Shown piece after piece: positions 1 to 64,000 of a stretch of DNA of 64,000 bases. Within the stretch, counting starts at the first letter, position 1. Each line of letters starts with the position of its first letter. The translations under genes were made by a program, and so were the position numbers. Source of the stretch: a virus. Taxonomy: Duplodnaviria > Caudoviricetes. Location: positions 4,587 to 68,586 of the IMG/VR virus record IMGVR_UViG_3300014205_002439. One strand, written 5' to 3'. The notes below the pieces were generated by a model. It had not been told where the DNA came from. It was given only the letters and a program-made list of their open reading frames with translations, and searched no databases.

Positions 1-673
1 CACGGAGGAACAGCTTGCAGCGTGGGTTGAGTTCCCCTTCGCTGCCAACGTCATAGATATGGTACTCGGTCGCTTCACCAGCAGCGACTTGAGCTTCGTT
101 CGACTTTGCATATTGTGATACAAAGTTTGCATTCACATCCTTGATGAATGCTTCACGCATTTCCGGAGGAAGCAACTTGACCGGGTTTTCGTTGAGTGGC
201 GAGTGAGACTCGGACTCAGCGAAAATATCAGCAGGGAGATTCACCCACTTGTAGGTATACCAAGCACCTGCATCAGTACGGCTGTACTTTTCAAGTCCTT
301 CCTTGATAGCACGGCAGATGGTGGACTTAGACGAACCGACCGGGCCGTGGAGCAAGAGGAAACGCTTCTGAGTACCGTGTCCGCCAGCGGCAGACTCAAG
401 GTAGTTCATGATCGCTTCAAGCGTTTCTTCAAGACCGAAAATCTTGGTCTTACAAGACTTGAAGAACTTGTACCGCTTCATAGTCCTGCGGTATCGCTTG
501 AAGGTCTCAGTACCTTCCGACATAATCATGTCGTAGATGTACTGAAAAGCGTTTCGCAGCAGACGTGGGTTTTCGAGCGTTCTCTGAAGAAATTGGTCAA
601 GCGTCATTTCTTCGTTAAGAGAAGCATAACGCTCCCTATCAAAGTGCTTGACATACTTGCTGATGGCTTCCAT
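1..673 (-). CDS. prkA: PrkA/YeaG-family AAA+ serine protein kinase, N-terminal part (runs off the left edge)
   Basis: Not in the ORF track. Manual translation from ATG at 673 gives [16 protein letters not shown]...[41 protein letters not shown], the PrkA Walker A region. The frame is open to the window edge. Confidence 0.85.
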   Translation of the reverse strand, partial: [224 protein letters not shown]

Positions 674-809
674 GCGTAACCCCTAAGATACAAGTTTTGG
701 AATCAGGACACTGAGAATCTTAAACGTTCTGCTGAAGATCGTCAAGTTCTCTTTCAGTTCGAAAAGTTTGTTGAGTTCCAAACCGAAAGGTCATGAGGGG
801 AGTATTACG

Positions 810-1073
810 CTAAAGAGTTGTTCCGTCAAGACCGCTTCCTTTGCGAATCTTGAATCGATTGGTGAACTTCGTGCCCCACTTTCTTTTGGTGTCCGCAGAA
901 ATCGGAGAAGCAGGCTGGGGGCCTCGAACTGCCTGAGAGAGTTGCTTCTTATATAGGACTTTGTCAGGGTTGCTGAAATCCTGCTGAACCTCCAGACCCG
1001 AAAGTTTACCTTTCAAAGTCGAGGTTTGCGGTTTGAAAGTCTGCATCGCCAGAAATTCCTTGAACGTCATCAT
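810..1073 (-). CDS. Hypothetical protein with capsid-targeting-like N-terminus (MMTFKEFLA)
   Basis: ORF track; start overlaps the upstream stop (ATGA). Confidence 0.6.
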   Translation of the reverse strand: MMTFKEFLAMQTFKPQTSTLKGKLSGLEVQQDFSNPDKVLYKKQLSQAVRGPQPASPISADTKRKWGTKFTNRFKIRKGSGLDGTTL

Positions 1074-1426
1074 TGGGTTTGGATGCCCTTCATCACCTGT
1101 GGCATACCAAGAGAATTTGCAGCGGCCTTGGCGACATCGGCCATTGGGAACTGCTTCTGGACATTAGGGTTCAAAGTTGAGAACCCCTTCTGAACTGCCC
1201 CCATCAACTGACCAACCTTCTGCGTCCCGGTTGGGGCAGTCTTCACAGCATTAAAAGCTTGTGGATCGGTTTTCGAAACCAAGTTGTTCGCTACGGTCTG
1301 AAGTTGCGGACTCGGTGTGGTTGCACCGTTAGAGAACTGAACCTTGTTAGGATTCGGGTTCATCATTGTACCCATTTCTTGCAGAAAACCGTTGGTTTCG
1401 AGCCAGTTTTTGAATGAAGTGTTCAT
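1070..1426 (-). CDS. Hypothetical protein with capsid-targeting-like N-terminus (MNTSFKNWLE)
   Basis: Start reassigned to ATG at 1426; the longer ORF overlaps the divergent gene at 1472. Confidence 0.6.
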   Translation of the reverse strand: MNTSFKNWLETNGFLQEMGTMMNPNPNKVQFSNGATTPSPQLQTVANNLVSKTDPQAFNAVKTAPTGTQKVGQLMGAVQKGFSTLNPNVQKQFPMADVAKAAANSLGMPQVMKGIQTQ

Positions 1427-1471
1427 GCAAATATGTAGGAGTCTCACTCTCATATTCAAAAGGAGAGAACC

Positions 1472-2230
1472 ATGTTCAAAACACTCATGATGGTTTTTCT
1501 GATGACAACCAGCCTTTGTGCTCAAAACACCAGAACCACAACTTACGTTAAAGGCGGGATCAGTCACGGCGACTACGAACTCACCATCGGGAATCACGAA
1601 AAATCACTAATGCCGAACCAGTACGGCGGCTACAGCGAAGTGACGCTTTGGAATGCAGCGGCATCCGACGATGAAGGATACGTTTACATGCCTCATATGC
1701 GTCAGTACGAAGTTCGCCTCAAATCCAAAGCAGGCGTTCGTTCAGATGCAAAGGTTGTAATTGACGGCAAGGAAGTTGGAGTTTTCCGTGTCGAACCCAA
1801 TCAAACGATTGTTATTGAACGTAGTCTTGGCGACACCGCTCGTTTCACTTTCATTCAGAAGCAAACTCGTGAATATTTTGCTGCCAAGTTGGATCAAGTT
1901 GAATCTGGTAAGTTAGGATTGATTTCGGTGACATTCACGCCAGAAAGAGGTTACGGTCAATCGGTGCCTGCAAACAAACCAAAGATCGAAAGCCCCAAGA
2001 GAGTTGCCGAAGAAGGCCCTCTCAAGACTTCTGCTCGCTCGGGTGGAACTGGCCTTACAGGTCAGAGCAATCAACAGTTCAATTATGTTCAGGGGATTCA
2101 GTACGATCAGGGTCGTCAGGTAACATTGCACTTGCGACTTGTTCCGAAAGAAACGGTCGAAGCTCCAGTGCTTAAACCTCTGGAAGCCTCAAAACCATTT
2201 GAGGCAAAGATTCCTGCCCCTCGCCGCTAA
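1472..2230 (+). CDS. Secreted hypothetical protein (signal peptide)
   Basis: AGGAG RBS; hydrophobic N-terminus ending in LCA-Q; followed by a terminator. Confidence 0.7.
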   Translation: MFKTLMMVFLMTTSLCAQNTRTTTYVKGGISHGDYELTIGNHEKSLMPNQYGGYSEVTLWNAAASDDEGYVYMPHMRQYEVRLKSKAGVRSDAKVVIDGKEVGVFRVEPNQTIVIERSLGDTARFTFIQKQTREYFAAKLDQVESGKLGLISVTFTPERGYGQSVPANKPKIESPKRVAEEGPLKTSARSGGTGLTGQSNQQFNYVQGIQYDQGRQVTLHLRLVPKETVEAPVLKPLEASKPFEAKIPAPRR

Positions 2231-2233
2231 CAC

Positions 2234-2262
2234 AAAAACCCGCCTTACGGCGGGTTTTCTTT
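2234..2262. terminator. Bidirectional intrinsic terminator
   Basis: AAAACCCGCC-ttac-GGCGGGTTTT between convergent genes. Confidence 0.85.
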
Positions 2263-2522
2263 TAGACCCATTCTTCTTTGCCATCAATCGTACAACGTAG
2301 GATATGCCGACCAAGACTTGTGAAGCATTTCTGATGAATCACAATACTGCCTGAGTGGCATCGCCTGTGACAATTGGCACAAAGAGTGAGCATATTCCAC
2401 TCGTTATAGGTGCCGCCATCAGAGCCGGGGATAATACGATGGGCGTCAAGAAGATTGTAATCACTTACATCACAGAAGTAACACTTTTTGTCGCAGTGCT
2501 TCTTGATTTGTTTCTTGTTCAT
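2262..2522 (-). CDS. Small HNH endonuclease
   Basis: CYFC...AHRIIPGSDGGTYNEWNMLTLCANCHRRCH. Confidence 0.8.
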   Translation of the reverse strand: MNKKQIKKHCDKKCYFCDVSDYNLLDAHRIIPGSDGGTYNEWNMLTLCANCHRRCHSGSIVIHQKCFTSLGRHILRCTIDGKEEWV

Positions 2523-2558
2523 ACTCTATATACCTCGTCCCTACAAAGGAGCGAGGCA

Positions 2559-2711
2559 ATGAGAGTTTTTCTTGTACTATTTTTGGGTTTTCTAGCACTT
2601 GCTGGAGGCGGCTGTGCTCAATGTAATTGTTCTTGCGGAGCGGGATGCAAATGTTCCGTGAACCAGTGTTGCATCGACCAAAATTGCAAACATTGCACCC
2701 ACGGTCACTGA
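2559..2711 (+). CDS. Small Cys/His-rich putative lipoprotein (metallothionein-like)
   Basis: GGAG/GAGG upstream; MRVFLVLFLGFLALAGGGC followed by a Cys-dense tail. Confidence 0.5.
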   Translation: MRVFLVLFLGFLALAGGGCAQCNCSCGAGCKCSVNQCCIDQNCKHCTHGH

Positions 2712-4084
2712 TTCTTCTGACGATTGATGATTTTCGTCGTACTGCAACCCTCAACCAGCGGACACACATAGGTCTCAGGAACAATGTCTGACCCTACAAT
2801 AGTGGCGATCTGATAATCAGCCCCTTTCACCAACACGTCAGGCTTACATCTCTTGATGACTTCGTAAGGCGTATCTTCGTCAAAACTGATCACGAAGTCC
2901 ACTTCTTTAATAGCAGCCATCAAAGCCATACGATCCTCAAGAGGATTGATTGGACGACTTTCGCCCTTCAATCGTTTCACGCTGGCATCTGAATTCAAAG
3001 CAACGACCAGTTTCTCTCCCTTGGCCTTAGCAAATCGAAGAGTATTCAAATGGCCTCGATGTAAGATATCAAAGCAACCATTCGTAAAGACAAGCTTGAA
3101 ATCACGGCCAACAAGGTCTTCTGGTTGGATGCAGCGAGTCTTGCTGAGTTCTGCTGGAACAATCGGGCGGTTCATCTTGTTCTGGACATAAATCGATCCA
3201 GCTTCGTAAGCCAGTTGCGAGGCATCTTCAACAGAGAAACCATGAGCAATGGAAAGAGATAGGAACGCAACGAAAGCGTCTCCGGCCCCAATGACACTTT
3301 CAGGCACGATCTTGTATTGCGGGTTGTATTCAAAGTAGCCATTTTCCTCCGTCCATCCAACGAGTCCCTCGCCACTCAGGGTAATCACAACAGCCTTGCA
3401 ATGAGTCTTGGCAACAATGACATCACACTGCTTACGCCAATCTGTTTCTCCCGTTAGTTCAGTGGCTTCCTTCTTGTTTGGCTTAAAGACCGTACAACCT
3501 TTCCACCAAGAAAGAGGACTATTCTTTGGATCGACCACAGTCTTACACTTAGCATATCTCTTCATCCAAGCTTGACAGCTTTCCTTGGTGAAGAACCCCT
3601 TACCGTAATCAGAGAAGATCGCCACGTCTGGTAAGGGAATTGCTTCAGTAGTTTCAAGAGAATCCTTGATTGCGTCTTTATATTCCTTCTCTGGAAGACC
3701 ATAGTTTGGACTCTCAATGTCCCAACGCTTAACTTGAATGAAGTTGTCTAAAAAGCGACGTTTGCGAGGGACATGAACTGCAACATTGGTGCAGGGAGAG
3801 AATTTGAGTTTATGTTTACGAAAGACAAGTGTGGATAGATGATCCGAGAAGCAAATCAGTTGAGCTTCAACATTGAAGTGTTTGAATTGGTAGGCGACAT
3901 TTGCTACGCCACCCGGTCGGTCAATACATTCCTCGGTGTTGGAATGCATAATTGGCATTGGAAATTCTGGACTGATTCGCTTTACGTCAACTGGATAGTA
4001 TTCATCGATCATTGAATCACCGATGCAGTGGATCGAGATCCGATTTTGTCGATTATGTGAAAGCAAATTATCCAAAGATTCCAT
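2705..4084 (-). CDS. hldE: Bifunctional heptose-7-phosphate kinase / heptose-1-phosphate adenylyltransferase
   Basis: PfkB-type kinase (GDSMIDEY, RISPEFP, GGVANVA, GAGDAF) plus cytidylyltransferase domain (FTNGCFDILHRGH, VALNSDASVKRLKGESRP, KGADY). Confidence 0.92.
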   Translation of the reverse strand: MESLDNLLSHNRQNRISIHCIGDSMIDEYYPVDVKRISPEFPMPIMHSNTEECIDRPGGVANVAYQFKHFNVEAQLICFSDHLSTLVFRKHKLKFSPCTNVAVHVPRKRRFLDNFIQVKRWDIESPNYGLPEKEYKDAIKDSLETTEAIPLPDVAIFSDYGKGFFTKESCQAWMKRYAKCKTVVDPKNSPLSWWKGCTVFKPNKKEATELTGETDWRKQCDVIVAKTHCKAVVITLSGEGLVGWTEENGYFEYNPQYKIVPESVIGAGDAFVAFLSLSIAHGFSVEDASQLAYEAGSIYVQNKMNRPIVPAELSKTRCIQPEDLVGRDFKLVFTNGCFDILHRGHLNTLRFAKAKGEKLVVALNSDASVKRLKGESRPINPLEDRMALMAAIKEVDFVISFDEDTPYEVIKRCKPDVLVKGADYQIATIVGSDIVPETYVCPLVEGCSTTKIINRQKNQ

Positions 4085-4145
4085 TTAACCCCCGAAATTC
4101 TATTAAGGCACAGATTTCCCTGTGCCTTAATAGAGTTCAGGAGTT

Positions 4146-4454
4146 TCAAAATCCCTCTTTGACCCAATCGACTTCTGTTGGCAAGGTTCTCAAATATTTG
4201 AGAAACTTGTAACAGAGTGTTGCGACATCCGGCCCATTTTCGTCAAGGACATAAGCAACAAAAGGGAGGTACAAACCATTTCCTGCCGCCGGACGGACAC
4301 TAGCTTCGAAAGTATTCACCTGCACAATGTACAACCGCCCGTTGTAACCAAAAAAACAGACGTTATGTCTACTTTTACTTTGTCGAAGTTCGACATTCAT
4401 CAATGTCGAAAATGCTCCAAAGAAATCATCAAACTCTGCCAAGGAATCATCCAT
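4146..4454 (-). CDS. Hypothetical protein ending DWVKEGF
   Basis: ATG at 4454 overlaps the stop of the macrodomain gene. Confidence 0.65.
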   Translation of the reverse strand: MDDSLAEFDDFFGAFSTLMNVELRQSKSRHNVCFFGYNGRLYIVQVNTFEASVRPAAGNGLYLPFVAYVLDENGPDVATLCYKFLKYLRTLPTEVDWVKEGF

Positions 4455-5073
4455 GAGCGGCAAGGTTCATCATATACATGGTTGGCTCTAGCATATTGTA
4501 GTGGTCGATGTGAGCTACGCCAAGAACATCGAACGCTTTTGGATTGTTGTAACGCTTCCAAGCAGCATGCATCTGAATAGCACAATGAGCGTAAGGCATC
4601 TGACCAACTGCCGTACCAAGGCCGGGACAGAGGATAGAGTTGATTTCTGGATGCTTCTCAGCTTCTCGAAGAGCGGCAACGAACGCAAGATAAGCATTCA
4701 CCGTACCGCCAACAGTCTGCGGGACTCGCATCGTCGGAGCACTGATTAGATAAGGAATCGGCGTATCCGGGTTGGTGTTGCGAATGTCAACGACAACAGC
4801 TTGACCAACAAGCAATTCGCCATTGTGTTCAGTCCAAAGTTTGGACTGGAGTTCCATTTGCATGTTCCAGCCGAAGAATTCGCTGTAAACATAATCAATG
4901 CCGCCGTCCATGAATCCGAATGAGTTTGCCGGACTTACGATGGCATCCACTTCCATGTGCTCGCCGTCAGCAAAGATATCGCCAACTGAGACATGGACAT
5001 CCGATTCAGCAGCAAAGACCTTACGCCAACAATCGGCGAGGCCGGTATTACGATCCCGTAGGTATACTTTCAT
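4447..5073 (-). CDS. Macrodomain (ADP-ribose binding/hydrolase) protein
   Basis: DAIVSPANSFGFMDGGID, ISAPTMRVP, CPGLGTAVG; start reassigned to MKVYLRD. Confidence 0.88.
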   Translation of the reverse strand: MKVYLRDRNTGLADCWRKVFAAESDVHVSVGDIFADGEHMEVDAIVSPANSFGFMDGGIDYVYSEFFGWNMQMELQSKLWTEHNGELLVGQAVVVDIRNTNPDTPIPYLISAPTMRVPQTVGGTVNAYLAFVAALREAEKHPEINSILCPGLGTAVGQMPYAHCAIQMHAAWKRYNNPKAFDVLGVAHIDHYNMLEPTMYMMNLAAHG

Positions 5074-5548
5074 GTTTTTCCTTTTTGTATACAACAATAT
5101 TGAAGTTTGCGTTCTTTTGAAGAATGTCGCAAGGAGCGACAGCCCAATCAACCACAGGGAAGAAGGTATCGGAAATGTATCCGCCCTTCACTTCTGTTGC
5201 AATAATCTCATCAACAAGATTCTTTTTGAGGGCCTCTCGATAAAGCTCCCCTCCACCGATAAGAAATACCTTTTCGTTGTATTTCATACCTTCAGTAAGA
5301 GCCTCTTCCAGAGAGCGGCACACGTGCGGTGCGTCTTGTGAAGGAAGATGCCTAGAAACGACAATGTTACGTCGATCTGGAAGAGGCTTGAGCGGCAAAG
5401 ACTCCCACGTTTTTCGTCCCATGATGATGGGATGATTTAGAGTAGTTCTTTTGAAGTGCTTGAAATCTTCTTTAATATTAGGCCAAGGAAGTTGCCCTCC
5501 CTGTCCGATTCCACGCACTGCATCGTAGGCTACAATAATAGAGAGCAT
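5048..5548 (-). CDS. folA: Dihydrofolate reductase
   Basis: GIGQGGQLPWPNIKEDFKHFK, IIMGRKTWESLP, FLIGGGELY, DTFFP. Confidence 0.95.
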   Translation of the reverse strand: MLSIIVAYDAVRGIGQGGQLPWPNIKEDFKHFKRTTLNHPIIMGRKTWESLPLKPLPDRRNIVVSRHLPSQDAPHVCRSLEEALTEGMKYNEKVFLIGGGELYREALKKNLVDEIIATEVKGGYISDTFFPVVDWAVAPCDILQKNANFNIVVYKKEKHESIPTGS

Positions 5549-5755
5549 TTACCACCAAAACATCATGTGATCATCCATAATTTTCCAAATTGTGTAACCG
5601 ATAGTCAAAAGACCAGCCACAATTGTGACAATCGTTGCAATGAGGCCGAGGATGCTGGCCGTCACAATGATTCCACGCTGATCAGCTTGCTTTTTCTTTT
5701 CACGCATGGCGACGATTGCTGCAACAATTGTTGTAATGAGGAGTCCGATAATCAT
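5549..5755 (-). CDS. Small membrane protein
   Basis: Two hydrophobic segments; tightly packed in the operon. Confidence 0.55.
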   Translation of the reverse strand: MIIGLLITTIVAAIVAMREKKKQADQRGIIVTASILGLIATIVTIVAGLLTIGYTIWKIMDDHMMFWW

Positions 5756-6021
5756 TTCAGGTATCCGTACTCTTTATAGTAACCCAAGATTTCCTTAGCC
5801 TTTTCACCCTTTGTGAAACCGGCAGATTTTAGCATAGCTTCCACACCAAAGTCTACAGGAACTCGAAATACACCCTCAATAGGACTCTCGTGTTTGCCTT
5901 GAAAAAGGCCAATCACATAGTTGAAATCCTCGTTGTAATCACAGGAATTGTCCTTTGTGATGCAAACATAATGGGAGTCTTTAACTTTTCGAATTGCATA
6001 GTTCCACATAGCAATCTCCAA
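5752..6021 (-). CDS. Hypothetical protein
   Basis: Co-oriented ORF with ATGA coupling. Confidence 0.55.
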   Translation of the reverse strand: MEIAMWNYAIRKVKDSHYVCITKDNSCDYNEDFNYVIGLFQGKHESPIEGVFRVPVDFGVEAMLKSAGFTKGEKAKEILGYYKEYGYLK

Positions 6022-6055
6022 AAAGAAAGAGCGGCGATTGCTCGCCGCTCAAGGG

Positions 6056-6427
6056 TTACAACTTCGGTCTATTGATCTTGGGGATTTGAAACGTAGCAGG
6101 AATTTTGAACTCTCTAGGCTTTGGCACAGGGATAGTTTCCCCGAGCAGCTTCAAATGTTCAAGCACTCGTACCACAATCTCCACCGAGATAGCCTTATGT
6201 TCCTGCTCTGGAACATTTGCCTCCACCAATTCCCGAGTCAGAGGCTTACCTCTATTTTGACTCAGAAAGTGACCAATGTTGTGGATGAATTGATCACCCA
6301 CAGTCCAGAGACCGTAGATTGGAGAGGCGGCATATCCATGATGCTCAACGGCCTGTGCAATTTCTGCAACGGGAGCATCCTCGATTGGATCAGTGAACGT
6401 CCATTTGCTGTAACTGTGAAAGGACAT
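6056..6427 (-). CDS. Hypothetical protein
   Basis: TAATG coupling to the upstream gene. Confidence 0.55.
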   Translation of the reverse strand: MSFHSYSKWTFTDPIEDAPVAEIAQAVEHHGYAASPIYGLWTVGDQFIHNIGHFLSQNRGKPLTRELVEANVPEQEHKAISVEIVVRVLEHLKLLGETIPVPKPREFKIPATFQIPKINRPKL

Positions 6428-7830
6428 TAGAAACCTTTTGGAAGTGTAACAGGATCGACAACAGCAGTCTTCTGTTCTTCAACGACAACCTTCTTAGGCT
6501 CTTCCTTCTTGACAGGCTCAGGAGCCGGTGCAGGAAGATTCGGAGCCTGAAGGAGTAGGTTCATGCCTTCTGCACCGCCGCCCATGAAGTAGACAGGGAA
6601 CTTACCGTCCCACTTCTGGAGCTTTTCGCTCTCAATTTCGATTCGCTTGAGAGCAAGATAAAGGTCAGCCTTTTCTTGGGCCTTTTCGATTTCATAGCTC
6701 TTGGCGTCAGCCACAAGCTTGATACCGTCTGCTTCGGCTTCCTTTTCGGTCAAGAGAGCCTTGGCTTTCGAATCAGCCGTAAGCTGGATGGTCTTGTTCT
6801 TTTCAGTCTGAGCGGCAGTGTCAGCCATTGCGATGGACTTTTCCTGCTCAGCATTGAAGACACGCACCATCGTGGCAATGATCGACGGGTCTTTATAAAC
6901 AAAACCACCCGAGATACCAAGATTTGTAATCGTGATACCCTTTTCCAAGAAGTATTCCTTCACCTCAGCAACGACGCTCTGAATGTGAGGAGTGGCCTTC
7001 TTACGGAGTTCGTCCATCGGAAGGTCAGTGACTTCGATAGCAAAAGCAGTCTGGATCTTGGAACGAATTTCCAAATCCATGACTTTTGCAAGACTACCGT
7101 TCGGGTAGTTATGCAAGAATTTGACAGAGTCTTCCTTGGATTTGATTTGGGCAGTGCATTCCCAGCCAGTGGAAAACTCCACTTGATCAGAAGTCATAAC
7201 CCAAATGGCTTCATTCTTTGACGATGTACCGCTGTTAGCGTCAGCCGTCCAGACACGAGTTTCCGGAGATGTGTTGACTTTGATAAGGATAGCCGCAGGC
7301 TTCCAGTTACCATTCGGCCCAAATGTTTCATAGCCCGTAGGAATCCACTGTTGTGGAATTTTGACTTGTTGCGTAAGAACAAGGTTCTTACGGAAGAAAT
7401 CTTCGTTTTGGCTGACAGCCTGCTTGCTGCCATCATCGGTGAAAGGAATCAGGAAGCCGACTTCATGCGACTCAATGACTTGCAAATCCTGCGGCTCAAA
7501 TGGCCGACGACAGCCCGTAGAGGACAAGAGAATAAGGGCCACACAGCCCAACAGACCCGCTTTTCTGAACACGAACATAATATCTCCTAGATACAGTACA
7601 ACGCCTACAACGGCGATGATCGTCCAACCGAGAACGTACTGTGTGTTTCGATTGACGTGACTTGTTGCCAATTCTCGATGGGCTTCTCCGCTCGGATCAT
7701 CGAGTTGTTTCAGAGAAGTTGCAACATCAGATTGTGTATTGGCGACGTTCTGCTGCGACGTGTAACTGGCGTATCCCGCCACTACGAATAGCAACAGAAT
7801 AGTTTTGGCCCAAAAGGCAATGTGACTCAT
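6427..7830 (-). CDS. SPFH/band-7 (prohibitin-like) membrane protein
   Basis: N-terminal TM segments; I..HEVGFLIP, VWVMTSDQVEFS, GITITNLGISGG, then coiled coil and KWDGKFP, as in phage SPFH proteins. Confidence 0.75.
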   Translation of the reverse strand: MSHIAFWAKTILLLFVVAGYASYTSQQNVANTQSDVATSLKQLDDPSGEAHRELATSHVNRNTQYVLGWTIIAVVGVVLYLGDIMFVFRKAGLLGCVALILLSSTGCRRPFEPQDLQVIESHEVGFLIPFTDDGSKQAVSQNEDFFRKNLVLTQQVKIPQQWIPTGYETFGPNGNWKPAAILIKVNTSPETRVWTADANSGTSSKNEAIWVMTSDQVEFSTGWECTAQIKSKEDSVKFLHNYPNGSLAKVMDLEIRSKIQTAFAIEVTDLPMDELRKKATPHIQSVVAEVKEYFLEKGITITNLGISGGFVYKDPSIIATMVRVFNAEQEKSIAMADTAAQTEKNKTIQLTADSKAKALLTEKEAEADGIKLVADAKSYEIEKAQEKADLYLALKRIEIESEKLQKWDGKFPVYFMGGGAEGMNLLLQAPNLPAPAPEPVKKEEPKKVVVEEQKTAVVDPVTLPKGF

Positions 7831-8033
7831 TTGTGAACTCCGGGGTGGGGCATAGGGGGCGGTGCTACATCGACGATCTGATCTCCGACACGGAGATTCC
7901 TAACGAGTGATCGTCCAACGACGCCATCTCTGCAAACGAGAACGGCGTCATCCGGATCATCGAATCGCATTACGTTTTCTCCATCTTCGCAGATGGTGGA
8001 CGATTGTTCACGCTTTATGTTTTGAATGTTCAT
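7827..8033 (-). CDS. Hypothetical protein
   Basis: Coupled at both ends. Confidence 0.45.
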   Translation of the reverse strand: MNIQNIKREQSSTICEDGENVMRFDDPDDAVLVCRDGVVGRSLVRNLRVGDQIVDVAPPPMPHPGVHK

Positions 8034-9007
8034 ACAGCCACCGGGATTTCGATCTTTGGCCCACAGACGTGGTTTTCAAGTACAAAGTCTTCGAGCTTGT
8101 AGCTGAAAATGTCCGGAGCCTTGTTGATGGTCAGTGTGGGAGAATCGAGGACTGGAGAAGCAAGATATTCCTCAACAGCTTCGATTTGATCCCAATAAAT
8201 ATGAGCATCGACCGTATTGTGAACGAACTCGTGGGCGGTGAAGCCGCTTTGTTGAGCGAGCATCATTGTGAGGGCAGAGTAAAACTGAATGTTTGCAGGG
8301 ACGCCGATTGGGAAATCGCAAGAGCGTTGTGTAAGAACACCAGTCAATCGGCCCTCATCGTCCACAAGCACCTGATAGGTATAATGGCATGGAGGCAGCT
8401 TCATCTTGTGGGTTTCAGCCGGATTCCAGAGGGTGAATAGCATTCGGCGGCATGAGGAATCTTCCTTGAGTCGATTGGCAAGCCATGCCAATTGATCGAA
8501 TCCACCGGCTCCGTAAGCGTTACCATTAGGAGTCAAACCTCCTCGAAATGGCTCTTTTGAATCATCCCAACGGGGCCAGCCTGCTTGGTCGAAATCATTT
8601 TCAGTAATCTGCGTTGCAGTGCTACCAGTGGGGCCACCAATTCCGTTGCCGTAGTAGCCGCCAAAGTGGCGAAGTTGGAAGCCATAGACCGGGCCGAATG
8701 AACCGGGAGCGTAACCGTGCTTCTTCTCGAACTCCACATCAACCCAAGGATTCCAGATGTTGGCCCCGAGAGCCTGTAGATCCTTGTTATTGGTTGAGCC
8801 AGAAATGAACCACAGGAGTTCGGCCCAAATGGACTTCGGCCACACCTTACGGCGGGTGATGATCGGGAAAGCTTCAGTCAGATCGTAGCGGCTCGTGAGT
8901 CCAAAGATTGTTTTGGTTTTGATCTGAGTACGCTTGTTCGTGCGTTCCACTCCTTCATCAAGGATGAGGGCGAGGGCTTCATCATAAGACTGCATCTGAT
9001 ATGGCAT
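8030..9007 (-). CDS. thyA: Thymidylate synthase
   Basis: ELLWFISGSTN, GPVYGFQLR, LPPCH, QRSCDFPIGVPANI, DAHIY. Confidence 0.96.
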   Translation of the reverse strand: MPYQMQSYDEALALILDEGVERTNKRTQIKTKTIFGLTSRYDLTEAFPIITRRKVWPKSIWAELLWFISGSTNNKDLQALGANIWNPWVDVEFEKKHGYAPGSFGPVYGFQLRHFGGYYGNGIGGPTGSTATQITENDFDQAGWPRWDDSKEPFRGGLTPNGNAYGAGGFDQLAWLANRLKEDSSCRRMLFTLWNPAETHKMKLPPCHYTYQVLVDDEGRLTGVLTQRSCDFPIGVPANIQFYSALTMMLAQQSGFTAHEFVHNTVDAHIYWDQIEAVEEYLASPVLDSPTLTINKAPDIFSYKLEDFVLENHVCGPKIEIPVAV

Positions 9008-9551
9008 CGGATTTCCTTTTCGAATGGATTGACCTGAGTGCTGGGGCTAAAATTAACATTTCTTCATATGTGAAGAAATCATTCTTAACGACATTGCAAA
9101 TTTTGCAACATGGTACAACATTGTCTTTACAATAACCTATGTCATTACATTTGCGATCTAATCCGCATCCACTTGGATTTAGGTCGCTGCCGCAATATTC
9201 ACAAGGTTTGATTATCAGATCACCGTAATCTTCGTCGGTCAGTTCCCATTGCAGATTACGTTTTTTAGCAGCATATCTAGACCATGTCAAGCGGCCCTGA
9301 ATTGTTCTGGAGTAACTTCTATTACGAATTACTTGACAGCTTTTGCAAATCGGTTCAGTAAGGCCGTCTTTCTTTCGAATAGAGAAGTCCTCGATGTGTT
9401 TCGTCTTATGGCACCGATTACAAGTTCGATCTACGAGAGTTTGTTTTCGTTTACCAAGTTCGTAACACTTCCTTGAACAGAACTTTCGTTCGTTACAAGG
9501 GTAGTCATTGAAGACTACGTCACACTGAGGGCATGTGTAGGGTTGTTTCAT
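8982..9551 (-). mobile_element. Free-standing HNH homing endonuclease with zinc-finger N-terminus
   Basis: CEYCG...GLDRKCNDIGYCKDNVVPCCKICNVVK; visibly AT-richer than flanks; overlaps the thyA start. Confidence 0.75.
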
Positions 9552-9678
9552 AAAAATGGGGCATCCTTGCCCCGGTGTCATCCTTGACCAAAGTCAATCC
9601 GTGACTTGCGAGGAGGAATACTAATGGGACTCGTAAGATTTTTCAAGCTCTTAAGCAACTATCATAAGTGAGGACTAC

Positions 9679-10356
9679 ATGATTTCTAAACTCGGCGACA
9701 ACCTGACGGTACTTTTGGTTGCAAAAGTCGAAGAAGACTGGCAAGCATTCGGTACATGGTATTCAGTTCAAAAGAATCTACCGTATGCCAAATGCCTACT
9801 GACGTACATACGTCGGGATCATGAGACACCATTCCAAATGTTCCAGTGGGCCAAGCGAGTGGGTCTCAAAACCATTGGTGTTACAAGTCGTAAGGCAGAT
9901 CCATTAGTGGATTATCTTGCTTGTCTTGTAGCGGCATACAATGAGGTTGGGTCGAAGAGATTCTTATTACTTCCAAGTCATTGTATCGTGACCGATGCTT
10001 TGTCAGATGAACTCGTAGAGAAGTTCAATGAGCATCAATTATGGATGGATACAGAGTGTATGTTACCGGCCTATTCTGCAATGAATAGCTTAGCTCTGGA
10101 GAATGCATACAATGACTCGGTATTAGGTTCTGAACTGTCCCATGTACAGAAAACAACCATTTGCCGAGAAGCTAAATCTGAGGAGCCACATTCTATAGTC
10201 AGCTATCGTAAAGGATGTGGCAGATGGATAGATAAGATGAAAGGATGTCCATACTCAAGTGCCGGAGGACTGATTGAAGAGATTATGACAGTTAATGAAT
10301 CAAGAATCATCTCTCTTTGGGAGAAGATGGTTTGTTTATACAGTTCAGTTGCTTAG
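9679..10356 (+). CDS. Hypothetical protein
   Basis: GAGG RBS; 225 aa ORF. Confidence 0.65.
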   Translation: MISKLGDNLTVLLVAKVEEDWQAFGTWYSVQKNLPYAKCLLTYIRRDHETPFQMFQWAKRVGLKTIGVTSRKADPLVDYLACLVAAYNEVGSKRFLLLPSHCIVTDALSDELVEKFNEHQLWMDTECMLPAYSAMNSLALENAYNDSVLGSELSHVQKTTICREAKSEEPHSIVSYRKGCGRWIDKMKGCPYSSAGGLIEEIMTVNESRIISLWEKMVCLYSSVA

Positions 10357-10367
10357 GGGATCTAAAC

Positions 10368-10634
10368 GTGGAACGAAACTTTTTTAACGAAAACTATGAC
10401 GAAGAAGATGGAGAGTCGCCAGAAATGGAACAGTTCGTCAAAGCCAGCAAGCAAGACATTATGGATGTTATGCATATGGAATTGATTGAGAAGGAAATCA
10501 ACTCGAAGCTGCTGGAACAAGCTCAAGGTATCGCTCGATCCGACGTTTTCTGGTATTTTCGCAACAACCATACTAAGGTAAGACGTATCGAACGCATCTA
10601 TAAGAAGCTAAAGAAGATGGCCTCGGAGGAGTAA
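10368..10634 (+). CDS. Hypothetical protein
   Basis: Probable GTG start after an AGGGG RBS. Confidence 0.55.
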   Translation: MERNFFNENYDEEDGESPEMEQFVKASKQDIMDVMHMELIEKEINSKLLEQAQGIARSDVFWYFRNNHTKVRRIERIYKKLKKMASEE

Positions 10635-10635
10635 T

Positions 10636-11178
10636 ATGCCAATTTTCGCATTCCAGTGTCTTGACTGCAACAAGGAATTTGAGGAATTCACTTCCTTTGA
10701 CAAGGCTGGAATTTATCCGGGTGTGAGTTGCCCGGCGTGTGAGTCAGCTAATAAGACTCGACAAATCAGTGTGCCTACTCGGTCTGAGGAACAAGAACCT
10801 CAGACTGAGAAAGCACCTGCTGGAAAACGTAATTACGACTTCCAGTGCAAAGATTGCAATACCGTCTTTGAAGTATTCACTCAATACGACAGAGACGGCA
10901 ATTATCCCGATGTCCGCTGTACAAAATGTGACTCGGTCGATAAGATGCTGCTCATTTCGCAGATCAATATTGGTGGCCCAACCAAATCTAAAATGGCAAA
11001 CTTCGAATATCGTGCTCATCACAATATGGAAGGTGCCAAGGATTGCCGACGTAAGGCCGAAGCGGCGACTCACATGGGAGCCGATCCTTATAGCAGCCGT
11101 GAATTCGGACGGCCGCCAGATGATCTTGCAGCGGGTAAGGAAGGTGTCTTCCACCCGTTCCCAATGGCCGCTGAATAA
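10636..11178 (+). CDS. Tandem FmdB-like zinc-ribbon protein
   Basis: MPIFAFQCLDCNKEFE...CPAC and YDFQCKDCNTVFE...CTKC. Confidence 0.75.
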   Translation: MPIFAFQCLDCNKEFEEFTSFDKAGIYPGVSCPACESANKTRQISVPTRSEEQEPQTEKAPAGKRNYDFQCKDCNTVFEVFTQYDRDGNYPDVRCTKCDSVDKMLLISQINIGGPTKSKMANFEYRAHHNMEGAKDCRRKAEAATHMGADPYSSREFGRPPDDLAAGKEGVFHPFPMAAE

Positions 11179-11189
11179 TAGGCATCTGA

Positions 11190-11687
11190 ATGCTCAAAGA
11201 AAACAACATGATTACAAGTATGCTTGAGCAGCATACTCAGTATTACCATCATCGTATCAAATACCAAGAAGATCCGATTGCCAAGAAGGCACGAGAACAC
11301 TTCAATAAGCTGATTAAGAACAATATGGCGGCGTGTGCTGAGCTAATCACCAGCCACGAAGTTCGCAAGCTACTTGATCCATTCCCTTATGACGTGGTTT
11401 CTTCAGATGTTTTTCTTCTACAAGAAATCTCTATCGGGCCACTCTACACTGTTGGAACTAGACATGTGTCTTGTAGCAGGTCTGTTGGGCCAATTGTTGT
11501 AGATATGAGTGACCCTTTAGCAAGGGAAGGATTCGGCAAGTCCGGTGTTCCTCTCGTCATTGAGGGTAAGCACAGAGTCTTGGACGCCCGTTCACGAAAT
11601 GAGTTCAAGATTATAGCATGGGTTGGAGATAAGGTGCTGCCGATCCTTCAAGGTACTGATATTTCAGGGTGGACAGGACCTCGCTAG
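11190..11687 (+). CDS. Hypothetical protein, ParB-like C-terminal motif
   Basis: PLVIEGKHRVLDA resembles the ParB/Srx DGxHR motif. Confidence 0.45.
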   Translation: MLKENNMITSMLEQHTQYYHHRIKYQEDPIAKKAREHFNKLIKNNMAACAELITSHEVRKLLDPFPYDVVSSDVFLLQEISIGPLYTVGTRHVSCSRSVGPIVVDMSDPLAREGFGKSGVPLVIEGKHRVLDARSRNEFKIIAWVGDKVLPILQGTDISGWTGPR

Positions 11688-12159
11688 GGACGAGTTTTGC
11701 TACCGTTTCCCAGCGACCATCATTGCAAAGCGTTTTGATATTGGAAGAACTCACTGAAACCAGTTCTTCGGGTGGTATCAGGTAGATTTGGTGAAGTTTT
11801 TTGTTGATGGACTTCGCCCACCGCTCCACCATTCTGCAAATGTTGTATTCGTAGACGAAGTCGGTTTCATTCCGAACTCCACGGATCAAAGAAACTGTAT
11901 CTGATGATAGAGAATGTTGTGACGCAAACTTGGCGATATTGGTTTTACCAAGCGTTGTGATCGTGACATTGTGCAGGTGTTCGCAGCATTTTTTGACGAT
12001 CTTCAAGCGTTCTTCTTCGGAGAGGAGCGGGATTTTGCGAGGGTGAAAGCCGAGTGGTACATAGACTTTGTCAAACAGTTCGGCAGCCTGCTCAATAACC
12101 CAAAGGTGTCCCAATGTCAGAGGATCAAACGTCCCCGAGTATATCCCGATCTTCATCAT
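11611..12159 (-). CDS. coaD: Phosphopantetheine adenylyltransferase
   Basis: IYSGTFDPLTLGH, LIRGVRNETDFVYE, VSSSNIK. Confidence 0.9.
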   Translation of the reverse strand: MMKIGIYSGTFDPLTLGHLWVIEQAAELFDKVYVPLGFHPRKIPLLSEEERLKIVKKCCEHLHNVTITTLGKTNIAKFASQHSLSSDTVSLIRGVRNETDFVYEYNICRMVERWAKSINKKLHQIYLIPPEELVSVSSSNIKTLCNDGRWETVAKLVPSEVLSTLKYQYLEGSAAPYLQPML

Positions 12160-12337
12160 GTTCTCGAATTTGTGGTTGCTCTACAATCTTGCCGTTACGA
12201 TAACGTGCTCCGTCTCGTGAGTCAACATAAGGCCAAACACGACGTTGAATCGAAGGAATCGTCATGCGAGCAAACCCGGCGATACTGGCGGTAGAAGTCA
12301 TGGCTTCTTTATAGAACCAGTCTTTGAAAGTCATCAT
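12125..12337 (-). CDS. Small protein with capsid-targeting-like N-terminus (MMTFKDWFYKE)
   Basis: ATGA-coupled to the upstream gene. Confidence 0.55.
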   Translation of the reverse strand: MMTFKDWFYKEAMTSTASIAGFARMTIPSIQRRVWPYVDSRDGARYRNGKIVEQPQIREHDEDRDILGDV

Positions 12338-12828
12338 ATTGGCATACCTCCACCACCTCCGCCCATTGGAGGCATTCCGCCCATTCCACCACCCGGCCCC
12401 TTCATTCCCAATGGGCCAAGCATAATATCATCCAATGTACGGCTGGTGTTGTGTTTGCGGTTTCGTAGAGAAAACTTTTTATCCTGCAATTTTCCGTTGT
12501 ACTGAGTCCCATTAGGATTCAACATCTTGTCTTGTTGCATGGTCGAATACATGACCTTGCCCTTCATATCTCCGTCGCCATCGGCATCTTCCATATCAAT
12601 CATGACAGGAGAACTGGTACGAGGCTGGCCGGGAAGATTGAGTGGTTCAAAACTTGTAATTGGGCCTTTGAGGTAATCTGAGGGCTTTAAGCCGTAGAAT
12701 CCTCCAAGCTCTCGTGTCATCATACTGAGATCGTTGGTGGTTTTATTAGGCTTGCTGCTCGGCGGTGGAGAACCACCGGCTGGGGCCGCTTCGAACTCTC
12801 TCATCATAAATTGGCGAAAACTCTGCAT
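12334..12828 (-). CDS. Protein with capsid-targeting-like N-terminus (MQSFRQFMMRE) and Gly/Met/Pro tail
   Basis: ORF track; TATATA 8 nt upstream. Confidence 0.65.
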   Translation of the reverse strand: MQSFRQFMMREFEAAPAGGSPPPSSKPNKTTNDLSMMTRELGGFYGLKPSDYLKGPITSFEPLNLPGQPRTSSPVMIDMEDADGDGDMKGKVMYSTMQQDKMLNPNGTQYNGKLQDKKFSLRNRKHNTSRTLDDIMLGPLGMKGPGGGMGGMPPMGGGGGGMPI

Positions 12829-12859
12829 AGTGAAGGTATATATTTGGTAACGCCACAGA

Positions 12860-13309
12860 TTGGAGAGAACTTTGTCATCATTAGGTTTTTCCAGCTTTCG
12901 AAGTATTATGGATACTTGGGACGAAGCTGTCTCAAAAGCTGAATTTGAGGACAGAATTCATGCTTTAGTGCAGGGAAGCGGCTTCCTGTTGTTTTTCAAA
13001 TACGACAAGAGTATTTTTGGTGCTGGTGAGGAAGCTCGTATTGTTTTTGCTCGCTTAAAGCATCCTGAAGAGGAAGTAGACGATCAAGCATCGTTTTCTG
13101 CCTTGAATCTGAGTCGTGCTGTCGAGGGGAGCTATGTTAAGTCCCTCTTCGACAAAGAGGCTGTCGGACAGATTAAAGTGATCTCTGGAGACAAGGCATC
13201 AGAATTGGTTATGAAACATGCGAAGAGTAATGGTATCAAAGATATCCCTTCGATGAGTGATTTCAGCGACGATCACGAACCTAAAAATTTCATGACAACT
13301 AAGGAGTGA
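12860..13309 (+). CDS. Hypothetical protein
   Basis: TTG start; coupled to the next gene. Confidence 0.55.
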   Translation: MERTLSSLGFSSFRSIMDTWDEAVSKAEFEDRIHALVQGSGFLLFFKYDKSIFGAGEEARIVFARLKHPEEEVDDQASFSALNLSRAVEGSYVKSLFDKEAVGQIKVISGDKASELVMKHAKSNGIKDIPSMSDFSDDHEPKNFMTTKE

Positions 13310-13310
13310 C

Positions 13311-13703
13311 ATGGCCGATATTGATTCAGCATTGACACTACACGATCTTTACAAAGAATCGATGGTGCGAGAACTGCTAGAGAAAACTAAGAATGGCGGG
13401 ATTATCTGGACTTCGATTGGTGGGAATCAATTCTCAACAAGCCGTGCAGTTGGTCTTGTTACATGGACGTTCTTTATCAGCAAAACCCAAATTGGAACAG
13501 CATCTTACAAGTACAACTTGGATGTTAAGAAAGCTGGAGCTACGTACATTACCATTACCGATGGCCCTCTTCAAAACTCATCTCGTGATAGTGCCACGAA
13601 GAATCTGTATGATGTTGTTGAAATGGCAACGCTGCAACTTGATGATAAGGTCATTGAGGCAATGCGTATGATTCAAGACATTCCAAGTTGCCTAGAGAGC
13701 TAA
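13311..13703 (+). CDS. Hypothetical protein
   Basis: AAGGAG RBS. Confidence 0.65.
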   Translation: MADIDSALTLHDLYKESMVRELLEKTKNGGIIWTSIGGNQFSTSRAVGLVTWTFFISKTQIGTASYKYNLDVKKAGATYITITDGPLQNSSRDSATKNLYDVVEMATLQLDDKVIEAMRMIQDIPSCLES

Positions 13704-14458
13704 TTATGACACTTTGGACTGAAGGAAAAGATCCTTCTAAGAGAATGTGGCAATGCTTTTCCTGTAGTACCACTTTTGAGAACTACGAGGATTACTCTCG
13801 TCACATCTTGCAAGAGCATGATGAAGGTCGAGATTACGTCAAGTGCCCTGTTGAAACATGCGGGGCACCTGTTCGTGATTTGCGTGCTCACTTTACTCTC
13901 AAGCATCCAAACCGTGCTATTCCAAAAGCTCAACAAATGAGAGCCACAATTTGGAAAGACTTCTCTCGTAAGAAGGGCAAGGGGGCCACCAAGAAACCAA
14001 ACTTTAACGAAGGTTGGTATGAGTCGATCAAGATGTCTGGAAAGCGTATCTATCATCGCTCTGGATACGAGCTTGAAATCTACAAATGTTTAGATGAAGA
14101 CACGGATGTGACAGCGTATTTCGCAGAGCCATTCAAAGTACCTTACTACTTCAATAATGACTGGCACAACTACATTCCGGACATCAAGATTGAGTTCTCA
14201 GATGGCACCGTTGAGATTTGGGAAATTAAGCCGAATACCCAAATGAAATATGAGCAGAATCAAGCCAAGTGGAAGGCGATGAACGAATACGCTGGAAAGC
14301 TTGGCTGGGGCTTCACTGTGATCAATGAAAAAGGCATCAATCTCTTACAGAAGAAGATTCGTGATCAGAAGCGTGCGGCTCAGCCAATCAATGAAGTTAA
14401 GCCATCGACAGAAGTGCAAACCGATACGACTGGCGATAGTATTGCGGGTTTGAATTAG
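13688..14458 (+). CDS. C2H2 zinc fingers plus TnsA-N/T4 gp4-like PD-(D/E)xK nuclease
   Basis: CFSC..HILQEH and CPVETC..HFTLKH; RSGYELEIY, YIPDIKIEFSDGTVEIWEIKP. Confidence 0.75.
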   Translation: MPRELIMTLWTEGKDPSKRMWQCFSCSTTFENYEDYSRHILQEHDEGRDYVKCPVETCGAPVRDLRAHFTLKHPNRAIPKAQQMRATIWKDFSRKKGKGATKKPNFNEGWYESIKMSGKRIYHRSGYELEIYKCLDEDTDVTAYFAEPFKVPYYFNNDWHNYIPDIKIEFSDGTVEIWEIKPNTQMKYEQNQAKWKAMNEYAGKLGWGFTVINEKGINLLQKKIRDQKRAAQPINEVKPSTEVQTDTTGDSIAGLN

Positions 14459-14889
14459 TATCTCATAAGTGACGTTGTGATGTCAGACCCAGCAGGTACA
14501 TCAACACCGTGATATTTACCAACGTATGTCTTGCTGTGAGCAGCATGTTCGATGGTCACAGCATTCGGGCCAAATCTGTAGTCGTACTTGAGATCCTGTA
14601 AAGCCGGAACAGAAGTAGAATAAGAGAAAATCCGTACACCATCGATATGAGAGTGAGCAGAAGTAGACCATTTGAACTTAAGTAGCGGTACAAGCATCAT
14701 CTTATTGTACATCAAAGAAATTACCCATTGATGCCCGAAAGAGATTTCCTTGATAGAGGAATTGTCTGATCCATCACATTTGATCATTGACCAAAAATGG
14801 TAGACGATTGGGTCAGCATCGGTAAAAAGAACTGCAACCATATTTTGCAGTTCTTTCTTGACTCTCGCTCTCGCTACCCAAATGTTCAT
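14455..14889 (-). CDS. Hypothetical protein
   Basis: Coupled ORF. Confidence 0.5.
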   Translation of the reverse strand: MNIWVARARVKKELQNMVAVLFTDADPIVYHFWSMIKCDGSDNSSIKEISFGHQWVISLMYNKMMLVPLLKFKWSTSAHSHIDGVRIFSYSTSVPALQDLKYDYRFGPNAVTIEHAAHSKTYVGKYHGVDVPAGSDITTSLMRY

Positions 14890-15257
14890 ACTTCAACCCT
14901 GTAGCTATCCGAGTCAAAGTGCTGGGTGGAGATTTCGAAGATTTCCACGTCGCCATCGACAGCGGTCATTTGATGGATGACACCGGGTCGAACATAGAAA
15001 GCGTCCCCGGCTTTAAGAGTGAGGTGAACTTCTTCACCAACGACATGCACTTCCGGATCGTAAACCCGGAAGTGACATGTGCCACTGTGGATGAAAAGAA
15101 CTTCATCCTTGATCTTGTGGTAATGGAAACTACATTGGCTTCCATTGTTGATATGTAGGATCTTGCCGCAATACCGTTCGGTGTTGGTGATCCAAAGCTC
15201 ATGACCCCATCGCTTTTCGACGTAGGTCATGTCTTCGTTCTTAATGTGACCTTGCAT
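14886..15257 (-). CDS. Cupin (sugar-phosphate isomerase-like)
   Basis: KRWGHELW...CSFHYHKIKDEV...PGVIHQM...EIST. Confidence 0.8.
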   Translation of the reverse strand: MQGHIKNEDMTYVEKRWGHELWITNTERYCGKILHINNGSQCSFHYHKIKDEVLFIHSGTCHFRVYDPEVHVVGEEVHLTLKAGDAFYVRPGVIHQMTAVDGDVEIFEISTQHFDSDSYRVEV

Positions 15258-15265
15258 AGTCCTCC

Positions 15266-15826
15266 TTATGCGGTCACAACCTTACCTTCCGACCAGAAAC
15301 ACATTGGTTGTTCGTTCTCATTCGTGCAACGGGAAACAACCGTGTTCAAAACTGCTCGTGCAATGACCGCTCGTCTTAGGTTTACCACCGAGTTGTTTTG
15401 TCCCTCGTTGGCAAATCTAACATAGTTAAGAGTGCTGATAATTTGTTCCAGCACTCCACGAGTAGCATAATAGAAGGGCTGAGTTGCATCAGGCACTTCT
15501 TCATGATTCCCTAAGACACCTGTCCAGATCGTTGCAACAATGTAGGCCAGTTCATCGGCACTTGCCATTGGGTCGTCTCTGTTGAGCAAAGCGGTCAACT
15601 TGGTTGCAATATCTTCAAGGCCCTTACGAGTTGAAGGATTGAAACCAGCGGCATTGAAAGGGTTTGTGCTATCGAGGGCAATCAGATAACGATTGACTAG
15701 ACGATCAATAAAAAACCCGAACAATTCTGCCTTAACGAATGGGGCAGAGCTATTTCGCATGATCGATAGAACTGCGTTATTGATCTGTTCCACAAACCGT
15801 GTTCTGCGTGCTTCTTCGATAAACAT
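15266..15826 (-). CDS. Hypothetical protein
   Basis: TAATG coupling. Confidence 0.6.
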   Translation of the reverse strand: MFIEEARRTRFVEQINNAVLSIMRNSSAPFVKAELFGFFIDRLVNRYLIALDSTNPFNAAGFNPSTRKGLEDIATKLTALLNRDDPMASADELAYIVATIWTGVLGNHEEVPDATQPFYYATRGVLEQIISTLNYVRFANEGQNNSVVNLRRAVIARAVLNTVVSRCTNENEQPMCFWSEGKVVTA

Positions 15827-16146
15827 TACTTCCCCTTGTGTTTGGAATATTTGAAGAGAATCTTAGCCTTTGAGATCAAGGAGGTTACAAGCAGCTTAAA
15901 CATCTGCTGCAACTCAACGAAATCGTCGGCAAGTTCTTTTTGTTGTTCAGCGGTCAAGGTATCTGATGGCTCGCAACTGTATTGAGCCATGATAGACTCA
16001 ACTTCAATCTTTGCAGCCTTCAAAGAGACTGCGTCACCGCCTGCGACGGCGTCTTGAAGATTCGTGATAATGGGGTCGATATCATCAAACATTTGCATAA
16101 ACGTTGTATCGACATCATCTGGAACTCGGATAACATTGTTACTCAT
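15826..16146 (-). CDS. Hypothetical protein
   Basis: AAAGGA RBS before MSNN. Confidence 0.55.
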   Translation of the reverse strand: MSNNVIRVPDDVDTTFMQMFDDIDPIITNLQDAVAGGDAVSLKAAKIEVESIMAQYSCEPSDTLTAEQQKELADDFVELQQMFKLLVTSLISKAKILFKYSKHKGK

Positions 16147-16164
16147 GACAAATCCTTTCATCTA

Positions 16165-16830
16165 TTAAAGTAGACCACGGAGGAAAAACGCACGCTTGAT
16201 TTCCGGAATCAGTACAGAATCGACAGATGAGTACAAATCTTGTACTGAACCATCATTCCTCACAAAGAACTGAAACAAGTTCAAATCCGGTAGCGTTTCA
16301 TTCTGACAGTTCTGCATAAGGCCAACAGTGGCATTACCAGTTACAGGAATGTTTTCAAGGCACCAGACAGCATACGGACGAATCTGTGCTTCTGAGCCGT
16401 TTGGATCGTCATTAACACGATCCGGATGGACAACAAGGATATTGAGGCCACCTTCTTGGACAATTCGACGAGCTTCGTTGAGATACCGCACGTCACTGAT
16501 GATCTTATGGCCGTGATTACGGAACATGAGATCGATCCAGATGCTTGCTTTGATCTTACGGAAACCGTCACCAATGAACTGAAGCGATTGCCGAACATTC
16601 ATATCGAAGCCCGGTGGAGGCTCATCCTTGACCTTCCACTCTTCGATAAAGTCGTAAGACACGTCAAAAGTTTCAGCATAGATTCGTTTGACGCTCTTCG
16701 CAAAAGCCGCTCGCTCAAAGTCAACTTTGAATTCTTCATCTTGGAGAAGACGTTCTCTGAGATAATCTGAGATCGTGTCTTTACCGTTCTGTTTCTGACC
16801 TGCAACGCCGATGTATAAGCTTGGATTCAT
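16165..16830 (-). CDS. Deoxynucleoside monophosphate kinase (T4 gp1-like)
   Basis: IGVAGQKQNGKDT, AFAKSVK, RQSLQFIGDGFR, IISDVRYLNE. Confidence 0.8.
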   Translation of the reverse strand: MNPSLYIGVAGQKQNGKDTISDYLRERLLQDEEFKVDFERAAFAKSVKRIYAETFDVSYDFIEEWKVKDEPPPGFDMNVRQSLQFIGDGFRKIKASIWIDLMFRNHGHKIISDVRYLNEARRIVQEGGLNILVVHPDRVNDDPNGSEAQIRPYAVWCLENIPVTGNATVGLMQNCQNETLPDLNLFQFFVRNDGSVQDLYSSVDSVLIPEIKRAFFLRGLL

Positions 16831-16870
16831 GTGTCCCTCCTTGGGCTTGAATCTTAACAGAGAACGCTGA

Positions 16871-17182
16871 TTAGAACAAGTTGTCAATTTTCGATTCTAA
16901 AGCTGTCTTGTTGACGGCTCCCATTACGGAATCCACCACCATACGTTGCTTAAAGAACTTGATCGTCGGCATTGCCCCAACGTTGAACTTCTTAAACAAG
17001 TCCGGGTATTGGTCGATATTCACCTTAGCAAAGGCGATCTCTGGTCGTTCTTTAGCAAGAGCGTCAAGAGTTGGAGCGATGAGCTTACAAGGAGCACACC
17101 ACGTTGCATAGAAGTCGAGGACAACACGTTCGTTCTCATCAATCAACTTTTCAAACTGAGCTTCGTTTTGGATTTCAATCAT
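16871..17182 (-). CDS. trxA: Thioredoxin
   Basis: DFYATWCAPCK, FNVGAMPT. Confidence 0.92.
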   Translation of the reverse strand: MIEIQNEAQFEKLIDENERVVLDFYATWCAPCKLIAPTLDALAKERPEIAFAKVNIDQYPDLFKKFNVGAMPTIKFFKQRMVVDSVMGAVNKTALESKIDNLF

Positions 17183-17190
17183 AATTTTCC

Positions 17191-17574
17191 TTAGTTGTAG
17201 GAGTACAGTATATTAAAGGGGTTGAACCAGAAAATTTCTTCATCAGTTGGCTTAAACAACTGACAACATTCTGTATGACTTCTCTCGGGATACACAGTGA
17301 ACTTGTATTCCGGCAGTGAGGTAGCTTTGACTTCACAGGTAATGATTCCGTAATTCGAGTCGATTTTGAAACTCTGCATCTTTGGAGCATTCTTCTCCAG
17401 ATAGCTTATGCATTTACTGGCGACCTGTGCATCAACAAACACTCTTTGAATCGAATCCTTCTCTAACTCGTCTCTCGACTTCAGAACATACAGTGATATG
17501 ATCTGAATAAATACTCCGAGCTTAAATCCTTCCAACGAGGCCGGAATTCGTAAGGGCTTCTTTTTCTTCTCCAT
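17191..17574 (-). CDS. Hypothetical protein
   Basis: AGGAG RBS. Confidence 0.55.
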   Translation of the reverse strand: MEKKKKPLRIPASLEGFKLGVFIQIISLYVLKSRDELEKDSIQRVFVDAQVASKCISYLEKNAPKMQSFKIDSNYGIITCEVKATSLPEYKFTVYPERSHTECCQLFKPTDEEIFWFNPFNILYSYN

Positions 17575-17630
17575 AATTTCTGCTCCTAGAACATATATCT
17601 TATTAGGTAACCTCTGAGTTAGGAGAAATT

Positions 17631-17963
17631 ATGCTAGGATTCTTTAAGAAGAAGAAAAAACCAGAGCCGTTCTGCAAGAATTGCAGACTGTTCGACGCAA
17701 AAAACAGAGCTTGTCGTGTTGTGATCCTCCACGAAGGACAGAGAGTCAATCTCCCTATGGACGCCGAAGATCCGTGCTTTTTCGAAGAGCCTTACTTCGA
17801 TCCAAAAACCGGCGAGACAACTGACTTTAACGAAGTCAGACAGGTACGTTTTTGGACAGAAGACAAGAACGGCAAGAAAACCAACAAGGACGGGACTGTC
17901 AAAATGGAATACCCTGATGGTTTTCTTGGCGACGGTAAAACGCTCCGAGACCTTTTAGGTTAA
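17631..17963 (+). CDS. Hypothetical protein with Cys motif
   Basis: AGGAG RBS; CKNC...C...C. Confidence 0.6.
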   Translation: MLGFFKKKKKPEPFCKNCRLFDAKNRACRVVILHEGQRVNLPMDAEDPCFFEEPYFDPKTGETTDFNEVRQVRFWTEDKNGKKTNKDGTVKMEYPDGFLGDGKTLRDLLG

Positions 17964-19997
17964 GGCACTGCGGATCTTCATCAACTTCGCTGCGTCGTGA
18001 ATCTTCTTCGCAGCCGGTTCTTTCATCTTCATGGTATTTGCCAAGAAGCTGACACTGGCTTTACAGAAGTCGTCCATGTTCTTGATGCCGTTCTTAGACA
18101 ACGCTTCGGCTCGCACCTTTCCAATTTCTGGAATACGGCAGAGTGAAACGAGGTGCTCCGGCACGCCATAGACAAGACGATCACGCAGCGATGCGAAGAA
18201 CTCCTTACGTCCCCATTTGCCGCTCATCTGATCCAAGGCCCCGACAACTTCCAATGTGCGGTCAAGGTCGAACTTCAAAGCAGATTGAAGAGCACTGAGG
18301 TTCTCAGAATAGACACCGTGCATCATGTTGTAATAGACGCAACCAGCTTTAATCGCTGCCTCCGGCACACGTCCAACTCCGTAAATCTTCTCAACAGAAG
18401 ATTGGAATTTGACCATGTCGATGCGTTCTGCTTTGTTGACAATACCGCCTCGATGTGAGTCGATATTACCAAGAGCCAGAGCGACGGCAACTTCATTGCC
18501 CTGCATATTCTTGTTGAATAGGTTGTTGAAGTTGCTTCGAAGATCGGCTACGTCGAACGGCGAGTAATAGAACATGGACGCAATCTTTCCGATTGCTGTT
18601 GCTTCATACTGTCCTTCATTCAACGTAATTGCTTTTGCACGCACGAGCAAGTCAATCAGATTGTCAATAGCTGCGTCATTGAAGTAGCTTTGCTGGTGAT
18701 GGGCAAGGCTTTTGTGGAACCATTCATGGAACCCTTGTTTGGTTGTAATACAACCGTGATGAATTTCACTGACAACATGGAAGGCAAGGGTCTTGTAGTG
18801 ACCGCCGACGTTTTCCAAAAGTTGTGATCGGATTTCAGTTGGCTTTCGAAGCTTGATGAGACATTCAGTCTTGCGGCTTTCCGGAATGAGAATGTAAGCA
18901 TCACCCTTTGGATCGAACCGAGGGCGACCAGCACGACCAATCATCTGACCAATGTCATAGTTCTCAACAGCACTCATACCACGATTGATGCCGAGAACAA
19001 TCACACGTCGAGCCGGAAGGTTGAGACCCCATGCCAATGTGGAAGTTGCCACAATGACTCGGCATTTAGGATCGTCTTTGAATCGCTTTTCCAGAGCATG
19101 ACGTTTCGCTGCCGTCAAATCGGCATTATGAAAATCTGCATCAATGCCGCTGGCAGCAAGGGATTCCACCATCAACTTGCCAGTTCGCTTTGTATGGGCA
19201 AAGATCAAGAACTTGTCTTCTGAGTATTTGTCAACCAACCCAAGAGCCGTGGCGACCTTCTGCATTTCCTTTTCTTCGTAGCCAGATTCGCCATCGAAAT
19301 ACGTTTGGTAATGAATGACAAGTGGACAAGGACGGTACTTCGATTCGATAAGAACCGTATCTCGTTTCGTAAGAGTTGACACCCACTCGCATAATTCATC
19401 CACGTTCGGCATGGTTGCCGAAAGCAACACAAAGCGAATGTTCGGGTTGATTTCTGCAAGCTTCATCATAGCGACTTCAATATGGTCGCCACGAGAGGGT
19501 ACAGTCAAAAGGTGCGATTCATCGAAGATGACTGTGCCGACTTCCTTGAGGAAGGTGCTCTTTTCGGACTTTTGGTTACGGCATCGGGAAGCCAGCATTT
19601 CTGGCGTCATGACAATGCAGTTGGACTTATTGAGTTCATCAATACGGGACTTAGTGAATCGATAGTCACCGGTACAGATGGAGATGTTGAGCTTATTGAA
19701 ATGGTGTTCTGCACTCGTCCAGTCATCGGACTTTTCTTTGGCAAGTGCTTTCAGTGGCCCAACGTAGATGGCCTTGCCGCCTCTTCGATAAATCTCATCT
19801 GACATATACATTTCGCCCATGACCGTCTTCCCGGCAGAAGTGGCAGCGGCGATTGTGATATTAGTGTCATTCGAGACGTGTTCAAAGATAGCACTTTGTA
19901 CAGGATTAAAAGTGTCAAAGTCCCAACTGGCATACTTGAATGCAGAAGTTGGAATCAACTGATCTTCTGGTTTGTCTGTAATGCGAATTACACTCAT
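17955..19997 (-). CDS. Ski2/Hel308-like SF2 helicase
   Basis: AATSAGKT, VMTPE, DESH, LSAT, TSTLAWGLNLPA, QMIGRAGRP, C-terminal HhH (IPEIGKVRA). Confidence 0.9.
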   Translation of the reverse strand: MSVIRITDKPEDQLIPTSAFKYASWDFDTFNPVQSAIFEHVSNDTNITIAAATSAGKTVMGEMYMSDEIYRRGGKAIYVGPLKALAKEKSDDWTSAEHHFNKLNISICTGDYRFTKSRIDELNKSNCIVMTPEMLASRCRNQKSEKSTFLKEVGTVIFDESHLLTVPSRGDHIEVAMMKLAEINPNIRFVLLSATMPNVDELCEWVSTLTKRDTVLIESKYRPCPLVIHYQTYFDGESGYEEKEMQKVATALGLVDKYSEDKFLIFAHTKRTGKLMVESLAASGIDADFHNADLTAAKRHALEKRFKDDPKCRVIVATSTLAWGLNLPARRVIVLGINRGMSAVENYDIGQMIGRAGRPRFDPKGDAYILIPESRKTECLIKLRKPTEIRSQLLENVGGHYKTLAFHVVSEIHHGCITTKQGFHEWFHKSLAHHQQSYFNDAAIDNLIDLLVRAKAITLNEGQYEATAIGKIASMFYYSPFDVADLRSNFNNLFNKNMQGNEVAVALALGNIDSHRGGIVNKAERIDMVKFQSSVEKIYGVGRVPEAAIKAGCVYYNMMHGVYSENLSALQSALKFDLDRTLEVVGALDQMSGKWGRKEFFASLRDRLVYGVPEHLVSLCRIPEIGKVRAEALSKNGIKNMDDFCKASVSFLANTMKMKEPAAKKIHDAAKLMKIRSALT

Positions 19998-20014
19998 TGC
20001 ATACCTTTATAAAC

Positions 20015-20051
20015 AACGAGAGCGGGACTATTATTGAATCCCGCTCTCGTT
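20015..20051. terminator. 13-bp perfect hairpin, probable terminator
   Basis: AACGAGAGCGGGA / TCCCGCTCTCGTT. Confidence 0.65.
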
Positions 20052-20059
20052 AGACTGAC

Positions 20060-20335
20060 TTAGAAATCGACTGCGAGGAGGTTGACTTTTCGCTTCTTCG
20101 CTTCCCGAGTAACGATGTCCTTGATGACATCGCACAGTTGGTAAACTTCGTCCGCAGAGCGAGCAGATGCAAAGATTACATCTACTTGAGACTTTCGGGA
20201 CATAGCGTTAAGAGCCTCAGCGAGATCGTCACTGTAGCGTTCGATCAATCGACAACCAAGATAACGAAGTTCGTCATCTGAAAGCGAAGAAACAAACTCT
20301 ACTAGTACAGTCTTGCAATCCTTTTGGTGTTTCAT
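20060..20335 (-). CDS. Hypothetical protein
   Basis: Start reassigned to MKHQ. Confidence 0.6.
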   Translation of the reverse strand: MKHQKDCKTVLVEFVSSLSDDELRYLGCRLIERYSDDLAEALNAMSRKSQVDVIFASARSADEVYQLCDVIKDIVTREAKKRKVNLLAVDF

Positions 20336-20347
20336 AGGAGCCTCACC

Positions 20348-20701
20348 ATGACCAATGAAATTGTTATGCGACCGCAATTAGAGAAATTGCTGATGTCGCA
20401 TTGGACAGAATTCTTGAATAAGACAGCCTTGCTGCGAAGAGTCCTAGAAGATGCACGGAACACTTCGTTTAAGGTGGTGAACAAACACGACGCTGCACCA
20501 GCGTCACAACTGAAGGTTACTATAACGAAGTTCCAGTTGCTTGACAACAGCAAGTTCGAGCTTTGGGTCGAATTCGCTGTGCCAAGGGAAGATGGAACTG
20601 TAATAGGAACACATACTTACCATTTAGGTTTGGACGGTTCTTTAAGACTCGAAGAATCTTACGGTGTTTTGTTTCAAACTGAAAGATCAGACAATCTCTA
20701 A
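20348..20701 (+). CDS. Hypothetical protein
   Basis: AGGAG RBS before MTNE. Confidence 0.6.
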   Translation: MTNEIVMRPQLEKLLMSHWTEFLNKTALLRRVLEDARNTSFKVVNKHDAAPASQLKVTITKFQLLDNSKFELWVEFAVPREDGTVIGTHTYHLGLDGSLRLEESYGVLFQTERSDNL

Positions 20702-21016
20702 TCTTTTCACTTCGAGACCCTCGGCGTTTACACCGTTATCAATGCAGATGATCTTCTTCTCGGCGTCCGAGTATTCGAGCATCAAATTGTAGGTGTCAAG
20801 AATGGCCGTCTTATCCTGTCGAGTTGATTTCACATAGCAGTAATCATTAGAGATTTCAGTGCCGTTTTTGCCTTCCTTGGTAATTCCGATTTCAAGACGG
20901 ATACCATCTGGCAAGAGCAGGTCGATACTGCCTTTATTAAGAAGGTGTGCAATAAGAAGGGCTTGAATCTTCTGAGCATATGACTTTTTCATGTTGTTCA
21001 TGACAGGACACCTCAT
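20687..21016 (-). CDS. Hypothetical protein
   Basis: ORF track. Confidence 0.55.
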   Translation of the reverse strand: MRCPVMNNMKKSYAQKIQALLIAHLLNKGSIDLLLPDGIRLEIGITKEGKNGTEISNDYCYVKSTRQDKTAILDTYNLMLEYSDAEKKIICIDNGVNAEGLEVKRLEIV

Positions 21017-21071
21017 CGAATTGTAATTGGTATTTCTACCATGAATATCTATTCATTGTTAGAAATGAAAA

Positions 21072-21536
21072 TCACTCATCAACATCAGGAGCGTCCTGCA
21101 AATAAGAAGGTTGTGCCCTCTTAAAGAAATAGTCTTCAAACTCAGAATCGGTGGCCCCGTCTGGAGATAGCGTTTCCCCATCGCAAAATAAGAGAGTCCA
21201 GCAATACAGCTTGTGGCGACCCTTCATGAACTCTGTAAAGCAAAGATGTTCATCCGCCAAAAAAGCAAATCCCAATTTGCAGACCAAGTCGAATGGGAGG
21301 AATGGCGTGTATGCACTTTGAATCTGTAAGCACTCAACGGCTCGATCATTATGGATTGATCGACTGAAGTTCAGTATCACCTCGTAGCCATCAATATGAA
21401 AGTGTCGGATTTTCAACGGGAGGATTATGTACTCTTCCGCAAGCGGCACCTGTGGGAAAGTCAGGTGCTCGCTGCGGTGAGCGAAATCTCTCATGCGTTC
21501 AACGACATCTTCAAGCTTTTCAAAATGGTAGTGCAT
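21072..21536 (-). CDS. Hypothetical protein
   Basis: ORF track. Confidence 0.55.
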   Translation of the reverse strand: MHYHFEKLEDVVERMRDFAHRSEHLTFPQVPLAEEYIILPLKIRHFHIDGYEVILNFSRSIHNDRAVECLQIQSAYTPFLPFDLVCKLGFAFLADEHLCFTEFMKGRHKLYCWTLLFCDGETLSPDGATDSEFEDYFFKRAQPSYLQDAPDVDE

Positions 21537-21542
21537 AGGAAC

Positions 21543-22532
21543 TCATAACATATACTTCGGCGAGTATAAGAGAGTTTCCTGATCCTCAGAAAAGTTGGGC
21601 TGATACTTTCTGACCATCTGCTTGATTTCGTAGAGAGCCTTATCTCTCGTACCCGGTTGCCAAATACCAGTCGTCATGAGAGGAGCATTCTCGCTCAGTT
21701 TGAGCAAGAACCAATCACGACATTGCTTCATGCCATCTGAAAGGTTGGTTTGATCAAATCCTAAATGAGCGAATACTTCAATGGGATCAAGCCAAGCAAG
21801 GGCTGACTTGTACGACGAATAGGTAGAAGTCTTCTTTGGCATCGTTTTGGAAACCTCAACGAACCTCAGAATCAAACGAATCCAGTTCTTTACAAACATT
21901 GGATCAAGACAGGCAGTGTGATCAGCCACTCGTACTTCTAGCGACTTGCGTCGTTTCTGACGCATATGATATGTGTTGATGGAGAAGTATTTCACCGTCG
22001 AAAGACGGTCGATAATGTCTTCCGGCCCATATACTCGGTTGTGTTCAAAAAGATCGCTCATACCGATCAATTGTGTATGACGAGAGCAACGACGGTAAGT
22101 CGGCAGGAAATCAAAGAAGACAGGTTCACATTTAATCCACCATGCAAGGATGGAACCAATCTGTGATACTTTCAGATCATCTAGATTGATGTGTACATGG
22201 AACGAGCAGCGACGATCAGACTTGATCGTTGGTTCACCACTAAGAACGTCTACGACTCGCACGAGTTTCGTAAGATCGTAAGCACCTTTGAGGATAGGAG
22301 TACAAATCTCCATTCCACAAGAGCCGTCGGGCTTAATGATCCAACAATTGTTGTTGTTGGTGTGGTGCCACCCATGTAGTTCCACCTTGGAATTTGTGAC
22401 TTGCCGAATAAGGCGAGCCACAAGAGGTGCTCCGTCAGGAACTTCTTCTTTCGGTTTCAAAACGTCGGTTGTGGTGTTGAGTTCGATCTCAGTACCAAAC
22501 CTTCTATAATTATCTACGATGATCTTGTTCAT
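21543..22532 (-). CDS. Putative amidoligase (COOH-NH2 ligase, Amidoligase_2-like)
   Basis: FGTEIEL, WIIKPDGSCGMEICTPIL, CSFHVHI, YFSIN, SLEVR. Confidence 0.8.
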   Translation of the reverse strand: MNKIIVDNYRRFGTEIELNTTTDVLKPKEEVPDGAPLVARLIRQVTNSKVELHGWHHTNNNNCWIIKPDGSCGMEICTPILKGAYDLTKLVRVVDVLSGEPTIKSDRRCSFHVHINLDDLKVSQIGSILAWWIKCEPVFFDFLPTYRRCSRHTQLIGMSDLFEHNRVYGPEDIIDRLSTVKYFSINTYHMRQKRRKSLEVRVADHTACLDPMFVKNWIRLILRFVEVSKTMPKKTSTYSSYKSALAWLDPIEVFAHLGFDQTNLSDGMKQCRDWFLLKLSENAPLMTTGIWQPGTRDKALYEIKQMVRKYQPNFSEDQETLLYSPKYML

Positions 22533-22554
22533 GATGGGCCAACTGTACTATAAT
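22525..22554 (+). promoter_or_regulatory. Possible sigma70-type promoter
   Basis: TTGTTC-18 nt-TATAAT upstream of the gene at 22585. Confidence 0.4.
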
Positions 22555-22584
22555 GCGACCCTCGGGTCAAAGGAGATTATCTAT

Positions 22585-23070
22585 ATGAAACCAGCCAAAA
22601 GACTGATGATTGAGTTCAGCGACGGTCGTCGCTTGTTCACTCATATGAAGAATTTACCATTGTTGGTGGAATTCGCCAAGACCTTTAAGGTCAAAATCGC
22701 CGTCGTAAAGGTCTCAACCGACGAACTGGCGGAAATGAAGGATATCGTCGCAGGATTTTGCGATCCAAACTTCAAGAGCATGGAGGCCACCTATGAGGTA
22801 CTCCAAAACTTGTACCCAAAAGGATCTAAATCATCGAAATCTCGTACACAGATTCTCGAAGACGCCAAGAAGGTGAAGCAGCAAATCCGTGAGGATTTTC
22901 TCAAGTCTCAAAAGTTGACATTCAAGCAGATCAAGTCTAGCTTTGAACAGATGTCACTCACCGACGCCTGCCTCTCCACGCACTTCTCCAAGGTTCGCAA
23001 AGAACTGGAGAATGAAGGATATTCGGTCGAGAAACTTGGTATTGGCTCTTACAAGATTCAGAAAGCCTAA
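22585..23070 (+). CDS. Hypothetical protein
   Basis: AAGGAG RBS before MKPAKR. Confidence 0.6.
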   Translation: MKPAKRLMIEFSDGRRLFTHMKNLPLLVEFAKTFKVKIAVVKVSTDELAEMKDIVAGFCDPNFKSMEATYEVLQNLYPKGSKSSKSRTQILEDAKKVKQQIREDFLKSQKLTFKQIKSSFEQMSLTDACLSTHFSKVRKELENEGYSVEKLGIGSYKIQKA

Positions 23071-23072
23071 CA

Positions 23073-23435
23073 ATGAAGATTTTCGTCTACGGTACACTTA
23101 AGCGTGATGGTGGAGCGTATTCCTTAATGGAAGCCGCTGAGGGTAAGTTCCTCAAGACGGTTCGAACCACTAAGGACTACGAACTCTTTGTGACCGATGG
23201 CGGCTTCCCCGGCATGAAGAAGAGACTCACCGAAGTTGAAGGCAACGGTGTGCTTGGAGAAGTGTTTGAAGTGAATCCCAGCAAGACGGGCCGCATGGAT
23301 GGATACGAAGGGATTCCGTATCTCTTTCAGAGGAAGACTGTTGAGTTAGAGGACGGTGATACCGCACTCGCTTATGTCTTCAACCATGAAGTTGATCCTG
23401 CAAATCTTGTAACAGCAGGTGTCTGGAACAACTAA
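23073..23435 (+). CDS. Gamma-glutamylcyclotransferase (AIG2-like)
   Basis: IFVYGTLKR, VLGEVFEV, MDGYEG, LFQR. Confidence 0.88.
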   Translation: MKIFVYGTLKRDGGAYSLMEAAEGKFLKTVRTTKDYELFVTDGGFPGMKKRLTEVEGNGVLGEVFEVNPSKTGRMDGYEGIPYLFQRKTVELEDGDTALAYVFNHEVDPANLVTAGVWNN

Positions 23436-23437
23436 CA

Positions 23438-23466
23438 AAAAAGCCGGGTTCATCACCCGGCTTTTT
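23438..23466. terminator. Bidirectional intrinsic terminator
   Basis: AAAAAGCCGGGT-tcatc-ACCCGGCTTTTT between convergent genes. Confidence 0.85.
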
Positions 23467-23468
23467 CT

Positions 23469-24098
23469 TTAAGTGTTCATATATCGTGATGGCTCGTCTT
23501 CGTAGAACTCGTAATCAAGTGTACTGCAAATGATTTGCAATGCTTCGACCACTTCGTCTTTCTGATAGTGGTATTTCGGAGTCCAACCATGAACATCTTT
23601 ATTCCAAGATCCGAAAAGACCCTCTTGGAACTTCTGTTTGGTTGGATGCCATAATTGAACCGACATACCCAAATCGCACGGCATGTGCCAATTCCCGGCA
23701 CCATCGACAGTCATGCTGCTTTTTAGACATTCGGGAGGGTTAGGGCCATAACCCTTGCCTATAGGTTCCTTCCATACAACATGGATACTGTGATCATAAA
23801 GATCACGACCAAGAATCGGTAGATTGAAATCAAAGGGGGCACCAATAGCCGTATGGAAACATTGGTGATACCGAATAGCTTTGATACGATCCAAAGTTCC
23901 TTGCATCCTATCCCCAACAAAAACTCCATCCTGAAGGGGTACTTCTGGATATCCATCGTAAAACGATTGAGTTGTCCAATTCCGATTACGATGTGCTCCA
24001 CATGACAGTCCCCATCGATTGATTTGATCGGTAATATGAGTGATGATGACTTGCTGTCGCTTCTTAAGCTTCATTCTGATTTCTGGTGTTGGTGCCAT
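23469..24098 (-). CDS. Hypothetical protein
   Basis: GGAG RBS before MAPTPE. Confidence 0.6.
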   Translation of the reverse strand: MAPTPEIRMKLKKRQQVIITHITDQINRWGLSCGAHRNRNWTTQSFYDGYPEVPLQDGVFVGDRMQGTLDRIKAIRYHQCFHTAIGAPFDFNLPILGRDLYDHSIHVVWKEPIGKGYGPNPPECLKSSMTVDGAGNWHMPCDLGMSVQLWHPTKQKFQEGLFGSWNKDVHGWTPKYHYQKDEVVEALQIICSTLDYEFYEDEPSRYMNT

Positions 24099-24111
24099 TG
24101 TGTCTCCAAAT

Positions 24112-24144
24112 AAAAAAGGCCGAGTTTTTTGAACCCGGCCTTTT
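24112..24144 (-). terminator. Intrinsic terminator after uvsX
   Basis: GGCCGGGTT-caaa-AACTCGGCC followed by a T-run on the minus strand. Confidence 0.75.
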
Positions 24145-24147
24145 CTC

Positions 24148-25422
24148 TTATTCTTCCAATTCGCCCAATTCTTCGGCGTCCTCATCACTTTCGATCAGAG
24201 GATTACCTTCAGCGTCGAATGACACTGCCTTTTCAGAAAAGACACCGCTCTCGCTCAAGTCGATGGCGTCCTTGAAGTCGGCCAGATATTCTTGAACTTC
24301 TTCAGTGGTCTTTGCATCAACTAAGCGAGGGTTGTCAAGCAAGACCTTCAAAGGAAATACGTTTTCGATTTCCCCTGCTTTGAACTTGTACTCTTCGCCT
24401 GTTTCGGTAAATTCAGGCTTCACAAAGAAACTACCATTACCCTTAGCAACGATACGTTCGGCTTGCTTGAGAATGGTGACGAGTCCGGTTAACGGGTTAA
24501 CACCAGTATCAAAGTAAAGCTTCACGCCTTCTGTTTCAGCAAATGGACGGAACGTTCTGTTTTTCACGTTCTTAATCGCCATATTGACGCCTGCAAAGGT
24601 CTTCAGTTCCTTATTCTCAATCTTCTTTCTCGTCGCTGTACGGAGACGGCAAGAAGCGTAGAATGGCAGGGCATTACCACCACCAGCGGTTGTTTCCGGG
24701 TTCCCATAAAGAACCCCGATCTTTTCACGAGTCTGGTTGATGATAAGGATAGTTGCTCCGTACTTCTCAAGGCGAGACTGAAGCTTTCGGAGTTCTTTGC
24801 TACAAACTTTGGCACGTTCGCCCGGTTGCTCTTTGCGACCGACGATCTTCTTCCACTGAGTTGGATTGTAGTTCTCAGGGAGATTGGTTTCACTGAACTC
24901 TCGTTCGCATGGCGAAACAGAAATCGAGTCATACACGAAAACGATTGGTTTCGGCTCACGTTTGTGTTCTTTCTCACGTGCTCGAATGAAATTCACTGCA
25001 TTGTGAATCTTATCGAAAGCCTTTTCCAATGTGAATGGTGCGTAACGCAGAATTTTCTTCAAATTCAAGTGCGAGGTTCGCTCCATGAACTCCCCGTTTG
25101 TTGCATTTTCGCAATCGAGAATGATCGGCCAACCGCCAATCTTCTGACAACCACGCAGAATGTTTGAGGCAATAAGCGACTTACCAGAAGAAGAAGGCCC
25201 ATAGAACTCGGTGATACGATTGCCGGGGATTCCACCGCCAATAAATCGACCTGAGCAGATGTAGTTCAGGGCAAAATTGCCTGTATCGATGAAGAAGTTG
25301 CAGGTTTCAAGATCGGCTAATACATTCCCCGCCGTCGCTTGTGCGATTTGGGAAAACAAGTCTTCATCAGAGATTTCGGTTTTCTTTGTAGTTTTAGTGG
25401 TTGCTTTAGTTGCTTTCTTCAT
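24148..25422 (-). CDS. uvsX: RecA/UvsX recombinase
   Basis: FIDTGNFALNYICSG, ITEFYGPSSSGKS, LDCENA, VYDSIS, IINQTRE, GGNALPFYASCRL. Confidence 0.92.
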   Translation of the reverse strand: MKKATKATTKTTKKTEISDEDLFSQIAQATAGNVLADLETCNFFIDTGNFALNYICSGRFIGGGIPGNRITEFYGPSSSGKSLIASNILRGCQKIGGWPIILDCENATNGEFMERTSHLNLKKILRYAPFTLEKAFDKIHNAVNFIRAREKEHKREPKPIVFVYDSISVSPCEREFSETNLPENYNPTQWKKIVGRKEQPGERAKVCSKELRKLQSRLEKYGATILIINQTREKIGVLYGNPETTAGGGNALPFYASCRLRTATRKKIENKELKTFAGVNMAIKNVKNRTFRPFAETEGVKLYFDTGVNPLTGLVTILKQAERIVAKGNGSFFVKPEFTETGEEYKFKAGEIENVFPLKVLLDNPRLVDAKTTEEVQEYLADFKDAIDLSESGVFSEKAVSFDAEGNPLIESDEDAEELGELEE

Positions 25423-25449
25423 TTGTGACCTATGTGTAAGGAATGTTAC

Positions 25450-25485
25450 GAAAAAAGCCAGAACCAGATTGGCTGGTTCTGGCTT
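25450..25485 (-). terminator. Intrinsic terminator after the SSB gene
   Basis: AAGCCAGAACCAG / CTGGTTCTGGCTT plus T-run. Confidence 0.8.
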
Positions 25486-25513
25486 ACGATTCTAGCAGCG
25501 TTTCAGAACGATC

Positions 25514-26515
25514 TTACGTGAGATCGGATTCAGCTTCTTGCATCTGACGGAGGAAGTCTTCATCCTCAATGGTCACGTCCTGTTCTGGCTCGGACATGAT
25601 TGCGTCTTCTGCGTTACCAACAGCATCGCCAAGATCATCAGGACTGACGTTCTCAGACGAACGGCTCTTTGCAGCCGTTGCAGTTCCGCCGCCGTACTTG
25701 GCATCGAACTTCTCAACCGAGAAGCCTTCCTTGTCATCGGCGATGAGCTTGCGGTGAATGGCGAGTTCACGCTCAAGCGTTTCGAACGGAGTGTTGACAT
25801 GGTTCTTGGTGAGGTCGTGGAGACCCTCAACCCACTTCTTGACTTCTTCCGGCGTGCCGAGCGGAGACGGATCACGAGCAAAGCTCGAACGGTCGTAGTT
25901 CGGGTAGGCATTGTCGCCAGTGCCACGCATTTCGACCTTGATGAAGAAATCGAATCCGTTGACCGGATCAGTCACGTCGCCCAAAGGAGCTTCCGTTTCA
26001 TCGCCAACGATGGCACGGATGATCATCTTGTGAAGAACCTTACCGACACTGAGAATTCTCGGACCAACATTTGTAAGCACCTGACCGTTTTCGTCAGTCA
26101 TCTTACGCACGATGGCGTTGTAGTAGTAACGCTCAATCGGCTTGATGGAACGAGCTTCCTGCTGATAGCGTTCGGCTTCATCCTTGCGACCAGCCTTTTC
26201 AGCCTTATCCGAATCTCGCCAAAGCGAGTTGTAATAGTCAACGATAGGATTCGGGGTCTTCTTGTCCCAATTTCCTTCGATCAATCGCTTCGGGTCGTGA
26301 ACCTTACGGCCATTGATGTTGTGGAATCGAGTGTACTCGAACAGCTTCGAACCCTTTTTCGGAGGCAGGATGCGAACCTGCACAACTGCTGTCTGGCCCG
26401 GCTTGGGCTTCGGCATTGGAACGTATTGATCAAGGTAAGAGGTGTTGCGGTCAGTGTTGACACGCTCATCTTCCATCCGCATGTCTTCGAGGTTGAGTTT
26501 TCCAAATTCTGACAT
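25514..26515 (-). CDS. Single-stranded DNA-binding protein (T4 gp32-like)
   Basis: VRILPP, ERYYYNAIVR, PRILSVGKVLH, GFDFFIK, YPNYDRSSF, acidic tail; adjacent to uvsX. Confidence 0.8.
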   Translation of the reverse strand: MSEFGKLNLEDMRMEDERVNTDRNTSYLDQYVPMPKPKPGQTAVVQVRILPPKKGSKLFEYTRFHNINGRKVHDPKRLIEGNWDKKTPNPIVDYYNSLWRDSDKAEKAGRKDEAERYQQEARSIKPIERYYYNAIVRKMTDENGQVLTNVGPRILSVGKVLHKMIIRAIVGDETEAPLGDVTDPVNGFDFFIKVEMRGTGDNAYPNYDRSSFARDPSPLGTPEEVKKWVEGLHDLTKNHVNTPFETLERELAIHRKLIADDKEGFSVEKFDAKYGGGTATAAKSRSSENVSPDDLGDAVGNAEDAIMSEPEQDVTIEDEDFLRQMQEAESDLT

Positions 26516-26585
26516 AGTTAATTCTCCGTAGACTTAGTTAAAGGGTTTGTTGTCTGTCGCAAGACAGTTGTGTGACAACGTGCTT

Positions 26586-26614
26586 GTTATATTAAGTCTC
26601 GGAGAATCAGTCAA
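26586..26614 (-). promoter_or_regulatory. Sigma70-type promoter for the SSB gene
   Basis: TTGACT-17 nt-TATAAC on the minus strand. Confidence 0.65.
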
Positions 26615-26633
26615 CCCGCTTTAGTGAAATTCT

Positions 26634-27068
26634 TTAAGTTTCAGAATTCGCAACGAAAGAACATTCGGCACCACCTGAAGCTTCGACCAGTTCCTTTTCC
26701 TTATCACTCAGGAGATCCATTTTTTCTTTAAGTTCGAAAGCTCCCTCTTTCTCTAACTGTGCATTCACGAATCGCTTCTGCTCAGTTTCTTTCTCATGTT
26801 CGTCTTCGAGAGAAGCAAGAACCTCAATGTTCCGCTCAATCTGCTCACGAACTTCAGGAGAGAGTTTGTCCTTAACCAAACGGTACTGTTCTTCCATCGT
26901 GTCGATTTGCTTCACGAGTTTCTTGTGATCTTCTTCCTTGTGTTCGTCTTCACGCACGGCTCGTTCAGCCCGACGAGTCGCTAGACGCTTCTCCAAGAAA
27001 TACAACTTGTTCTCTTTCTCTCGTGCCTTCCGCTTGCGAAGCTTCTTCGCATCCTTGTTCATGCTCAT
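26634..27068 (-). CDS. Basic coiled-coil hypothetical protein
   Basis: ORF track. Confidence 0.6.
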   Translation of the reverse strand: MSMNKDAKKLRKRKAREKENKLYFLEKRLATRRAERAVREDEHKEEDHKKLVKQIDTMEEQYRLVKDKLSPEVREQIERNIEVLASLEDEHEKETEQKRFVNAQLEKEGAFELKEKMDLLSDKEKELVEASGGAECSFVANSET

Positions 27069-27082
27069 TGGAAATCCCTTTC

Positions 27083-27958
27083 TTATGGTTTGAACCCCGG
27101 CCGAATCTCAGGCATCTTGTAAGCAGAGAGATCATTAGACTCTTCGCCTTCAATAGGAATGTTACGATACTGCTCAGGGATTTGACTTCGGTCGAGCGGC
27201 CCTCTTGGGCCTCCACCTCCACCGGCACCATTATCATAGAGAAGTTTGGGTTGCTTTTCTCGCTGAAAGTCTCGGTTGAACTCTTCACCTCCCAGCAGGC
27301 CAACACCCACCACAGTGAAAAACTTCTCGTCTACATCAACAATCTTACCGGTATCATCTGTAATCCAATAAACGCTTCCCAACATACCACCGAGTGGATG
27401 TTCGTTCTGTCGATGAACAGGATATTGTTTACCTACCGTCAACTTGAATCCAAGACGTTCTGCTTCGAAGCGATTTTGTCCTTCAGGTTCGAATGTAACC
27501 TTAAACAAAATACGCTTTTGATTCACTGGAACAGGAGCAAGATTGCCACCTTGTCCAACACGAGTCGGCACCGATTGCAATAGTGGTACTGGAGCACCGT
27601 TCGCCGCTGTGCGTACAATATTCATTGCCACAGCGACTTCTGGTTCTGCTTCTTGTACATCGTCAACCACAACAGGTGCAGTTCCATCAAAGGAGAACTT
27701 CTTATTCTTTAAGACGATACCCCGACCGTCTTTAGACTCCTTGAAGTTCACCTCTCGTTTGACGAGTTCGTAAACTTTCACATCTACAACCCAAATGTCT
27801 CGACGAGCAAGTTGGGACAATACGGAGCCAGCAACCTTCTCAAGCGGCGTGTCATCAAATCCAGACCCGACCTTCTTCTTGATTTCTTTCTTATTCTCTG
27901 TATCGTAAGAACCGTCTTCTTTGCGTTCGTGGTAGAGATATGTTACTTCGTATCCGAT
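27083..27958 (-). CDS. Hypothetical protein, probable non-canonical ATC start
   Basis: Frame is open 46 codons upstream of the ORF-track TTG, reading (I)GYEVTYLYHERKEDGSY; AGGAGGT lies 5 nt before the ATC. Confidence 0.65.
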   Translation of the reverse strand: MGYEVTYLYHERKEDGSYDTENKKEIKKKVGSGFDDTPLEKVAGSVLSQLARRDIWVVDVKVYELVKREVNFKESKDGRGIVLKNKKFSFDGTAPVVVDDVQEAEPEVAVAMNIVRTAANGAPVPLLQSVPTRVGQGGNLAPVPVNQKRILFKVTFEPEGQNRFEAERLGFKLTVGKQYPVHRQNEHPLGGMLGSVYWITDDTGKIVDVDEKFFTVVGVGLLGGEEFNRDFQREKQPKLLYDNGAGGGGGPRGPLDRSQIPEQYRNIPIEGEESNDLSAYKMPEIRPGFKP

Positions 27959-28653
27959 GATACACCTCCTTCTGCATTTTGTCTTGCAGTAACAGCTTCT
28001 TCGTAAGAAAAATACGTGCCCAAATTGTGGTAGACTTTATTCTTAATGATTTCTGCCTTCCACTTATTGATGCTTTTTTGAAAATATACCCCCACACAGC
28101 CGGACTTATTGTTACAACGCCCATTCACCCGAGGGATATCGACATGCTTCCAAGCTTTACCCCTAATGATCAGGCTAATGTTTGTCTGATCTACTCCTGT
28201 CTGTTCACTAATTTGCTTCTGATTCAGTCCTTCACCGAACATGAAAAAAATACGAACCACCATTACTTCATCGATTTTAGAATGAGGGTGTTCGCTACCT
28301 TTAGGGCGGATTACTTTGAATAAGTCTAGAGTCTTTTTTGTGTGCTTCTTCCCCCGCATAGGAGCATAAGGTTCATTAGTCGCATTAAATCCAAAATCTG
28401 GATTCGTCACACTGGTGCAGTGTATCCATTTCTTTTCACTTTCGGCCAATACTTCATCAACACATTCTTCGAGAATCTCAAAATCAAACGATGACTCACC
28501 GTACTTATTGAATGAATACTGAAGATGTTTGTTGTAATGACGATTACGTCTTAAATCACTAAAGTGTTGTATTTTTCTTTTATCGGGTTGCGTTGTACTC
28601 CCGATGTATTGTTTCCCATTCGTTTTATTTCGAATGGAATAGATGTACCCCAT
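27943..28653 (-). mobile_element. Free-standing GIY-YIG homing endonuclease with HTH and AP2-like domains
   Basis: GYIYSIRNKTNGKQYIGST; NNKSGCVGVYFQKSINKWKAEI; AT-rich. Confidence 0.88.
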
Positions 28654-28659
28654 GATCTG

Positions 28660-29262
28660 TTACCTCACAATTAAGCCTAGTTGATACCTTGTCTCATAGA
28701 GTTCAGGGGTACGATTCTTGGTTTGACACCAGTTCACAAATCCCTCTTGATAATCCTTTTCGGCAAGGTGATCTACTACTATTAACGCATCTGGCTTCGA
28801 GTTTGCCCAAATGATTTCCATATGGTCTCGAAAAAACTTACTGTCAATCTTCTGAGAAACGAATACCATATCCCATTGATCAGTCTCGGCGAGTCTCTTA
28901 AATTCATTGATCCCGCCGCCCGCAAGTTTAGTGTACTTTTGGTAATACTCTTGCAATGTTGCTGAACCAAGTCTAAATGAGTAATAGAAATTATCAGTTG
29001 TTCGCTGAAATCCAGCATACTTCTGAACGGTATCGGTGCCTTGACAAAAACATGCCCCGACTAACCCTAATCCAAAACCGTATTCTAAAACATTAACGGC
29101 TTTGGTCTGTTGACCGAGATAGTAGTAGAAAGGCAAATACTTGGGATCACTCATTTCAGAGGTGTCCCATTTCTTCGCATCGCCTAAACGTGCCCTAGCC
29201 AGCAGAACTCTTGGAGCGATATTGGAATTCTTAAGTTTCTGTGTGATATACTCTTGACGCAT
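28660..29262 (-). CDS. Class I SAM methyltransferase-like protein
   Basis: VLEYGFGLGLVG, LIVVDH. Confidence 0.5.
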   Translation of the reverse strand: MRQEYITQKLKNSNIAPRVLLARARLGDAKKWDTSEMSDPKYLPFYYYLGQQTKAVNVLEYGFGLGLVGACFCQGTDTVQKYAGFQRTTDNFYYSFRLGSATLQEYYQKYTKLAGGGINEFKRLAETDQWDMVFVSQKIDSKFFRDHMEIIWANSKPDALIVVDHLAEKDYQEGFVNWCQTKNRTPELYETRYQLGLIVR

Positions 29263-29714
29263 TACGATCCTAACAGTCCACGTTGGGACGCTACCTCCAT
29301 AATAACACGGTAGACAGAGCTATTGGGCGTGTATGGAGGCTTGAACCACTGGAAATCGTCTCCAGTGAAAATCTTTGATAACGCAGCGGCCACAGCAGGC
29401 GAGCGGCACTGTCCAGCGTCACAATGAATGAGTACAACTTTTGTAGAATGTTGTTGGTAAAAATCGAGGATTTGACCAGCCATGTCTCGATTGAAGAGTG
29501 TCCGGCCCGTCAACTTCATGGATTCCTCAAAGATTTCTCTCTTACTTTCAGGGAAGTCTTGGTCTGCAAAGGCAAGCCGAAGTACGTCCTGCATGTTTTG
29601 AGGGAACATGAATTCGACTGGTTCAGTCGATTTTGTGGAGATTGAGATGCAAACCCAAGGTTCGTCTATATGGAACCGAGTTGCCAAACCACGATTGAGC
29701 ACTTGAATGTTCAT
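29262..29714 (-). CDS. Cys-based protein/tyrosine phosphatase-like protein
   Basis: LIHCDAGQCRSPAVA (Cx5R), LAFAD, PNSSVY. Confidence 0.8.
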   Translation of the reverse strand: MNIQVLNRGLATRFHIDEPWVCISISTKSTEPVEFMFPQNMQDVLRLAFADQDFPESKREIFEESMKLTGRTLFNRDMAGQILDFYQQHSTKVVLIHCDAGQCRSPAVAAALSKIFTGDDFQWFKPPYTPNSSVYRVIMEVASQRGLLGS

Positions 29715-29739
29715 GATGAATCCTTTCATCGGAGTATAC

Positions 29740-29774
29740 AAAAAAGGGGAATCAAATCAAAGACTTGATTCCCC
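29740..29774 (-). terminator. Intrinsic terminator
   Basis: GGGGAATCAA / TTGATTCCCC plus T-run on the minus strand. Confidence 0.75.
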
Positions 29775-29775
29775 C

Positions 29776-29865
29776 GTCGTTTCACGACTGTCGTTCGGGA
29801 TTTGTACGCCTCATCACTCACGAAGAATGATCTGAGACTTGCACTAACCAAATTCCCTCGCTGTT
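29776..29865 (-). ncRNA. Candidate small structured RNA
   Basis: Intergenic rod GGGAAUUUG..GUGC..GUCUC..AUCAUUC-loop-GAGUGAU-GAGGC-GUAC-AAAUCCC, then a GUCG-UGAAA-CGAC hairpin and a terminator. Confidence 0.4.
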
Positions 29866-29922
29866 CATGATACAACATCCGTGCAAACAGTTGTAACAAT
29901 CTGCTCAGCGGCTTGAAGACGG

Positions 29923-30321
29923 CTAATTTATGTAGTCGCTATGAACGGTTTTGGTATACGGAGAAGTTAAAGAAATCAGCATCAAACCTTGTGAAGAAAT
30001 GACTTCCGTATAGCTCAAATCAATCAAGGCCCACATCTCACGGAGCACACCTCGCTTCGAGACCTTAATTTCCATGTCATGATTTCGCACAGAATAACCC
30101 ATTGAAGCGGCAAGGTTGGGTGTAGCAACTAAATTGTTGATAACGTTAAAATACGATGGATTGTATTGCGTCTGAATAACAAATCCATCGTGATTGTCGT
30201 TGTACCGAATGCTGTGGGCTGCTACCTCATCCAAAATGATCTTAGTTGAAGACTGGTCTCGACGTACCACCTTGATTGTGAAAGCGAGCGTTTGCTTTCT
30301 CATTTTAAGCCAATAATTCAT
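29923..30321 (-). CDS. Hypothetical protein
   Basis: ORF track. Confidence 0.55.
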   Translation of the reverse strand: MNYWLKMRKQTLAFTIKVVRRDQSSTKIILDEVAAHSIRYNDNHDGFVIQTQYNPSYFNVINNLVATPNLAASMGYSVRNHDMEIKVSKRGVLREMWALIDLSYTEVISSQGLMLISLTSPYTKTVHSDYIN

Positions 30322-30368
30322 GATGCCTCACTGTAAAAGCTATTACTATTTAGAGAGGCATTCACAAA

Positions 30369-30596
30369 TCAGAAACCTTCCTTCACCCAATTCGCTTGAT
30401 TTGTTGGTTCAAACTTGTCTTTTCGGGAGTCAAACACCCCAACATGACCAGTTTCTTGGTATTCACCAATGCAAAACTCTTCACAGAGACCGTAGACCCG
30501 CAACGACAGTGCGTAATTGTAAGCTGCTTCAAGGCTAGGGAACGAAGTTCCAAGGCAACTGAGGGGTTCGAGTCCGGTCAATGTGAAATGAGCCAT
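30369..30596 (-). CDS. Hypothetical protein ending NWVKEGF
   Basis: TAATG coupling to the upstream gene. Confidence 0.6.
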   Translation of the reverse strand: MAHFTLTGLEPLSCLGTSFPSLEAAYNYALSLRVYGLCEEFCIGEYQETGHVGVFDSRKDKFEPTNQANWVKEGF

Positions 30597-31168
30597 TATT
30601 GCACGTAACCTGCGTATTTGTTCCAGACCACAAGATCGAAATGAGCCGGATGATAGTCCCGCTCCTTACAGTATTCCAGATACAGAGCTTCTAATCGCAG
30701 ATAGTGCTTCTTGGAAGGTGTCTGCTTTGGAACGTCCGGAAACTCGGCATCACGCATAAACTTCAGAATGTGTGTATCAAGACACGCCACATGAGAGTTC
30801 TCACGAGTATGCATGACAAAGAATCGAGAAGTCTTCATGCCAATACCGGGACACTTCTCCAGATCCCCAACAGTACAAGTTTTGAGATTCAAGCCAGAAT
30901 TCGCAATCCACCAGAACCCTCTAGCCTTGAGATTGAAGCAACCGAATCCGATCTTCTTCATCGCTTCTCGAAGTTTCTCTTCCGAGCCAAAGAACTTGAT
31001 CTTATCGAATGGCGATCCCGGAAGGCCGGGGACACTTTGCAGAAGCTTCTCAAGCAATGCCGCCGAACGCACAGCCTGTTTGCCAGCCACAGCGATACAA
31101 AACAGGATGTATTCTTCAAGACGCTTTGAAGAGAGGTTAAAATTGGTAAATTTCGTTGGATCAACCAT
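30596..31168 (-). CDS. HhH-GPD DNA glycosylase-like protein
   Basis: LEKCPGIGMKTSRFF, ACLDTHI, FDLVVW. Confidence 0.8.
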   Translation of the reverse strand: MVDPTKFTNFNLSSKRLEEYILFCIAVAGKQAVRSAALLEKLLQSVPGLPGSPFDKIKFFGSEEKLREAMKKIGFGCFNLKARGFWWIANSGLNLKTCTVGDLEKCPGIGMKTSRFFVMHTRENSHVACLDTHILKFMRDAEFPDVPKQTPSKKHYLRLEALYLEYCKERDYHPAHFDLVVWNKYAGYVQ

Positions 31169-31902
31169 TAGTTCCCCTCCTCTACAAAATCACAATACAT
31201 AAGTTCCCAAGCGATAGTGTATCCAACAGCGTCACTTACTCCAGTAATGTCATAAGATGGTTTACGGCTCATTTTACAACCAAATAAGACAGTTTTTTTG
31301 GTTGTATAAGTGCCATAACGAGAGTCGTAAGGAACTTGCTGAATAAGTACGACCTTCGTCGTCTTTTCAACCACATCTCGATCATACGCTCCGGTGGTAT
31401 AGACGATCAGATTTGGGAATCCTTCTTTCCATTTCTTAGACAATTCACCAACGATTTCTACTCGCTGAGTCAGAAGAGTTGGATAACTACCTCCATTCCC
31501 TGTGCCATATCCAGTAAGGAAATTTTTGGTGTGCAACTTGTACATACCGGGATCGCAATCAACTGGTTCATCAATCTTGATGATTGGCGGGATACAACCC
31601 GGATGATCATTAAACAAATGCGGCAAATCTTGTCTGATCTCTTCCTCAAGAGTCTTCACTTGTGTTTTATCGAAATACTCTTTACCGAAGGTCTGTTGCC
31701 AGAATTTCTTACACACAGCGGCGATCTGTACAAGTTCCGTCCGCATGTTATCGATGTCCGCAGTTTGTGCGAACACTTCGGCTTTGAGTTCTTCAAACTC
31801 TTCCCAAAGGACAGCAAGTCCTTCATGATAGGAATTGAGGTGACCGTGTTTTTTGATTCCACGGTCACATTCAGCATCTACAAGTTTTGAAAAGTCTTCC
31901 AT
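31168..31902 (-). CDS. Hypothetical protein with MazG-like helical N-terminus
   Basis: KKHGHLNSYHEGLAVLWEEFEELKAEV...ELVQIAAV. Confidence 0.5.
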   Translation of the reverse strand: MEDFSKLVDAECDRGIKKHGHLNSYHEGLAVLWEEFEELKAEVFAQTADIDNMRTELVQIAAVCKKFWQQTFGKEYFDKTQVKTLEEEIRQDLPHLFNDHPGCIPPIIKIDEPVDCDPGMYKLHTKNFLTGYGTGNGGSYPTLLTQRVEIVGELSKKWKEGFPNLIVYTTGAYDRDVVEKTTKVVLIQQVPYDSRYGTYTTKKTVLFGCKMSRKPSYDITGVSDAVGYTIAWELMYCDFVEEGN

Positions 31903-31921
31903 GACTTCAATCCTTCAGAGG

Positions 31922-32467
31922 TTACATTTCAGTAGTAAGGCTTTCGACATCATCGATAGCCTTTACGATATTATCCACTTCATCATAACGGGAGGAGTAA
32001 TCATCCGAGGAATGATTACCATAATTCCCATGAAGACCAGTACGGATATCAGAATTAAGCTTGTCCATTTCCTTACGGAGCATGTGTCCAAGAGACTGAG
32101 CATTGTCATGATTCTTGTCCCAAGCTTTGAGGTGGTTTTTCAAACGTGCAACAAGATACTTAGCCTCAACGACTTGTCGCTTCTTGTTGGTGTAATCTTC
32201 GTCGGACTTGGCACGTGCTTCAGCTAATTTGTCTGAACCACCTGCATCCTTATTCAAGGCAAAGGTCGAGGCGAAAATTTCTTCCAGTTCCATTTCACGG
32301 CTCTGGAGAATCTTCTCTGCACGAGCGAGATAGGCTCCGTAGTTATCGTAGAACCCACCTTCGGACATGATATACTGATTCAAGGTCGTTTCATTGAATC
32401 TTAGATTTTCTGGATCGATGATGACCTTATCAGATCCAATCTGAAGCTCTTCTTTACGAATGGACAT
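31922..32467 (-). CDS. UvsY-like recombination mediator
   Basis: Helical; ARAKSDEDY...LKAWDKNHDNAQSLG; adjacent to the helicase gene. Confidence 0.6.
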   Translation of the reverse strand: MSIRKEELQIGSDKVIIDPENLRFNETTLNQYIMSEGGFYDNYGAYLARAEKILQSREMELEEIFASTFALNKDAGGSDKLAEARAKSDEDYTNKKRQVVEAKYLVARLKNHLKAWDKNHDNAQSLGHMLRKEMDKLNSDIRTGLHGNYGNHSSDDYSSRYDEVDNIVKAIDDVESLTTEM

Positions 32468-32471
32468 TTCT

Positions 32472-34076
32472 TTACTCCTTAGTTTCTGTCATTATAGTAT
32501 CGGTGACTTCATCTGACAACTTAGCTTTTTTTGCCAATTCAAGAACTTTCGAGACATCTGGCTTGAGTTTTTTCCCAGCTTCCAGATCATTTAATTTACT
32601 CGTCACGTCGTCCAAATCGACCGGCTTACAGATAGAGGCCGCCAAATCGTGTTCAACGCTTTCGCTAACATCTGACTTCTTGCGAGACATCAGATCCTTA
32701 TATGTGTCATGCTGAATTTGATAGATTCGAAGAGTTGTTGGTTCAAACTTAAGGTAGATTGCGTAACGTTTGCGTCCGAAACGTTGTTTAATGACCCACA
32801 TTCGGCCAACCTTAACTGCATCCTCTCCTTTATTCTGGTTCAAGCTGAAACAGGCATCCAGAGGGCGAATTTGACCGAATGAATCAGCCAAATGCTCTTC
32901 TTCAATCATCCCTGTTTCTTGAGCTTCTTTTGAGCCACGGTTGGGTTGCATAGCAGTTACAAGGAACATTTGTTCCTCGCCCGCCATACCACGCAGTTCC
33001 TTCACAACCAACTCACGGCTTTCATGGGTTGGCATGCCGGAATGAGCTTTCATTTCACCAACATAGTCAACAACAATCATATCAGGGTGAAAACCATAGA
33101 ATTTAGCCTGATACAGATAGGCTCGAATTGTATTAATGTCGGCAGAGTTCGATGGGAACCATTTTACAACAAGTAAGTTCTTGTCGTCACGACTCTGGAC
33201 GACTTCTTCGATCTTATCGAAGATTTGATCTTTCACATCGTACAAACATTGTACTGGAAGTCCGGAGAAGACGGCGTCGAAACGTTCAGCAACACGGTCG
33301 CAATTGGCGTCACCACAAGCAATGTAAAGACACTTCTTGCCTCGAATGACGTTGGCGGCTGTAACGTTTGTCATCCACACAGACTTACCGATACCAGAAC
33401 CGGCGAGCACAGCGATCATTTCGCCACGCTTATACCCACCGCCCTTGATCTCGCAGTCAATGCCCTCGTATCCGGTAACGAAGTATTCGACATTCTCATC
33501 GTCTTCATTCATCCGATCATATCGCTCCTTCATGGACTTGAAATATTCAAGACCCACTTCGAAGTTCTTGTCGGTATTCATCGCCTGACGGAGCATGTCA
33601 TAGATTTTGCTCCACGTCTCTTCCTTCTCCGGGTCTTTTCCGAGAAGCGTAAGGCTCTTATTGAAAGCCATACGAAGAGCTTGCATCTTGGCGAAGTAGG
33701 CGATCTTATCGGAGAAATACTCTCGGGACTCAAGGTTCGGTTCAAAATAGTCAAATAGGCCGTTGACTTCGCCGAGGTAATAGAGTTGAGACTTGTCTTC
33801 TTTGGTCTCGTTCTTGAGTTCTTGAATAAGAACGGTACGGTCAGGCGTTGTACGATATTTTTTGAAGAACTCGTAAACGATACTGCACGCTTTTTGGTGT
33901 GCTTTATTGGTGAAATACGTTGGCTTCACCAAATCCATTGACTGCAAGAGAAATGTGCGGTCTGTAATTAAGAGAGCAATGATGGTACGTTGGAATTCCT
34001 CATCCCAACTAAACTGAGCGTCATCACCGCCTGCGTCTGGATCTTGCAATTCTGGATCTTCGAAATATTCGGACAT
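32472..34076 (-). CDS. Replicative DnaB/gp41-like helicase
   Basis: VLAGSGIGKS, IVVDYVGEM, TAMQPNR, LADSFGQIRPLD, KQRFG. Confidence 0.9.
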   Translation of the reverse strand: MSEYFEDPELQDPDAGGDDAQFSWDEEFQRTIIALLITDRTFLLQSMDLVKPTYFTNKAHQKACSIVYEFFKKYRTTPDRTVLIQELKNETKEDKSQLYYLGEVNGLFDYFEPNLESREYFSDKIAYFAKMQALRMAFNKSLTLLGKDPEKEETWSKIYDMLRQAMNTDKNFEVGLEYFKSMKERYDRMNEDDENVEYFVTGYEGIDCEIKGGGYKRGEMIAVLAGSGIGKSVWMTNVTAANVIRGKKCLYIACGDANCDRVAERFDAVFSGLPVQCLYDVKDQIFDKIEEVVQSRDDKNLLVVKWFPSNSADINTIRAYLYQAKFYGFHPDMIVVDYVGEMKAHSGMPTHESRELVVKELRGMAGEEQMFLVTAMQPNRGSKEAQETGMIEEEHLADSFGQIRPLDACFSLNQNKGEDAVKVGRMWVIKQRFGRKRYAIYLKFEPTTLRIYQIQHDTYKDLMSRKKSDVSESVEHDLAASICKPVDLDDVTSKLNDLEAGKKLKPDVSKVLELAKKAKLSDEVTDTIMTETKE

Positions 34077-34301
34077 TCATACCCCTTGCGTTCACATGTA
34101 TCTATCACTTATGAAATCTCTGGAAACTCTCGCAGAGACCGTAATAACGTGATTTTGCATGCTCTGACGGGGTCATTATAGCTACAGAATTAAACTCACA
34201 TCCACCTCAGTCTTAAAGAATTCTGTCTGCATCTTTGGGACCAAAAGATAATAGCCCGGTAGTTAGCCGGGCCATTAAACAATTCAGATTGTCTTATAGA
34301 A

Positions 34302-34868
34302 TTATGCACAACACATATAATCGTACTCGGAAACAGAGACCATTCCGGTACGCCAGAACTTCTCTTTAGTAATCCGCTTGCCCTTGAGTTTAACTTCGTT
34401 CCAAGTGATACTCTTACAGTAACCCTTGAACTCGGCGTCGATCTCCAGAGGCTTCAAACGATTCGGGCGATCCTTCTTAGGGATATACTTCCGTACCAGT
34501 TTCTCTAAGACCTGTTCCTGATATTCGCCGAACTTTTGTCGGTTGGCACCATGACGCTTACGGTTCTCCCATAGAAATTCCAGTTCGTTAAGGACTTGGT
34601 AATTCATAGGATCATCGATGTAATCATGGAGAGCTTCCATGCAACTTTCGATGTAGGTCTGTCTCTTAAAGTAAGAGGCCGCTTTGATCATTGCGATACG
34701 AAGGTCTTGAACAATGTCCTCCTGATCGTCGGAACAGTTGTTCTTGAGATTCATCTTCAAAAGTTGCCAAGCTTGATAGTGGCAAAGTTCTCCGAATTTC
34801 GCATCAAGCAAACCGTACTCTTCTTCGGTGACAGGAAAGCTATTGATGACATTTTGTAGGCTTTGCAT
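34302..34868 (-). CDS. Hypothetical protein (possibly sigma-factor-like)
   Basis: EDIVQDLRIAMIKAA weakly resembles sigma region 2. Confidence 0.45.
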   Translation of the reverse strand: MQSLQNVINSFPVTEEEYGLLDAKFGELCHYQAWQLLKMNLKNNCSDDQEDIVQDLRIAMIKAASYFKRQTYIESCMEALHDYIDDPMNYQVLNELEFLWENRKRHGANRQKFGEYQEQVLEKLVRKYIPKKDRPNRLKPLEIDAEFKGYCKSITWNEVKLKGKRITKEKFWRTGMVSVSEYDYMCCA

Positions 34869-34901
34869 AACGCTCCTTCATCCCACTTTGGTGAGATACT
34901 T

Positions 34902-36212
34902 CTATTTCCAAAAAGTTTTCAAACTACTTAGCTTACGGCCAAATTGAGCATGCATAGCCAACTTAAGACCCGGACAAAGAGCCGAATCTTGATGCACGAT
35001 AGACTTGACCGCATCAAAAGTCGCCTTAGCGACTGTCGGTTCAACAATGATACCATAACCGTCGTGAACCGTGAATCCAACACGAGCACCGAACTCCTTG
35101 ACCCCTCTGGAGATCAAGACAAGTTTCTCTAAACAGACTGTTGCTGCCGGTGCCTGCACCACAAAGTTTCTGACTTTGTATGGTGCATCGAAGGCATTTC
35201 GAGGACGACCATGATAATCCTCGACGATGCCGTTTGTTTCATATTCTCTTTGTTTGTTCATAACCCACTCGATTGACGTGGGGAATTGAACATGGATACG
35301 CTTGATCAATTCTCGTCCCGTTTGTTCGGGGACTTTCAAATTCTCGCTTAGGCCCCTTGCTCCACAGCCATAAATGACTGGAAGGAACATAAGCTTGCAC
35401 ATTGTTCGTTTGTTGTCTGTATCACAATCATCGCCTGTAATGGCCTTATAGATGCCAGAGTAAACTTCTCCGGAGTTGATGATATCCAGCAGGGCGGTAT
35501 CCCCGGTCAACCATTGCAGGACCGAGACTTCGCAGTTGTTGATATCGGCGTACATGAAAATGTCTTGCCGACTTCTTGGCTTCAGGGATGCTTTAACCTC
35601 TGAACCCATTGTATGGGGAATATACCCTCTGTGGTACGCCTTATGGCAACGGAGCCTTCCGTTCTTCTGACCCTCTAACTCGTAATAGGAATATACCGCT
35701 GTCTTCTCTATTTCACTCAAAACCGGGGTGGTTTCGATTTCTGGTAGGATTTCTGTGATTAGAGGTAGATGAAGGCTCTTATAGAGCTTCTTCCAACTTT
35801 TGTAACCAGCGATACGCTTAGACCTATTTATGGCCGCTGAGATATTTTCTGGTGCCTTTTCAGAAATCCCAAGGAAAGATTCTATAACCTTCAAATCGAG
35901 TAAATTGTTTGTTGGGTTCGATGGCTTTGGCAGGTAGTGCCGCAGATATGAAAAGAGAGGTTTGATGTCCCAACAAAGCAAAGTTTCGATCACTTCAGGG
36001 CAAAAGACGGAAGCGGTAAGAACGCCTGCGACGGTTCCCACATTCCCTCGATTAACGGGAATTTCGACTTTACCCTTAGCCATATACACAATGAGCCGAA
36101 ACTCCTGATTCGCTGTGAAGTCAGGAGTTTCGGGTTCGCATTTGACGAATGCAACCTTGGAAGCTTTAGAGTATTCCAAAAGTTGGCGACTTGCGTGTTC
36201 GACAAAATTCAT
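34902..36212 (-). CDS. Short family-A DNA polymerase
   Basis: Motif A (YADINNCEV), motif B (RTMCKLMFLPVIYG), RNFVVQAPAA, motif C (TVHDG); only 436 aa. Confidence 0.8.
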   Translation of the reverse strand: MNFVEHASRQLLEYSKASKVAFVKCEPETPDFTANQEFRLIVYMAKGKVEIPVNRGNVGTVAGVLTASVFCPEVIETLLCWDIKPLFSYLRHYLPKPSNPTNNLLDLKVIESFLGISEKAPENISAAINRSKRIAGYKSWKKLYKSLHLPLITEILPEIETTPVLSEIEKTAVYSYYELEGQKNGRLRCHKAYHRGYIPHTMGSEVKASLKPRSRQDIFMYADINNCEVSVLQWLTGDTALLDIINSGEVYSGIYKAITGDDCDTDNKRTMCKLMFLPVIYGCGARGLSENLKVPEQTGRELIKRIHVQFPTSIEWVMNKQREYETNGIVEDYHGRPRNAFDAPYKVRNFVVQAPAATVCLEKLVLISRGVKEFGARVGFTVHDGYGIIVEPTVAKATFDAVKSIVHQDSALCPGLKLAMHAQFGRKLSSLKTFWK

Positions 36213-36598
36213 TCTTCAACTTCAAAATTGATGCCGAGTTCAATGAGGATATCACGAGCTAACATGGTCTCACCATCTCTCACGCCGCCATCGAAGGCAT
36301 CGTCAATATTGCCACCGTAATGAGAATAGTAATCGTAATCTTCGTTGTCCCTATCGCCCCACGCAGACTGTTCGGCCAGCTTGATCAGATGTTTGATCGT
36401 CTTTGCCGACAGAGGCTTAACCGCCAGATCCGGAGGAATCGGAAGCGGAATTGTTGGCATGGGAATGGGCTTGGCATTATTCATCCGTTCAGAGGACCAG
36501 AATTGGGCCACCTCTTCGGGCGACTGGTTGTAGACATGAATGACGAGGCCATCGTCTTCCGGTTGCTCTTTGGTCACAAGACAGTCAAGTTCGCTCAA
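36209..36598 (-). CDS. Hypothetical protein
   Basis: Probable TTG start after an AAGGTG RBS. Confidence 0.5.
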   Translation of the reverse strand: MSELDCLVTKEQPEDDGLVIHVYNQSPEEVAQFWSSERMNNAKPIPMPTIPLPIPPDLAVKPLSAKTIKHLIKLAEQSAWGDRDNEDYDYYSHYGGNIDDAFDGGVRDGETMLARDILIELGINFEVEE

Positions 36599-36727
36599 TG
36601 TGTCACCTTTGCGATTTGAGTTCGAAAGCGGAATATACAAAGTTTGTGTTGAATGTGCAAGAGGGTAGGAGAATGTTGTGTAATCATTTTGATTTGGTTG
36701 GTACACAACGGGGGCCGAAGGTAATGA

Positions 36728-37075
36728 TCGATGTTTGATGTAAGTTACTGATGTATAATCTACTTAAACTTAGTGGCAGGAAACTGCGAAAAAAGAAGTA
36801 GCAACACCAGTAACTTACGACATCGACCACTACCGTGATACGAGGTAGTCTGAGACCGCCTAACCGCTCCCCTTAGTCTGTCGCCGCTCGCTGGGCATTA
36901 GGACAGACACTTTGTCTTCGGCATAATGCGAGCTTAGAGAATTGGCTTACCTTGGTCCTTGGAGATCAACATTAGCTTTCCGTTAAAAGCTGTTGAGGCA
37001 TGGTGAGATCAACCCACTCCCCTAGGTTTTTGAAGCACTCCTTGACTCAACTACCGCAGTTTGAGTGCTCCGGAT
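36728..37075. other. Structured intergenic region (ncRNA or origin candidate)
   Basis: Nested inverted repeats; see findings. Confidence 0.4.
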
Positions 37076-37179
37076 GAAACGATTGCTCGTTCCACATCCA
37101 GTGAATCTTAATGAAAGATCAGATTTGTTGCAATACCTATGGAGAGGATTTTCAATTCGAAAGTTAAGATTGATGTGAC

Positions 37180-37914
37180 ATGGCTTTGTGTCTTAAACTC
37201 CAGCATCCACAGGAGAACACTTTGAACATAAATCGATTCCAACCTGCTCTTGACTACGGCCTCGACACCGAAGAACTCAAGGCTTACAAAATCGCATTGC
37301 TGTGGGAGCAATTGACTCGTAAGCATTTTCCACAGAACAAAGGCTTGGAAAAGTTAGCAAAAGGCGATCCACGAAAGTGCAGTCTATTTCGTTTCTGTTG
37401 GAAATTGCTTCGTGTAACTCGTGGATTGCTTCGAGACGACGAATATCGACTCTATATTGAAGCCAATCTTCAGATCATCAAAGTTAAGGGTGGACACCTG
37501 AGTCCCAATGTGCTATGTGGAGACAAAGCATGGATTCGGTGGAAAGTCTGGAAACGTATGTACGACAAGAAGCTTGCTGAGTCTAAAGGTGAATCTGTCG
37601 TCACTATCGACGCTGATCCAAAAATTGTGCTGGCCCTCGACAAAACCAAGCGATTTCTGTTTGAAAAGTGTGAAGGTCAACCAACACTTGAGAAAATGCA
37701 GGAGTTTTTTGACCAACAGGTCGTCAAGTTGTGGATTCTTTCAGGGAAGCTATCTTACTTTTGGGTGGTGCAGTCGCCGATGCTTGCGGCTGTGGTTCCT
37801 TTGAAGCTCTTAGAGAAGGATTTGGTTTTCGATTCGAAAGTCTATGAGTCGAAGATCAATGATGCAGCGAAGACGTATTTCAAGCAGGAGTTCGCATATG
37901 AGTTTGGTACTTGA
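37180..37914 (+). CDS. Hypothetical protein
   Basis: 244 aa ORF. Confidence 0.7.
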   Translation: MALCLKLQHPQENTLNINRFQPALDYGLDTEELKAYKIALLWEQLTRKHFPQNKGLEKLAKGDPRKCSLFRFCWKLLRVTRGLLRDDEYRLYIEANLQIIKVKGGHLSPNVLCGDKAWIRWKVWKRMYDKKLAESKGESVVTIDADPKIVLALDKTKRFLFEKCEGQPTLEKMQEFFDQQVVKLWILSGKLSYFWVVQSPMLAAVVPLKLLEKDLVFDSKVYESKINDAAKTYFKQEFAYEFGT

Positions 37915-38254
37915 ATACAATCCTGTTGCAACTTGTTGGTTGACCTTTGTGCGTTCCTTGCCCGCTTCCAGAGGTGCGTTTTATCAGATTTGGGGCTTCA
38001 ACCAAGTGAATGAGTGGTATGATCAGTGGCCGATCCTTGTGTATTATTACGATCGAGAAGTCTTCATCAAGAACGGCCCAAATGCATTCAGAATGTGGGC
38101 CTCAGTATTTGTCGAGTCAATGGAAGGCGGGATCATCTGTGGGCGTTTCGGCACTCAAGACACTATCCTTCCTCGTGATTGGATTGCTGCACAAGAAGAC
38201 GTTCCAGAACTGATACCGTCAGTTCATGTTGATTGGCAGAAAGAAGGGTTCTGA
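37898..38254 (+). CDS. Hypothetical protein ending DWQKEGF
   Basis: Start reassigned to MSLVLEY. Confidence 0.6.
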   Translation: MSLVLEYNPVATCWLTFVRSLPASRGAFYQIWGFNQVNEWYDQWPILVYYYDREVFIKNGPNAFRMWASVFVESMEGGIICGRFGTQDTILPRDWIAAQEDVPELIPSVHVDWQKEGF

Positions 38255-38637
38255 TGATCGCTCTGCGACATTTTGGTTCAATTTCACAGTACATGATCGA
38301 GACTATTCGCCAACGACCCTCCGCTCCTATTGACGGAATGAAGATGTGCGAACTGTGCGTTACAAAAGGAATCACAGATGTCAATTACGTCGATCATACT
38401 GACGGTATCACCTATGTGCGACTTGATCAACAGTCGCTTGGTGCAAGAAGGCAATATTTCCATTCACTAACGCATGAAGAGTTTCGTTGGTGGTGGAATA
38501 ATCACCAACGATTAAATGGTGTCCAGATCGTTGAATCTATCCCATTGGAAGAGAATCAGGGCTGGGAATTCTATCGCAGCATCTCGTGGAAGTCTTCAGA
38601 TCAATCATTGGTTGATTGGGTTAGGGAAGGGTTCTGA
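38254..38637 (+). CDS. Hypothetical protein ending DWVREGF
   Basis: TGATG coupling. Confidence 0.6.
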   Translation: MIALRHFGSISQYMIETIRQRPSAPIDGMKMCELCVTKGITDVNYVDHTDGITYVRLDQQSLGARRQYFHSLTHEEFRWWWNNHQRLNGVQIVESIPLEENQGWEFYRSISWKSSDQSLVDWVREGF

Positions 38638-38638
38638 T

Positions 38639-39070
38639 ATGTGGATCTTCTTTGCTGTCTTCACGGCATTTCTGTGGGGTGTGTGTTACACGTCTGCCGA
38701 GCAAGTTGTAAAGGTCATCAACCGAAACACGTATATCACCATTTCAGCAATGGTGAACTTGCTTATCTACGGCGTACTTGCACGTCCTTACTTCTTTCCC
38801 GATCTGCAAAAACTCCAAGACACACCCAAGGAAATTTGGTGGGTGGTTGCAACAATTGCATCGGCATCCATTGCCAGTTACGCTTCGATGGCCGCAATTG
38901 AGCAATCCAACGCTTCGTTTGCCGCCTCGTTGGAAATCACCTATCCGTTCTGGTGTATGCTATTCGCTTGGATTCTGTTTGGGAAGACTATGACAGTGAC
39001 CAGTATGCTCGGCGTTGTCGTGATATTTGCCGGAGTCATCATTATGACTGTCGGAGCAAAGGCTCAGTAA
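38639..39070 (+). CDS. EamA/DMT-family small multi-pass membrane protein
   Basis: Five hydrophobic helices; AFLWGV, LEITYPFW, LFGKTMT. Confidence 0.75.
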   Translation: MWIFFAVFTAFLWGVCYTSAEQVVKVINRNTYITISAMVNLLIYGVLARPYFFPDLQKLQDTPKEIWWVVATIASASIASYASMAAIEQSNASFAASLEITYPFWCMLFAWILFGKTMTVTSMLGVVVIFAGVIIMTVGAKAQ

Positions 39071-39846
39071 TACTTGAAGTGAACAGCCATGCAATTCCCG
39101 ATCTCTTCTTTGGTTTGAGTCGGAAAGAAATAAACATCAAGATCAAGCGGTTTCTGAGTCCAAGACCTGTCGCCGCCCACGGCGGATTCGATATTGTAGT
39201 TCATCAAGCGGATCACGCCTTCATTCTCAAGAAACGAGACTTGAGTGACATTGTTCTCGATACGTTGTTGATCCGGTGCTTCGAGACCTTGTCCACGAAC
39301 TTCGAACAAGATTTGGAACACTTGTTCGTCTAGCTTTTTGATCCCTTTCCAAATGAAGACTGGCTTTGCGGTTCTCTTCATGACATCTGCAATGTGCCAA
39401 GTCAATCGTTCCGTGTCACGGAACTCCCTCATTGGACGATCCACTTCTCCTTCAGTTCCGATCTTGGAAATATGAGTGTAGATTTCGTTAGCGATCATGT
39501 CTTCATAGCCAGCCATCCCGTTGCGGCGGTTCAACTGAAACATCTTCTTTGTGACCCAACGATTCTGTCCCTCAAGGTCAGTTCCAAGACGTTTAATAAA
39601 GAAGGTCATTCCTGTATCTACTTCGAGTTTGACTGAGCCGGGACGATTACCCCACGAGATTTCGTTCATGAATCCTGAGTAGTCGGCTTCTTGGAGGCCG
39701 ACCTTTTTACCCAAGAGGTATTTCATCATGAGTTCAAGATCGAATCCACGAATTGGGTTGGTGTCGGACTCTGGAGTATGAGCGGGCGGCTTGTTTTCGA
39801 AACCGAAAATGTCCATTCCCTCGAAGAATTGCTTGAAAGTGATCAT
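39064..39846 (-). CDS. Protein with capsid-targeting-like N-terminus (MITFKQFFEG)
   Basis: TAAATA 4 nt upstream of ATG. Confidence 0.7.
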   Translation of the reverse strand: MITFKQFFEGMDIFGFENKPPAHTPESDTNPIRGFDLELMMKYLLGKKVGLQEADYSGFMNEISWGNRPGSVKLEVDTGMTFFIKRLGTDLEGQNRWVTKKMFQLNRRNGMAGYEDMIANEIYTHISKIGTEGEVDRPMREFRDTERLTWHIADVMKRTAKPVFIWKGIKKLDEQVFQILFEVRGQGLEAPDQQRIENNVTQVSFLENEGVIRLMNYNIESAVGGDRSWTQKPLDLDVYFFPTQTKEEIGNCMAVHFKYY

Positions 39847-39893
39847 TCTGTATTTACCAATCGAATCTGAATATTCCTAGTGTATATAGGAGC

Positions 39894-40478
39894 ATGAGAA
39901 CCTCGTTTAAGTTGTGGCTCGAAGACCAGCAAAAAGATACTGACGCTCATCGTCAGAATTTCTTCAATCAGGTTATGCAGTCATTGCAGGCAACATCAGA
40001 TGATTTGAGCAAGCCGCTTGCGGATTTGCCGTCTGTCAAAACGCCTAGCATCAAAAATGGAGAGTCTCAACCGCCGCAAAAAGGAACCGGAGCACTTGCA
40101 AAAGTACAAAGTTTGCTCGGCGGCTTGCTTCAAAGAATGTCCAATGACCGTGCTGACGTAGATACTTCAGTTCGAGCGAAGCGAGCAATGGATTTGCTCA
40201 CAAAGCGTGGTACAGATGGACAAATCACTCCTGTGCTCTATTTGCAGGATTTTTTGCGAGAGTTGTTTGGGAACGACTTCCAAAGTTCGTTCATGCAGTC
40301 TAATGTATCCAATGACGATACTCCGGCACCTCCTCCAATTGGGCCGCAACCAGAAGCTCAACCGCCACAACAGCCTCCAGCACCTCAACAACCGGCCCCG
40401 CAGCAGCCTCCAATGCCGCCGCAGGCACCTCCTCCGGGAATGCCCCCGAAGCCGCCGGGTGGGCTTCAATTCGTTTGA
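39894..40478 (+). CDS. Protein with capsid-targeting-like N-terminus (MRTSFKLWLE) and Pro/Gln-rich tail
   Basis: TATATA 5 nt upstream of ATG. Confidence 0.7.
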   Translation: MRTSFKLWLEDQQKDTDAHRQNFFNQVMQSLQATSDDLSKPLADLPSVKTPSIKNGESQPPQKGTGALAKVQSLLGGLLQRMSNDRADVDTSVRAKRAMDLLTKRGTDGQITPVLYLQDFLRELFGNDFQSSFMQSNVSNDDTPAPPPIGPQPEAQPPQQPPAPQQPAPQQPPMPPQAPPPGMPPKPPGGLQFV

Positions 40479-40564
40479 GTTTTCTGATAAATTGCCTTTC
40501 GACCAAAAATCGGTTTTACAAATTCTCTTCTCTTCGTAGCATTTGGTTCGAAGAAAGGCAAAAC

Positions 40565-40759
40565 ATGTACACGCTTCTATTGTTTTTCGGCATCATCCTG
40601 TGGCCTGAAATGGCGTTCTGTGTATTCCTGTTCACACAGGGGTACATTTTTCTTGCCATTGTGGCTGCATTGACCACATTTGGTTCAGGATCACGCTGGG
40701 TTAGCGGCAAGATCAACAATCAAAACACGTCGGACGAATCAAGGAACACCTTGACATGA
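40565..40759 (+). CDS. Small membrane protein
   Basis: Two hydrophobic segments; coupled to the next gene. Confidence 0.5.
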   Translation: MYTLLLFFGIILWPEMAFCVFLFTQGYIFLAIVAALTTFGSGSRWVSGKINNQNTSDESRNTLT

Positions 40760-41289
40760 AAACTGTCATCATCATGCGAGGGCTGCCGTGGACCGGTAAG
40801 TCCTACACCGCCAAACAATTGGCGGGGGATGACGGCTTGATCTTCTCCACGGACGAGTATTTCTACAAACTCGTGAATCCGTCGGAGCCGGATGTTTACA
40901 ACTTCAAGCCGAATTTCCTCGCTCATGCACACAAGTGGAACTTTGTTAGGTTCCAGTTGGCTGTGAACGAAGCTGCACCGCTTGTAATCGTGGACAACAC
41001 GAACACGACGGCACCAGAAGCGAAGAACTACGTCGAGTACGCCACCTTTCAGGATTACGAGATCAAAATCCAAGAGCCGACTTCGGACCGTTGGATGGAG
41101 ATTCGAGAACTTCTCAAAGACAAGCGAGCCAACAAGAAGGCTATCAAAGGCTGGGCGAAGAAGCTTGCTGAGGGAAGTTTGCAGACTCATCGTGTGCCTG
41201 AGTGGGCTATCGAGAAAATGATGTGGCGGTGGGAGAACGATCTCACTGTGGAGCAAATTTTGCAATCCAAGTCCTTTAACGAAGAGTGA
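40756..41289 (+). CDS. P-loop kinase (AAA_33 / N4BP2-like)
   Basis: IMRGLPWTGKSY, FSTDEYF, VIVDNTN. Confidence 0.8.
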   Translation: MKTVIIMRGLPWTGKSYTAKQLAGDDGLIFSTDEYFYKLVNPSEPDVYNFKPNFLAHAHKWNFVRFQLAVNEAAPLVIVDNTNTTAPEAKNYVEYATFQDYEIKIQEPTSDRWMEIRELLKDKRANKKAIKGWAKKLAEGSLQTHRVPEWAIEKMMWRWENDLTVEQILQSKSFNEE

Positions 41290-41298
41290 GGAGAGACT

Positions 41299-43134
41299 AT
41301 GAAACGATTCGTGTACGGTCTGTTGATGGTGCTGCTTGCCACCGTCAATCTGAATGCACAGGACAAGCCGTTTTCGGAACAGGTCGGGTCGGTGACGGCT
41401 GGACCTGTTCCCGCTACCGAACCCACTGTGGTTCCGTTTATTACGTGGGGTGGGGACGTTGCCACGTTCCTCGCAAACGGTGGGTTGGAAACCAAGCCGA
41501 ACACGGTTGCTGCGAAGCTGGGTCTCAATCTGAAACTCAAGGCTGGAGACAAGTTCACGGATCAGGTTAAGGACTACGTTTCCGGCAAGTCGCCGTATCT
41601 GCGTGGTACTTTCCAGATGATCGGGCAGGGGGCTGACGTGTTCGGGACGAACCCCGATCTCAAACCTGTTCTCATCCTCCAGATGACGTACTCGGTCGGC
41701 GACCACATGGTCGCTGCGGAAGGGATCGGTAAGCTCAACGATCTGAAGGGTAAGAAGATTGCTCTCCAGCGTGGCGGGCCTCACCTTGCTCTCGTGGACG
41801 ATTCGCTCAAGGCAGCGGGTCTGACGTGGAAGGATATCACTCCGGTTTGGTGTGACGATCTGACCGCTACGGACAACAGCCCGGCGGCAGTCTTTCGTGC
41901 TGGCAAGGCCGATGCAGCTTGCGTGATCTCTCCGGACATGCTCGGCCTGTGCGGTGGACTCGATCAGAAAGGTTCTGGTGCCGAAGGTAGTGTGAAGGGT
42001 AGCCATGTGGTCGTTTCGACGGCTCAAGCCAATCGGTCTATCGCTGACGTTTACGCCGTTCGTAGCGATTACTTCGCCAAGAACCGTGACAAGGTCGAAC
42101 GTTTTGTCGCCATGTACCTCAAGGGTACGAATGATCTTCTGGCTGCGAAGAAAGAGTACAACGACGGTAAGGGAAAGTCGGAAGTCTACATGAATGCTCT
42201 AAAGATGGCTCAGGCCATCTATGGTGAAGCAGTTCTGCCGACGCTCGAAGTCGATGCTCACGGTCTGGTTTCCGATGCAAGTTTTGTAGGACTGCCGGGT
42301 AACGTCTCGTTCTTCGAAGACGCCGGTAATCTCAACGGTTTTGCTGCAAAGCAGAAGAGTACGCTCGATCTTGTGACCAGCATCGGTATTGCCAAGAACC
42401 GGTTCGGTTTTGAACCGGCTCGCCTTGAATACCGCAAGATTGCCACGCTGGCAGGGATCGACTATGTCGCTGCTGCTGCCAGCACTGGTCGTATCAAGGC
42501 TGAAATCGAGTCGTTCTCGGAAGACCTTGCTGACGACGGCAACACCATCGTGAGCTTTGCTATCCCCTTTGAGCCGAATCAGGAAGGTTTCAATCCTGAC
42601 ACTTACGGTATGGAATTCAGCCGTGTTCTTCAGTCGCTCAGCACGTTTGGCAACTCAGTGATCGTGATTCGGGGTCATAGTGACCCCAGCATGACCATCA
42701 AGGCGTTCCTCAAGGCCGGTATGGAAAAGGGTATCTTGACCCGTTCTGGCCGTCTGGAACGTGAAGGTGGTACGGGTTACGAATACTTCCTGCGTGGTCA
42801 GAAGATTGATCTGGCTCAAACGCCGAATCTGATCAACGAAATCCAGAACGGCAATTTTGTCGGAGCTTCGGAAAATCCGAATGAAACGATGACCGCCGCT
42901 CTGAATCTGAGCCTTGTCCGTAGTCAGGTTGTCAAGAAGGCGATTGTTGAATACGCTAAGGTTTCGGGGATCAACCTCGATGCCAGTCAGATTCAGCCGC
43001 AGGGTGTCGGTATCCGTGAGCCGGTTTTCCCGAAGCCGAAGAGCCTCGATGAAGCTCGCAAGAACATGCGAGTGGAATTCCGTCTTGTCAAGGTTCCCGC
43101 AGAAGCCATCAAGCCGAGTGACTTCGATTACTAA
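41299..43134 (+). CDS. ABC substrate-binding protein (NMT1/TauA-like) fused to OmpA-like C-terminal domain
   Basis: Signal peptide; LKGKKIALQRGGPH, DAACVISPD, IADVYAVRSDY; IRGHSD, LSLVRS, KNMRVEF. Confidence 0.75.
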   Translation: MKRFVYGLLMVLLATVNLNAQDKPFSEQVGSVTAGPVPATEPTVVPFITWGGDVATFLANGGLETKPNTVAAKLGLNLKLKAGDKFTDQVKDYVSGKSPYLRGTFQMIGQGADVFGTNPDLKPVLILQMTYSVGDHMVAAEGIGKLNDLKGKKIALQRGGPHLALVDDSLKAAGLTWKDITPVWCDDLTATDNSPAAVFRAGKADAACVISPDMLGLCGGLDQKGSGAEGSVKGSHVVVSTAQANRSIADVYAVRSDYFAKNRDKVERFVAMYLKGTNDLLAAKKEYNDGKGKSEVYMNALKMAQAIYGEAVLPTLEVDAHGLVSDASFVGLPGNVSFFEDAGNLNGFAAKQKSTLDLVTSIGIAKNRFGFEPARLEYRKIATLAGIDYVAAAASTGRIKAEIESFSEDLADDGNTIVSFAIPFEPNQEGFNPDTYGMEFSRVLQSLSTFGNSVIVIRGHSDPSMTIKAFLKAGMEKGILTRSGRLEREGGTGYEYFLRGQKIDLAQTPNLINEIQNGNFVGASENPNETMTAALNLSLVRSQVVKKAIVEYAKVSGINLDASQIQPQGVGIREPVFPKPKSLDEARKNMRVEFRLVKVPAEAIKPSDFDY

Positions 43135-43168
43135 TCGAAACATTCTCAACCTCTAAGGAGCCTTGAAC

Positions 43169-44056
43169 ATGAAACCTTTCCTCGCATGTGTGTTGATGCT
43201 CTTTGCGTCGATCGCTTCGGCGGCTGACGTGAAGAACAACGTGGTGATTCTGTTGGACAATTCTGGCTCGATGAACGAGCAAATGAAGACTGTCCGCCAG
43301 AAGAAGATGGAAGTTGCGAAGCAAGCTCTCACGGAAGCTGTTGGTCAGATTCCCGATGGTACAAATATTGGATTGCTGACTTTCGCTGAGTGGGTTACGC
43401 CTCTGGCTGTTCTGGATCGCCCCAAATTGGTGCAGGGTATTGCTCAATGCAGTGCCAACCCCAATGTAGGGACGCCGCTTGGAACCTACATGAAGCATGG
43501 TGTTGACGCTCTTCTAAAAGAGCGTGAAGCCGCCAACGGTTACGGCACTTACAAGCTTCTTATCGTGACTGACGGTGAACCGACGGCAGAACCGGAAGGT
43601 TTGCTTGATCAACATCTCAAGGATATCTTGGGTCGTGGGATTGTGGTGGAGTGTATCGGCGTCGATATGGCTGCAAATCATAGCCTTTCAACGAAGGTCT
43701 ACTCTTACATGGCTGCGACCGACAAAGCATCGCTTCAGCGGTCTTTGAAGAAGACACTGGCAGAAGTGCCAGTGTCCCAAGACAAAGCTGCTGACAACTC
43801 GGTTTTCGAAGAGATTTCCGGATTGCCAACTGAGACTGTGTCTCAGGTGATCAGCGTTTTGAGTCATGGACAGAATCATCCCATTGGGGAACGGCCCCCG
43901 ACACCGCAGACAATGGACCCACCAACGGATCAAGGTCAAACTTCAGTTATTCCTCCTGCCACTCAGTCGGATGGAAACGGAGTGGCTGCTACACTGCTTT
44001 TGATCTTTGTTGGTGGAGTTATCGTGTTTGTGGGTCTGAAGATCCTGTTGGATTGA
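43169..44056 (+). CDS. vWA-domain membrane-anchored protein
   Basis: Signal peptide; MIDAS LLDNSGSM, GTPLG, IVTDGE; C-terminal TM helix. Confidence 0.88.
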   Translation: MKPFLACVLMLFASIASAADVKNNVVILLDNSGSMNEQMKTVRQKKMEVAKQALTEAVGQIPDGTNIGLLTFAEWVTPLAVLDRPKLVQGIAQCSANPNVGTPLGTYMKHGVDALLKEREAANGYGTYKLLIVTDGEPTAEPEGLLDQHLKDILGRGIVVECIGVDMAANHSLSTKVYSYMAATDKASLQRSLKKTLAEVPVSQDKAADNSVFEEISGLPTETVSQVISVLSHGQNHPIGERPPTPQTMDPPTDQGQTSVIPPATQSDGNGVAATLLLIFVGGVIVFVGLKILLD

Positions 44057-44069
44057 GGAGAATACAGCG

Positions 44070-45629
44070 ATGAGTAAGCAAAAGATTCTGTTGCTTTGTG
44101 GTATATGGATCGGCATCTTTGGCCTTGGCGTGATCGGCTATCGATACATCGTCAAGCCAAGGAGTGATAAGCAGGCTGCTGCGAAGCAGGAAGAAGAACA
44201 GAAACTTGTCTTGGAACAAACCAGTTCTCAGACCAAGTTCGATCATCACCTTACGCTTAATCTTGACTCGTTCAGCGGTTACGCTGTTGTGAGAAGTGAT
44301 GCGTTTCGTGAAGAACTTGCTCGTCGTAAGATTGGCCTTGAACTCGTTGACGACGGGGCCGATTACAATCGGAGACTGGCTGATCTTGAAAGTGGCAAAG
44401 CACAGATGGGTGTGTTTACCATCGATGCTTTGATCAAGGCTTCAGACAAGCTAGGTCGGTTGCCTGCCACGATCCTGTTTCTGATTGACGAATCACGAGG
44501 GGCAGACGCCATGATCGGAGTGTCTCGAACACTGCCGAACATCGATGCCCTGAATGATCCGAACACAAAGTTTGTAGTGGTTCCAGACTCGCCATCCGAG
44601 ACTCTTGCTCGGGTGGTCATGGCGAGTTTCAATCTGGATAGACTCAGTCCCAACCCTTGGGTGTATGCCAATTCGGCGAAGGATATCTATTCGCAGTATC
44701 AGGTTCACCAACCGAACGATAAGAACATTTTTGTTCTATGGGAGCCTTACATTTCCAAAATGTCACAGAACCCGGATTACAAGATCATCGCTGATTCAAG
44801 TAAGTTCCGTGGTTACATTGTGGACGTGATGGTTGTGCAGCGAAGTTTCCTGATCAAAAACCCCAAGGTGGTGCGTGAGGCCACACAGGCTTATTTCACA
44901 GCGGTATTTGAATCGAGCTTGAAGAGCAAGATGTCAGAACTGGTTTTGGAAGATTCCGTTCGTCTCGGGGAGCCTTTGAAACCTGATGAAGTCAAGGGGA
45001 TGGTGGGAACCAATGGTGATAAGCCACCGAAGATTTGGTTCAAAAACATGCGGGAGAATTACAGTCACTTTGGAATTCGTTCTGAAAGTGGCCTCCAGCA
45101 TATTGAAGACATCATCGCCAATATCACTAAGGTTCTGTTGAAGACCAAAGCGATTAAGGTTGATCCGACTGATTCGAAACCAAACCTTCTGTATTACAAG
45201 AACCTCTTGACGGAACTTGCGAATGAGGATTGGCATCCGGGGGCGAGCGAGGAAGGAATTACCGCAGAAGGACATGTACTGACTCTTTCAGAAGAGGATT
45301 GGACTCATCTGGAGACAGTTGGTAAACTGGAGGTTCCGAATCTAGTGTTCGCTCGTGGTACGAGTCGTCTTACAGAAACGAGTCGTGCTGCTTTGACGGA
45401 ACTAGCCGAGAAATTGAAGACCTTTCCACACTATTACGTTTCGGTTCGTGGTGATGCGGATCGTAATGGTGACTTGGAAGCGAATAAGAAACTTGCACTG
45501 ACTCGTGCGGAAGCTGCCAAAGAGTTTCTTACGCAAGCCGGTATCGCCTCGAACAGAATCCGTGTAATTGCGGGTGAACCTTCTGGTGAAACTGTGGTCT
45601 CATTTGTGGTTGGACAGCTTCCCTACTAG
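44070..45629 (+). CDS. ABC substrate-binding protein fused to OmpA-like domain, N-terminal membrane anchor
   Basis: LDSFSGY, IDESRGADAM, VLWEPY, IVDVMVV; VRGDAD, NKKLALTRAEA. Confidence 0.78.
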   Translation: MSKQKILLLCGIWIGIFGLGVIGYRYIVKPRSDKQAAAKQEEEQKLVLEQTSSQTKFDHHLTLNLDSFSGYAVVRSDAFREELARRKIGLELVDDGADYNRRLADLESGKAQMGVFTIDALIKASDKLGRLPATILFLIDESRGADAMIGVSRTLPNIDALNDPNTKFVVVPDSPSETLARVVMASFNLDRLSPNPWVYANSAKDIYSQYQVHQPNDKNIFVLWEPYISKMSQNPDYKIIADSSKFRGYIVDVMVVQRSFLIKNPKVVREATQAYFTAVFESSLKSKMSELVLEDSVRLGEPLKPDEVKGMVGTNGDKPPKIWFKNMRENYSHFGIRSESGLQHIEDIIANITKVLLKTKAIKVDPTDSKPNLLYYKNLLTELANEDWHPGASEEGITAEGHVLTLSEEDWTHLETVGKLEVPNLVFARGTSRLTETSRAALTELAEKLKTFPHYYVSVRGDADRNGDLEANKKLALTRAEAAKEFLTQAGIASNRIRVIAGEPSGETVVSFVVGQLPY

Positions 45630-45639
45630 GAGTAGATGA

Positions 45640-46137
45640 ATGTCTCAGTTTGGTATGATGCCTCCGTTTTTCCCGATGATGATGTACCCGGAGCATAGTT
45701 ATGCTCCTCGGCAACAAACTCCAGATATTATTGTTCCGGCTCGGGTCAACAAGGCGATGGACTTCCTACAGTTCCTCGCACAAAAGCGTCGAAAAGGGGC
45801 GGCGGTTGGAGAACATCAGATTGAAGTTCTGGAACCTGATGTTTTGACGGATGAAGAAACCGCTACGCAAGATTCTGCTCTTCAAATGCTGGCTCGCTAT
45901 TTCGATGGCAAACTCCAGCCTGATGAGTGGGAAAACGTGCGTTTCCAAGCACTGAAGAAACGTGCCAAGGAAGGTACGCTTGATGCCCCTTTGGGCGGGC
46001 AGATTATGCCTTGCCCTAACTGTGCTGGCCGCAATCCGAAATGTGCTTTGTGTTTTGGGCGTGGTGAATTGCTGATCCAGCCTGCTCCTGACATTGACGA
46101 TGAGGGATACGATGACGACGGAGACGAAGAAGATTAA
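45640..46137 (+). CDS. Hypothetical protein with CxxC-CxxCxGxG zinc finger
   Basis: CPNCAG...CALCFGRG. Confidence 0.6.
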   Translation: MSQFGMMPPFFPMMMYPEHSYAPRQQTPDIIVPARVNKAMDFLQFLAQKRRKGAAVGEHQIEVLEPDVLTDEETATQDSALQMLARYFDGKLQPDEWENVRFQALKKRAKEGTLDAPLGGQIMPCPNCAGRNPKCALCFGRGELLIQPAPDIDDEGYDDDGDEED

Positions 46138-46879
46138 GCATTGGCTTATCACCAGCGGCGGCACCAAAGTTCCCATCGACAAGGTTCGTGATATTACGAA
46201 CATGTCATCGGGAACTTTTGGTTCCAAACTTGCAAAAGTTGCACTCGACGCTGGCGACCGAGTTACGTTCTTGTATGCCAAGCACAGTAAGCATCCGTTC
46301 TTGTGGACGACCGATGTCCGGTGTCTGGCAAAGATCGGTCACCATTCTCTTCATGAAATGGAAGAATGGGGTGCTCGGAATGCTGATCGATTTAAGGAAG
46401 TTCCCTACGTCACTTTCGATGACTACAAATCCGAACTATCGGATTTGTTGTATCGAAACGTGTACGATGGTCTGATCCTTGCCGCTGCGGTGAGCGATTA
46501 TGGTGTTACTCCGGTTGATGGTAAGATCCGATCAACTGCCGATCTGACACTTAACTTGTTCCCGTACCCTAAGATTATCTCTTCGATCAAAGAGAATAAC
46601 CCGGATCTATTTCTTGTGGGTTTCAAGTTGCTTGTGGACTCGACCCCTGAACAACTTTACGAAGCTGTGGAAAGCAGCTTTGATAAGAATGGTTGTGATA
46701 TGGTGGTCGGAAATGACCTTACGGAAATCCGTCAAGGGAAGCATCGTCTTTCGATTTTCCGTAAGACGGACAAAGACACAATTCGCTGGCAAGTTTTGAC
46801 AGAAGACAAGTGGAATCCTTATGATTTGGCGTCGGGATTATTTCGAGAGATCAACGACGCTCACGATCAACGTAAATAA
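46094..46879 (+). CDS. coaB: Phosphopantothenate-cysteine ligase
   Basis: ITSGGTKVPIDKVRDITNMSSGTFG, AAAVSDY, LVGFKL, MVVGND. Confidence 0.88.
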   Translation: MTMRDTMTTETKKIKHWLITSGGTKVPIDKVRDITNMSSGTFGSKLAKVALDAGDRVTFLYAKHSKHPFLWTTDVRCLAKIGHHSLHEMEEWGARNADRFKEVPYVTFDDYKSELSDLLYRNVYDGLILAAAVSDYGVTPVDGKIRSTADLTLNLFPYPKIISSIKENNPDLFLVGFKLLVDSTPEQLYEAVESSFDKNGCDMVVGNDLTEIRQGKHRLSIFRKTDKDTIRWQVLTEDKWNPYDLASGLFREINDAHDQRK

Positions 46880-46890
46880 GGGATTATGCA

Positions 46891-47973
46891 ATGAATATAC
46901 TGCTGGGATTGACTGGAAGTGTGGCGAGTACGCTTGCCGAGAAATTGGTGACTTCACTTAAAGAAATTGGTGATGTCCGAGTCGTCATGACGAATTCTGC
47001 AAAACACTTCGTCCGTATTCCAGTTCTAGCCAGTATGTGTGATCACGTTCTCGATGATGACGTTGAGTGGTGGTATTGGAGATCCAATAAAGAAGTCATG
47101 CACATTGATCTTCGGCGTTGGGCGGATGTTCTTGTACTTGCACCTCTCAGTGCCAACACGCTTGCTAAAGCAGCAAATGGTATCTGTGATAATCTCGTAA
47201 CTTCAGTTCTGAGAGCTTGGGATACAAACCGTCCTGTGGTCATTGCTCCGGCGATGAATACATTCATGTGGGAGCATCCTCTTACGGCTCGTCATCTGGA
47301 AGATTTTTCCAAAATCTATAGAACCAAGATGATTCCTCCTGTCGTCAAGACTTTGGTCTGTAAAGACACAGGAGTAGGTGCAATGGGTCGTATAGAAGAC
47401 ATTGTGGATGCAGTGCTCAAAGCTACTCAATGGCTACATCCACTAATCACTGCTAACGGGATTCCTTGTGGGAATCATCCGGGGGCCTTTGGTTTCCAAA
47501 GAAAGCATGATATCCACACTGGCGTGGATCTTTACACAGATGATGGACAATCTGTGCATGCAGTGGAGGATGGCACGGTCATTCTGATTGAAAAGTTCAC
47601 AGGAGCTTCTCTTGGAACGCCTTGGTGGAATGAAACCTATGCTGTGATGGTCGAAGGGATGTCCGGTGTTGTATGCTACGGAGAGATCAAGCCGTCGGAT
47701 GAGATTGGACCCGGCTCAAAAGTCCATCGTGGACAACAACTCGGCGTAGTGGCGGCGGTTTTGCCGGAGGGTAAAGATCGACCAGATATTCCCGGTCACT
47801 CACGAGCAATGCTTCACGTTGAACTCTTTGAACACGGCACGACGAAGCTGGCTTCGCCTTGGACCGTGCGAGAAGAGAAACCGTTCGGATTACTTGATCC
47901 GACCCCCTTGCTGCTACGTTCCTGCGTTTGCAAGGAGTCAATGAAAACGGTATTGGAAATGCCGAAGGAGTAA
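46891..47973 (+). CDS. coaC: Phosphopantothenoylcysteine decarboxylase fused to M23-peptidase-like domain
   Basis: GLTGSVA, MHIDLRRWAD, APLSANTLAKAANGICDNL, PAMNTFMW, LVCKDTGVG; then HTGVDLY, AVEDGTV, MLHVEL. Confidence 0.85.
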   Translation: MNILLGLTGSVASTLAEKLVTSLKEIGDVRVVMTNSAKHFVRIPVLASMCDHVLDDDVEWWYWRSNKEVMHIDLRRWADVLVLAPLSANTLAKAANGICDNLVTSVLRAWDTNRPVVIAPAMNTFMWEHPLTARHLEDFSKIYRTKMIPPVVKTLVCKDTGVGAMGRIEDIVDAVLKATQWLHPLITANGIPCGNHPGAFGFQRKHDIHTGVDLYTDDGQSVHAVEDGTVILIEKFTGASLGTPWWNETYAVMVEGMSGVVCYGEIKPSDEIGPGSKVHRGQQLGVVAAVLPEGKDRPDIPGHSRAMLHVELFEHGTTKLASPWTVREEKPFGLLDPTPLLLRSCVCKESMKTVLEMPKE

Positions 47974-47976
47974 AAC

Positions 47977-48705
47977 GTGAGCATCCGCAAAAAGATCATG
48001 ATAGAACTATTGTGTCCACCGTCTGCGACTTTGTCGGTAACGACTGGACTCTGCCTATTCATGCTCGCTTGGGGGCTAAATTTGTGGGGAGGTTTCCTCA
48101 CGGTTCTTGGTTGTGTCGGTTTGATGGTGGGTGTTGGTATCGCTGCCACGAATCTCGTTCTTCGTTACGATCAGACCATCAACAGGGTCGTTGAGGAGGA
48201 TCGTCAACGGACTGAACAAGAACGACGTGCGAAATTGGATGATCTCGACCAACGCTTGGTTGAAGATCGTGACAAGCGAGATCAGACGTATCTGCGTCAG
48301 CTACGCAAGATGCATGAGATCCTACACGAAGATATCAGAGCAAAGAAGGTTTCCATCGGACCGGAAATGTTGAACCGTCTGGAGCGAATTTTTCTAGCAA
48401 CGATTGTCTCGTTGGAAGACAACTACAAACTTTGGCAATCCGCCCGCAAACTTCCATCTGCTTCTCAGGCAAAAACCGACCTGTTAGAGAAGCGTGAGGC
48501 TATTCTTGTCGAAGTCGAGAAGAGTGTAGATTTTTTCTCGAAGTGTGTTGTCGAACTTCAAACGACCACTGCTGGAAACAGCGACGAACTCGCTACGCTA
48601 CGGGATGAGACGGCAATTCAATTGGACGCCGCTCGCCGTGCGAAGGAAATGCTCGCTGATCTGGATGGTATCGAACGTCGCCGAGATTTTTCGGAATACG
48701 AGTGA
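47977..48705 (+). CDS. Membrane-anchored coiled-coil protein
   Basis: Two N-terminal TM helices, then long amphipathic helices. Confidence 0.65.
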   Translation: MSIRKKIMIELLCPPSATLSVTTGLCLFMLAWGLNLWGGFLTVLGCVGLMVGVGIAATNLVLRYDQTINRVVEEDRQRTEQERRAKLDDLDQRLVEDRDKRDQTYLRQLRKMHEILHEDIRAKKVSIGPEMLNRLERIFLATIVSLEDNYKLWQSARKLPSASQAKTDLLEKREAILVEVEKSVDFFSKCVVELQTTTAGNSDELATLRDETAIQLDAARRAKEMLADLDGIERRRDFSEYE

Positions 48706-48767
48706 CAAATCTGGAAGAGTTCGTATAACTCTTCTGCTCAAATGTCCCCCACACAAGGAGAGAAAAG

Positions 48768-49565
48768 ATGTTTCGTTTCGTCCGTGCGATTTATTACTAC
48801 TTCACCGGTACGGTCAACTCTTGGGCTGATGCGTGGAGTTTCAATCCCGCAGTGATGGCAGCGACCTATGATACTGCCATCAACAACTCCAGCACTCGCT
48901 ACACGACTGTGCGAAATGCTGTCGCAAAGCTGATCAACATTGAATCTGAACGAACTTCGGAAGTGAACGCTCTTCATGAGCGTGCCAAGAAACTTCAGCA
49001 CATCAAGAACGCCGCTTTCGGTAAGGCGAAGGATTTTGCTGCTGCTCTGACGGCTCAGGGCAAGACCGAAGAAGAGATCAAGAAGGAAGCAGAGTACGTT
49101 CGGCATATGGGAGCGTTCACCGACGCCTCGAACTCCCTTAAGGAAATTGTCGAATCGATCAATTCCAAGGAAAAGGAAATTGTCGATTTCAAGAGCCAAA
49201 TTGCCAGCTACAAGGTTCAGCTTCAGTCGATGCAGCGTTCTTCCGCTGATCTCCGTCAGGAGAAGGAAGAAGCTCTTGCTGACGTGGCAATTGCTCAGGA
49301 AATTCAGGCTGTTAACGACGTGCTGAGCGGCGTTGCCGAGAATACCATCGACAAGGATCTCAAGAGTGCTCGTGAGGCTCGCAAGACGGCTAAGAGCAAG
49401 GCAAAGATCACCGCTGAACTCGCCGGGAACGATGCCGCTGTTGCGGAAGCCGAGTACCTCAACTACTCGAAGACGAACGAATCGGCATCGGAATTCGAAA
49501 GCCTGATCTTCGCAAACAAGACGAATCCGGAAGCGGACCTCAACCCTGCCAAGCTGCCGGAATAA
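48768..49565 (+). CDS. PspA/IM30-like coiled-coil protein
   Basis: Amphipathic N-terminus (MFRFVRAIYYYF), heptad-rich body, EARKTAKSKAKITAEL, ASEFESLI C-terminal helix; size fits the family. Confidence 0.6.
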   Translation: MFRFVRAIYYYFTGTVNSWADAWSFNPAVMAATYDTAINNSSTRYTTVRNAVAKLINIESERTSEVNALHERAKKLQHIKNAAFGKAKDFAAALTAQGKTEEEIKKEAEYVRHMGAFTDASNSLKEIVESINSKEKEIVDFKSQIASYKVQLQSMQRSSADLRQEKEEALADVAIAQEIQAVNDVLSGVAENTIDKDLKSAREARKTAKSKAKITAELAGNDAAVAEAEYLNYSKTNESASEFESLIFANKTNPEADLNPAKLPE

Positions 49566-49613
49566 TCCTGTTCCACAGTACAACTTTTGGAAACCCCTTT
49601 TTAGGAGAGTCGC

Positions 49614-50786
49614 ATGAAACGTTTTCTGCTGTGTTGTGCAATGTTGATGGGTCTGTACGGATGCAATCCGCCTCAGACCACCTCGCCCGTCACTGGTGCT
49701 CCGGTCACGGCCAAGGACAGCAAGCTGCCTGTCTTTACCCTCGCTTGGTCGGAATACCCATCGTGGTCAACGTTCGGCGTGGCCGACATGGAAGGGATTC
49801 TGAAGGGCAAGGAAGGCGAAGTCTCTGCCCTTGAGCAGAAGTGGGGCGTTGATATCGTCCTCACGGAAGCGACCTACGATGCCTGCATCCAGTATTACGG
49901 TGCGAAGACCGTCGATGCAGCATGTCTGACGAACATGGACTGCCTCAGTCCTGCCATCGGTCGTCCAACGACTGCAATCCTGCCGACGAGTACGAGTTTC
50001 GGTGCCGATGCAGTCGTTGCGGTGGATATTGCGGAAGTGCAGAACCTCAAGGGTCATGCGGTCTACGGCCTTGAGAAGTCCGTCAGCGAGTACGTCTTTG
50101 TCCGTGGTCTTCAGGAACTCGGTGAAAATCCGGCGGATTACAAGTTCGCTCAGATGGACCCTGCTGCCGCCGCAACGGCCCTCCAGACCAACAGTCCGAA
50201 CGTCAAAGCGATCTGCGTCTGGAACCCGTTCAAGATGCAGAGTGTCGAAACTCGTCCCGGTGCCAAGGTCATCTTCGACTCGACCAAGATTCCGGGTGAG
50301 ATCATCGACATGGTTGTTGTCGGCGATGACTCGCTCAAGCGTCCGGGTGGTAAGGAGTTCGCTGGCTGCGTCTGCGAAGCTTACTACGCAGTCTGTAGTC
50401 GAATGAACGATTCGGCAACTCGCAACAAGACGCTTGTTGATCTCGGATCGAAGTTCTCGAACCTGTCGGCTGAGCAGATGGCTGTTGTCTGCAAAGAGAC
50501 TCAGTTCTACGATACTCCAGCCAAGGGAGTCGAGGTTTACACTTCGCCTGATCTGCCGAAGATTATGGATCGGGTTGTCGGGTTCTGTGTCGAAAAGCAG
50601 ATCGTTGACAAGAAGCCGATCGTGGGTTATCCGTCCACGAACCTCACTGTCGAAAGCGATCTCAAGTTCGATCCTCAGTACATGCAGAACTTGACACCGA
50701 AGGTGACTGCTTCCGAGACGGACAACGCAACGACTCTTGTCGATATCGATCCGACCCTCACTCCGGGTTGGGTTGACCCTCGGTAA
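49614..50786 (+). CDS. ABC substrate-binding lipoprotein (NMT1/TauA-like)
   Basis: Lipobox LYGC; WSEYPSW, STSFGADAVV, CVWNPF, GEIIDMVVV. Confidence 0.8.
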   Translation: MKRFLLCCAMLMGLYGCNPPQTTSPVTGAPVTAKDSKLPVFTLAWSEYPSWSTFGVADMEGILKGKEGEVSALEQKWGVDIVLTEATYDACIQYYGAKTVDAACLTNMDCLSPAIGRPTTAILPTSTSFGADAVVAVDIAEVQNLKGHAVYGLEKSVSEYVFVRGLQELGENPADYKFAQMDPAAAATALQTNSPNVKAICVWNPFKMQSVETRPGAKVIFDSTKIPGEIIDMVVVGDDSLKRPGGKEFAGCVCEAYYAVCSRMNDSATRNKTLVDLGSKFSNLSAEQMAVVCKETQFYDTPAKGVEVYTSPDLPKIMDRVVGFCVEKQIVDKKPIVGYPSTNLTVESDLKFDPQYMQNLTPKVTASETDNATTLVDIDPTLTPGWVDPR

Positions 50787-50812
50787 GTTCCTCTGTGTAG
50801 TGTCGTGAGTCC

Positions 50813-50846
50813 AATCCCCGGTGTTAAATCCACCGGGGATTTTTTT
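50813..50846 (+). terminator. Intrinsic terminator
   Basis: AATCCCCGGTG-ttaaatc-CACCGGGGATT plus T-run. Confidence 0.85.
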
Positions 50847-50859
50847 GAGTGGTGGTTAA

Positions 50860-51387
50860 ATGCTTTCTTGCAGTATCCCCAAACAATACGCTCTCGTCAT
50901 CGACACCTCCAAGAGCTTCTACTTGGGTGTCAGTTATGACTGGAATATCTTGTTAAACCAAGCCTTCTCTATTCAGGAGAAACTTGATTTGTTTGGATGT
51001 GACCAAATTGAATTGGAAGGTGAATCAACGCCGGGTTGGTTCAACAACGGCTTCAAGGACTATCAGGACGGACAAGAACTAGAAGCCTTCGAGAACAAGA
51101 GATCAAAGCTCATCGAACGTGCTAACATGTTGACCGTGGGTCTCGTGAACCCTGCAACGCTTGAAGAACGAAGGGTAGAGATTCTCAACAAGGCAAACGA
51201 ACCGCTTCAAAAATTCCCATCAATTCTTTCTGGTAGACTAAACATGGTTCGGATGCCGACGGAAGAAGAGATTGAACTCATTATCGAACAGACCAAGCAA
51301 TCCTTGGCCTCGCAAAAGATCGATATGATTGGGTGGCGGTTAGTGGAACTCATTTCGTCTGTGCTCTATGAATGGAGAGTGTCATGA
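50860..51387 (+). CDS. Hypothetical protein
   Basis: ORF track. Confidence 0.55.
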   Translation: MLSCSIPKQYALVIDTSKSFYLGVSYDWNILLNQAFSIQEKLDLFGCDQIELEGESTPGWFNNGFKDYQDGQELEAFENKRSKLIERANMLTVGLVNPATLEERRVEILNKANEPLQKFPSILSGRLNMVRMPTEEEIELIIEQTKQSLASQKIDMIGWRLVELISSVLYEWRVS

Positions 51388-52187
51388 TTCGCCAACCGGT
51401 TTCCATGAAGCGAAAGATGATTCTCGGAGCGGCTTCGATCTTGTTCATGTTGGCATTCTACTCGTATCTGTCATGGCGACAGTATCAGTTGAATCCAAAG
51501 AACACGATTATGCCATCGCTGCTTCAGATCATTCACACAACCACCAAGTTGGTAACTCCAGACTCGAACGGCAAAATCTGGCTGTTACAGGATTCGATTG
51601 CCACTTTTTCTCGACTAGGCATCGGGATGTTTTTTGGCGTAACGATCTCCTGTGTCATTGGTATTGGGATGGGTTGCTTTCGTAGTATGGAAGCCTTTTT
51701 TGAACCATCTTTAACATTTCTGACACGGTTGCCAGCAACCGCTATGTTGGCTGTGTTTCTGATTCTGGTCGGTCACGGCGAAACAATGTTTGCAACGATG
51801 ATTGCGTTCGGTGTGATCCCCACACTCACGATGGCGATCTTCAATGCAGCAAAGTTTGACGTTCATGATGAGTCTGTCTACAAGGCGTACACTATCGGGG
51901 CCTCGACTCCAGAAGCTATCTGGAATGTCGTTACTCAGCAAATCCTCCCTCGAATCATTGAGTCTGTGCGACTCCAAGTCGGACCTGCGATGGTGCTTCT
52001 GCTCGCTGCTGAGTTTAGCTTGGGAGACGTGGGGTTTGGGTATCGTCTACGAATCCAAGGATCACGACTTCATATGGACGTGATCTACAACTATCTGATC
52101 ATTCTTGGGGCGTGGGGTTTCTTGATCGACTACGCTCTTCTGAAAACACGCAACCTCGTGTCGCCGTGGTTTGCTCGAAACAATTGA
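51384..52187 (+). CDS. ABC transporter permease (SsuC/TauC type)
   Basis: LTRLPATAM, YKAYTIGAS (EAA loop), LPRIIESVR, LAAEF...GFGYRL. Confidence 0.9.
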   Translation: MIRQPVSMKRKMILGAASILFMLAFYSYLSWRQYQLNPKNTIMPSLLQIIHTTTKLVTPDSNGKIWLLQDSIATFSRLGIGMFFGVTISCVIGIGMGCFRSMEAFFEPSLTFLTRLPATAMLAVFLILVGHGETMFATMIAFGVIPTLTMAIFNAAKFDVHDESVYKAYTIGASTPEAIWNVVTQQILPRIIESVRLQVGPAMVLLLAAEFSLGDVGFGYRLRIQGSRLHMDVIYNYLIILGAWGFLIDYALLKTRNLVSPWFARNN

Positions 52188-52196
52188 GGTGATTCA

Positions 52197-53090
52197 ATGA
52201 CGCTTCTCAAGATCGATGAAGTGAACCATTGGTTTGGTTCCAAGGATCGTTTTAACCCAAAGGCGAAACGGGTTCTACACGATATCAACCTCGATATCGC
52301 ACAGGGTCAGTTTGTCGCATTGGTTGGGCCGTCTGGATGTGGCAAGAGCACGCTCCTGCGTTCTATCCTTGGGACTCATCCCCCAAAACAGGGAGAAGTT
52401 TGGGCGGATAGTTGTCGTATGATCCGTCCAAACCGACATGTCGGAATCGTCTATCAGAATTATTCTCTGTACGATTTTCTGACTGCCGAAGAGAACATTG
52501 CCTTTGGCTTGATGCTTGACCAGACGAATATTCTGCAACGAGCGTTCATGCCTTGGTATTGGTGGCCTCTTCGGAAAAAGCACATGACGCAAGCCAAGGA
52601 GTTCTTGGCGAAGTTAGACCTTGAGCGTGCAATTGGTTGTTATCCCGCCGATCTTTCGGGCGGTATGAGACAAAGAGTCGCTATCGCTCAGGCTCTCATT
52701 ATGCAGCCGAAGGTTCTTCTGCTAGACGAGCCTTTTGGAGCATTGGACGAAGGAACTCGTGAAGACCTTCAGAAGATGGTTCTCCAGCTTCGAATCGACA
52801 ATATCTCCAGTCAAACCCCGACCACTATTATTCTTGTGACACACGAATTGAACGAAGCATTCTATCTGTGTGATAGAGTGGTTGGCCTCACACAGTATTG
52901 GACTTGTCCTGAAACAGGCATGTCAGGTGCTACGCATGGAGCAACGATCTGTTACGACAAGGCGTCGGATATCTTCCGTCCGACTGATCCTCGTGATTTT
53001 GAGCGATTCGTTCACTTGAAAGAAGAGATTCGACGAGTCATATTTGAGGGTGACGTTACTGTCAACCCAAGGACTCATGTCGTTTTTTGA
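52197..53090 (+). CDS. ABC transporter ATP-binding protein (SsuB/TauB type)
   Basis: GPSGCGKST, YQNYSL, LSGGMRQR, LLLDEPFGALD, VTH. Confidence 0.95.
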   Translation: MTLLKIDEVNHWFGSKDRFNPKAKRVLHDINLDIAQGQFVALVGPSGCGKSTLLRSILGTHPPKQGEVWADSCRMIRPNRHVGIVYQNYSLYDFLTAEENIAFGLMLDQTNILQRAFMPWYWWPLRKKHMTQAKEFLAKLDLERAIGCYPADLSGGMRQRVAIAQALIMQPKVLLLDEPFGALDEGTREDLQKMVLQLRIDNISSQTPTTIILVTHELNEAFYLCDRVVGLTQYWTCPETGMSGATHGATICYDKASDIFRPTDPRDFERFVHLKEEIRRVIFEGDVTVNPRTHVVF

Positions 53091-53097
53091 GGTGACT

Positions 53098-53577
53098 ATG
53101 TCTGACGATGATATCGGTTCAATGTACCGAATGTTGAATGAAGTGCGGCGTGTGGAGGGGGAGGATCGAAGATCATTCAACTCCCGTAAGTACCATGCCG
53201 CTGCTGCAAAGGCTCAGGACTACGGTCTAAAGCTTTTACAGCATTCTGACGTTCATTACACCTTGACGCTGGATAAGGCTGGAAAGAAGTCAACGTGGCT
53301 TCTGAACATCTATCCCGGAAACCAAAGATTGTATTGGGATCGACAGTATCTCAAGCCGCCTTGGCTCAGTATTTCTGACATGCGGGATTGGACTCTGTTC
53401 GACGTAGTCGATGCAGCGATCTTCGCTTGTGGTCTAAAGCCGAAGACTCCTGTTGCAATTCCTGTGTCGGATAACGATATTCGTGTTCGAGCCTACTATC
53501 TGTGGCTTGATGCCGGGTGTCCTGAAGGTACTGGCGAAGATTTTTGGTTGAAAGCTGAAAAGCTCTCAAGGAGGTAG
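53098..53577 (+). CDS. Hypothetical protein with C-terminal DUF2934-like motif
   Basis: DIRVRAYYLWLDAGCPEGTGEDFWLKAE. Confidence 0.65.
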   Translation: MSDDDIGSMYRMLNEVRRVEGEDRRSFNSRKYHAAAAKAQDYGLKLLQHSDVHYTLTLDKAGKKSTWLLNIYPGNQRLYWDRQYLKPPWLSISDMRDWTLFDVVDAAIFACGLKPKTPVAIPVSDNDIRVRAYYLWLDAGCPEGTGEDFWLKAEKLSRR

Positions 53578-53579
53578 AA

Positions 53580-54512
53580 GTGATTGTCATCATCATGGGG
53601 TACAACGCCGCAGGCAAAACCACACTCGTCAAGAAGTACGTCGATGACGGCTTCTATCGGGTCAATCGGGATGAGCTTGGAGGACGTTTGAAGGATCTGC
53701 ATGAGTACGTTGTTGCGGCACACAAAGAAGGTCATACCAAATTTGTACTCGACAACACCTACCGCAATGTTGAGGCTCGTCGCAAGATCATTGAGACGGC
53801 TAAGACTCTCGGTATGCCGATTCACTGTGTATGGCTCGACACCTCCTTCGAGGATGCACAGTTCAATGCTTGTACCCGTATGGTGAGACAGACCGGTATT
53901 CTGTACGGCCCGGCTGAGTTCAAGAAGACGACTGATCCGAATCTCTTTCCGCCGGTCGCCTTGTTTGGTTATCGGAAGGAGTTCGAGAAGCCGACAATGG
54001 CTGAGGGATTTGACTCAATTGAGAAAATCCCATTTGTCAGAGTCAAAGATCCTGCGTATAAGAACAAGGCTTTGATTCTGGATCTTGATGGGACTGTTCG
54101 GAATTCAACGGGGCCAGAACCCTACCCTTTGACTCCGAACCATATCGAAATCCTGCCCGGTCGGAGTGAGCTAATCCAGCAGTACCGAGACAAAGGGTAC
54201 ATCATCGCAGGGGTGTCCAATCAAAGTGGTGTTGCCAAGAAGAAATTGACCCTTGCCGACGTGGATCTCTGTATCAAACGGACCTGCGAACTGTTGAAAC
54301 AAGAGATCGATGTTTTGTATTGCCCGCATCAAGTTCCGCCTGTGTCTTGCTATTGTCGCAAGCCACATCCGGGACTTGGCGTGGTTTTGATTGAGAAATA
54401 CAAACTCGATGCTGAACAGTGTATTTTTGTCGGCGATCAAACCACCGATGCAACTTTTGCAGAGCGGTGTGGATTTCAATACCAGCATCCTGATCAATTT
54501 TTTGGAGGTTGA
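53580..54512 (+). CDS. P-loop kinase fused to HAD-IIIA phosphatase (PNKP/GmhB-like)
   Basis: GYNAAGKT, VNRDEL, VLDNT; DLDGT, VSNQSG, CPH...CYCRKP, FVGD. Confidence 0.88.
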   Translation: MIVIIMGYNAAGKTTLVKKYVDDGFYRVNRDELGGRLKDLHEYVVAAHKEGHTKFVLDNTYRNVEARRKIIETAKTLGMPIHCVWLDTSFEDAQFNACTRMVRQTGILYGPAEFKKTTDPNLFPPVALFGYRKEFEKPTMAEGFDSIEKIPFVRVKDPAYKNKALILDLDGTVRNSTGPEPYPLTPNHIEILPGRSELIQQYRDKGYIIAGVSNQSGVAKKKLTLADVDLCIKRTCELLKQEIDVLYCPHQVPPVSCYCRKPHPGLGVVLIEKYKLDAEQCIFVGDQTTDATFAERCGFQYQHPDQFFGG

Positions 54513-54514
54513 AC

Positions 54515-54952
54515 ATGTTCCTTGTCGAAGTCGGCTTCATGCACTATGGCCCAAAGAGTCAGGAAGATGGGATCAAGGAACTCATCATCACTGGCAGTAT
54601 GGAGCAGGCGGTTGCTTATATCGATAAGGAGTATTTGTTCAACAATTTGGAAAACTATGTTGGACCTGATCCGGAAGCTGAGGGTGAATACTTCTCACCC
54701 TGCAATGCTTGGTGGGATAAAAATCCTCACAAGAAAGACGAGGCCCTAAACAGAGGGTTGACTTTAAGTGGTTACGGAGATGTCCAAGGATCGTATAAGG
54801 AAATTTGTCTTTGGTGGGAAGGCGATGACTGGAAAGATCCTGAAGACTGCTACTACGGCGTCACTCAGTACAGTTGGAGAAATTACCAAGAGATCAGCGA
54901 AGAGGATGCCGCTGTTCTCATTCGTCTCGGACTTGCAAAGGATATTCGGTGA
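54515..54952 (+). CDS. Hypothetical protein
   Basis: GGAGG RBS. Confidence 0.55.
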   Translation: MFLVEVGFMHYGPKSQEDGIKELIITGSMEQAVAYIDKEYLFNNLENYVGPDPEAEGEYFSPCNAWWDKNPHKKDEALNRGLTLSGYGDVQGSYKEICLWWEGDDWKDPEDCYYGVTQYSWRNYQEISEEDAAVLIRLGLAKDIR

Positions 54953-56625
54953 TGAGCTTCTACTCCAAACTGCGTCAGATTATCAACAAGAACCAATCCC
55001 GTTCTGTGATTGTGTCGGGGAACATTTATGATTTGTTCTTCGATGGCACGAAATACGTGCCGCTCGTTGACTTCCTGAAGCAAAAGACGTTTGTTCAGAA
55101 GAGCGAAGGAACTCGTGGAGTGACGCAAGTTGTCTACGAAGTCAACCGTCCTATCACGATCATCGGCGATCAACAGGAATTGATTGATACGTGGAATAAA
55201 CTTCGGCCCGGCGATGATTATAATCGCCTGCGTATGGAGTCGTTCTCCAATTCGATGGTGGCCCTCGAACTTCTGCGGCAGTTCACTGTTGCGGCCAATA
55301 CCTTCAAGATGAAAAATGATCTGATCATTATCATTGAAGGTGCTCACATGCTTATCCCAACAGAAGACCTTGCGAGGATGCAGTTCGCCGACCGTAAACG
55401 TTTGGCGATTATGCATGACTGGTTCTCTGATCCAGAATTTGTCAACGGTACAAATTCTGTATTGCTGCTTGCTGAATCTCGCAGTCAGCTTCATCCAATG
55501 ATTTCCAGTCTTCCGCAAGTTCTTTCTGTGGAAGTTCCCTTTCCTGATTTAGAGACTCGGGAACACTTTATCAAGCATACTTCTGGTCGTGAAGAAGGAA
55601 CGCCTATTGATCTCGGGGTTCAAACGGCTGGTCTATCGTTACACGCTCTACGTCAGATTCTCTGTGAGCCAGAAATCACGAGAGATGTAATCAACAACAA
55701 GGTGGAAGAGTTCATCTGTGCTCAGCTTGGAGAGGACGTTGTTGAGTTCAAACGTCCTACTCACAAGCTGGATGATGTGATGGGTTTTCGGAAGCTGAAA
55801 GAGTTCATCCGAACGGAACTTATTCCTCGTTGCATGGCAACAGATGATTCCTCGCTCTCCGGGGCGGCGATTGCTGGGCCAATTGGTGGAGGAAAGACTT
55901 ACATCATGGAAGCTCTGGCGTCTGAACTGGATATGCCAGTGCTGGTTCTCAAGAATCTTCGTAGTCAGTGGTATGGGCAGACTGACGTTAAGCTCGAAAA
56001 GCTGAAAATGGTTTTGACGGCTCTCGTTAAGGTCATGATGTTCGTTGACGAAGCTGACACGCAGTTCGGTGGTGTTGGTGGTGAAACACATGAAACAGAG
56101 CGTCGATTGACCGGCAAGATTCAGGGGATGATGAGTGATCCCAAGCTGCGAGGTAAAGTGGTTTGGCTGCTTATGACGGCTCGTATCGAACGTCTGTCTC
56201 CGGATATTCGTCGCCCCGGTCGAGCAGGGGATTTGATCATCCCGATTCTTGATCCAGAAGACGAAGATCGTAAGGAATTCATCGAATGGGTTTTGAAGGA
56301 TATTCCGCACCAAGATAGTGTAGGAATGGATCGCTTTGATGCTCATACTCGGGACTATTCTTCGGCGTCGTTTGCTGCTCTGCGAAGTCGTCTAAAGGCG
56401 TCCAAATGCCAAACTTTGGAAGATGCCGTCAAGATCGCTGAGGACATTATCCCAAGTGATATTGCCTCTGAACGGCGTTACCAAACACTTCAGGCTCTTT
56501 TGAACTGCACTAGAAAGTCCCTACTCCCGAACGGTGGTATTGGTAAGCACGGTGAGTCTCTGATCTCGACTCGTAGTGAATGGTCAAGAGAGCTTCGACA
56601 ATTGGAGGCGGCTAAACATACCTAA
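54952..56625 (+). CDS. AAA+ ATPase (degenerate N-terminal module plus active C-terminal module)
   Basis: GPIGGGKT, FVDEAD, MTARIERLSPDIRRPGR. Confidence 0.85.
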   Translation: MSFYSKLRQIINKNQSRSVIVSGNIYDLFFDGTKYVPLVDFLKQKTFVQKSEGTRGVTQVVYEVNRPITIIGDQQELIDTWNKLRPGDDYNRLRMESFSNSMVALELLRQFTVAANTFKMKNDLIIIIEGAHMLIPTEDLARMQFADRKRLAIMHDWFSDPEFVNGTNSVLLLAESRSQLHPMISSLPQVLSVEVPFPDLETREHFIKHTSGREEGTPIDLGVQTAGLSLHALRQILCEPEITRDVINNKVEEFICAQLGEDVVEFKRPTHKLDDVMGFRKLKEFIRTELIPRCMATDDSSLSGAAIAGPIGGGKTYIMEALASELDMPVLVLKNLRSQWYGQTDVKLEKLKMVLTALVKVMMFVDEADTQFGGVGGETHETERRLTGKIQGMMSDPKLRGKVVWLLMTARIERLSPDIRRPGRAGDLIIPILDPEDEDRKEFIEWVLKDIPHQDSVGMDRFDAHTRDYSSASFAALRSRLKASKCQTLEDAVKIAEDIIPSDIASERRYQTLQALLNCTRKSLLPNGGIGKHGESLISTRSEWSRELRQLEAAKHT

Positions 56626-56628
56626 TGT

Positions 56629-57333
56629 ATGGTAGATGTAGTCGTATCCCGTTACAAAGAAGACTTTGCTTGGATCAAGAAGATTAGCAAATTCGTAGAC
56701 CGTATCTTTCTTTACAACAAGAGCGGTCTTTCTATTCCTGATCGTTGGAATACGGCCAATTCTCGCATCATTGATCTTGAGAATATTGGACGTGAATCTG
56801 ACACGATCTTGTATCATATCATCGCTAATTACGATGATCTGGCGGACATAACGATCTTTTCTCAGGGCAATCCGTTTGATCATTGTCCAAACATGCTGGA
56901 ATTGATTGAGGCAAGCCAGCATGGAATGGCCGCAATCCAAGAGCAGAATGAGCGGTATATGCAAACCATTGGTCTGCCGCATCCTTACTGGACGGAAGAT
57001 ATGGTGGCTTTGGGTCGGACATGGAAATTCCGAACTTCAGAGATGCCAAATTGGGATCGATACAATTGGCTCCATACCATGTTCAAAATTTGTAAAGCAC
57101 TCTACGGTAAAGCGGCTTTACCGAAAGAAGCGGAAGCGTTATGGGGAGCACAGTTCGCTATCACTCGTGCAAACCTTCAAAGATTTAGCTTGGAGACCTA
57201 CAAACAGTTCCGTGCTATCCATAACGAGAACTACTTTTCCCCTTGGGGGATAGAAAAATACTGGTTGTACTTGTATACAACCAGTCAAGAGGATTACGAT
57301 AAGGCCGACAAGCTGAACGGCTTTATGTTTTAG
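56629..57333 (+). CDS. DUF3431-like protein
   Basis: VVVSRYKEDFAWI, ENIGRES, FSQGNPFDH, GAQFAI, PWGIEKYW. Confidence 0.75.
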   Translation: MVDVVVSRYKEDFAWIKKISKFVDRIFLYNKSGLSIPDRWNTANSRIIDLENIGRESDTILYHIIANYDDLADITIFSQGNPFDHCPNMLELIEASQHGMAAIQEQNERYMQTIGLPHPYWTEDMVALGRTWKFRTSEMPNWDRYNWLHTMFKICKALYGKAALPKEAEALWGAQFAITRANLQRFSLETYKQFRAIHNENYFSPWGIEKYWLYLYTTSQEDYDKADKLNGFMF

Positions 57334-58808
57334 AAATCAAGTTCTTTAACAGTGATCTTGTGACCCTCGTTCTCCAAAACTTTCAAGCGGTTCATAGAAT
57401 GCTTGAGTAGGTAGTCATTGGTTCTGAACAAGAAGTCGTAGTAATCAAGATATTCTTTGTCTTTTGCACAACGAAGACCACGGCCCATCTGCTGAACGAT
57501 AGAGTGCTCGGCTTGTCCGCCGGAAGCGTTGATGAGGTTGTGAACGAAGACGTTGATACCGGCAGTAATGATGTGTCGCATCGCTATTGCGATACGATTG
57601 TCACCGTATTTTAACTCTTTGAACACATTGGCTCGTTCATCAAGATCAGTCTCTCCAGATATCCAGAAGGAGTCCGGGATTAACTGATTAAGATAATCTC
57701 CTTGGTCGATACGTTCAACAAGAATCAGAGTTCGTCCAGTGAGTGTCAGAGTGAGCTTGCGAACAGTCTTGAGGAAATCGAAGTTGTTCGAGATTCCAAG
57801 TGTAACCGCATCAATGTAAGGCTCATTCTGAATGTTCTTTGGCTCGTGGATCGAATAGAACGTACAATTGCTTCGAGAGAGAATACCTCGTTCTTGTAAG
57901 TCTTTGGTAGTCAGATAACCTGTCTTTGTTGTTGTCGTCTTGAACACGCCGCCGAAGTAACCTTTGACTTTGTATTTCTGAACCTTATCCTTACAGTCTT
58001 CGGTTCCGTCTTTATTGAGTTTGGTGAACTTGAATGGTGTTGCAGAGATACCGAAGCGAATTGCCGCCGAAGTCATCTTGTCGAATGCCCGTAGCGGCAC
58101 TGCCGATGTACATTCATGGACTTCGTCCACAATGAGAACCTTAAACTTAGGCAATAGCTTCTCGATTGATTTCAAAGAGTCTTTATGAGCAGTGATACAC
58201 ATGACTCGATTGAACTCTTTGTATTTACCGAAACAGCGTCCCAAGTTCTGAACCCCCCATTGAACCATTTCTTCATAGTTCTGTTTAACAAGACCGGCGT
58301 TCTTAGTCATGAACAGAACAGGCGTGTTGTCAGGCAAAGCCTTCAGAAGCGAAATCAGGATAAAGGTCTTACCGGCACCTGTCGGGGCCTTAATGATTCC
58401 TCGTCCATATTTCAAGGCTTGATTGACGTAATCAACTTGATAGTCGTGAAGCTCTAACGGTTCCAGAAGAGAACCATCTTCGGCATGAGTCTCAGTCCGA
58501 AATTGATTAAGAAAGAATTTGTCGATAGAGGTGTACTTCCACGAAGGAGTATTGCGTTCATCAACGATCTCGTACTCAACCTTGAATAGTTTAAGAGCAG
58601 CAAGAATCTCTGGAAGCAATCCTGTCAAGAACATGCCGCTGTTACGAGCGTAGAAGTCCCTGAAGCCATCCCATACTCTTCGCTTGTAAGCGGTAGAGTG
58701 TTGGTAGCCTTTTTCACGGAAGCGGAGAGCGTTCCAAAGCTTCTCATGGAGTTTGACATTTTCAGTCTTAAGCCATGAGTAGCAGTTTTGAATCTTTAAT
58801 ACTGTCAT
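57330..58808 (-). CDS. uvsW: UvsW-like SF2 DNA helicase
   Basis: KAPTGAGKT, VDEVH, ISATP, QQMGRGLR, YYDF; start reassigned to MTVLKI. Confidence 0.88.
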   Translation of the reverse strand: MTVLKIQNCYSWLKTENVKLHEKLWNALRFREKGYQHSTAYKRRVWDGFRDFYARNSGMFLTGLLPEILAALKLFKVEYEIVDERNTPSWKYTSIDKFFLNQFRTETHAEDGSLLEPLELHDYQVDYVNQALKYGRGIIKAPTGAGKTFILISLLKALPDNTPVLFMTKNAGLVKQNYEEMVQWGVQNLGRCFGKYKEFNRVMCITAHKDSLKSIEKLLPKFKVLIVDEVHECTSAVPLRAFDKMTSAAIRFGISATPFKFTKLNKDGTEDCKDKVQKYKVKGYFGGVFKTTTTKTGYLTTKDLQERGILSRSNCTFYSIHEPKNIQNEPYIDAVTLGISNNFDFLKTVRKLTLTLTGRTLILVERIDQGDYLNQLIPDSFWISGETDLDERANVFKELKYGDNRIAIAMRHIITAGINVFVHNLINASGGQAEHSIVQQMGRGLRCAKDKEYLDYYDFLFRTNDYLLKHSMNRLKVLENEGHKITVKELDF

Positions 58809-58981
58809 GTAGAGAACCTTTCCATCTGTAATATTATAGAATTTTCGTACAGAAGTAAAGGATTCTTTAATATCGAGGTATCTACGCCCGCCGCTCAAAA
58901 GCTCCAAAAAGCTCGTTTGACAGAACAAAATTTGTTCGTAGAATTCAGAGGAGTTTTTCTGACCCAAAGGAGAAGAGTCCG

Positions 58982-60157
58982 ATGAAATACCGAACATGGT
59001 TTGTCATGGCGTTGTGTGCGACTCTCGCACTCGGAGACGCATTCGCTGCTCCCAAGTCCTACAGTGGTGGGAGTAGCAAACCCTCAGCTACGAAACCTTC
59101 TGTTTCAAAGCCGTCAACGCCACCTAGGCCACCGGCTTCAAAGCCTCCGGCCCCGAAGCCAACCGCTCCGAAGGTGACTCCACCAGCACCGAGAGTCACA
59201 CCACCTTCGGCTCCCAAAGCTCCTCCTACTTCAAAGTACAGCGGTGGAAATACGGCTCCGAAGCCTATTGCCCCTCCACCAGCAGCCCCCAAGACGCCGC
59301 CTATTTCTGTTCCGAAAACTCCTCCTGTTGCCCCCAAGTACAGCGGTGGAAATACAAATATTGCACCACAGACCGGATCGACTTCGGTCAAGCCAAAGTC
59401 TGTGTTCAATGCTCCAGATGTCGGAACTGGCAGTGTTAAGCCGAAGAGCGAACCGGTCTCTGATAAGGCTCGGGCTAATATGCAGGCTGCATCAGAGCGT
59501 GGATTTCTCAAGACTCAACAAGCGGTTGCACCTCCGAAGACGGATTACGTTGCCCCGTCCGGGAAGACTGTGAAAGTTGATATAGCTTCTCCTGCTGTTG
59601 CAGCTATCCGTACTCGTCCTAGTACAGAACTAGCTGCCCCGGTGCGTCAACAGAGAACGCAAACACACGTCAACCATTACCATTACTCGCATCCTTCCGA
59701 CTGGTATTACACTCAACCGGCTGTACATGTTGGTGGTGGTTACAGTTCTGCTTTCTGGTGGATGATGATGACGGATTGGTCTGCCGAACGCCGTGCTCGC
59801 TGGTTGTACAACAATCAGGATCGGATTGAGCGTGACGCTTATGAACGTGGTATTCGAGACTCGGCAACTGCTGCTGAAATTGCTCGTCTTCAACAGCAGA
59901 ACGCTGTTCGTGATCCGCATTACGTCGATCAGGATTTCAAAGACAATCCGGATCTCATGTACGAACAGCAATACGTGGAAGCAGCGTACAATCCTGAACC
60001 CGCTCCTACGGCTCCTGTACCGACCCCTGCTCCTTCGTCAAGGTACAGCGGTATGAATGCTCCAAAAACCGGAATTTTCCGTATCGTTGGTTACGCATTT
60101 TTGACGATCCTCAGTATCGTTGGAATCATTTGGTTGGTTGCTTTCAAAAGGTGGTAA
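58982..60157 (+). CDS. Secreted/membrane Pro-rich protein with KYSGGN repeats
   Basis: Signal peptide, low-complexity Pro/Lys/Ser region, C-terminal TM helix. Confidence 0.7.
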   Translation: MKYRTWFVMALCATLALGDAFAAPKSYSGGSSKPSATKPSVSKPSTPPRPPASKPPAPKPTAPKVTPPAPRVTPPSAPKAPPTSKYSGGNTAPKPIAPPPAAPKTPPISVPKTPPVAPKYSGGNTNIAPQTGSTSVKPKSVFNAPDVGTGSVKPKSEPVSDKARANMQAASERGFLKTQQAVAPPKTDYVAPSGKTVKVDIASPAVAAIRTRPSTELAAPVRQQRTQTHVNHYHYSHPSDWYYTQPAVHVGGGYSSAFWWMMMTDWSAERRARWLYNNQDRIERDAYERGIRDSATAAEIARLQQQNAVRDPHYVDQDFKDNPDLMYEQQYVEAAYNPEPAPTAPVPTPAPSSRYSGMNAPKTGIFRIVGYAFLTILSIVGIIWLVAFKRW

Positions 60158-60158
60158 C

Positions 60159-60302
60159 ATGATTGGGATGATGGCTGGGTTGCTTCTTGGCAACACTTTG
60201 GTGGGATGGTTACTCGGCGACGTGACGAAGGGTTTCTGGATCGGACTGATCGCTATCCCAATTTATTTCCTTCTATCGCAAATCATTGGAGTGAAAACAT
60301 GA
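60159..60302 (+). CDS. Small membrane protein
   Basis: 47 aa, hydrophobic, coupled to the next gene. Confidence 0.5.
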   Translation: MIGMMAGLLLGNTLVGWLLGDVTKGFWIGLIAIPIYFLLSQIIGVKT

Positions 60303-61003
60303 CCAAGCGTGGACGTACCCTTTGGGAAATTCTATGGGGCCTCAACAAGCAGGACATCACCCCAATCGAGTTTCAGTATCACAATCCACTCAAGGCCAAG
60401 GTGGGCAATTCGATTGTCTTCCAGAACGAGCCGGGTCTTGCTGACAAGAACTTCTTCATCGAGAAGATCGCCGTCTACCGGACTGACATCGGGCGAAACA
60501 CGTTTTTCCATACAGATTATCTGCTCAAGGCAGTGACTCTGGATGATCTTAAGCCGACTCGTGTTCGCCTCCGTTTGATCCCGGATGACGATGCTCCGAC
60601 GAAGTTGCGTTGTCGAGTACAAGTTTTGCGAGTGATGGATGAATTCGGCTGGGATGATGGTTTCCACAATGTTCTGACAACGGAAACAGAGTTCAATATC
60701 GACTCTGATCCGGAAGGCAATCCTCTCCCGGAACAACTCAAGTTCTGGCGTGTGGATGACGTTCGTGACTCGTACTCGGCTGATCTTGCTGAAATGGCCG
60801 ACAAGAACGGAGACGGAACTGTTCAGCAAGAAGAACTCAATCATTCGAAGATTGAGTATTGGGACTATCACCGTGACAAGGTCACGTCACAAGGTGAACC
60901 TGCTGGCCGTGAGTATGTGTGGGTTGAGATGGACAGCAATACCCATTACTTCACGTTGCTCTGCGGCACAGACATTTCGGCAACAGAAATCAGCATCATC
61001 TGA
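60299..61003 (+). CDS. DUF4178-like protein
   Basis: C-terminus YWDYHR...VWVEMDS...GTDISATEISII resembles DUF4178 (judged by eye). Confidence 0.5.
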   Translation: MTKRGRTLWEILWGLNKQDITPIEFQYHNPLKAKVGNSIVFQNEPGLADKNFFIEKIAVYRTDIGRNTFFHTDYLLKAVTLDDLKPTRVRLRLIPDDDAPTKLRCRVQVLRVMDEFGWDDGFHNVLTTETEFNIDSDPEGNPLPEQLKFWRVDDVRDSYSADLAEMADKNGDGTVQQEELNHSKIEYWDYHRDKVTSQGEPAGREYVWVEMDSNTHYFTLLCGTDISATEISII

Positions 61004-61011
61004 GGCGACCC

Positions 61012-61368
61012 TTGAAAACGATTCTCCGTAAATTGGTTAACTGGTTGGTCAAGACATTTCATCTTGATTTGACACACGAGGAACTTCTTCGTATAGCAAA
61101 TGAAGTCGAAAACAAAAGTCCTTGCAGCGACCAGAAATACATTCGAGTTGTAAACTTACCCGGCCAGTTTGTGGGAGTTGTAAGAGAGTGGAAACTCCGA
61201 GGCCATCAAGACAATCCGAATAACCCAACAACAGGTCGTACTTTGGACATTCTCTACTTCTCCAATGGTGAATGTTTCACACTTGCTACTTGCGTTGACG
61301 ATGATGTGGAGAACGATCTCACTCTTGAAGAGAAAATTTTCATTGATCCAGATTATGGATGGGACTAA
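61012..61368 (+). CDS. Hypothetical protein
   Basis: TTG start. Confidence 0.5.
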   Translation: MKTILRKLVNWLVKTFHLDLTHEELLRIANEVENKSPCSDQKYIRVVNLPGQFVGVVREWKLRGHQDNPNNPTTGRTLDILYFSNGECFTLATCVDDDVENDLTLEEKIFIDPDYGWD

Positions 61369-61390
61369 CCCTTAACCAAAGAGGAACGCC

Positions 61391-62104
61391 ATGTTGACCC
61401 CTGCTCAGTATTTGAAGGTTCTGGAACTCGGTTTCCCACTCAGCCCGCCGCCGTTTGTGACGGGTCTTTGTGGTCGAATCATTCGGGGTAAGACTCCGGA
61501 AGATTTCGCCAAGTTGTCGGACGATCCGAGTCGAAAGATTGTGTTTCTGACGGATGCAGGCGGTCTGGCAAGTATGCTGGGCAAGAGCGGCTATCAGATG
61601 CTCATCACGGTTGGACACCACCCGGATCACATTGCCAAGCAAGTCGCTGCTGGCAAGACATACAAGATCGTTGTGTTTCCGGCTTCGGAAGCTCAACCGG
61701 CAACGTGGGAAGGTCTGTGTCGCAGCACGGCGGAAGTGTATCCGGATCTCAAGTCGGATATGCAGAAGTATTTCGATGAGTTCCAGACCTTGAGTTTCAA
61801 GGATTGGGAGCAGAAGTTTCAGACGCAAATGGGAACGTCCACGCAGATGAAGGATGTGGATGATCCCTCAAGTTTCAACTTCATGTCTTACGACAAGTAC
61901 GTTGCCTCGCCGAGAACTGCTCTTGATCTGCGGAGATTCTTCTACCATACTCTGCACATTCGAGAACTCTTCCGGGGTGATGGGTACACCTACGACGAGA
62001 ACGGTCGTCGTGGCGTGAAGGAATACCTGATGCCGAACAAGGCGATCACCGACATCAAGGATGCTGTTGTGGGGGACGTATCGGTCACGATTCCTACATT
62101 CTGA
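61391..62104 (+). CDS. Hypothetical protein
   Basis: AGAGGA RBS; 237 aa. Confidence 0.7.
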   Translation: MLTPAQYLKVLELGFPLSPPPFVTGLCGRIIRGKTPEDFAKLSDDPSRKIVFLTDAGGLASMLGKSGYQMLITVGHHPDHIAKQVAAGKTYKIVVFPASEAQPATWEGLCRSTAEVYPDLKSDMQKYFDEFQTLSFKDWEQKFQTQMGTSTQMKDVDDPSSFNFMSYDKYVASPRTALDLRRFFYHTLHIRELFRGDGYTYDENGRRGVKEYLMPNKAITDIKDAVVGDVSVTIPTF

Positions 62105-62405
62105 GAGTGTTGTAAAATGGTGCGTTTTAAGGTGCGGAACCAGAGGATTAGAACAGCTTGTCTTCGTATAGCTCTAATCCTCTGGTTTGTAACTGACAGT
62201 GAAATGCGTGGCTGTGATCTTGAGGTTTACCGATTCGCCGATGATCCAGACCGATTCCTTTGTCAGATGACTTCCTACGCCGAACGGAATTACAACATTT
62301 GTCATAGCTGCGACTCTGATCTGTCATTTACAGAACGGTGCCGCAGCTTTTTGTGTTTTTTGGCCGAGAAAAAGGCTATCCACAATCTCTCTTACGGAAG
62401 CGACC

Positions 62406-62678
62406 ATGCCTTCTCGCATTGAGTTCACACCGAATCTACGCTGGCTTGCGGACAAAACCAAACTGGTTAAAAGAGTTGCTGAAATTTTACCAGTAACGGT
62501 TCCTACTCCAAATCAGATGTTTGATGAGTTCGATAAGGGTCGATGGATTGTAGGTACATCCAACGATTGGCGTATGATGATCCGTAAGGATGGAATCTGC
62601 GAACTTTCATATCGATACTCAGTAACAGAAGAGCGAATGGAAGCACTCAAGAAGGTTTTGGAGTGGTTTTTGGAGTAA
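62406..62678 (+). CDS. Hypothetical protein
   Basis: ORF track. Confidence 0.55.
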   Translation: MPSRIEFTPNLRWLADKTKLVKRVAEILPVTVPTPNQMFDEFDKGRWIVGTSNDWRMMIRKDGICELSYRYSVTEERMEALKKVLEWFLE

Positions 62679-62681
62679 GTC

Positions 62682-63044
62682 ATGGAAGACGAGATTATCA
62701 TCACAGATGAACTAGAGAACGGCTACAACGACGACGAAGACACTATCGAGTGTGTGCCTCGCAAAGACATTAAGCACTGCGAACTCTGTGGGCGTGAGAC
62801 TAAGCTCTCATTCCATCACTTAATTCCCTGTGCGGTGCATAAGCGAAACAAGTTTTTGAAGACGTTTGGTCGTGATGAAATGAAATCCAGAGGATTGATG
62901 CTTTGTAAGTTGTGTCATGACGGGATTCATGATATCATCCCCTCTGAGAAAACCTTGGCCGAAAGCTACAATACCAAAGAGCTATTGATGGCTCATGAGG
63001 GTATTATCAAGCATGTAGCTTGGGCCACAAAACAAAAGGTGTGA
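62682..63044 (+). CDS. HNH-like protein
   Basis: CELCGR...SFHHLIP...LCKLCHDGIH. Confidence 0.75.
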   Translation: MEDEIIITDELENGYNDDEDTIECVPRKDIKHCELCGRETKLSFHHLIPCAVHKRNKFLKTFGRDEMKSRGLMLCKLCHDGIHDIIPSEKTLAESYNTKELLMAHEGIIKHVAWATKQKV

Positions 63045-63045
63045 A

Positions 63046-63285
63046 ATGGACTTCTCAGATCCACTAAATCCTCTTAATCCTCTAAACCCGGCAAGTCCAA
63101 TTTGGACTGGAGACGACAGGCCAAGTCAAACCACAACTGTGGTTATTCAAGAGCAACCGATACGCCAAGAAGACATCAACCAAATTTATTGGTTCTTAGG
63201 AATTTCATTTGGAGTTGTTGTGTTGATCTGGTCTGTATTGGTCTATTTGATCCATAATGAAGAACGTAAGTTACGCAAACCATAA
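63046..63285 (+). CDS. Small membrane protein with N-terminal PLN repeats
   Basis: DPLNPLNPLNPASP; C-terminal TM helix. Confidence 0.6.
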   Translation: MDFSDPLNPLNPLNPASPIWTGDDRPSQTTTVVIQEQPIRQEDINQIYWFLGISFGVVVLIWSVLVYLIHNEERKLRKP

Positions 63286-63294
63286 GGATGAATC

Positions 63295-63831
63295 ATGAAT
63301 AGGTCTGATGCTTTGTATTTGGTTCCGAGTCAATTCACCTTCGGTTTTTGTCGCAAGACGAAACCCATTCGAGCCAAGCACATCACTGCTGTGCTGTCGG
63401 ATCGAAAACTCCAAACCAAGATGCTTGTCGATACGTTCGAAGGCAAAGAGCCTTTGGGCGAGCACGTCATGATCTGTCTTGGAGAAGCGGGGGATTGCTG
63501 GCAGCAGGGGCCGAACAAGCTGGTTGCCAAGTACAACATCGACGGAGTTGACTACGACGGATGGCTTCTGTGTTCACCGAAGCCGGATGTTATGGTGAAC
63601 TACAAGCAGGTTAATGAACCCAACTTTTGTATCCAAGGTAGCTACGGCGAAACTGCCGAAGTCAAGGTTTGGGGTAATGGCCCTGAGCCAGAAACAAAGA
63701 CGATGGAGAAGATTCAGTTTGGCGAGGCTGGGGACTATGTTCTCCAGAGTCAACAGGATCTCAAAGACTTCTGGATCGTCAAACGGCGGTTCTTCGAGAA
63801 CACCTATGACATCGTTTTGGAGAACCGATAA
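63295..63831 (+). CDS. PGDYG-like hypothetical protein
   Basis: GEAGDYVL...DFWIVKRRFFENTY. Confidence 0.6.
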   Translation: MNRSDALYLVPSQFTFGFCRKTKPIRAKHITAVLSDRKLQTKMLVDTFEGKEPLGEHVMICLGEAGDCWQQGPNKLVAKYNIDGVDYDGWLLCSPKPDVMVNYKQVNEPNFCIQGSYGETAEVKVWGNGPEPETKTMEKIQFGEAGDYVLQSQQDLKDFWIVKRRFFENTYDIVLENR

Positions 63832-63839
63832 GAGATTGT

Positions 63840-64000
63840 GCTAAAAGTTCCTAGGTTATCGCAGTAGCGAAAGCTATTGAGGAAGTTCGGGACCATTTTG
63901 CTGGACGTGGGAGGGCGTAAAAACCCGTTATCACCACGGAGGTGGCAAGCCGCACAGCCTGAGTGGGAAAGCAACACGATGAAGGCGGGTAGGTGCAGCC
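63840..64000 (+). ncRNA. rnpB: RNase P RNA-like gene, 5' part (truncated by window edge)
   Basis: GGUUAUCGC (P2-like), CAGUAGC-GAAA-GCUAUUG (P3), GAGGAAGUUCGGGACC (CR-I/P4/P5), GGGAAAGCAACAC (CR-II-like), UGAAG (CR-III-like). Confidence 0.65.

Follow-up and report, generated by a model that had tools for sequence, protein, structure and literature searches.

Four small proteins of an uncultured phage end in nearly the same peptide, and the locus raises the question of whether this tail is more than coincidence, whether it is selected as peptide or as DNA, and what it may be read by.

Four unrelated small proteins carry a common C-terminal tail

The window is the whole 64,000-nt stretch of DNA; the analysis also covered the entire 68,586-bp contig (G000) to which it belongs. 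The contig (68.6 kb) represents ~12% of an uncultured phage of roughly 0.5 Mb. The four open reading frames on which the initial annotation was built are all present in the window, on both strands, each with the C-terminal peptide attributed to it and a TGA stop codon.

4146..4454, minus strand: carrier A (P0001), predicted protein of 102 aa with an orphan body, ending in DWVKEGF
4149..4172, minus strand: tail A, V-D-W-V-K-E-G-F, encoded by GTC GAT TGG GTC AAA GAG GGA TTT and followed by TGA
30369..30596, minus strand: carrier B (P0002), predicted protein of 75 aa with an orphan body, ending in NWVKEGF
30372..30395, minus strand: tail B, A-N-W-V-K-E-G-F, encoded by GCG AAT TGG GTG AAG GAA GGT TTC and followed by TGA
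37898..38254, plus strand: carrier C (P0003), predicted protein of 118 aa ending in DWQKEGF, with a possible alternative ATG start at 37844
38228..38251, plus strand: tail C, V-D-W-Q-K-E-G-F, followed by TGA
38254..38637, plus strand: carrier D (P0004), predicted orphan protein of 127 aa ending in DWVREGF
38611..38634, plus strand: tail D, V-D-W-V-R-E-G-F, followed by TGA

Carrier A is flanked by a macro-domain gene and DHFR upstream and by HldE downstream, and a hairpin and a 61-nt gap lie 3' of its stop codon. Carrier B lies in a replication/repair operon, where an Ogg/HhH glycosylase-like gene precedes it, stop and start overlapping, and a 47-nt gap extends 3' of its own stop. Carriers C and D overlap in a TGATG sequence, in which the A of the carrier C TGA is the A of the carrier D ATG. 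A gene for a 244-aa protein precedes carrier C, and its homologues in relatives L016 and L037 likewise precede a tail gene, whose body is unrelated. Only 1 nt separates carrier D from the gene for an EamA-type transporter (ATG at 38639).

The bodies of the four carriers are dissimilar, as had been judged by eye, and are not paralogues by the searches at hand. Only the tail is invariant in a MAFFT alignment, relaxed BLASTP yields no pair with E<1, and no Pfam or PHROG families were matched, with a weak HNH-like PHROG match for carrier D (E 0.016). Profile-profile comparison would add no power, since these bodies lack homologues for profiles. In a set of 5.8 billion proteins, P0001 and P0004 are both singletons, and neither gave a tblastn match against cultured phages, where the nearest RecA-like match is at most 32% identical. 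The AF2 model of P0001 (pLDDT 47) and the ESM Atlas model of P0004 (0.36) are both of low confidence.

The tail is strictly C-terminal and far beyond chance

Translated in all six frames, the window and the contig each contain the same four matches to the pattern W.[KR]EGF, 4/4 at the end of an ORF, and the chance expectation for the contig is 0.01 on average with a maximum of 1 (200 shuffles). Viral loci (417 kb) contain 62 terminal and 0 internal occurrences, and metagenome loci (294 kb) contain 139 and 0, respectively. The proposed enrichment at C-termini is therefore upheld by more than 200 terminal against 0 internal or N-terminal occurrences, and the shared tail is real, far beyond chance.

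The related viral and metagenomic contigs encode 186 distinct carriers of 35 to 217 aa, which form 134 sequence clusters with 112 singletons. The tail load is very uneven, with 3 tails in a 91%-complete 459-kb genome (G011) and 22 in 12.7 kb of locus L193. The tail consensus is V/I/F - D/N - W - x - K/R/Q - E - G - F-COOH. The E(-3)-G(-2)-F(-1)-COOH end is (near-)invariant, partly by construction, given that the search pattern required [ED]-G-F. Val at -8 (30 of 51 carriers) and D or N at -7 (47 of 51) were not forced by the search regex. In the tail logo, E, D, K and P are enriched at residues -9 to -14. A literature search for the peptide strings of the tail found none.

Selection acts on the peptide

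The wobble positions differ among the four window tails, and all synonymous codons and all three stop codons are used across the tails. Because of this usage, selection is assigned to the peptide and not to the DNA, a ribosome-binding site or TGA, which confirms what the initial annotation had drawn from synonymous codon differences. Its remark that all four genes use TGA is true for the window but incidental, as the stop codons of 51 relatives are TGA in 27, TAA in 18 and TAG in 6.

A nucleic-acid or translational signal would place the constraint elsewhere: AAR-GAR-GGN would be a Shine-Dalgarno (SD) sequence for a start codon overlapping the stop (TGATG or TAATG), or the nascent peptide would modulate termination or re-initiation. 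Gene arrangement is consistent with such a role in that an ATG overlaps the stop codon in 41% of the 51 carriers compared with ~7% of background ORFs, tight coupling is found in 59% versus 31%, and an ATG lies within ~10 nt of the stop in 125 of the 186 carriers; the K-E-G codons are also purine-rich by nature. The TGATG share is inflated, however, because an ATGA overlap is impossible after TTY. Codon choice and SD-like content are alike in coupled and uncoupled tails; the presence of a downstream start makes no difference to SD-like content (82% versus 72%, p=0.18). Moreover, the conserved W, D/N, V and F residues have no role in an SD sequence, and gaps of 47-61 nt follow the stop in two of the four window genes, in one of them with a hairpin. 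An RBS or TGA signal is ruled out by the use of three stop codons and by SD-like content that is independent of a downstream start, and an overlapping DNA signal thus fails as an explanation. The translational reading as a whole is extremely improbable.

Carrier bodies are variable and exchangeable

Most carrier bodies are orphans; Zn-ribbon proteins and coiled coils are among the carriers. A transmembrane (TM) helix is found in 18 of the 186 carriers (~10%). Segments of the T4-type major capsid protein (MCP) occur in 23 (12%), as copies of 25-60 residues from its best-conserved parts. MCP segment I of the carriers (residues 54-111 of the G001 MCP) aligns with T4 gp23 residues ~82-139, and the alignment spans the most conserved first-quarter stretch, called Gol. 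The Gol-like segment is joined to the tail studied here in P0006-8, P0010, P0013 and P0030 (P0007 and P0010 also have a TM helix) and to an unrelated tail, KKKKxWRxIxxPWE..., in P0058, P0066, P0068-72 and P0079. The presence of one MCP segment on mini-proteins with either of two tails shows that payload and handle are modular. The syntenic slots of G001 and G003 contain different cassettes, every one of which is tailed. A derivation of the tail from the MCP C-terminus (…LLREGAKF…) was dropped; the 'EGFRKYF…TIAN' neighbours that had supported it look 2H-phosphoesterase-like by eye, with two H-x-T motifs.

The 22 tailed genes of L193 are remote paralogues in which nothing but the tail and a faint signature at the N-terminus is still shared. 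In this family, the one large family profiled, 39 of 42 relatives keep the tail, and body and tail are therefore inherited together. The AF2 model of an L193 carrier has a pLDDT of 91 for residues 1-146, falling to 66-71 over the last ~17 residues, and fold searches with the body gave no match with TM > 0.3. The model shows a folded body with a terminal extension of lower confidence.

The L193 family also bears on the alternative that no common reader exists, with the carriers as extremely diverged paralogues and the tail as the segment under strongest constraint in a single ancestral fold, such as a terminal strand or cap. Small phage proteins diverge fast, and both the faint signature and the retention of the tail in L193 would be expected from such descent. 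TM proteins, Zn-ribbon proteins, coiled coils and grafted MCP segments, however, cannot share a single fold, and neither the range of carrier lengths nor the presence of two different tails on the same MCP payload fits one. The tail also lies outside the confident fold in the AF2 model. Common descent from one fold is very unlikely.

Residue -5 covaries with the genome

Position -5 is the one variable position of the tail; the tails of one genome agree in it, and those of different genomes do not (permutation p=5e-5). It is V or I in 7/7 tails of G001, K in 7/7 of G002, K or Q in 6/6 of G003 and V in 3/4 of G000; Q or E is found in L193 and M in L169 and L244. This pattern fits a lineage-specific reader, although it could in principle stem from shared ancestry of the tail-coding segments. 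Gene conversion as the source of the uniformity is ruled out, as the tail DNA varies at synonymous sites within each genome.

A co-occurring gene, which had been suggested as a route to the partner, did not emerge: neighbour enrichment across 69 sources revealed no recurrently adjacent gene beyond lineage synteny. Three neighbours were rejected individually. The Dam methyltransferase beside Planctomycete tail genes is a generic phage or mobile-element gene, the recurrent ~860-aa neighbour is a UvrD/PcrA-type helicase that marks a syntenic slot, and the ~490-aa neighbour of tail genes in six lineages, considered as an MCP, has an aldehyde-dehydrogenase-like N-terminal sequence. A phage PDZ reader was also rejected: PDZ_2 (PF13180), the one model applied to the phage contigs, had no match in G001, G002, G004, G005 and G011, with matches in 14/14 control genomes.

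ClpP-family genes are found in four of five large contigs (G001, G002, G005 and the 91%-complete G011), in addition to the prohead protease. C-terminal degrons and ring-docking tails are established principles, and the tail might be such an element that delivers the carrier, perhaps with bound cargo, to a Clp/Lon/FtsH-type machine, possibly docking on phage ClpP like the [ILV]-G-[FL] loops of Clp ATPases or C-terminal HslU/HbYX tails on their proteases. A G-F end with an obligatory free carboxylate would suit this role, as would the small size and the low-confidence models of the window carriers, and it accommodates soluble, membrane-anchored and MCP-bait carriers as well as early and middle-gene contexts. 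However, ClpP is common in large phages generally, the ClpP neighbourhoods contain no adjacent unfoldase or adaptor, and ClpP is absent from the 68.6 kb of G000 and from G004, both of which are fragments. The residue before G-F is Glu and not hydrophobic, in contrast to the [ILV]-G-[FL] loop, and the tail is terminal and not in a loop, although G-F itself is present. The K-E-G-F end likewise differs from the non-polar …LAA-type end of ssrA-like degrons. A degron or protease-docking function is unlikely on this balance.

A further alternative is a capsid-targeting signal, a special case of a docking handle, which would dock the carriers on the prohead core or inner shell for packaging and injection and would be the C-terminal counterpart of the N-terminal capsid-targeting sequence (CTS) of the polymorphic T4 internal proteins. 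These phages have a T4-type head module, in which the MCP matches PF07068 and a gp21-type protease was detected (E 2e-49). In G001, the distance between the MCP gene and a trio of tailed MCP-segment genes is ~5 kb; the trio comes directly after genes with CTS-like N-termini, and the share of carriers with MCP segments also points to the head. T-even internal-protein loci are tandem, fast-evolving arrays, which the arrays of tailed genes recall. In T4, a variety of weakly conserved internal proteins carry the CTS, a 10-residue peptide that can be transferred to foreign proteins, and Alt and gp21 are processed C-terminally (PMC9026906). Most carriers, however, including 4/4 of the window, lie in replication, repair or metabolic operons, and the membrane carriers (among them the Gol-segment proteins P0007 and P0010) and the aldehyde-dehydrogenase-like identity of the ~490-aa neighbour in six lineages also count against a capsid destination. 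For the tail to follow the [LI]-x-E rule for protease sites, -5 has to be V or I: x(-5)-K-E|G conforms to [LIV]-x-E in the V/I lineages (G000 and G001) and not with K, Q, E or M. A resemblance of T4 gp67/gp68 to gp23 was discarded (BLAST E > 0.2), and the T4 core proteins have no such tail. Capsid targeting is an unlikely role.

A portable C-terminal handle as the probable explanation

The tail is probably a short linear motif, C-terminal and portable: a 'handle' attached through a flexible, charged linker and read by one common partner. The modular terminal docking signal proposed by the initial annotation stands in so far as the tail is peptide-level, strictly C-terminal and modular on unrelated bodies; the common partner that it envisaged (chaperone, protease, secretion/packaging apparatus or host target) is hypothetical. 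A single cytoplasmic reader may grip the Trp at -6, which is invariant, together with the Gly-Phe end and its free alpha-carboxylate, and the motif would never be internal because such a reader would need the free carboxylate. Residue -5 may adapt the tail to the reader found in a given phage lineage. In rough odds, every type of reader is a minority prospect: a host hub ranks first, a protease or unfoldase and another phage hub follow equally, and the head-assembly core comes last.

The carrier phages are a clade of huge, uncultured viruses. Their heads are T4-type, their genomes measure ~0.2-0.5 Mb, and their hosts are probably Planctomycetota. The clade would attach the handle to a large, fast-turning-over set of small accessory proteins, in which the variable body would be payload or bait: orphan domains, single-pass membrane anchors, or conserved capsid segments including the Gol-equivalent stretch. 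The handle would bring the reader to the target of the body, or the body to the reader. In a more specific and quite unlikely version ('bait-and-handle'), the bodies would bind different host or phage targets, some as decoys of the most conserved capsid epitopes, to which host immunity responds through Lit-type proteases or capsid-sensing systems, and the tail would hand the target to one phage-controlled machine, such as phage ClpP, for destruction or sequestration.

Most genes of huge phages are small orphans that offer no handle for study, and the tag groups roughly 200 of them into one functional class. The eight-residue peptide is an experimental hook: it could serve as bait for the reader, and reporters could be redirected by tagging them with it. 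Because phage-like islands of Planctomycetota contain tailed genes, the tag may be of use in host assignment too. The capsid-segment payloads on at least two tails point to an undescribed phage use of capsid mimicry, which could bear on the control of capsid assembly or on evasion of capsid-sensing bacterial immunity.

Comparison with known systems

The closest formal parallel in T4-type heads is the CTS of IPI-III and Alt, also a short terminal peptide common to unrelated, poorly conserved small proteins, whose genes are often in variable arrays. The T4 CTS, however, is N-terminal, unrelated in sequence and removed by gp21 at an L/I-x-E site, whereas the tail is strictly C-terminal and also found on predicted membrane proteins. 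CTS-like N-termini occur in these phages too, on other proteins. The Gol region of T4 gp23 activates the e14 Lit protease and binds EF-Tu, and the free Gol peptide is active in T4. MCP segment I of the carriers corresponds to this stretch, but it is part of the full capsid protein in T4 and is here a separate predicted mini-protein joined to a handle.

Phe-ending docking tips are found in bacterial SSB (…DDDIPF) and in the acidic tails of T7 gp2.5/gp4, and the C-termini of T4 gp43, gp33 and gp55 bind the gp45 clamp. In these systems, a hub protein reads a free C-terminus and an aromatic or hydrophobic anchor, and several clients can share one tail type. The tail resembles them in being short, strictly terminal and invariant in its terminal Phe. 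Where the SSB and T7 tails have an acidic run, E and D are here only enriched at -9 to -14, with K/R at -4, and V-[DN]-W-x-K-E-G-F has neither the Q nor the L-x-L-F pattern of sliding-clamp motifs (QL[SD]LF and similar). The known tails sit on a few conserved replication and transcription proteins, unlike the dozens of orphan mini-proteins per clade seen here; in the window itself, the tail is missing from the gp32-like SSB, DnaB-like helicase, RecA-like protein and PolA. The C-terminal E-x-F with a free carboxylate also has the form of a Class III PDZ ligand ([DE]-x-hydrophobic-COOH), in part by construction of the search pattern.

Poxvirus ankyrin/PRANC (F-box-like) proteins and similar viral adaptors form large, fast-evolving multigene families, in which the target-binding body varies and the C-terminal dock for one host machine stays constant. 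The tailed carriers share this combination of variable bodies and a constant C-terminal element, although PRANC is a folded domain whose partners are the Skp1/cullin ligases of eukaryotes. If the bodies act as baits whose targets are handed over by the tail, the carriers would be a bacterial-virus counterpart of the viral F-box/PRANC adaptor families.

A C-terminal tail on four unrelated proteins

Four proteins of the window (carriers A-D) end in the tail V-[D/N]-W-x-K-E-G-F, whose positions are counted back from the terminal Phe residue (-1).

4146-4454, minus strand: carrier A (P0001)
30369-30596, minus strand: carrier B (P0002)
37898-38254, plus strand: carrier C (P0003)
38254-38637, plus strand: carrier D (P0004)

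Re-derivation from the sequence confirmed the four ORFs and endings listed in the initial annotation. Across all six reading frames, W.[KR]EGF occurs four times both in the window and in the full 68,586-bp contig (G000), always directly before a stop codon and nowhere else. Shuffled genomes contain 0.01 occurrences on average, and the tail is enriched at C-termini. No similarity among the four bodies (carriers minus tail) was detected by MAFFT, relaxed BLASTP, Pfam or PHROGs; the bodies are unrelated by these methods, as proposed, and full-length paralogy is not seen. P0001 and P0004 have no relatives among 5.8 billion proteins and yield no confident model (AF2, 46.8, and ESM, 0.36, respectively).

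The contig is a virus record with an estimated completeness of 12%. Several related contigs span 51-245 kb at 10-48% completeness, implying a genome of roughly 0.5 Mb; tail-bearing records of higher completeness measure 459 kb (G011, 91%) and 177 kb (74%). The window contains a replication and repair module (PolA, a DnaB-like helicase, a gp32-like SSB, a RecA/UvsX-like protein and helicases). No close cultured phage was found, the best RecA-like match being at most 32% identical, and the syntenic relatives (contigs G002 and G004 and loci L014, L016, L037 and L040) exhibit 40-63% amino-acid identity. The carriers are accompanied by auxiliary genes and one terminator-like element.

2705-4084: bifunctional HldE, near carrier A
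4085-4145: terminator-like hairpin TTAAGGCACAG…CTGTGCCTTAA, between carrier A and HldE
4447-5545: macro-domain protein and DHFR, adjoining carrier A
30596-31165: Ogg/HhH glycosylase-like protein, adjoining carrier B
38639-39067: half-size EamA transporter, adjoining carrier D

The stop codons of carriers A and B are followed by gaps of 61 and 47 nt, respectively. The carrier C stop overlaps the carrier D start (TGATG), and the transporter gene begins 1 nt past carrier D.

Spread of the tail and selection on the peptide

A back-translated pattern search of IMG/VR retrieved the tail with TGA and TAA stops, often in multiple copies per contig. Whole contigs of related large phages carry nine (G001), seven (G002), six (G003) and at least two (G004) tails, all terminal. 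A metagenome scan added at least 80 loci with at least 139 terminal tails and, among the matches listed, no internal one; arrays there comprise 5-7 tailed genes each, and one comprises 22 in 12.7 kb. At least 186 distinct carriers of 35-217 aa fall into 134 BLAST clusters, 112 of them singletons. The search regex demanded W, [ED], G and F and missed variants such as …NWKEEGF and …NWQKLGF, so that these counts are minima. Positions left free are nevertheless conserved, with Val at -8 in 30 of 51 tails and D/N at -7 in 47 of 51, and E, D, K and P abound among the six preceding residues. The tail peptide strings were not found in a literature search.

All synonymous codons are used in the tails: AAA (24) and AAG (14) for Lys, GAA (30) and GAG (18) for Glu, GGA (27), GGT (10), GGC (10) and GGG (4) for Gly, and TTC (30) and TTT (21) for Phe. 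TGA, TAA and TAG all serve as stops. Tail DNA is not identical within any one genome, and wobble positions vary among the four window copies. Selection therefore acts at the peptide level, as initially suggested. An RBS or other DNA signal was considered as an alternative cause of conservation, and tailed genes are indeed coupled to the next gene through T[GA]ATG more often than background ORFs (41% vs ∼7%). However, SD-like content is similar in tails with and without a following start (82% vs 72%, p=0.18), as is codon choice. The RBS explanation thus fails to account for the conservation, and RBS function of the tail DNA may be a side benefit.

Payloads and modularity

The T4-type major capsid protein (MCP) is the only known family among the payloads. 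Of 186 carriers, 23 contain MCP grafts, none of these being one of the four window carriers. The grafts are 25-60 residues long and reach about 70% identity to the MCP encoded by the clade itself.

MCP residues 54-111: segment I
MCP residues about 254-314: segment II, spine-helix region
MCP residues 425-485: segment III, circularly permuted in one case
MCP residues 10-98 and 167-249: other pieces

Segment I aligns with T4 gp23 residues ∼82-139 and spans Gol, the most conserved stretch in the first quarter of gp23 (PMC3014915). Segments I, II and III are carried by consecutive tailed genes in G001 (18.9-19.9 kb; L043:18936-19878), and in a five-gene array (L169:3002-4002) four genes combine an MCP piece with the tail. 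In the permuted gene, MCP residues 457-485 precede residues 425-457 (L043:18936-19878; L169:3002-4002). In about 10% of carriers, basic residues come after a TM-like helix at the N-terminus, an arrangement predicted to leave the tail facing the cytoplasm. Zn-ribbon and coiled-coil proteins account for a few carriers.

One segment-I carrier used as a query retrieved 81 small proteins, including truncated MCPs. Nine have the present tail, at least nine have a different one (basic-run-x-W-R-x-I-x-x-P-W-E) and two have a TM helix in front.

P0058, P0066, P0068-P0072 and P0079, C-terminal: second tail (basic run, W-R-x-I-x-x-P-W-E-x-S, acidic end)

These second-tail mini-proteins display the same Gol-like capsid segment as the present-tail carriers, and this segment thus behaves as a payload with exchangeable handles. 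In P0062, a motif similar to the second tail is located at the N-terminus.

Syntenic positions also hold different bodies. The arrays at 31.9-32.7 kb of G001 and 47.6-48.7 kb of G003 occupy one syntenic slot, bordered by a UvrD-type helicase and a ∼90-aa gene on one side and a MerR-type regulator on the other; it contains two unrelated cassettes in G001 and five in G003, each ending in the tail. The gene upstream of carrier C has homologues in L016 and L037, and there too the next gene is tailed and its body unrelated. The 22 tailed genes (140-170 aa) of a tandem array on a 120-kb contig (MDTG01031237.1; L193:1-12724) are remote paralogues; they have 42 relatives among 1.84 billion representatives, and 39 of the 42 keep the tail. 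Grafting and vertical inheritance therefore both occur. With the paralogues as alignment, an L193 carrier is confidently modeled as an α/β domain (residues 1-146; pLDDT 91, pTM 0.83), and pLDDT falls to 66-71 over the ∼17 C-terminal residues, among them the tail. Fold searches returned no informative neighbour.

Hosts

Most tail-pattern matches in cellular genomes are due to chance. Those ending real ORFs concentrate in Planctomycetota, one per genome and with unrelated bodies, in islands that also contain a Dam methyltransferase and other genes common to the phage contigs.

L147:2088-3553, L159:2181-3942 and L098:3451-5215: Planctomycetota island loci with single or paired tailed genes

These phage-like islands suggest, with moderate confidence, that Planctomycetota are the hosts. 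At L097, a defence-type AAA_15/AAA_21 ATPase lies near a tailed gene. The pattern occurs three times in 2 kb of a contig binned as Candidatus Nanopelagicales (L095:588-1752; GC content 34%), which probably stems from a phage despite its MAG bin. Only one match terminates a genuine ORF, which is 168 codons long (156 aa counted from the first ATG) and includes internal repeats of ∼30 residues; the remaining two close frames of just 8-9 codons.

A putative reader of the tail

Only one tail residue, that at -5, varies freely; it is uniform in each genome and differs from one genome to the next (permutation p=5e-5): V or I in 7/7 tails of G001, K in 7/7 of G002, K or Q in 6/6 of G003, V in 3/4 of G000, Q or E in L193 and M in L169 and L244. 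Given unrelated bodies and tail DNA that is not homogenised, this sequence pattern fits adaptation to a lineage-specific pocket of a putative reader. Shared ancestry of the tail segments could also generate such uniformity. Such a reader may be a host protein.

The proposal of a modular docking signal stands in that the tail is modular and strictly terminal; searches for the partner were negative. No PDZ_2 domain is present in five contigs, and no adjacent gene recurs beyond lineage synteny. The V/I-to-K switch between G001 and G003 singles out no partner, because proteins other than the MCP also differ too strongly between the two (scaffold-like protein, 56%; portal-sized 633/636-aa protein, 65%). 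Four of five large contigs encode a ClpP-family protease in addition to the gp21-type prohead protease.

L284-L287: ClpP-family genes at 141.8 kb of G001, 54.7 kb of G005, 214.6 kb of G002 and 115.6 kb of G011

The G001/G005 and G002/G011 types are too diverged for a mutual BLAST match. No unfoldase is adjacent to ClpP, and ClpP itself is absent from the G000 fragment. The G002 gene is located immediately outside the stretch of synteny with the beginning of the present contig.

Comparison with known systems

The tail, a previously undescribed C-terminal tag, is robust, widespread and clearly modular, and would act through a putative reader. Formally, its sequence would qualify as a class III PDZ ligand, and in part it resembles the G-F docking loops of Clp ATPases. 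The analogy to SSB and clamp-binding tails drawn in the initial annotation applies, as for T7 tails, to the principle of a free C-terminal Phe residue and not to the sequences or carriers, which are unlike those described here. An 862-aa helicase of the UvrD/PcrA type that includes a Zn ribbon (L044:8982-11567 in G001, with homologues in G003 and G002) carries an N-terminal M-x-F-K-[DE]-[WF]-[LF] motif, and reading this motif purely as capsid-targeting accordingly needs care. The closest functional analogue of the tail is the T4 capsid-targeting sequence, likewise a short peptide at the terminus of diverse proteins, in that case internal ones, although the T4 sequence is N-terminal and cleaved off, whereas the present tail is C-terminal.

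Follow-up and report, generated by a model that had tools for sequence, protein, structure and literature searches.

Genes of the region

The window, that is, the whole stretch of 64,000 nucleotides analysed here, belongs to a viral record of IMG/VR that is 68.6 kb long and is rated 12% complete, so that the whole genome would measure about 570 kb. The region of interest (positions 41299-56625) carries nine genes of an envelope module, interleaved with other phage genes. The earlier note on this DNA had listed three binding proteins, with OmpA fusions among them, a vWA protein, a membrane-anchored coiled-coil protein, a PspA-like protein, a permease, an ABC ATPase and an AAA+ ATPase. Profile and topology checks bear this list out: every protein named is present, and all are co-oriented on the + strand.

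Genes 1 to 3 encode periplasmic or peptidoglycan-tethered proteins. The product of gene 1 (41299-43134) is a secreted protein of 611 residues, in which a signal peptide and an SsuA/NMT1-like binding domain (PF09084, 39.5 bits) precede a C-terminal OmpA-like domain that an insert interrupts. This last domain was seen with the family profile, which matches SsuA as well as Omp38 (residues 418-465, E = 1.6e-3) and YiaD (residues 531-591, E = 0.13), and it makes a weaker case than that of gene 3. Gene 2 (43163-44056) encodes a periplasmic vWA protein of 297 residues (PF00092, 45.7 bits for a cut-off of 23.8), with a signal peptide, an intact MIDAS DxSxS motif (DNSGS, residues 32-36) and a C-terminal transmembrane anchor (residues 278-296). 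The 519-residue product of gene 3 (44070-45629) is anchored in the inner membrane by an N-terminal transmembrane helix (residues 6-24); its binding-protein-like domain (residues 86-286, similar to TIGR03427 and taurine-binding proteins) is fused to an OmpA peptidoglycan-binding domain (PF00691, 53.4 bits for a cut-off of 27.2) that carries the conserved Asp/Arg peptidoglycan-contact motif, GDADRNGD...NKKLALTRA.

Gene 4 (47977-48705) encodes a membrane protein of 242 residues, modelled by AF2 (pLDDT 81.7) as a transmembrane hairpin followed by a cytoplasmic helical domain, and belonging to a family of 868 clusters at 50% identity. Searches for a specific match, whether of fold or of family, gave none: a profile search for Snf7 homology gave no match, VIA on the model returned generic helical bundles, PF04012 matched 3 of 27 family members weakly (E >= 0.017), and hhalign of this family against that of the PspA-like protein gave a probability of 1.4%. 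A hit to Rv2743c/PspM in Atlas (score 0.87) is taken as a lead only. The 242-residue protein is likely to be the membrane partner of the product of gene 5 (48768-49565), a putative, divergent PspA/ESCRT-III-like coiled-coil protein of 265 residues. The phage protein itself does not match PF04012 at E <= 1 (cut-off 33.9 bits), and the PspA assignment is suggested at the level of the family, where PF04012 matches 16 of 27 members (best E = 1e-5) and the family profile is co-linear with Vipp1/PspA chains (E about 0.3-0.5). The AF2 model, with helices at 2-12, 27-96, 108-186, 189-237 and 244-250 and a pLDDT above 90 over the hairpin, has the PspA-type architecture of a short N-terminal helix, a long alpha1/alpha2-3 hairpin, alpha4 and alpha5. 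Its VIA matches to PspA (4whe, Z 11.8, rmsd 2.8, 124 residues aligned) and Vipp1 (8qfv, Z 11.6) are equalled by other long coiled coils, and are not specific for PspA.

Genes 6 to 8 provide a permease, an ATPase and a binding protein, that is, all the parts of a type I ABC importer of the NitT/TauT family. The lipoprotein substrate-binding protein (49614-50786, 390 residues, SsuA family, lipobox LYGC) is probably the cognate one; the permease is of the TauC/SsuC type (51372-52187; PF00528, 37.6 bits), and the ABC ATPase (52197-53090; PF00005, 115.8 bits) displays Walker A (GPSGCGKS), signature (LSGGM) and Walker B (VLLLDE) motifs. No equivalog-level match names the solute, all scores being far below the cut-offs (TIGR03427, 166.6 bits for 333.9; TauC, 66.9 bits for 342); the solute may therefore differ from those of known NitT/TauT importers.

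Gene 9 encodes a classical AAA ATPase (PF00004, 55.3 bits). Alignment with bacterial homologues places its real start at 54952 rather than at the opening of the reading frame (54874), which gives a protein of 557 residues (54952-56625). Walker A (GPIGGGKT), Walker B (MMFVDE) and, in the second region of homology with its arginine fingers, RRPGR are invariant across 16 homologues, and the nearest solved relatives are VAT/Cdc48/p97 (E = 7e-24). The N-terminal 313 residues are strongly conserved, and show no Pfam match, no solved-structure match and no AAA signal.

Phage genes split the module at several points, all on the same strand. The insertion at 45640-47973 comprises a 165-residue ORF, CoaB (46094-46879) and a CoaC/M23-like fusion (46891-47973), recognised by PF04127, PF02441 and, weakly, PF01551; that at 50860-51387 is a 175-residue ORF without a family match; and that at 53044-54952 encodes a DUF2934 protein (PF11154), a polynucleotide kinase/HAD phosphatase (53580-54512; PF13671 and PF08645) and a 147-residue ORF. 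None of them has a match in the bacterial loci described below (tblastn, 80 planctomycete loci). Elsewhere in the window, and unlinked to the module, lies a gene for HldE, an enzyme of ADP-heptose synthesis, whose first named bacterial relative is a planctomycete.

A conserved operon of Planctomycetota

Searching 80 planctomycete loci with the phage proteins (tblastn) revealed a bacterial operon in the order AAA ATPase, 611-residue protein, vWA protein, binding-protein/OmpA fusion, 242-residue protein, 265-residue protein, binding protein, permease and ABC ATPase. Along most of its length, the phage 611-residue protein shares 44 to 54% identity with the gene product at the same position in 48 loci, and the AAA ATPase is 46 to 57% identical to that of the first gene in 19 loci. 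Homologues of the vWA protein were found in 54 loci, of the 390-residue binding protein in 69, and of the permease and ABC ATPase in 43 each; the 242-residue protein has its homologue directly 3' of the OmpA gene in 60. The binding-protein/OmpA fusion has more than 600 full-length homologues, and its loci come from 305 species, 80 of 80 among the matches listed being Planctomycetota. When all ORFs of 39 full-length loci were clustered, the same nine families, and no others, proved to be conserved: the set in the phage is exactly that of the bacterial operon, and the grouping is not due to chance. The co-occurrence elsewhere on which the earlier note had made its proposal depend is thus found: numerous genomes of Planctomycetota have the genes in one operon.

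About 300 species of Planctomycetota, mostly Pirellulales, hold the operon. It is present in about 5 to 10% of the sampled genomes of the phylum, and is therefore accessory rather than essential. In three genomes holding it, no canonical PspA was found with PF04012. We also considered the FtsZl1/vWA/OmpA membrane-remodelling operon described by Makarova and Koonin (2010), which was ruled out: no FtsZ/tubulin family match was obtained on any gene of the region or among conserved neighbours in the 39 loci, so that the FtsZ-like GTPase gene is missing.

Probable capture and retention in huge phages

Contigs of related huge phages from other samples, at least four in number, carry the nine genes together as well. 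The same interleaved arrangement is found in these relatives, with 50 to 65% protein identity and proteins on contigs of 387 to 664 kb, and the region is syntenic in the relatives designated L003 (protein on a 622-kb contig), L084 and L085. The insertion containing coaB and coaC is kept in L003, and the polynucleotide kinase is conserved in phage relatives. In the tree of the binding-protein/OmpA fusion, phage copies form one clade (SH-aLRT 97-98) nested among Pirellulales, and the trees of the AAA ATPase and of the 390-residue binding protein agree with it. All nine phage ORFs are intact, with their Walker, signature, MIDAS and OmpA motifs. A published 595-kb phage has the module without the AAA gene, so that this ATPase may be dispensable.

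Could the genes be passive cargo or an artefact, that is, bacterial DNA inserted recently, a chimeric assembly or a functionless set in decay? The GC content of the module (0.503) is slightly above the mean of the window (0.467), and several genes are split in L084. However, in L084 a kinase gene that belongs to the phage itself is split as well, which suggests indels introduced in assembly, and the GC content of the module follows that of each phage. The source run, which is a DNA run and the only one that contains the stretch, was also assembled independently in Logan, and this yielded a 49-kb contig that spans 38500-57687, across both borders of the module, with even depth, so that the chimeric insert envisaged in the earlier note failed this test. 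Given, in addition, the recurrence of the interleaved arrangement in other samples and the single deep clade of phage copies, we regard this explanation as extremely improbable.

The long residence that had been proposed from the interleaving is supported by the single phage clade and its 50 to 65% internal identity, by the drift of GC content to each phage's own value, and by phage-only insertions that L003 also has. On balance we think it probable that a complete nine-gene envelope operon of the Pirellulales type was copied into a phage, that this capture happened long ago in an ancestor of the huge-phage clade, and that the clade has retained the operon under selection. This reading is built on the gene identities, the predicted topology, the operon origin, the conservation among phages and the intact catalytic motifs, all of which were observed. 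That a megaphage lineage kept all nine genes through divergence, insertions and rearrangement is strong comparative evidence that they act together and confer a fitness benefit during infection.

Possible functions of the module

The best reading of the nine genes is an old module of host origin, kept by selection, that would maintain or remodel the membrane in conjunction with solute import. On the cytoplasmic face, the PspA-like protein would polymerise on the inner membrane, the 242-residue partner, with its two transmembrane helices, would recruit or anchor it, and the AAA ATPase would recycle it, on the model of ESCRT-III and Vps4. In the periplasm, the two binding-protein/OmpA proteins and the vWA protein may tie the site to peptidoglycan, while the lipoprotein, permease and ABC ATPase would import a small solute of the NitT/TauT class. 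By expressing its own full set, the phage could keep the cytoplasmic membrane of its host intact, energised and competent for import throughout a lengthy infection, whatever the state of host gene expression. The idea, already present in the earlier note, that the module does more than take up nutrients agrees with the published inference for this class of operons (PMC11237479, section 18); its role in infection is what we infer here.

Alternatively, the module may be mainly an auxiliary set for nutrient uptake, in which the importer and its extra binding proteins feed a specific solute to the infected cell, and the PspA-like, AAA and vWA proteins are passengers of the operon. Permease, ATPase and lipoprotein do make up a full type I importer whose motifs are intact, the binding protein is similar to the urea-carboxylase-associated family TIGR03427, and the phage LR756511.1 retains the transporter with no detectable AAA gene. 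However, six of the nine conserved bacterial genes do not encode transporter subunits, and the nine genes are intact across phages that are about 50% identical, despite ample opportunity to lose passengers through insertions and rearrangements, so that we hold this account to be unlikely. Superinfection exclusion or envelope masking, whereby the vWA and peptidoglycan-tethered proteins would block adsorption or injection by other phages, might draw on the four of nine proteins that are periplasmic or envelope-anchored, and HldE could alter surface sugars. Yet what the phage carries is a chromosomal host operon in unmodified form, in none of 39 neighbourhoods was that operon linked to defence loci, and none of its products appears to resemble a known exclusion protein, which makes such a role very unlikely. 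A bolder proposal extends the remodelling function: the module would be a bacterial and phage counterpart of ESCRT-III and Vps4, driven by ATP, nucleated by the membrane partner, positioned by the peptidoglycan tethers, and reshaping the unusually invaginated cytoplasmic membrane of planctomycetes rather than merely repairing leaks. One possible use would be the construction or upkeep of a membrane-bounded zone of replication or assembly; we rate this proposal as quite unlikely.

Comparison with known systems

Within the preferred reading, capture of a host operon for membrane maintenance and import, the closest precedent is a class of operons already known from the comparative genomics of Ravi et al. 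2024 (PMC11237479, section 18 and supplement), where PspA, SIG+PBPB+OmpA, permease, ABC ATPase, SIG+TM+Snf7 and inactive-AAA+AAA proteins are described together, as in OGG56892.1 (Candidatus Handelsmanbacteria) and AKJ06548.1 (Archangium), and are read as a system that remodels membranes at the expense of ATP, in connection with solute transport. Shared with the present module are the PspA-like protein, the membrane-anchored helical partner, the classical AAA ATPase, the ABC ATPase and permease and the signal-anchored binding-protein/OmpA fusion, as well as the putative logic, in which remodelling goes together with solute transport and with contact to peptidoglycan. The Planctomycetota version also includes the periplasmic vWA protein, a further binding-protein/OmpA-like protein and a lipoprotein binding protein encoded separately; moreover, the copy described here belongs to a phage, whose own genes interrupt it. 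For two features of the published operons, a Snf7-like partner and a dead-AAA N-domain, no sequence signal was obtained here.

Yuan and Chen (2026 preprint, bioRxiv 10.64898/2026.10.24.761521) report that, in huge phages, 15 pspA loci have a complete ABC transporter in their vicinity. Their loci likewise place a PspA-like gene beside membrane-protein genes, but their study makes no mention of an AAA ATPase, OmpA fusions, a vWA protein, a planctomycete source or a host operon.

The classical Psp, Lia and Vipp1 systems (PspFABC of E. coli, LiaIH of B. subtilis, PspA-PspM of M. tuberculosis) share with the module a PspA-type hairpin, a small membrane partner and a role in inner-membrane integrity, presumed for the phage module. 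The latter differs by the absence of PspB, PspC, PspF and Toastrack, by an ATPase that is a classical AAA rather than a sigma-54 activator, and by remote sequence similarity. With ESCRT-III/Vps4 (CdvB/CdvC in archaea) it has in common a helical hairpin of the polymer-forming type, polymerisation being presumed here, and an AAA ATPase of the classical clade (CdvC scores 36 bits against it); however, the phage ATPase resembles VAT/Cdc48/p97 more closely than Vps4, and no MIT domain was detected. As for NitT/TauT importers (SsuABC, TauABC and the urea-carboxylase-associated TIGR03427), the module draws its permease, ATPase and binding proteins from the same families, but ordinary importers do not have the two further binding-protein-like domains fused to peptidoglycan anchors.

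According to a recent review (PMC7619361), bacteria appear to lack a Vps4-like ATPase that regulates PspA polymers; judging from gene content, this class of operons seems to pair a PspA-like protein with a classical AAA ATPase. Giant phages, for their part, can carry a whole putative membrane-maintenance machine. Phage and bacterial copies together offer many compact, diverged variants for biochemical and structural work, and genetics is possible, since several cultured Pirellulales strains carry the operon. Finally, the module and HldE both suggest Planctomycetota as the hosts of these very large phages.

A planctomycete operon in a phage genome

All the phage proteins of the region (41299-56625) were compared with the planctomycete loci. 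We found that nine of them are encoded, in bacteria, by a single operon whose genes have a fixed order: AAA ATPase, 611-aa protein, vWA protein, 519-aa SBP/OmpA protein, 242-aa membrane protein, PspA-like protein, lipoprotein SBP, permease and ABC ATPase (as in the planctomycete loci L006, L025, L040 and L060). Some others, among them two from Lacipirellulaceae, have a divergent ABC ATPase gene, located upstream of the AAA gene. When all ORFs from 39 full-length loci were clustered without supervision, the conserved families proved to be these and no others. Relatives of the 519-aa protein were found in 305 species (one genome per species), and all 80 of those listed belong to Planctomycetota, mostly Pirellulales. 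The operon itself is carried by only 5 to 10% of the sampled genomes; cultured carriers include Bremerella cremea JCM 17758, Aeoliella straminimaris ICT_H6.2, Botrimarina colliarenosi Pla108 and the strains SH139 and SH449.

The IMG/VR virus record, of which the window covers bases 4587-68586, is 68,586 bp long, and its completeness of 12% (CheckV) points to a genome of roughly 570 kb. Outside the module, the window encodes a DnaB-like helicase, a UvsX-like recombinase, a single-strand DNA-binding protein, a DNA polymerase fragment and a thymidylate synthase, a replication gene set typical of phage. A landfill metagenome is the sole public run containing the stretch, and no RNA run containing it was found among the public runs checked. 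In an independent Logan assembly of the source run, positions 38500-57687 fall within a single 49-kb contig of even depth, with one mismatch. The earlier note had proposed one long-resident envelope system, naming a chimeric insert or a lack of co-occurrence as what would speak against it. Every protein that it named is present (ORF listing, Pfam, NCBIfam and a simple hydropathy scan), and, within the reach of the tools used, a chimera is excluded by the contiguity of the Logan contig and the recurrence of the arrangement in other samples. The nine genes also occur together both in planctomycete loci and in other phage contigs.

Capture, rearrangement and maintenance

Phage relatives were found through protein search, which returned more than 600 full-length relatives of the 519-aa protein at about 50% identity, and through exact look-ups of the closest homologues; scanning viral contigs with single proteins (519-aa and 390-aa) gave no match. 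More phage contigs share the neighborhood, with DNA polymerase A upstream, an AAA_33 kinase immediately before the module, and a polynucleotide kinase and the AAA gene 3' of it. For the related huge phages, the L003 protein is on a 622-kb contig, and the proteins of L084 and L085 were found also on contigs of 652 kb and 664 kb, respectively.

The AAA gene is relocated, from the head of the operon in bacteria to its tail in the phage. No counterpart exists in the bacterial loci for the 165-aa ORF, CoaB, the CoaC/M23-like fusion, the 175-aa ORF, DUF2934, the polynucleotide kinase/phosphatase, the 147-aa ORF or DUF3431; it follows that these remaining phage genes were inserted into the operon that was captured. 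An M23-peptidase-like domain accompanies the module in phages (no signal peptide; Pfam 28.0 bits, slightly below the cut-off). In the window (46891-47973) and in L003 (12825-13895) this domain is joined to CoaC, and in L085 (19212-19841) it forms a free-standing 209-aa gene directly before the AAA gene.

Quick trees were calculated, with SH-aLRT as branch support. In that of the SBP/OmpA protein, one clade (support 97-98), nested among Pirellulales sequences, unites the four verified phage copies with all 16 nearest metagenome matches, and phage copies are grouped likewise in the trees of the AAA ATPase and of the 390-aa binding protein. Identity inside the phage clade goes down to about 50%, and the phage branches are long. 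The GC content of the module tracks that of each phage, from 0.415 to 0.618 over related loci; in the window it is 0.503, for 0.467 in the window as a whole and 0.552 in the bacterial operons. Divergence within the clade, long branches and phage-following GC are marks of an old capture maintained by selection. None of the nine ORFs is disrupted, and their catalytic motifs are conserved. The suggestion of one long-resident envelope system is supported.

In L084, the genes for the vWA protein, the PspA-like protein, the ABC ATPase and the polynucleotide kinase are each split over two frames (9121-9839, 13013-13809, 17420-18294 and 21091-21533). Assembly indels are a likelier cause than decay, because the phage's own kinase is also hit.

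Components of the module

Three proteins, of 611, 519 and 390 aa, contain binding domains of the NMT1/SsuA/TauA type. In the 519-aa protein this domain is accompanied by a membrane anchor at the N-terminus and a clear OmpA domain, while the 611-aa protein has a signal peptide and, according to its family profile, both halves of an OmpA-like domain with an insert between them. A lipobox is present in the 390-aa protein. The MIDAS motif of the vWA protein is intact, and this protein also has a signal peptide and a membrane helix at its C-terminus. The permease is of TauC/SsuC type and the ATPase of NitT/TauT type, with the full set of ABC motifs.

The last gene of the module, ending at 56625, encodes a classical AAA ATPase. 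Its long ORF opens at 54874, 26 codons ahead of the start suggested by alignment with 15 bacterial homologues, and the gene probably starts at the ATG at 54952, which overlaps the stop codon of the 147-aa ORF before it. For the N-terminal half of the protein there was neither a Pfam match nor an AAA signal. Residues 128-476 are matched by phrog_8638 (568 positions), and both binding-protein/OmpA proteins of the window (41299-45629) by phrog_25518 (526 positions), two PHROG families with no assigned function. Related genes are therefore already in deposited phage genomes, unannotated.

The assignment of the 265-aa protein to the PspA type stands at the level of the family and of helix order, but the phage protein itself has no PspA match in Pfam. 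PF04012 is matched by 16 of 27 family members (best E-value 1e-5), and the profile of the family can be aligned over its whole length to Vipp1/PspA chains, with weak E-values. In the AlphaFold model (pLDDT 78, above 90 over the hairpin) the helices follow the PspA-type order. Structural comparison (VIA) places PspA and Vipp1 near the top (Z 11.6-11.8), among the best matches, but other long coiled coils score equally, so that this comparison is not discriminating; a Foldseek search of the PDB returned nothing at E ≤ 0.001. The family ends in a conserved acidic-hydrophobic tail, of the form DEFDxLIGL ... IPE, with a terminal (K/R)(I/L)PE, a candidate docking motif for the AAA ATPase. Canonical PspA was detected by PF04012 in none of three planctomycete genomes with the operon (those holding loci L040, L079 and L052), for 9 of 14 control genomes, and the divergent protein may be the sole member of the superfamily in these three.

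The putative 242-aa partner gave nothing specific by Pfam, PDB profile search, VIA-wide search or hhalign against the PspA-like family, and shows no Snf7 or PspA signal. Among 1.84 billion representatives, the best 150 matches to its profile are close family members only. The one lead to its identity comes from a language model, in which it resembles Rv2743c/PspM (0.87).

Relation to known systems

This class of operon has been described before. Bacterial PspA genes, exemplified by Handelsmanbacteria and Archangium, are reported by Ravi et al. 2024 (PMC11237479, section 18, Text S2.2, Table S3) to have five co-occurring components: a protein in which an inactive classical AAA domain precedes a second such domain, a membrane-anchored divergent Snf7, an ABC ATPase, a permease and a signal-anchored PBPB+OmpA protein. 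They propose ATP-dependent membrane remodelling tied to the transport of solutes and to contact with peptidoglycan. This core is shared by the version in planctomycetes and phages, which has three further components: the vWA protein, another binding-protein/OmpA-like protein and a lipoprotein binding protein encoded separately. Neither the Snf7 call for the 242-aa partner nor an inactive N-terminal AAA is confirmed in it. The module is thus a phage-borne variant of a bacterial operon class known from comparative genomics. In huge phages, a preprint (October 2026, 10.64898/2026.10.24.761521) counts 189 pspA genes, 15 of them adjoining a complete ABC transporter, and mentions no AAA ATPase, OmpA fusions, vWA protein or planctomycete operon. 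The AAA partner is the most interesting part, because a 2025 review (PMC7619361) reports that a Vps4-like ATPase is apparently absent from bacterial PspA systems.

Other systems were considered and rejected: FtsZl1/vWA/OmpA operons, since the FtsZ-like gene is missing; MoxR-vWA pairs, since the ATPase belongs to the classical AAA type rather than to MoxR; and the proteobacterial sortase system of PdsO and its vWA target, with scores of 17 and 34 bits, far under the cut-offs, and no sortase.

Possible role during infection

By predicted topology, the PspA-like protein and the AAA and ABC ATPases are cytoplasmic, the 242-aa protein and the permease lie in the inner membrane, the vWA and 519-aa proteins are anchored there with periplasmic domains, and the 611-aa protein and the lipoprotein are periplasmic. 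For the role of the module during infection, the simplest model that we infer is a fixed site, spanning the envelope, with two activities; from it, the two OmpA-type domains would reach peptidoglycan. In one activity, the 242-aa partner would anchor a PspA-type polymer that stabilises or reshapes the inner membrane, and the AAA ATPase would recycle this polymer. In the other, the adjoining ABC importer would take up a solute of the NitT/TauT class, for which sulfonates, taurine, nitrate, bicarbonate, urea and guanidine are candidates. A phage with its own full set would be independent of host expression of an operon that 5 to 10% of sampled genomes carry, and could keep the membrane sealed and energised during a presumably long infection.

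Three other roles are less well supported. The module could serve pure nutrient uptake, using the importer; it could exclude other phages; or it could be passive cargo.

A second clue to a planctomycete host comes from HldE (ADP-heptose synthesis), encoded on the minus strand at 2705-4084 and also present in the phage relatives of the module: its first named bacterial relative, at 54% identity, is a Planctomycetes MAG. For published landfill megaphages, which have been placed in the Mahaphages, the predicted hosts are Bacteroidetes (PMC12607003).

A possible second capture

LR756511.1 is a 595-kb uncultured phage record, of which the locus studied covers 294938-336461. Its module, at about 17291-25841 of the locus, is contiguous and free of insertions, with no detectable AAA gene. 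The nearest relative of its SBP/OmpA protein is from a Thermoguttaceae MAG (57%), and the phage protein falls outside the clade containing the window; this phage stands apart from the others in the SBP/OmpA and 390-aa binding protein trees. Its ABC ATPase joins the other phages in the ATPase tree, on a long branch. The LR756511.1 copy is possibly a second, separate capture.

Follow-up and report, generated by a model that had tools for sequence, protein, structure and literature searches.

New tRNAs are trimmed by RNase P RNA, one of the two universal ribozymes; to our knowledge, its gene has so far been considered to belong to cells and organelles. A P15-P16-P17 arm with a P6 pseudoknot is the hallmark of the bacterial type A form and is absent in type B, while CR-II and CR-III of the P7-P14 region read the T-loop and D-loop of the tRNA. 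Natural loss of nearly the whole specificity domain has been described in the type T RNase P RNA of the Thermoproteaceae (Pyrobaculum) (PMC3579882). In vitro, the isolated catalytic domain of the E. coli RNA (Eco CP RPR, Mao et al. 2018) is able to cut substrates, for which it needs a P6-like contact, and removal of the S-domain lowers the efficiency of the E. coli ribozyme (PMC5839562). Here we analysed a 64,000-nt stretch (the window) of a 68,586-nt IMG/VR record with a CheckV completeness of 12%, and found that it ends inside a conserved gene of a huge phage, which specifies an RNA of ~240 nt homologous to bacterial type-A RNase P RNA. Full-text literature searches and the huge-phage survey yielded no account of an RNase P RNA encoded by a phage.

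An RNase P RNA gene at the end of a contig

The end of the window coincides with the end of the IMG/VR contig, and the 3' part of the element is therefore truly missing from the record. The last open reading frame, which encodes 178 amino acids, is followed just past its stop codon by the first base of the RNA element. The portion of the element inside the window gave no Rfam match at the gathering threshold or at E ≤ 10, ARAGORN found no tRNA in it, and its folding energy was ordinary relative to shuffled sequence (z −0.37 on the plus strand and 0.05 on the minus strand). By itself, this fragment is indistinguishable from chance.

A search of public sequencing runs with the stretch listed one DNA run, probably the source sample, and no RNA run. 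Alignment of Logan contigs to window positions 63546-64000 revealed that two strains of ~93% identity co-occur in the landfill sample, and a 4,226-nt Logan contig of the second strain continued past position 63998. The 30 nt that this contig supplied past the window end were used to retrieve a JGI metagenome contig (L019), which spans the whole element and is ~93% identical to the window over the shared part. The full copy occupies 242 nt on the minus strand (L019:11412-11653); the 3' third of the RNA of the window strain is unassembled and is represented here by this 93%-identical variant. An independent ENA contig with an identical 178-aa ORF stops 2 nt before the window end. IMG/VR, ENA and Logan assemblies all break no more than 2 nt apart inside the RNase P RNA gene. 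These breaks probably reflect a strain bubble, which would be why the window ends inside the gene. A contig carrying a homologue of the 178-aa ORF (L024, FUIF01015753.1, which duplicates the start of L023) likewise ends ~480 nt past that homologue inside a tRNA cluster, and resembles another assembly break at RNA genes.

With the full copy in hand, the Rfam model of bacterial class A RNase P RNA (RF00010) aligned over positions 1-367, its full length, with 51.2 bits and an E value of 5.5e-15, and a homologue on a second contig (L021) scored 56.3 bits (E 1.1e-14). Neither reached the curated gathering threshold of 100 bits, because just 43 nt stand opposite ~140 model positions of the specificity domain. 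In cmscan, which reports a single top-scoring family per clan, the L019 copy was assigned within the RNase P clan to bacterial class A. A covariance model built from this phage's own sequence and a hand-drawn structure (R1) matched the window fragment with 186.7 bits over model positions 1-160, with the 3' end cut. The first-pass annotation had proposed, from the letters of the window, a compact phage-encoded RNase P RNA with its 3' part outside the window, and had named as tests the complements of P4, P2 and P1 and a covariance-model hit on an extended contig. The RF00010 match bears out that identification, and all three complements are present in L019 within 85 nt past the window end. A coding function was considered for the same stretch and rejected: each sense frame of all homologues holds at least three stops, and antisense ORFs are not conserved.

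Three homologues were found, two of them on phage contigs 390 and 436 kb in length. Homologues of the 178-aa ORF led to L021, where the RF00010 match directly adjoins that gene, and patterns drawn from the best-conserved stretch recovered the same RNA in IMG/VR phages of 390,039 nt (98% complete) and 435,946 nt (85% complete); a fragment of the 435,946-nt phage carries it as well. R1 matched the homologues with 88.6-120.5 bits, and the RNA was single-copy in each genome. Further searches added no members. The exact 16-mer of CR-I had 16 matches in viral contigs, all by chance, a combined pattern of CR-I, L15 and CR-V had none, and a pattern of J5/15 and L15 returned from viral contigs only L027, L029 and L030 again. 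Across representative genomes of 185,579 bacterial and archaeal species, the pattern of an extra hairpin of this RNA (hairpin X, below) matched once (L031); since the RNA model does not match L031, this was judged a chance match. Blastn against GenBank phage records found nothing similar.

A complete type-A catalytic domain under purifying selection

Comparison of five sequences demonstrated purifying selection on the fold of this RNA. In the five-sequence alignment, 96.1% of pair cells were paired, compared with 72.1% in shuffles and 31-42% in controls with slid partners, and compensatory changes on both sides occurred in 41 of 66 pairs, a number reached by none of 500 shuffles. Because the alignment leans toward the helices that were modelled, the P4 and P6 pseudoknots, which had been left out of the alignment model, offered a fairer test: all 52 of their cells were paired and 9 of their 12 pairs were compensatory. 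RNAalifold found P4 on a plain MAFFT alignment too. The two strains of the landfill sample already differ by compensatory exchanges, with C63894/G63944 replaced by U/A in P5, U63899/A63973 by C/G in P6, and U63964/A63976 by A/U in P17. The RNA is conserved between phages whose recombinases share just 43-47% identity.

Table 1 Positions in the window of the RNase P RNA elements and of the adjoining reading frame
Feature	Position	Strand	Remarks
178-aa ORF upstream of the RNA	63295..63831	+	Listed for genomic context only
Miniature type-A-like RNase P RNA, 5' two thirds (158 of ~240 nt)	63843..64000	+	Model R1; full copy in L019
P1, 5' strand	63843..63850	+	Partner past the window, seen in L019; 7/8 pairs compensatory (helix 1)
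P2, 5' strand	63851..63860	+	Partner past the window, seen in L019 with one bulged C
P3 hairpin, 7 bp, GAAA loop	63862..63879	+	Helix 4; 4/7 pairs compensatory, 97% of cells paired
CR-I (J3/4 and P4 5' strand, the latter 63884-63892)	63879..63892	+	Bulged U at 63887
P5, 5' strand	63893..63896	+	Pairs with 63942-63945; helix 6, 95% paired
P6 pseudoknot, 5' strand, in J5/7	63898..63901	+	Pairs with 63971-63974 in L17
Specificity-domain stub	63907..63937	+	P7-like stem 63907-63910/63934-63937 and small hairpin 63913-63915/63924-63926
P5 3' strand (63942-63945) and conserved J5/15 CAA (63946-63948)	63942..63948	+	
P15-P16-P17 arm	63949..63994	+	P16 and P17 covary (helices 10, 11)
P15	63949-63951 with 63992-63994	+	
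P16	63957-63960 with 63983-63986	+	
P17	63963-63965 with 63975-63977	+	
L15 loop, GGGUA	63987-63991	+	
Hairpin X, first bases	63998..64000	+	Remainder past the window

All parts of a type A catalytic domain are present, namely P1-P5, J3/4 (GAGGAA), J5/15, P15 with the GGU of L15, P16/P17, the P6 pseudoknot, P18, J18/2 and J2/4 (ACAGAA). Cells of the P1, P2 core and P3 helices (helices 1, 3 and 4) were 94-97% paired, with compensatory changes in 16 of 22 pairs (5 of 7 in the P2 core), and the outer three pairs of P2 (helix 2) were just 58% paired. The CR-I-like run GAGGAAGUUCGGG (63879-63891) leads into P4, whose eight pairs were paired in 100% of cells, six of them with compensatory changes, and whose bulged U was invariant in all five sequences. 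P6 is formed by five complementary pairs of 4-mers in the five sequences, again with every cell paired and three of four pairs compensatory. The GGU of L15 was invariant; as P15 is invariant too, its register, given by the Rfam alignment alone, is provisional.

Just 45 nt separate the two strands of P5, and they hold a P7-like stem and one small hairpin (helices 7 and 8), both 100% paired and with compensatory changes. P8-P14 and the CR-II/CR-III module are absent, and this stub stands in their place. Past the window end, L019 carries hairpin X, an extra 21-nt hairpin between P15 and P18 that does not occur in the Rfam consensus and is the most conserved stretch of the family, seen in L019, L021, L027 and L029; base 63999 within it differs between the window and the L019 variant. 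There follow the P18 hairpin with a GCAA loop, AGAUAAAUG (J18/2), the P2 complement, ACAGAA with the P4 3' strand, the P1 complement, and a 14-bp terminator-like hairpin with a U run. J18/2 was invariant, the P18 loop was GCAA in three of four lineages, and J2/4 read ACAGAA in two of the four full-length sequences (this phage and L021) and was variable in the other two.

This structure modifies several readings of the first-pass annotation. The 7-bp P3 with its GAAA loop is seen directly in the sequence, just where it had been placed. CR-I had been taken to be one A short of the bacterial consensus; it is in fact of consensus length, and the P4 3' strand carries changes that compensate its two substitutions. 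The partner first offered for P5, the GGU close to the window end, is the 3' strand of P15, P5 being closed by a nearer strand (Table 1). A reduced specificity domain had been concluded from GGGAAAGCAACAC-GA-UGAAG, read as closely spaced CR-II and CR-III motifs; these letters form P17, L17 and P16 of the catalytic domain, so that the conclusion holds and the route to it does not.

Phage context and possible function

The window carries a phage-type replication module, with PHROG matches to a DnaB-like helicase, PolA, a UvsX-like recombinase and helicases. The recombinases of another fragment and of the 436-kb phage share 43-47% identity with the one encoded here, and together these genes place the RNA in a large phage. 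The relatives of 390 and 436 kb encode 46 and 62 tRNA genes, respectively. Many spacers in their tRNA arrays (L032 and L033, G003:164500-196000; L035, G002:36000-48000) are 3-8 nt long, and a 3' CCA, with which the conserved GGU of L15 would pair, is encoded by none of the 71 tRNA genes read in the relatives. Almost all of these array genes are followed by a T, and one tRNA gene of a relative has a TCA anticodon (called SeC by ARAGORN) and is a possible UGA suppressor. No tRNA gene was found near the RNA in this phage, either in the 68.6-kb record or in the 11.4 kb downstream in L019, so the tRNA cluster that the first-pass annotation had suggested looking for downstream is absent over that distance. 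No rnpA gene (PF00825) was detected in the record (G000) or in the relatives G001-G004, which include the 98%- and the 85%-complete genomes.

The genes flanking the RNA differ in each phage. Sigma-70-like promoters stop 2-3 nt 5' of the RNA in L030 (11 of 12 matches) and in L021, and a terminator lies directly 3' of it in L030; no sigma-70-like promoter was found 5' of the gene in this phage. The upstream 178-aa ORF has just four homologues, one of which adjoins the RNase P RNA of another phage in L021 (L021:3001-3495) and another of which sits within a cluster of at least 10 tRNA genes (L023:3001-3603). It belongs to no Pfam family, a search of viral contigs with it gave no match, and it has no homologue in G001-G004, both large relatives included. 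Its AlphaFold model (pLDDT 79.6) is mostly beta; Foldseek against the PDB gave nothing, and the best hit of a wide structural search had a Z score of 3.3. With no Pfam family, fold match or homologue in G001-G004, evidence for a partner protein of the RNA was lacking and this candidate was dropped. On the other side of the RNA, the gene 3' of it (L019:10651-11412, minus strand) encodes a J-domain protein with an HPD motif, the N-terminus of which (MKSFAQFFLE) fits an N-terminal motif noted in the first-pass annotation for further proteins of the phage. The terminator-like hairpin overlaps the start of this gene, with the ATG in its 3' arm and, 7 nt ahead of the ATG, a TAAATA box in its loop. 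Another observation, 9 kb upstream of the RNA gene, concerns a protein (window 53580-54512) that joins a P-loop kinase to a PNK3P/HAD phosphatase domain and resembles T4 Pnk, a polynucleotide kinase-phosphatase of the tRNA-repair type.

We put at about 0.65 the probability that this type-A homologue is an active tRNA 5' maturase that depends on host RnpA. The RNA would be made in infected cells, bind the RnpA protein of the host and, as an active ribozyme, cut the 5' leaders from the phage's own many tRNA precursors during infection; use of host RnpA is proposed because the near-complete relatives carry no rnpA. With the reader of the tRNA elbow absent, recognition and choice of substrates would fall to the contacts of the catalytic domain with acceptor stem and leader and to the protein. 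The tRNA sets of the two large genomes that carry the same RNA count for this reading, as do the transcription signals around the RNA in L030 and L021 and the in vitro cleavage by the E. coli catalytic domain alone (PMC5839562); counted against it are the lack of a tRNA gene nearby and of a promoter-like site in this phage, the lack of CCA-encoding tRNA genes, the Rfam score at half the curated threshold, the use of a 93%-identical variant for the 3' third, and the drop in efficiency of the E. coli ribozyme when its S-domain is removed (PMC5839562).

Invariance of the residues for catalysis and substrate docking bears on the possibility that the RNA is a decoy, titrating host RnpA and thereby shutting down or redirecting host tRNA maturation, instead of a working enzyme. 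In established structures the bacterial protein contacts J18/2 and the P2-P3 region, and this RnpA-binding face is conserved in the phage RNA, as a decoy would have it; the S-domain, which normally gives affinity for tRNA, is lost, and no rnpA was found in the phages. Yet the bulged U of P4, J3/4 and the GGU of L15 are also invariant, and covariation has kept P6, a contact that boosts catalysis by an isolated C-domain (PMC5839562). A sponge would need neither the catalytic residues nor P6, and we regard it as quite unlikely. Without the T-loop reader, the RNA might instead be an active ribozyme that mainly cuts elsewhere, at sites resembling hairpins or tRNAs in operon transcripts or in mRNAs of the phage or its host, rather than one for general maturation of tRNAs. 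The distance of the gene from tRNA genes in this phage and its changing neighbours among phages fit such a role, as does the cutting of model hairpin substrates by isolated C-domains (PMC5839562), but each near-complete genome with this RNA holds a very large tRNA set and no candidate for an alternative substrate emerged, so that other main substrates appear unlikely.

Much of the interior of cellular RNase P RNA is deleted here; this, the Rfam score under the threshold and the classification of one relative as a provirus might point to an inactive, decaying relic of a captured host rnpB. This explanation is strongly disfavoured and carries very little probability, since the RNA is full length from P1 to P1, persists across phages with such diverged recombinases, shows its compensatory changes even between two strains, and is a single-copy gene with its own promoter and terminator in relatives. 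An attachment-site fragment, considered alongside the relic, was ruled out, the gene being complete from P1 to P1. It is just as improbable that the contig is cellular, for example from a bacterium with a reduced genome, and that the RNA is its own unusual rnpB. The record is only ~12% complete and the window shows no virion gene, as this explanation would expect, but IMG/VR lists it as viral, it has the phage-type replication module, and its recombinase matches that of the 436-kb, 85%-complete phage with the same RNA; moreover, no rRNA, tRNA or rnpA is present, and hairpin X is absent, bar the one chance match, from the representative genomes of the 185,579 species.

An RNA-based tRNA maturase working with host RnpA is thus the reading that we carry forward, and a virus-borne RNase P RNA would lengthen the list of translation-related functions of huge phages. 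With slightly less than even odds, we further propose that huge phages carry a working RNase P in which hairpin X partly replaces the lost domain, and with which their CCA-less tRNA arrays are matured without relying on the supply of host rnpB. If true, this would amount to two firsts, an RNase P encoded by a virus and a natural RNase P RNA of bacterial type that lacks a specificity domain, and hairpin X would act either in substrate docking or as the binding site for a protein of the phage or the host. The finding raises the question whether a phage RNA subunit takes over host RnpA during infection. It also offers a natural experiment on the minimal RNase P RNA, a type-A catalytic domain of 240 nt that keeps P6 and has no reader of the tRNA elbow, and a compact ribozyme scaffold for structural work and engineering.

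Comparison with known RNase P RNAs

Compared with bacterial type A RNase P RNA (E. coli M1 RNA, rnpB; RF00010), the phage RNA shares the order and the pairing of all elements of the catalytic domain. The type A consensus has 367 positions, whereas the phage RNA measures ~240 nt, with the 45-nt stub in place of P8-P14 and CR-II/CR-III; it adds the conserved hairpin between P15 and P18, and no rnpA was detected in the phage records that carry it. Loss of almost all of the specificity domain is common to the phage RNA and type T. Type T, however, is archaeal and cellular and works with archaeal protein subunits, while the phage RNA is a bacterial type-A domain with P6, P16/P17 and P18. Eco CP RPR is, like the phage RNA, a C-domain without an S-domain, and the phage RNA keeps under selection the P6 element. 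The E. coli construct was engineered and falls short of the full-length RNA in efficiency, whereas the phage RNA is natural and comes with a P7 stub and hairpin X.
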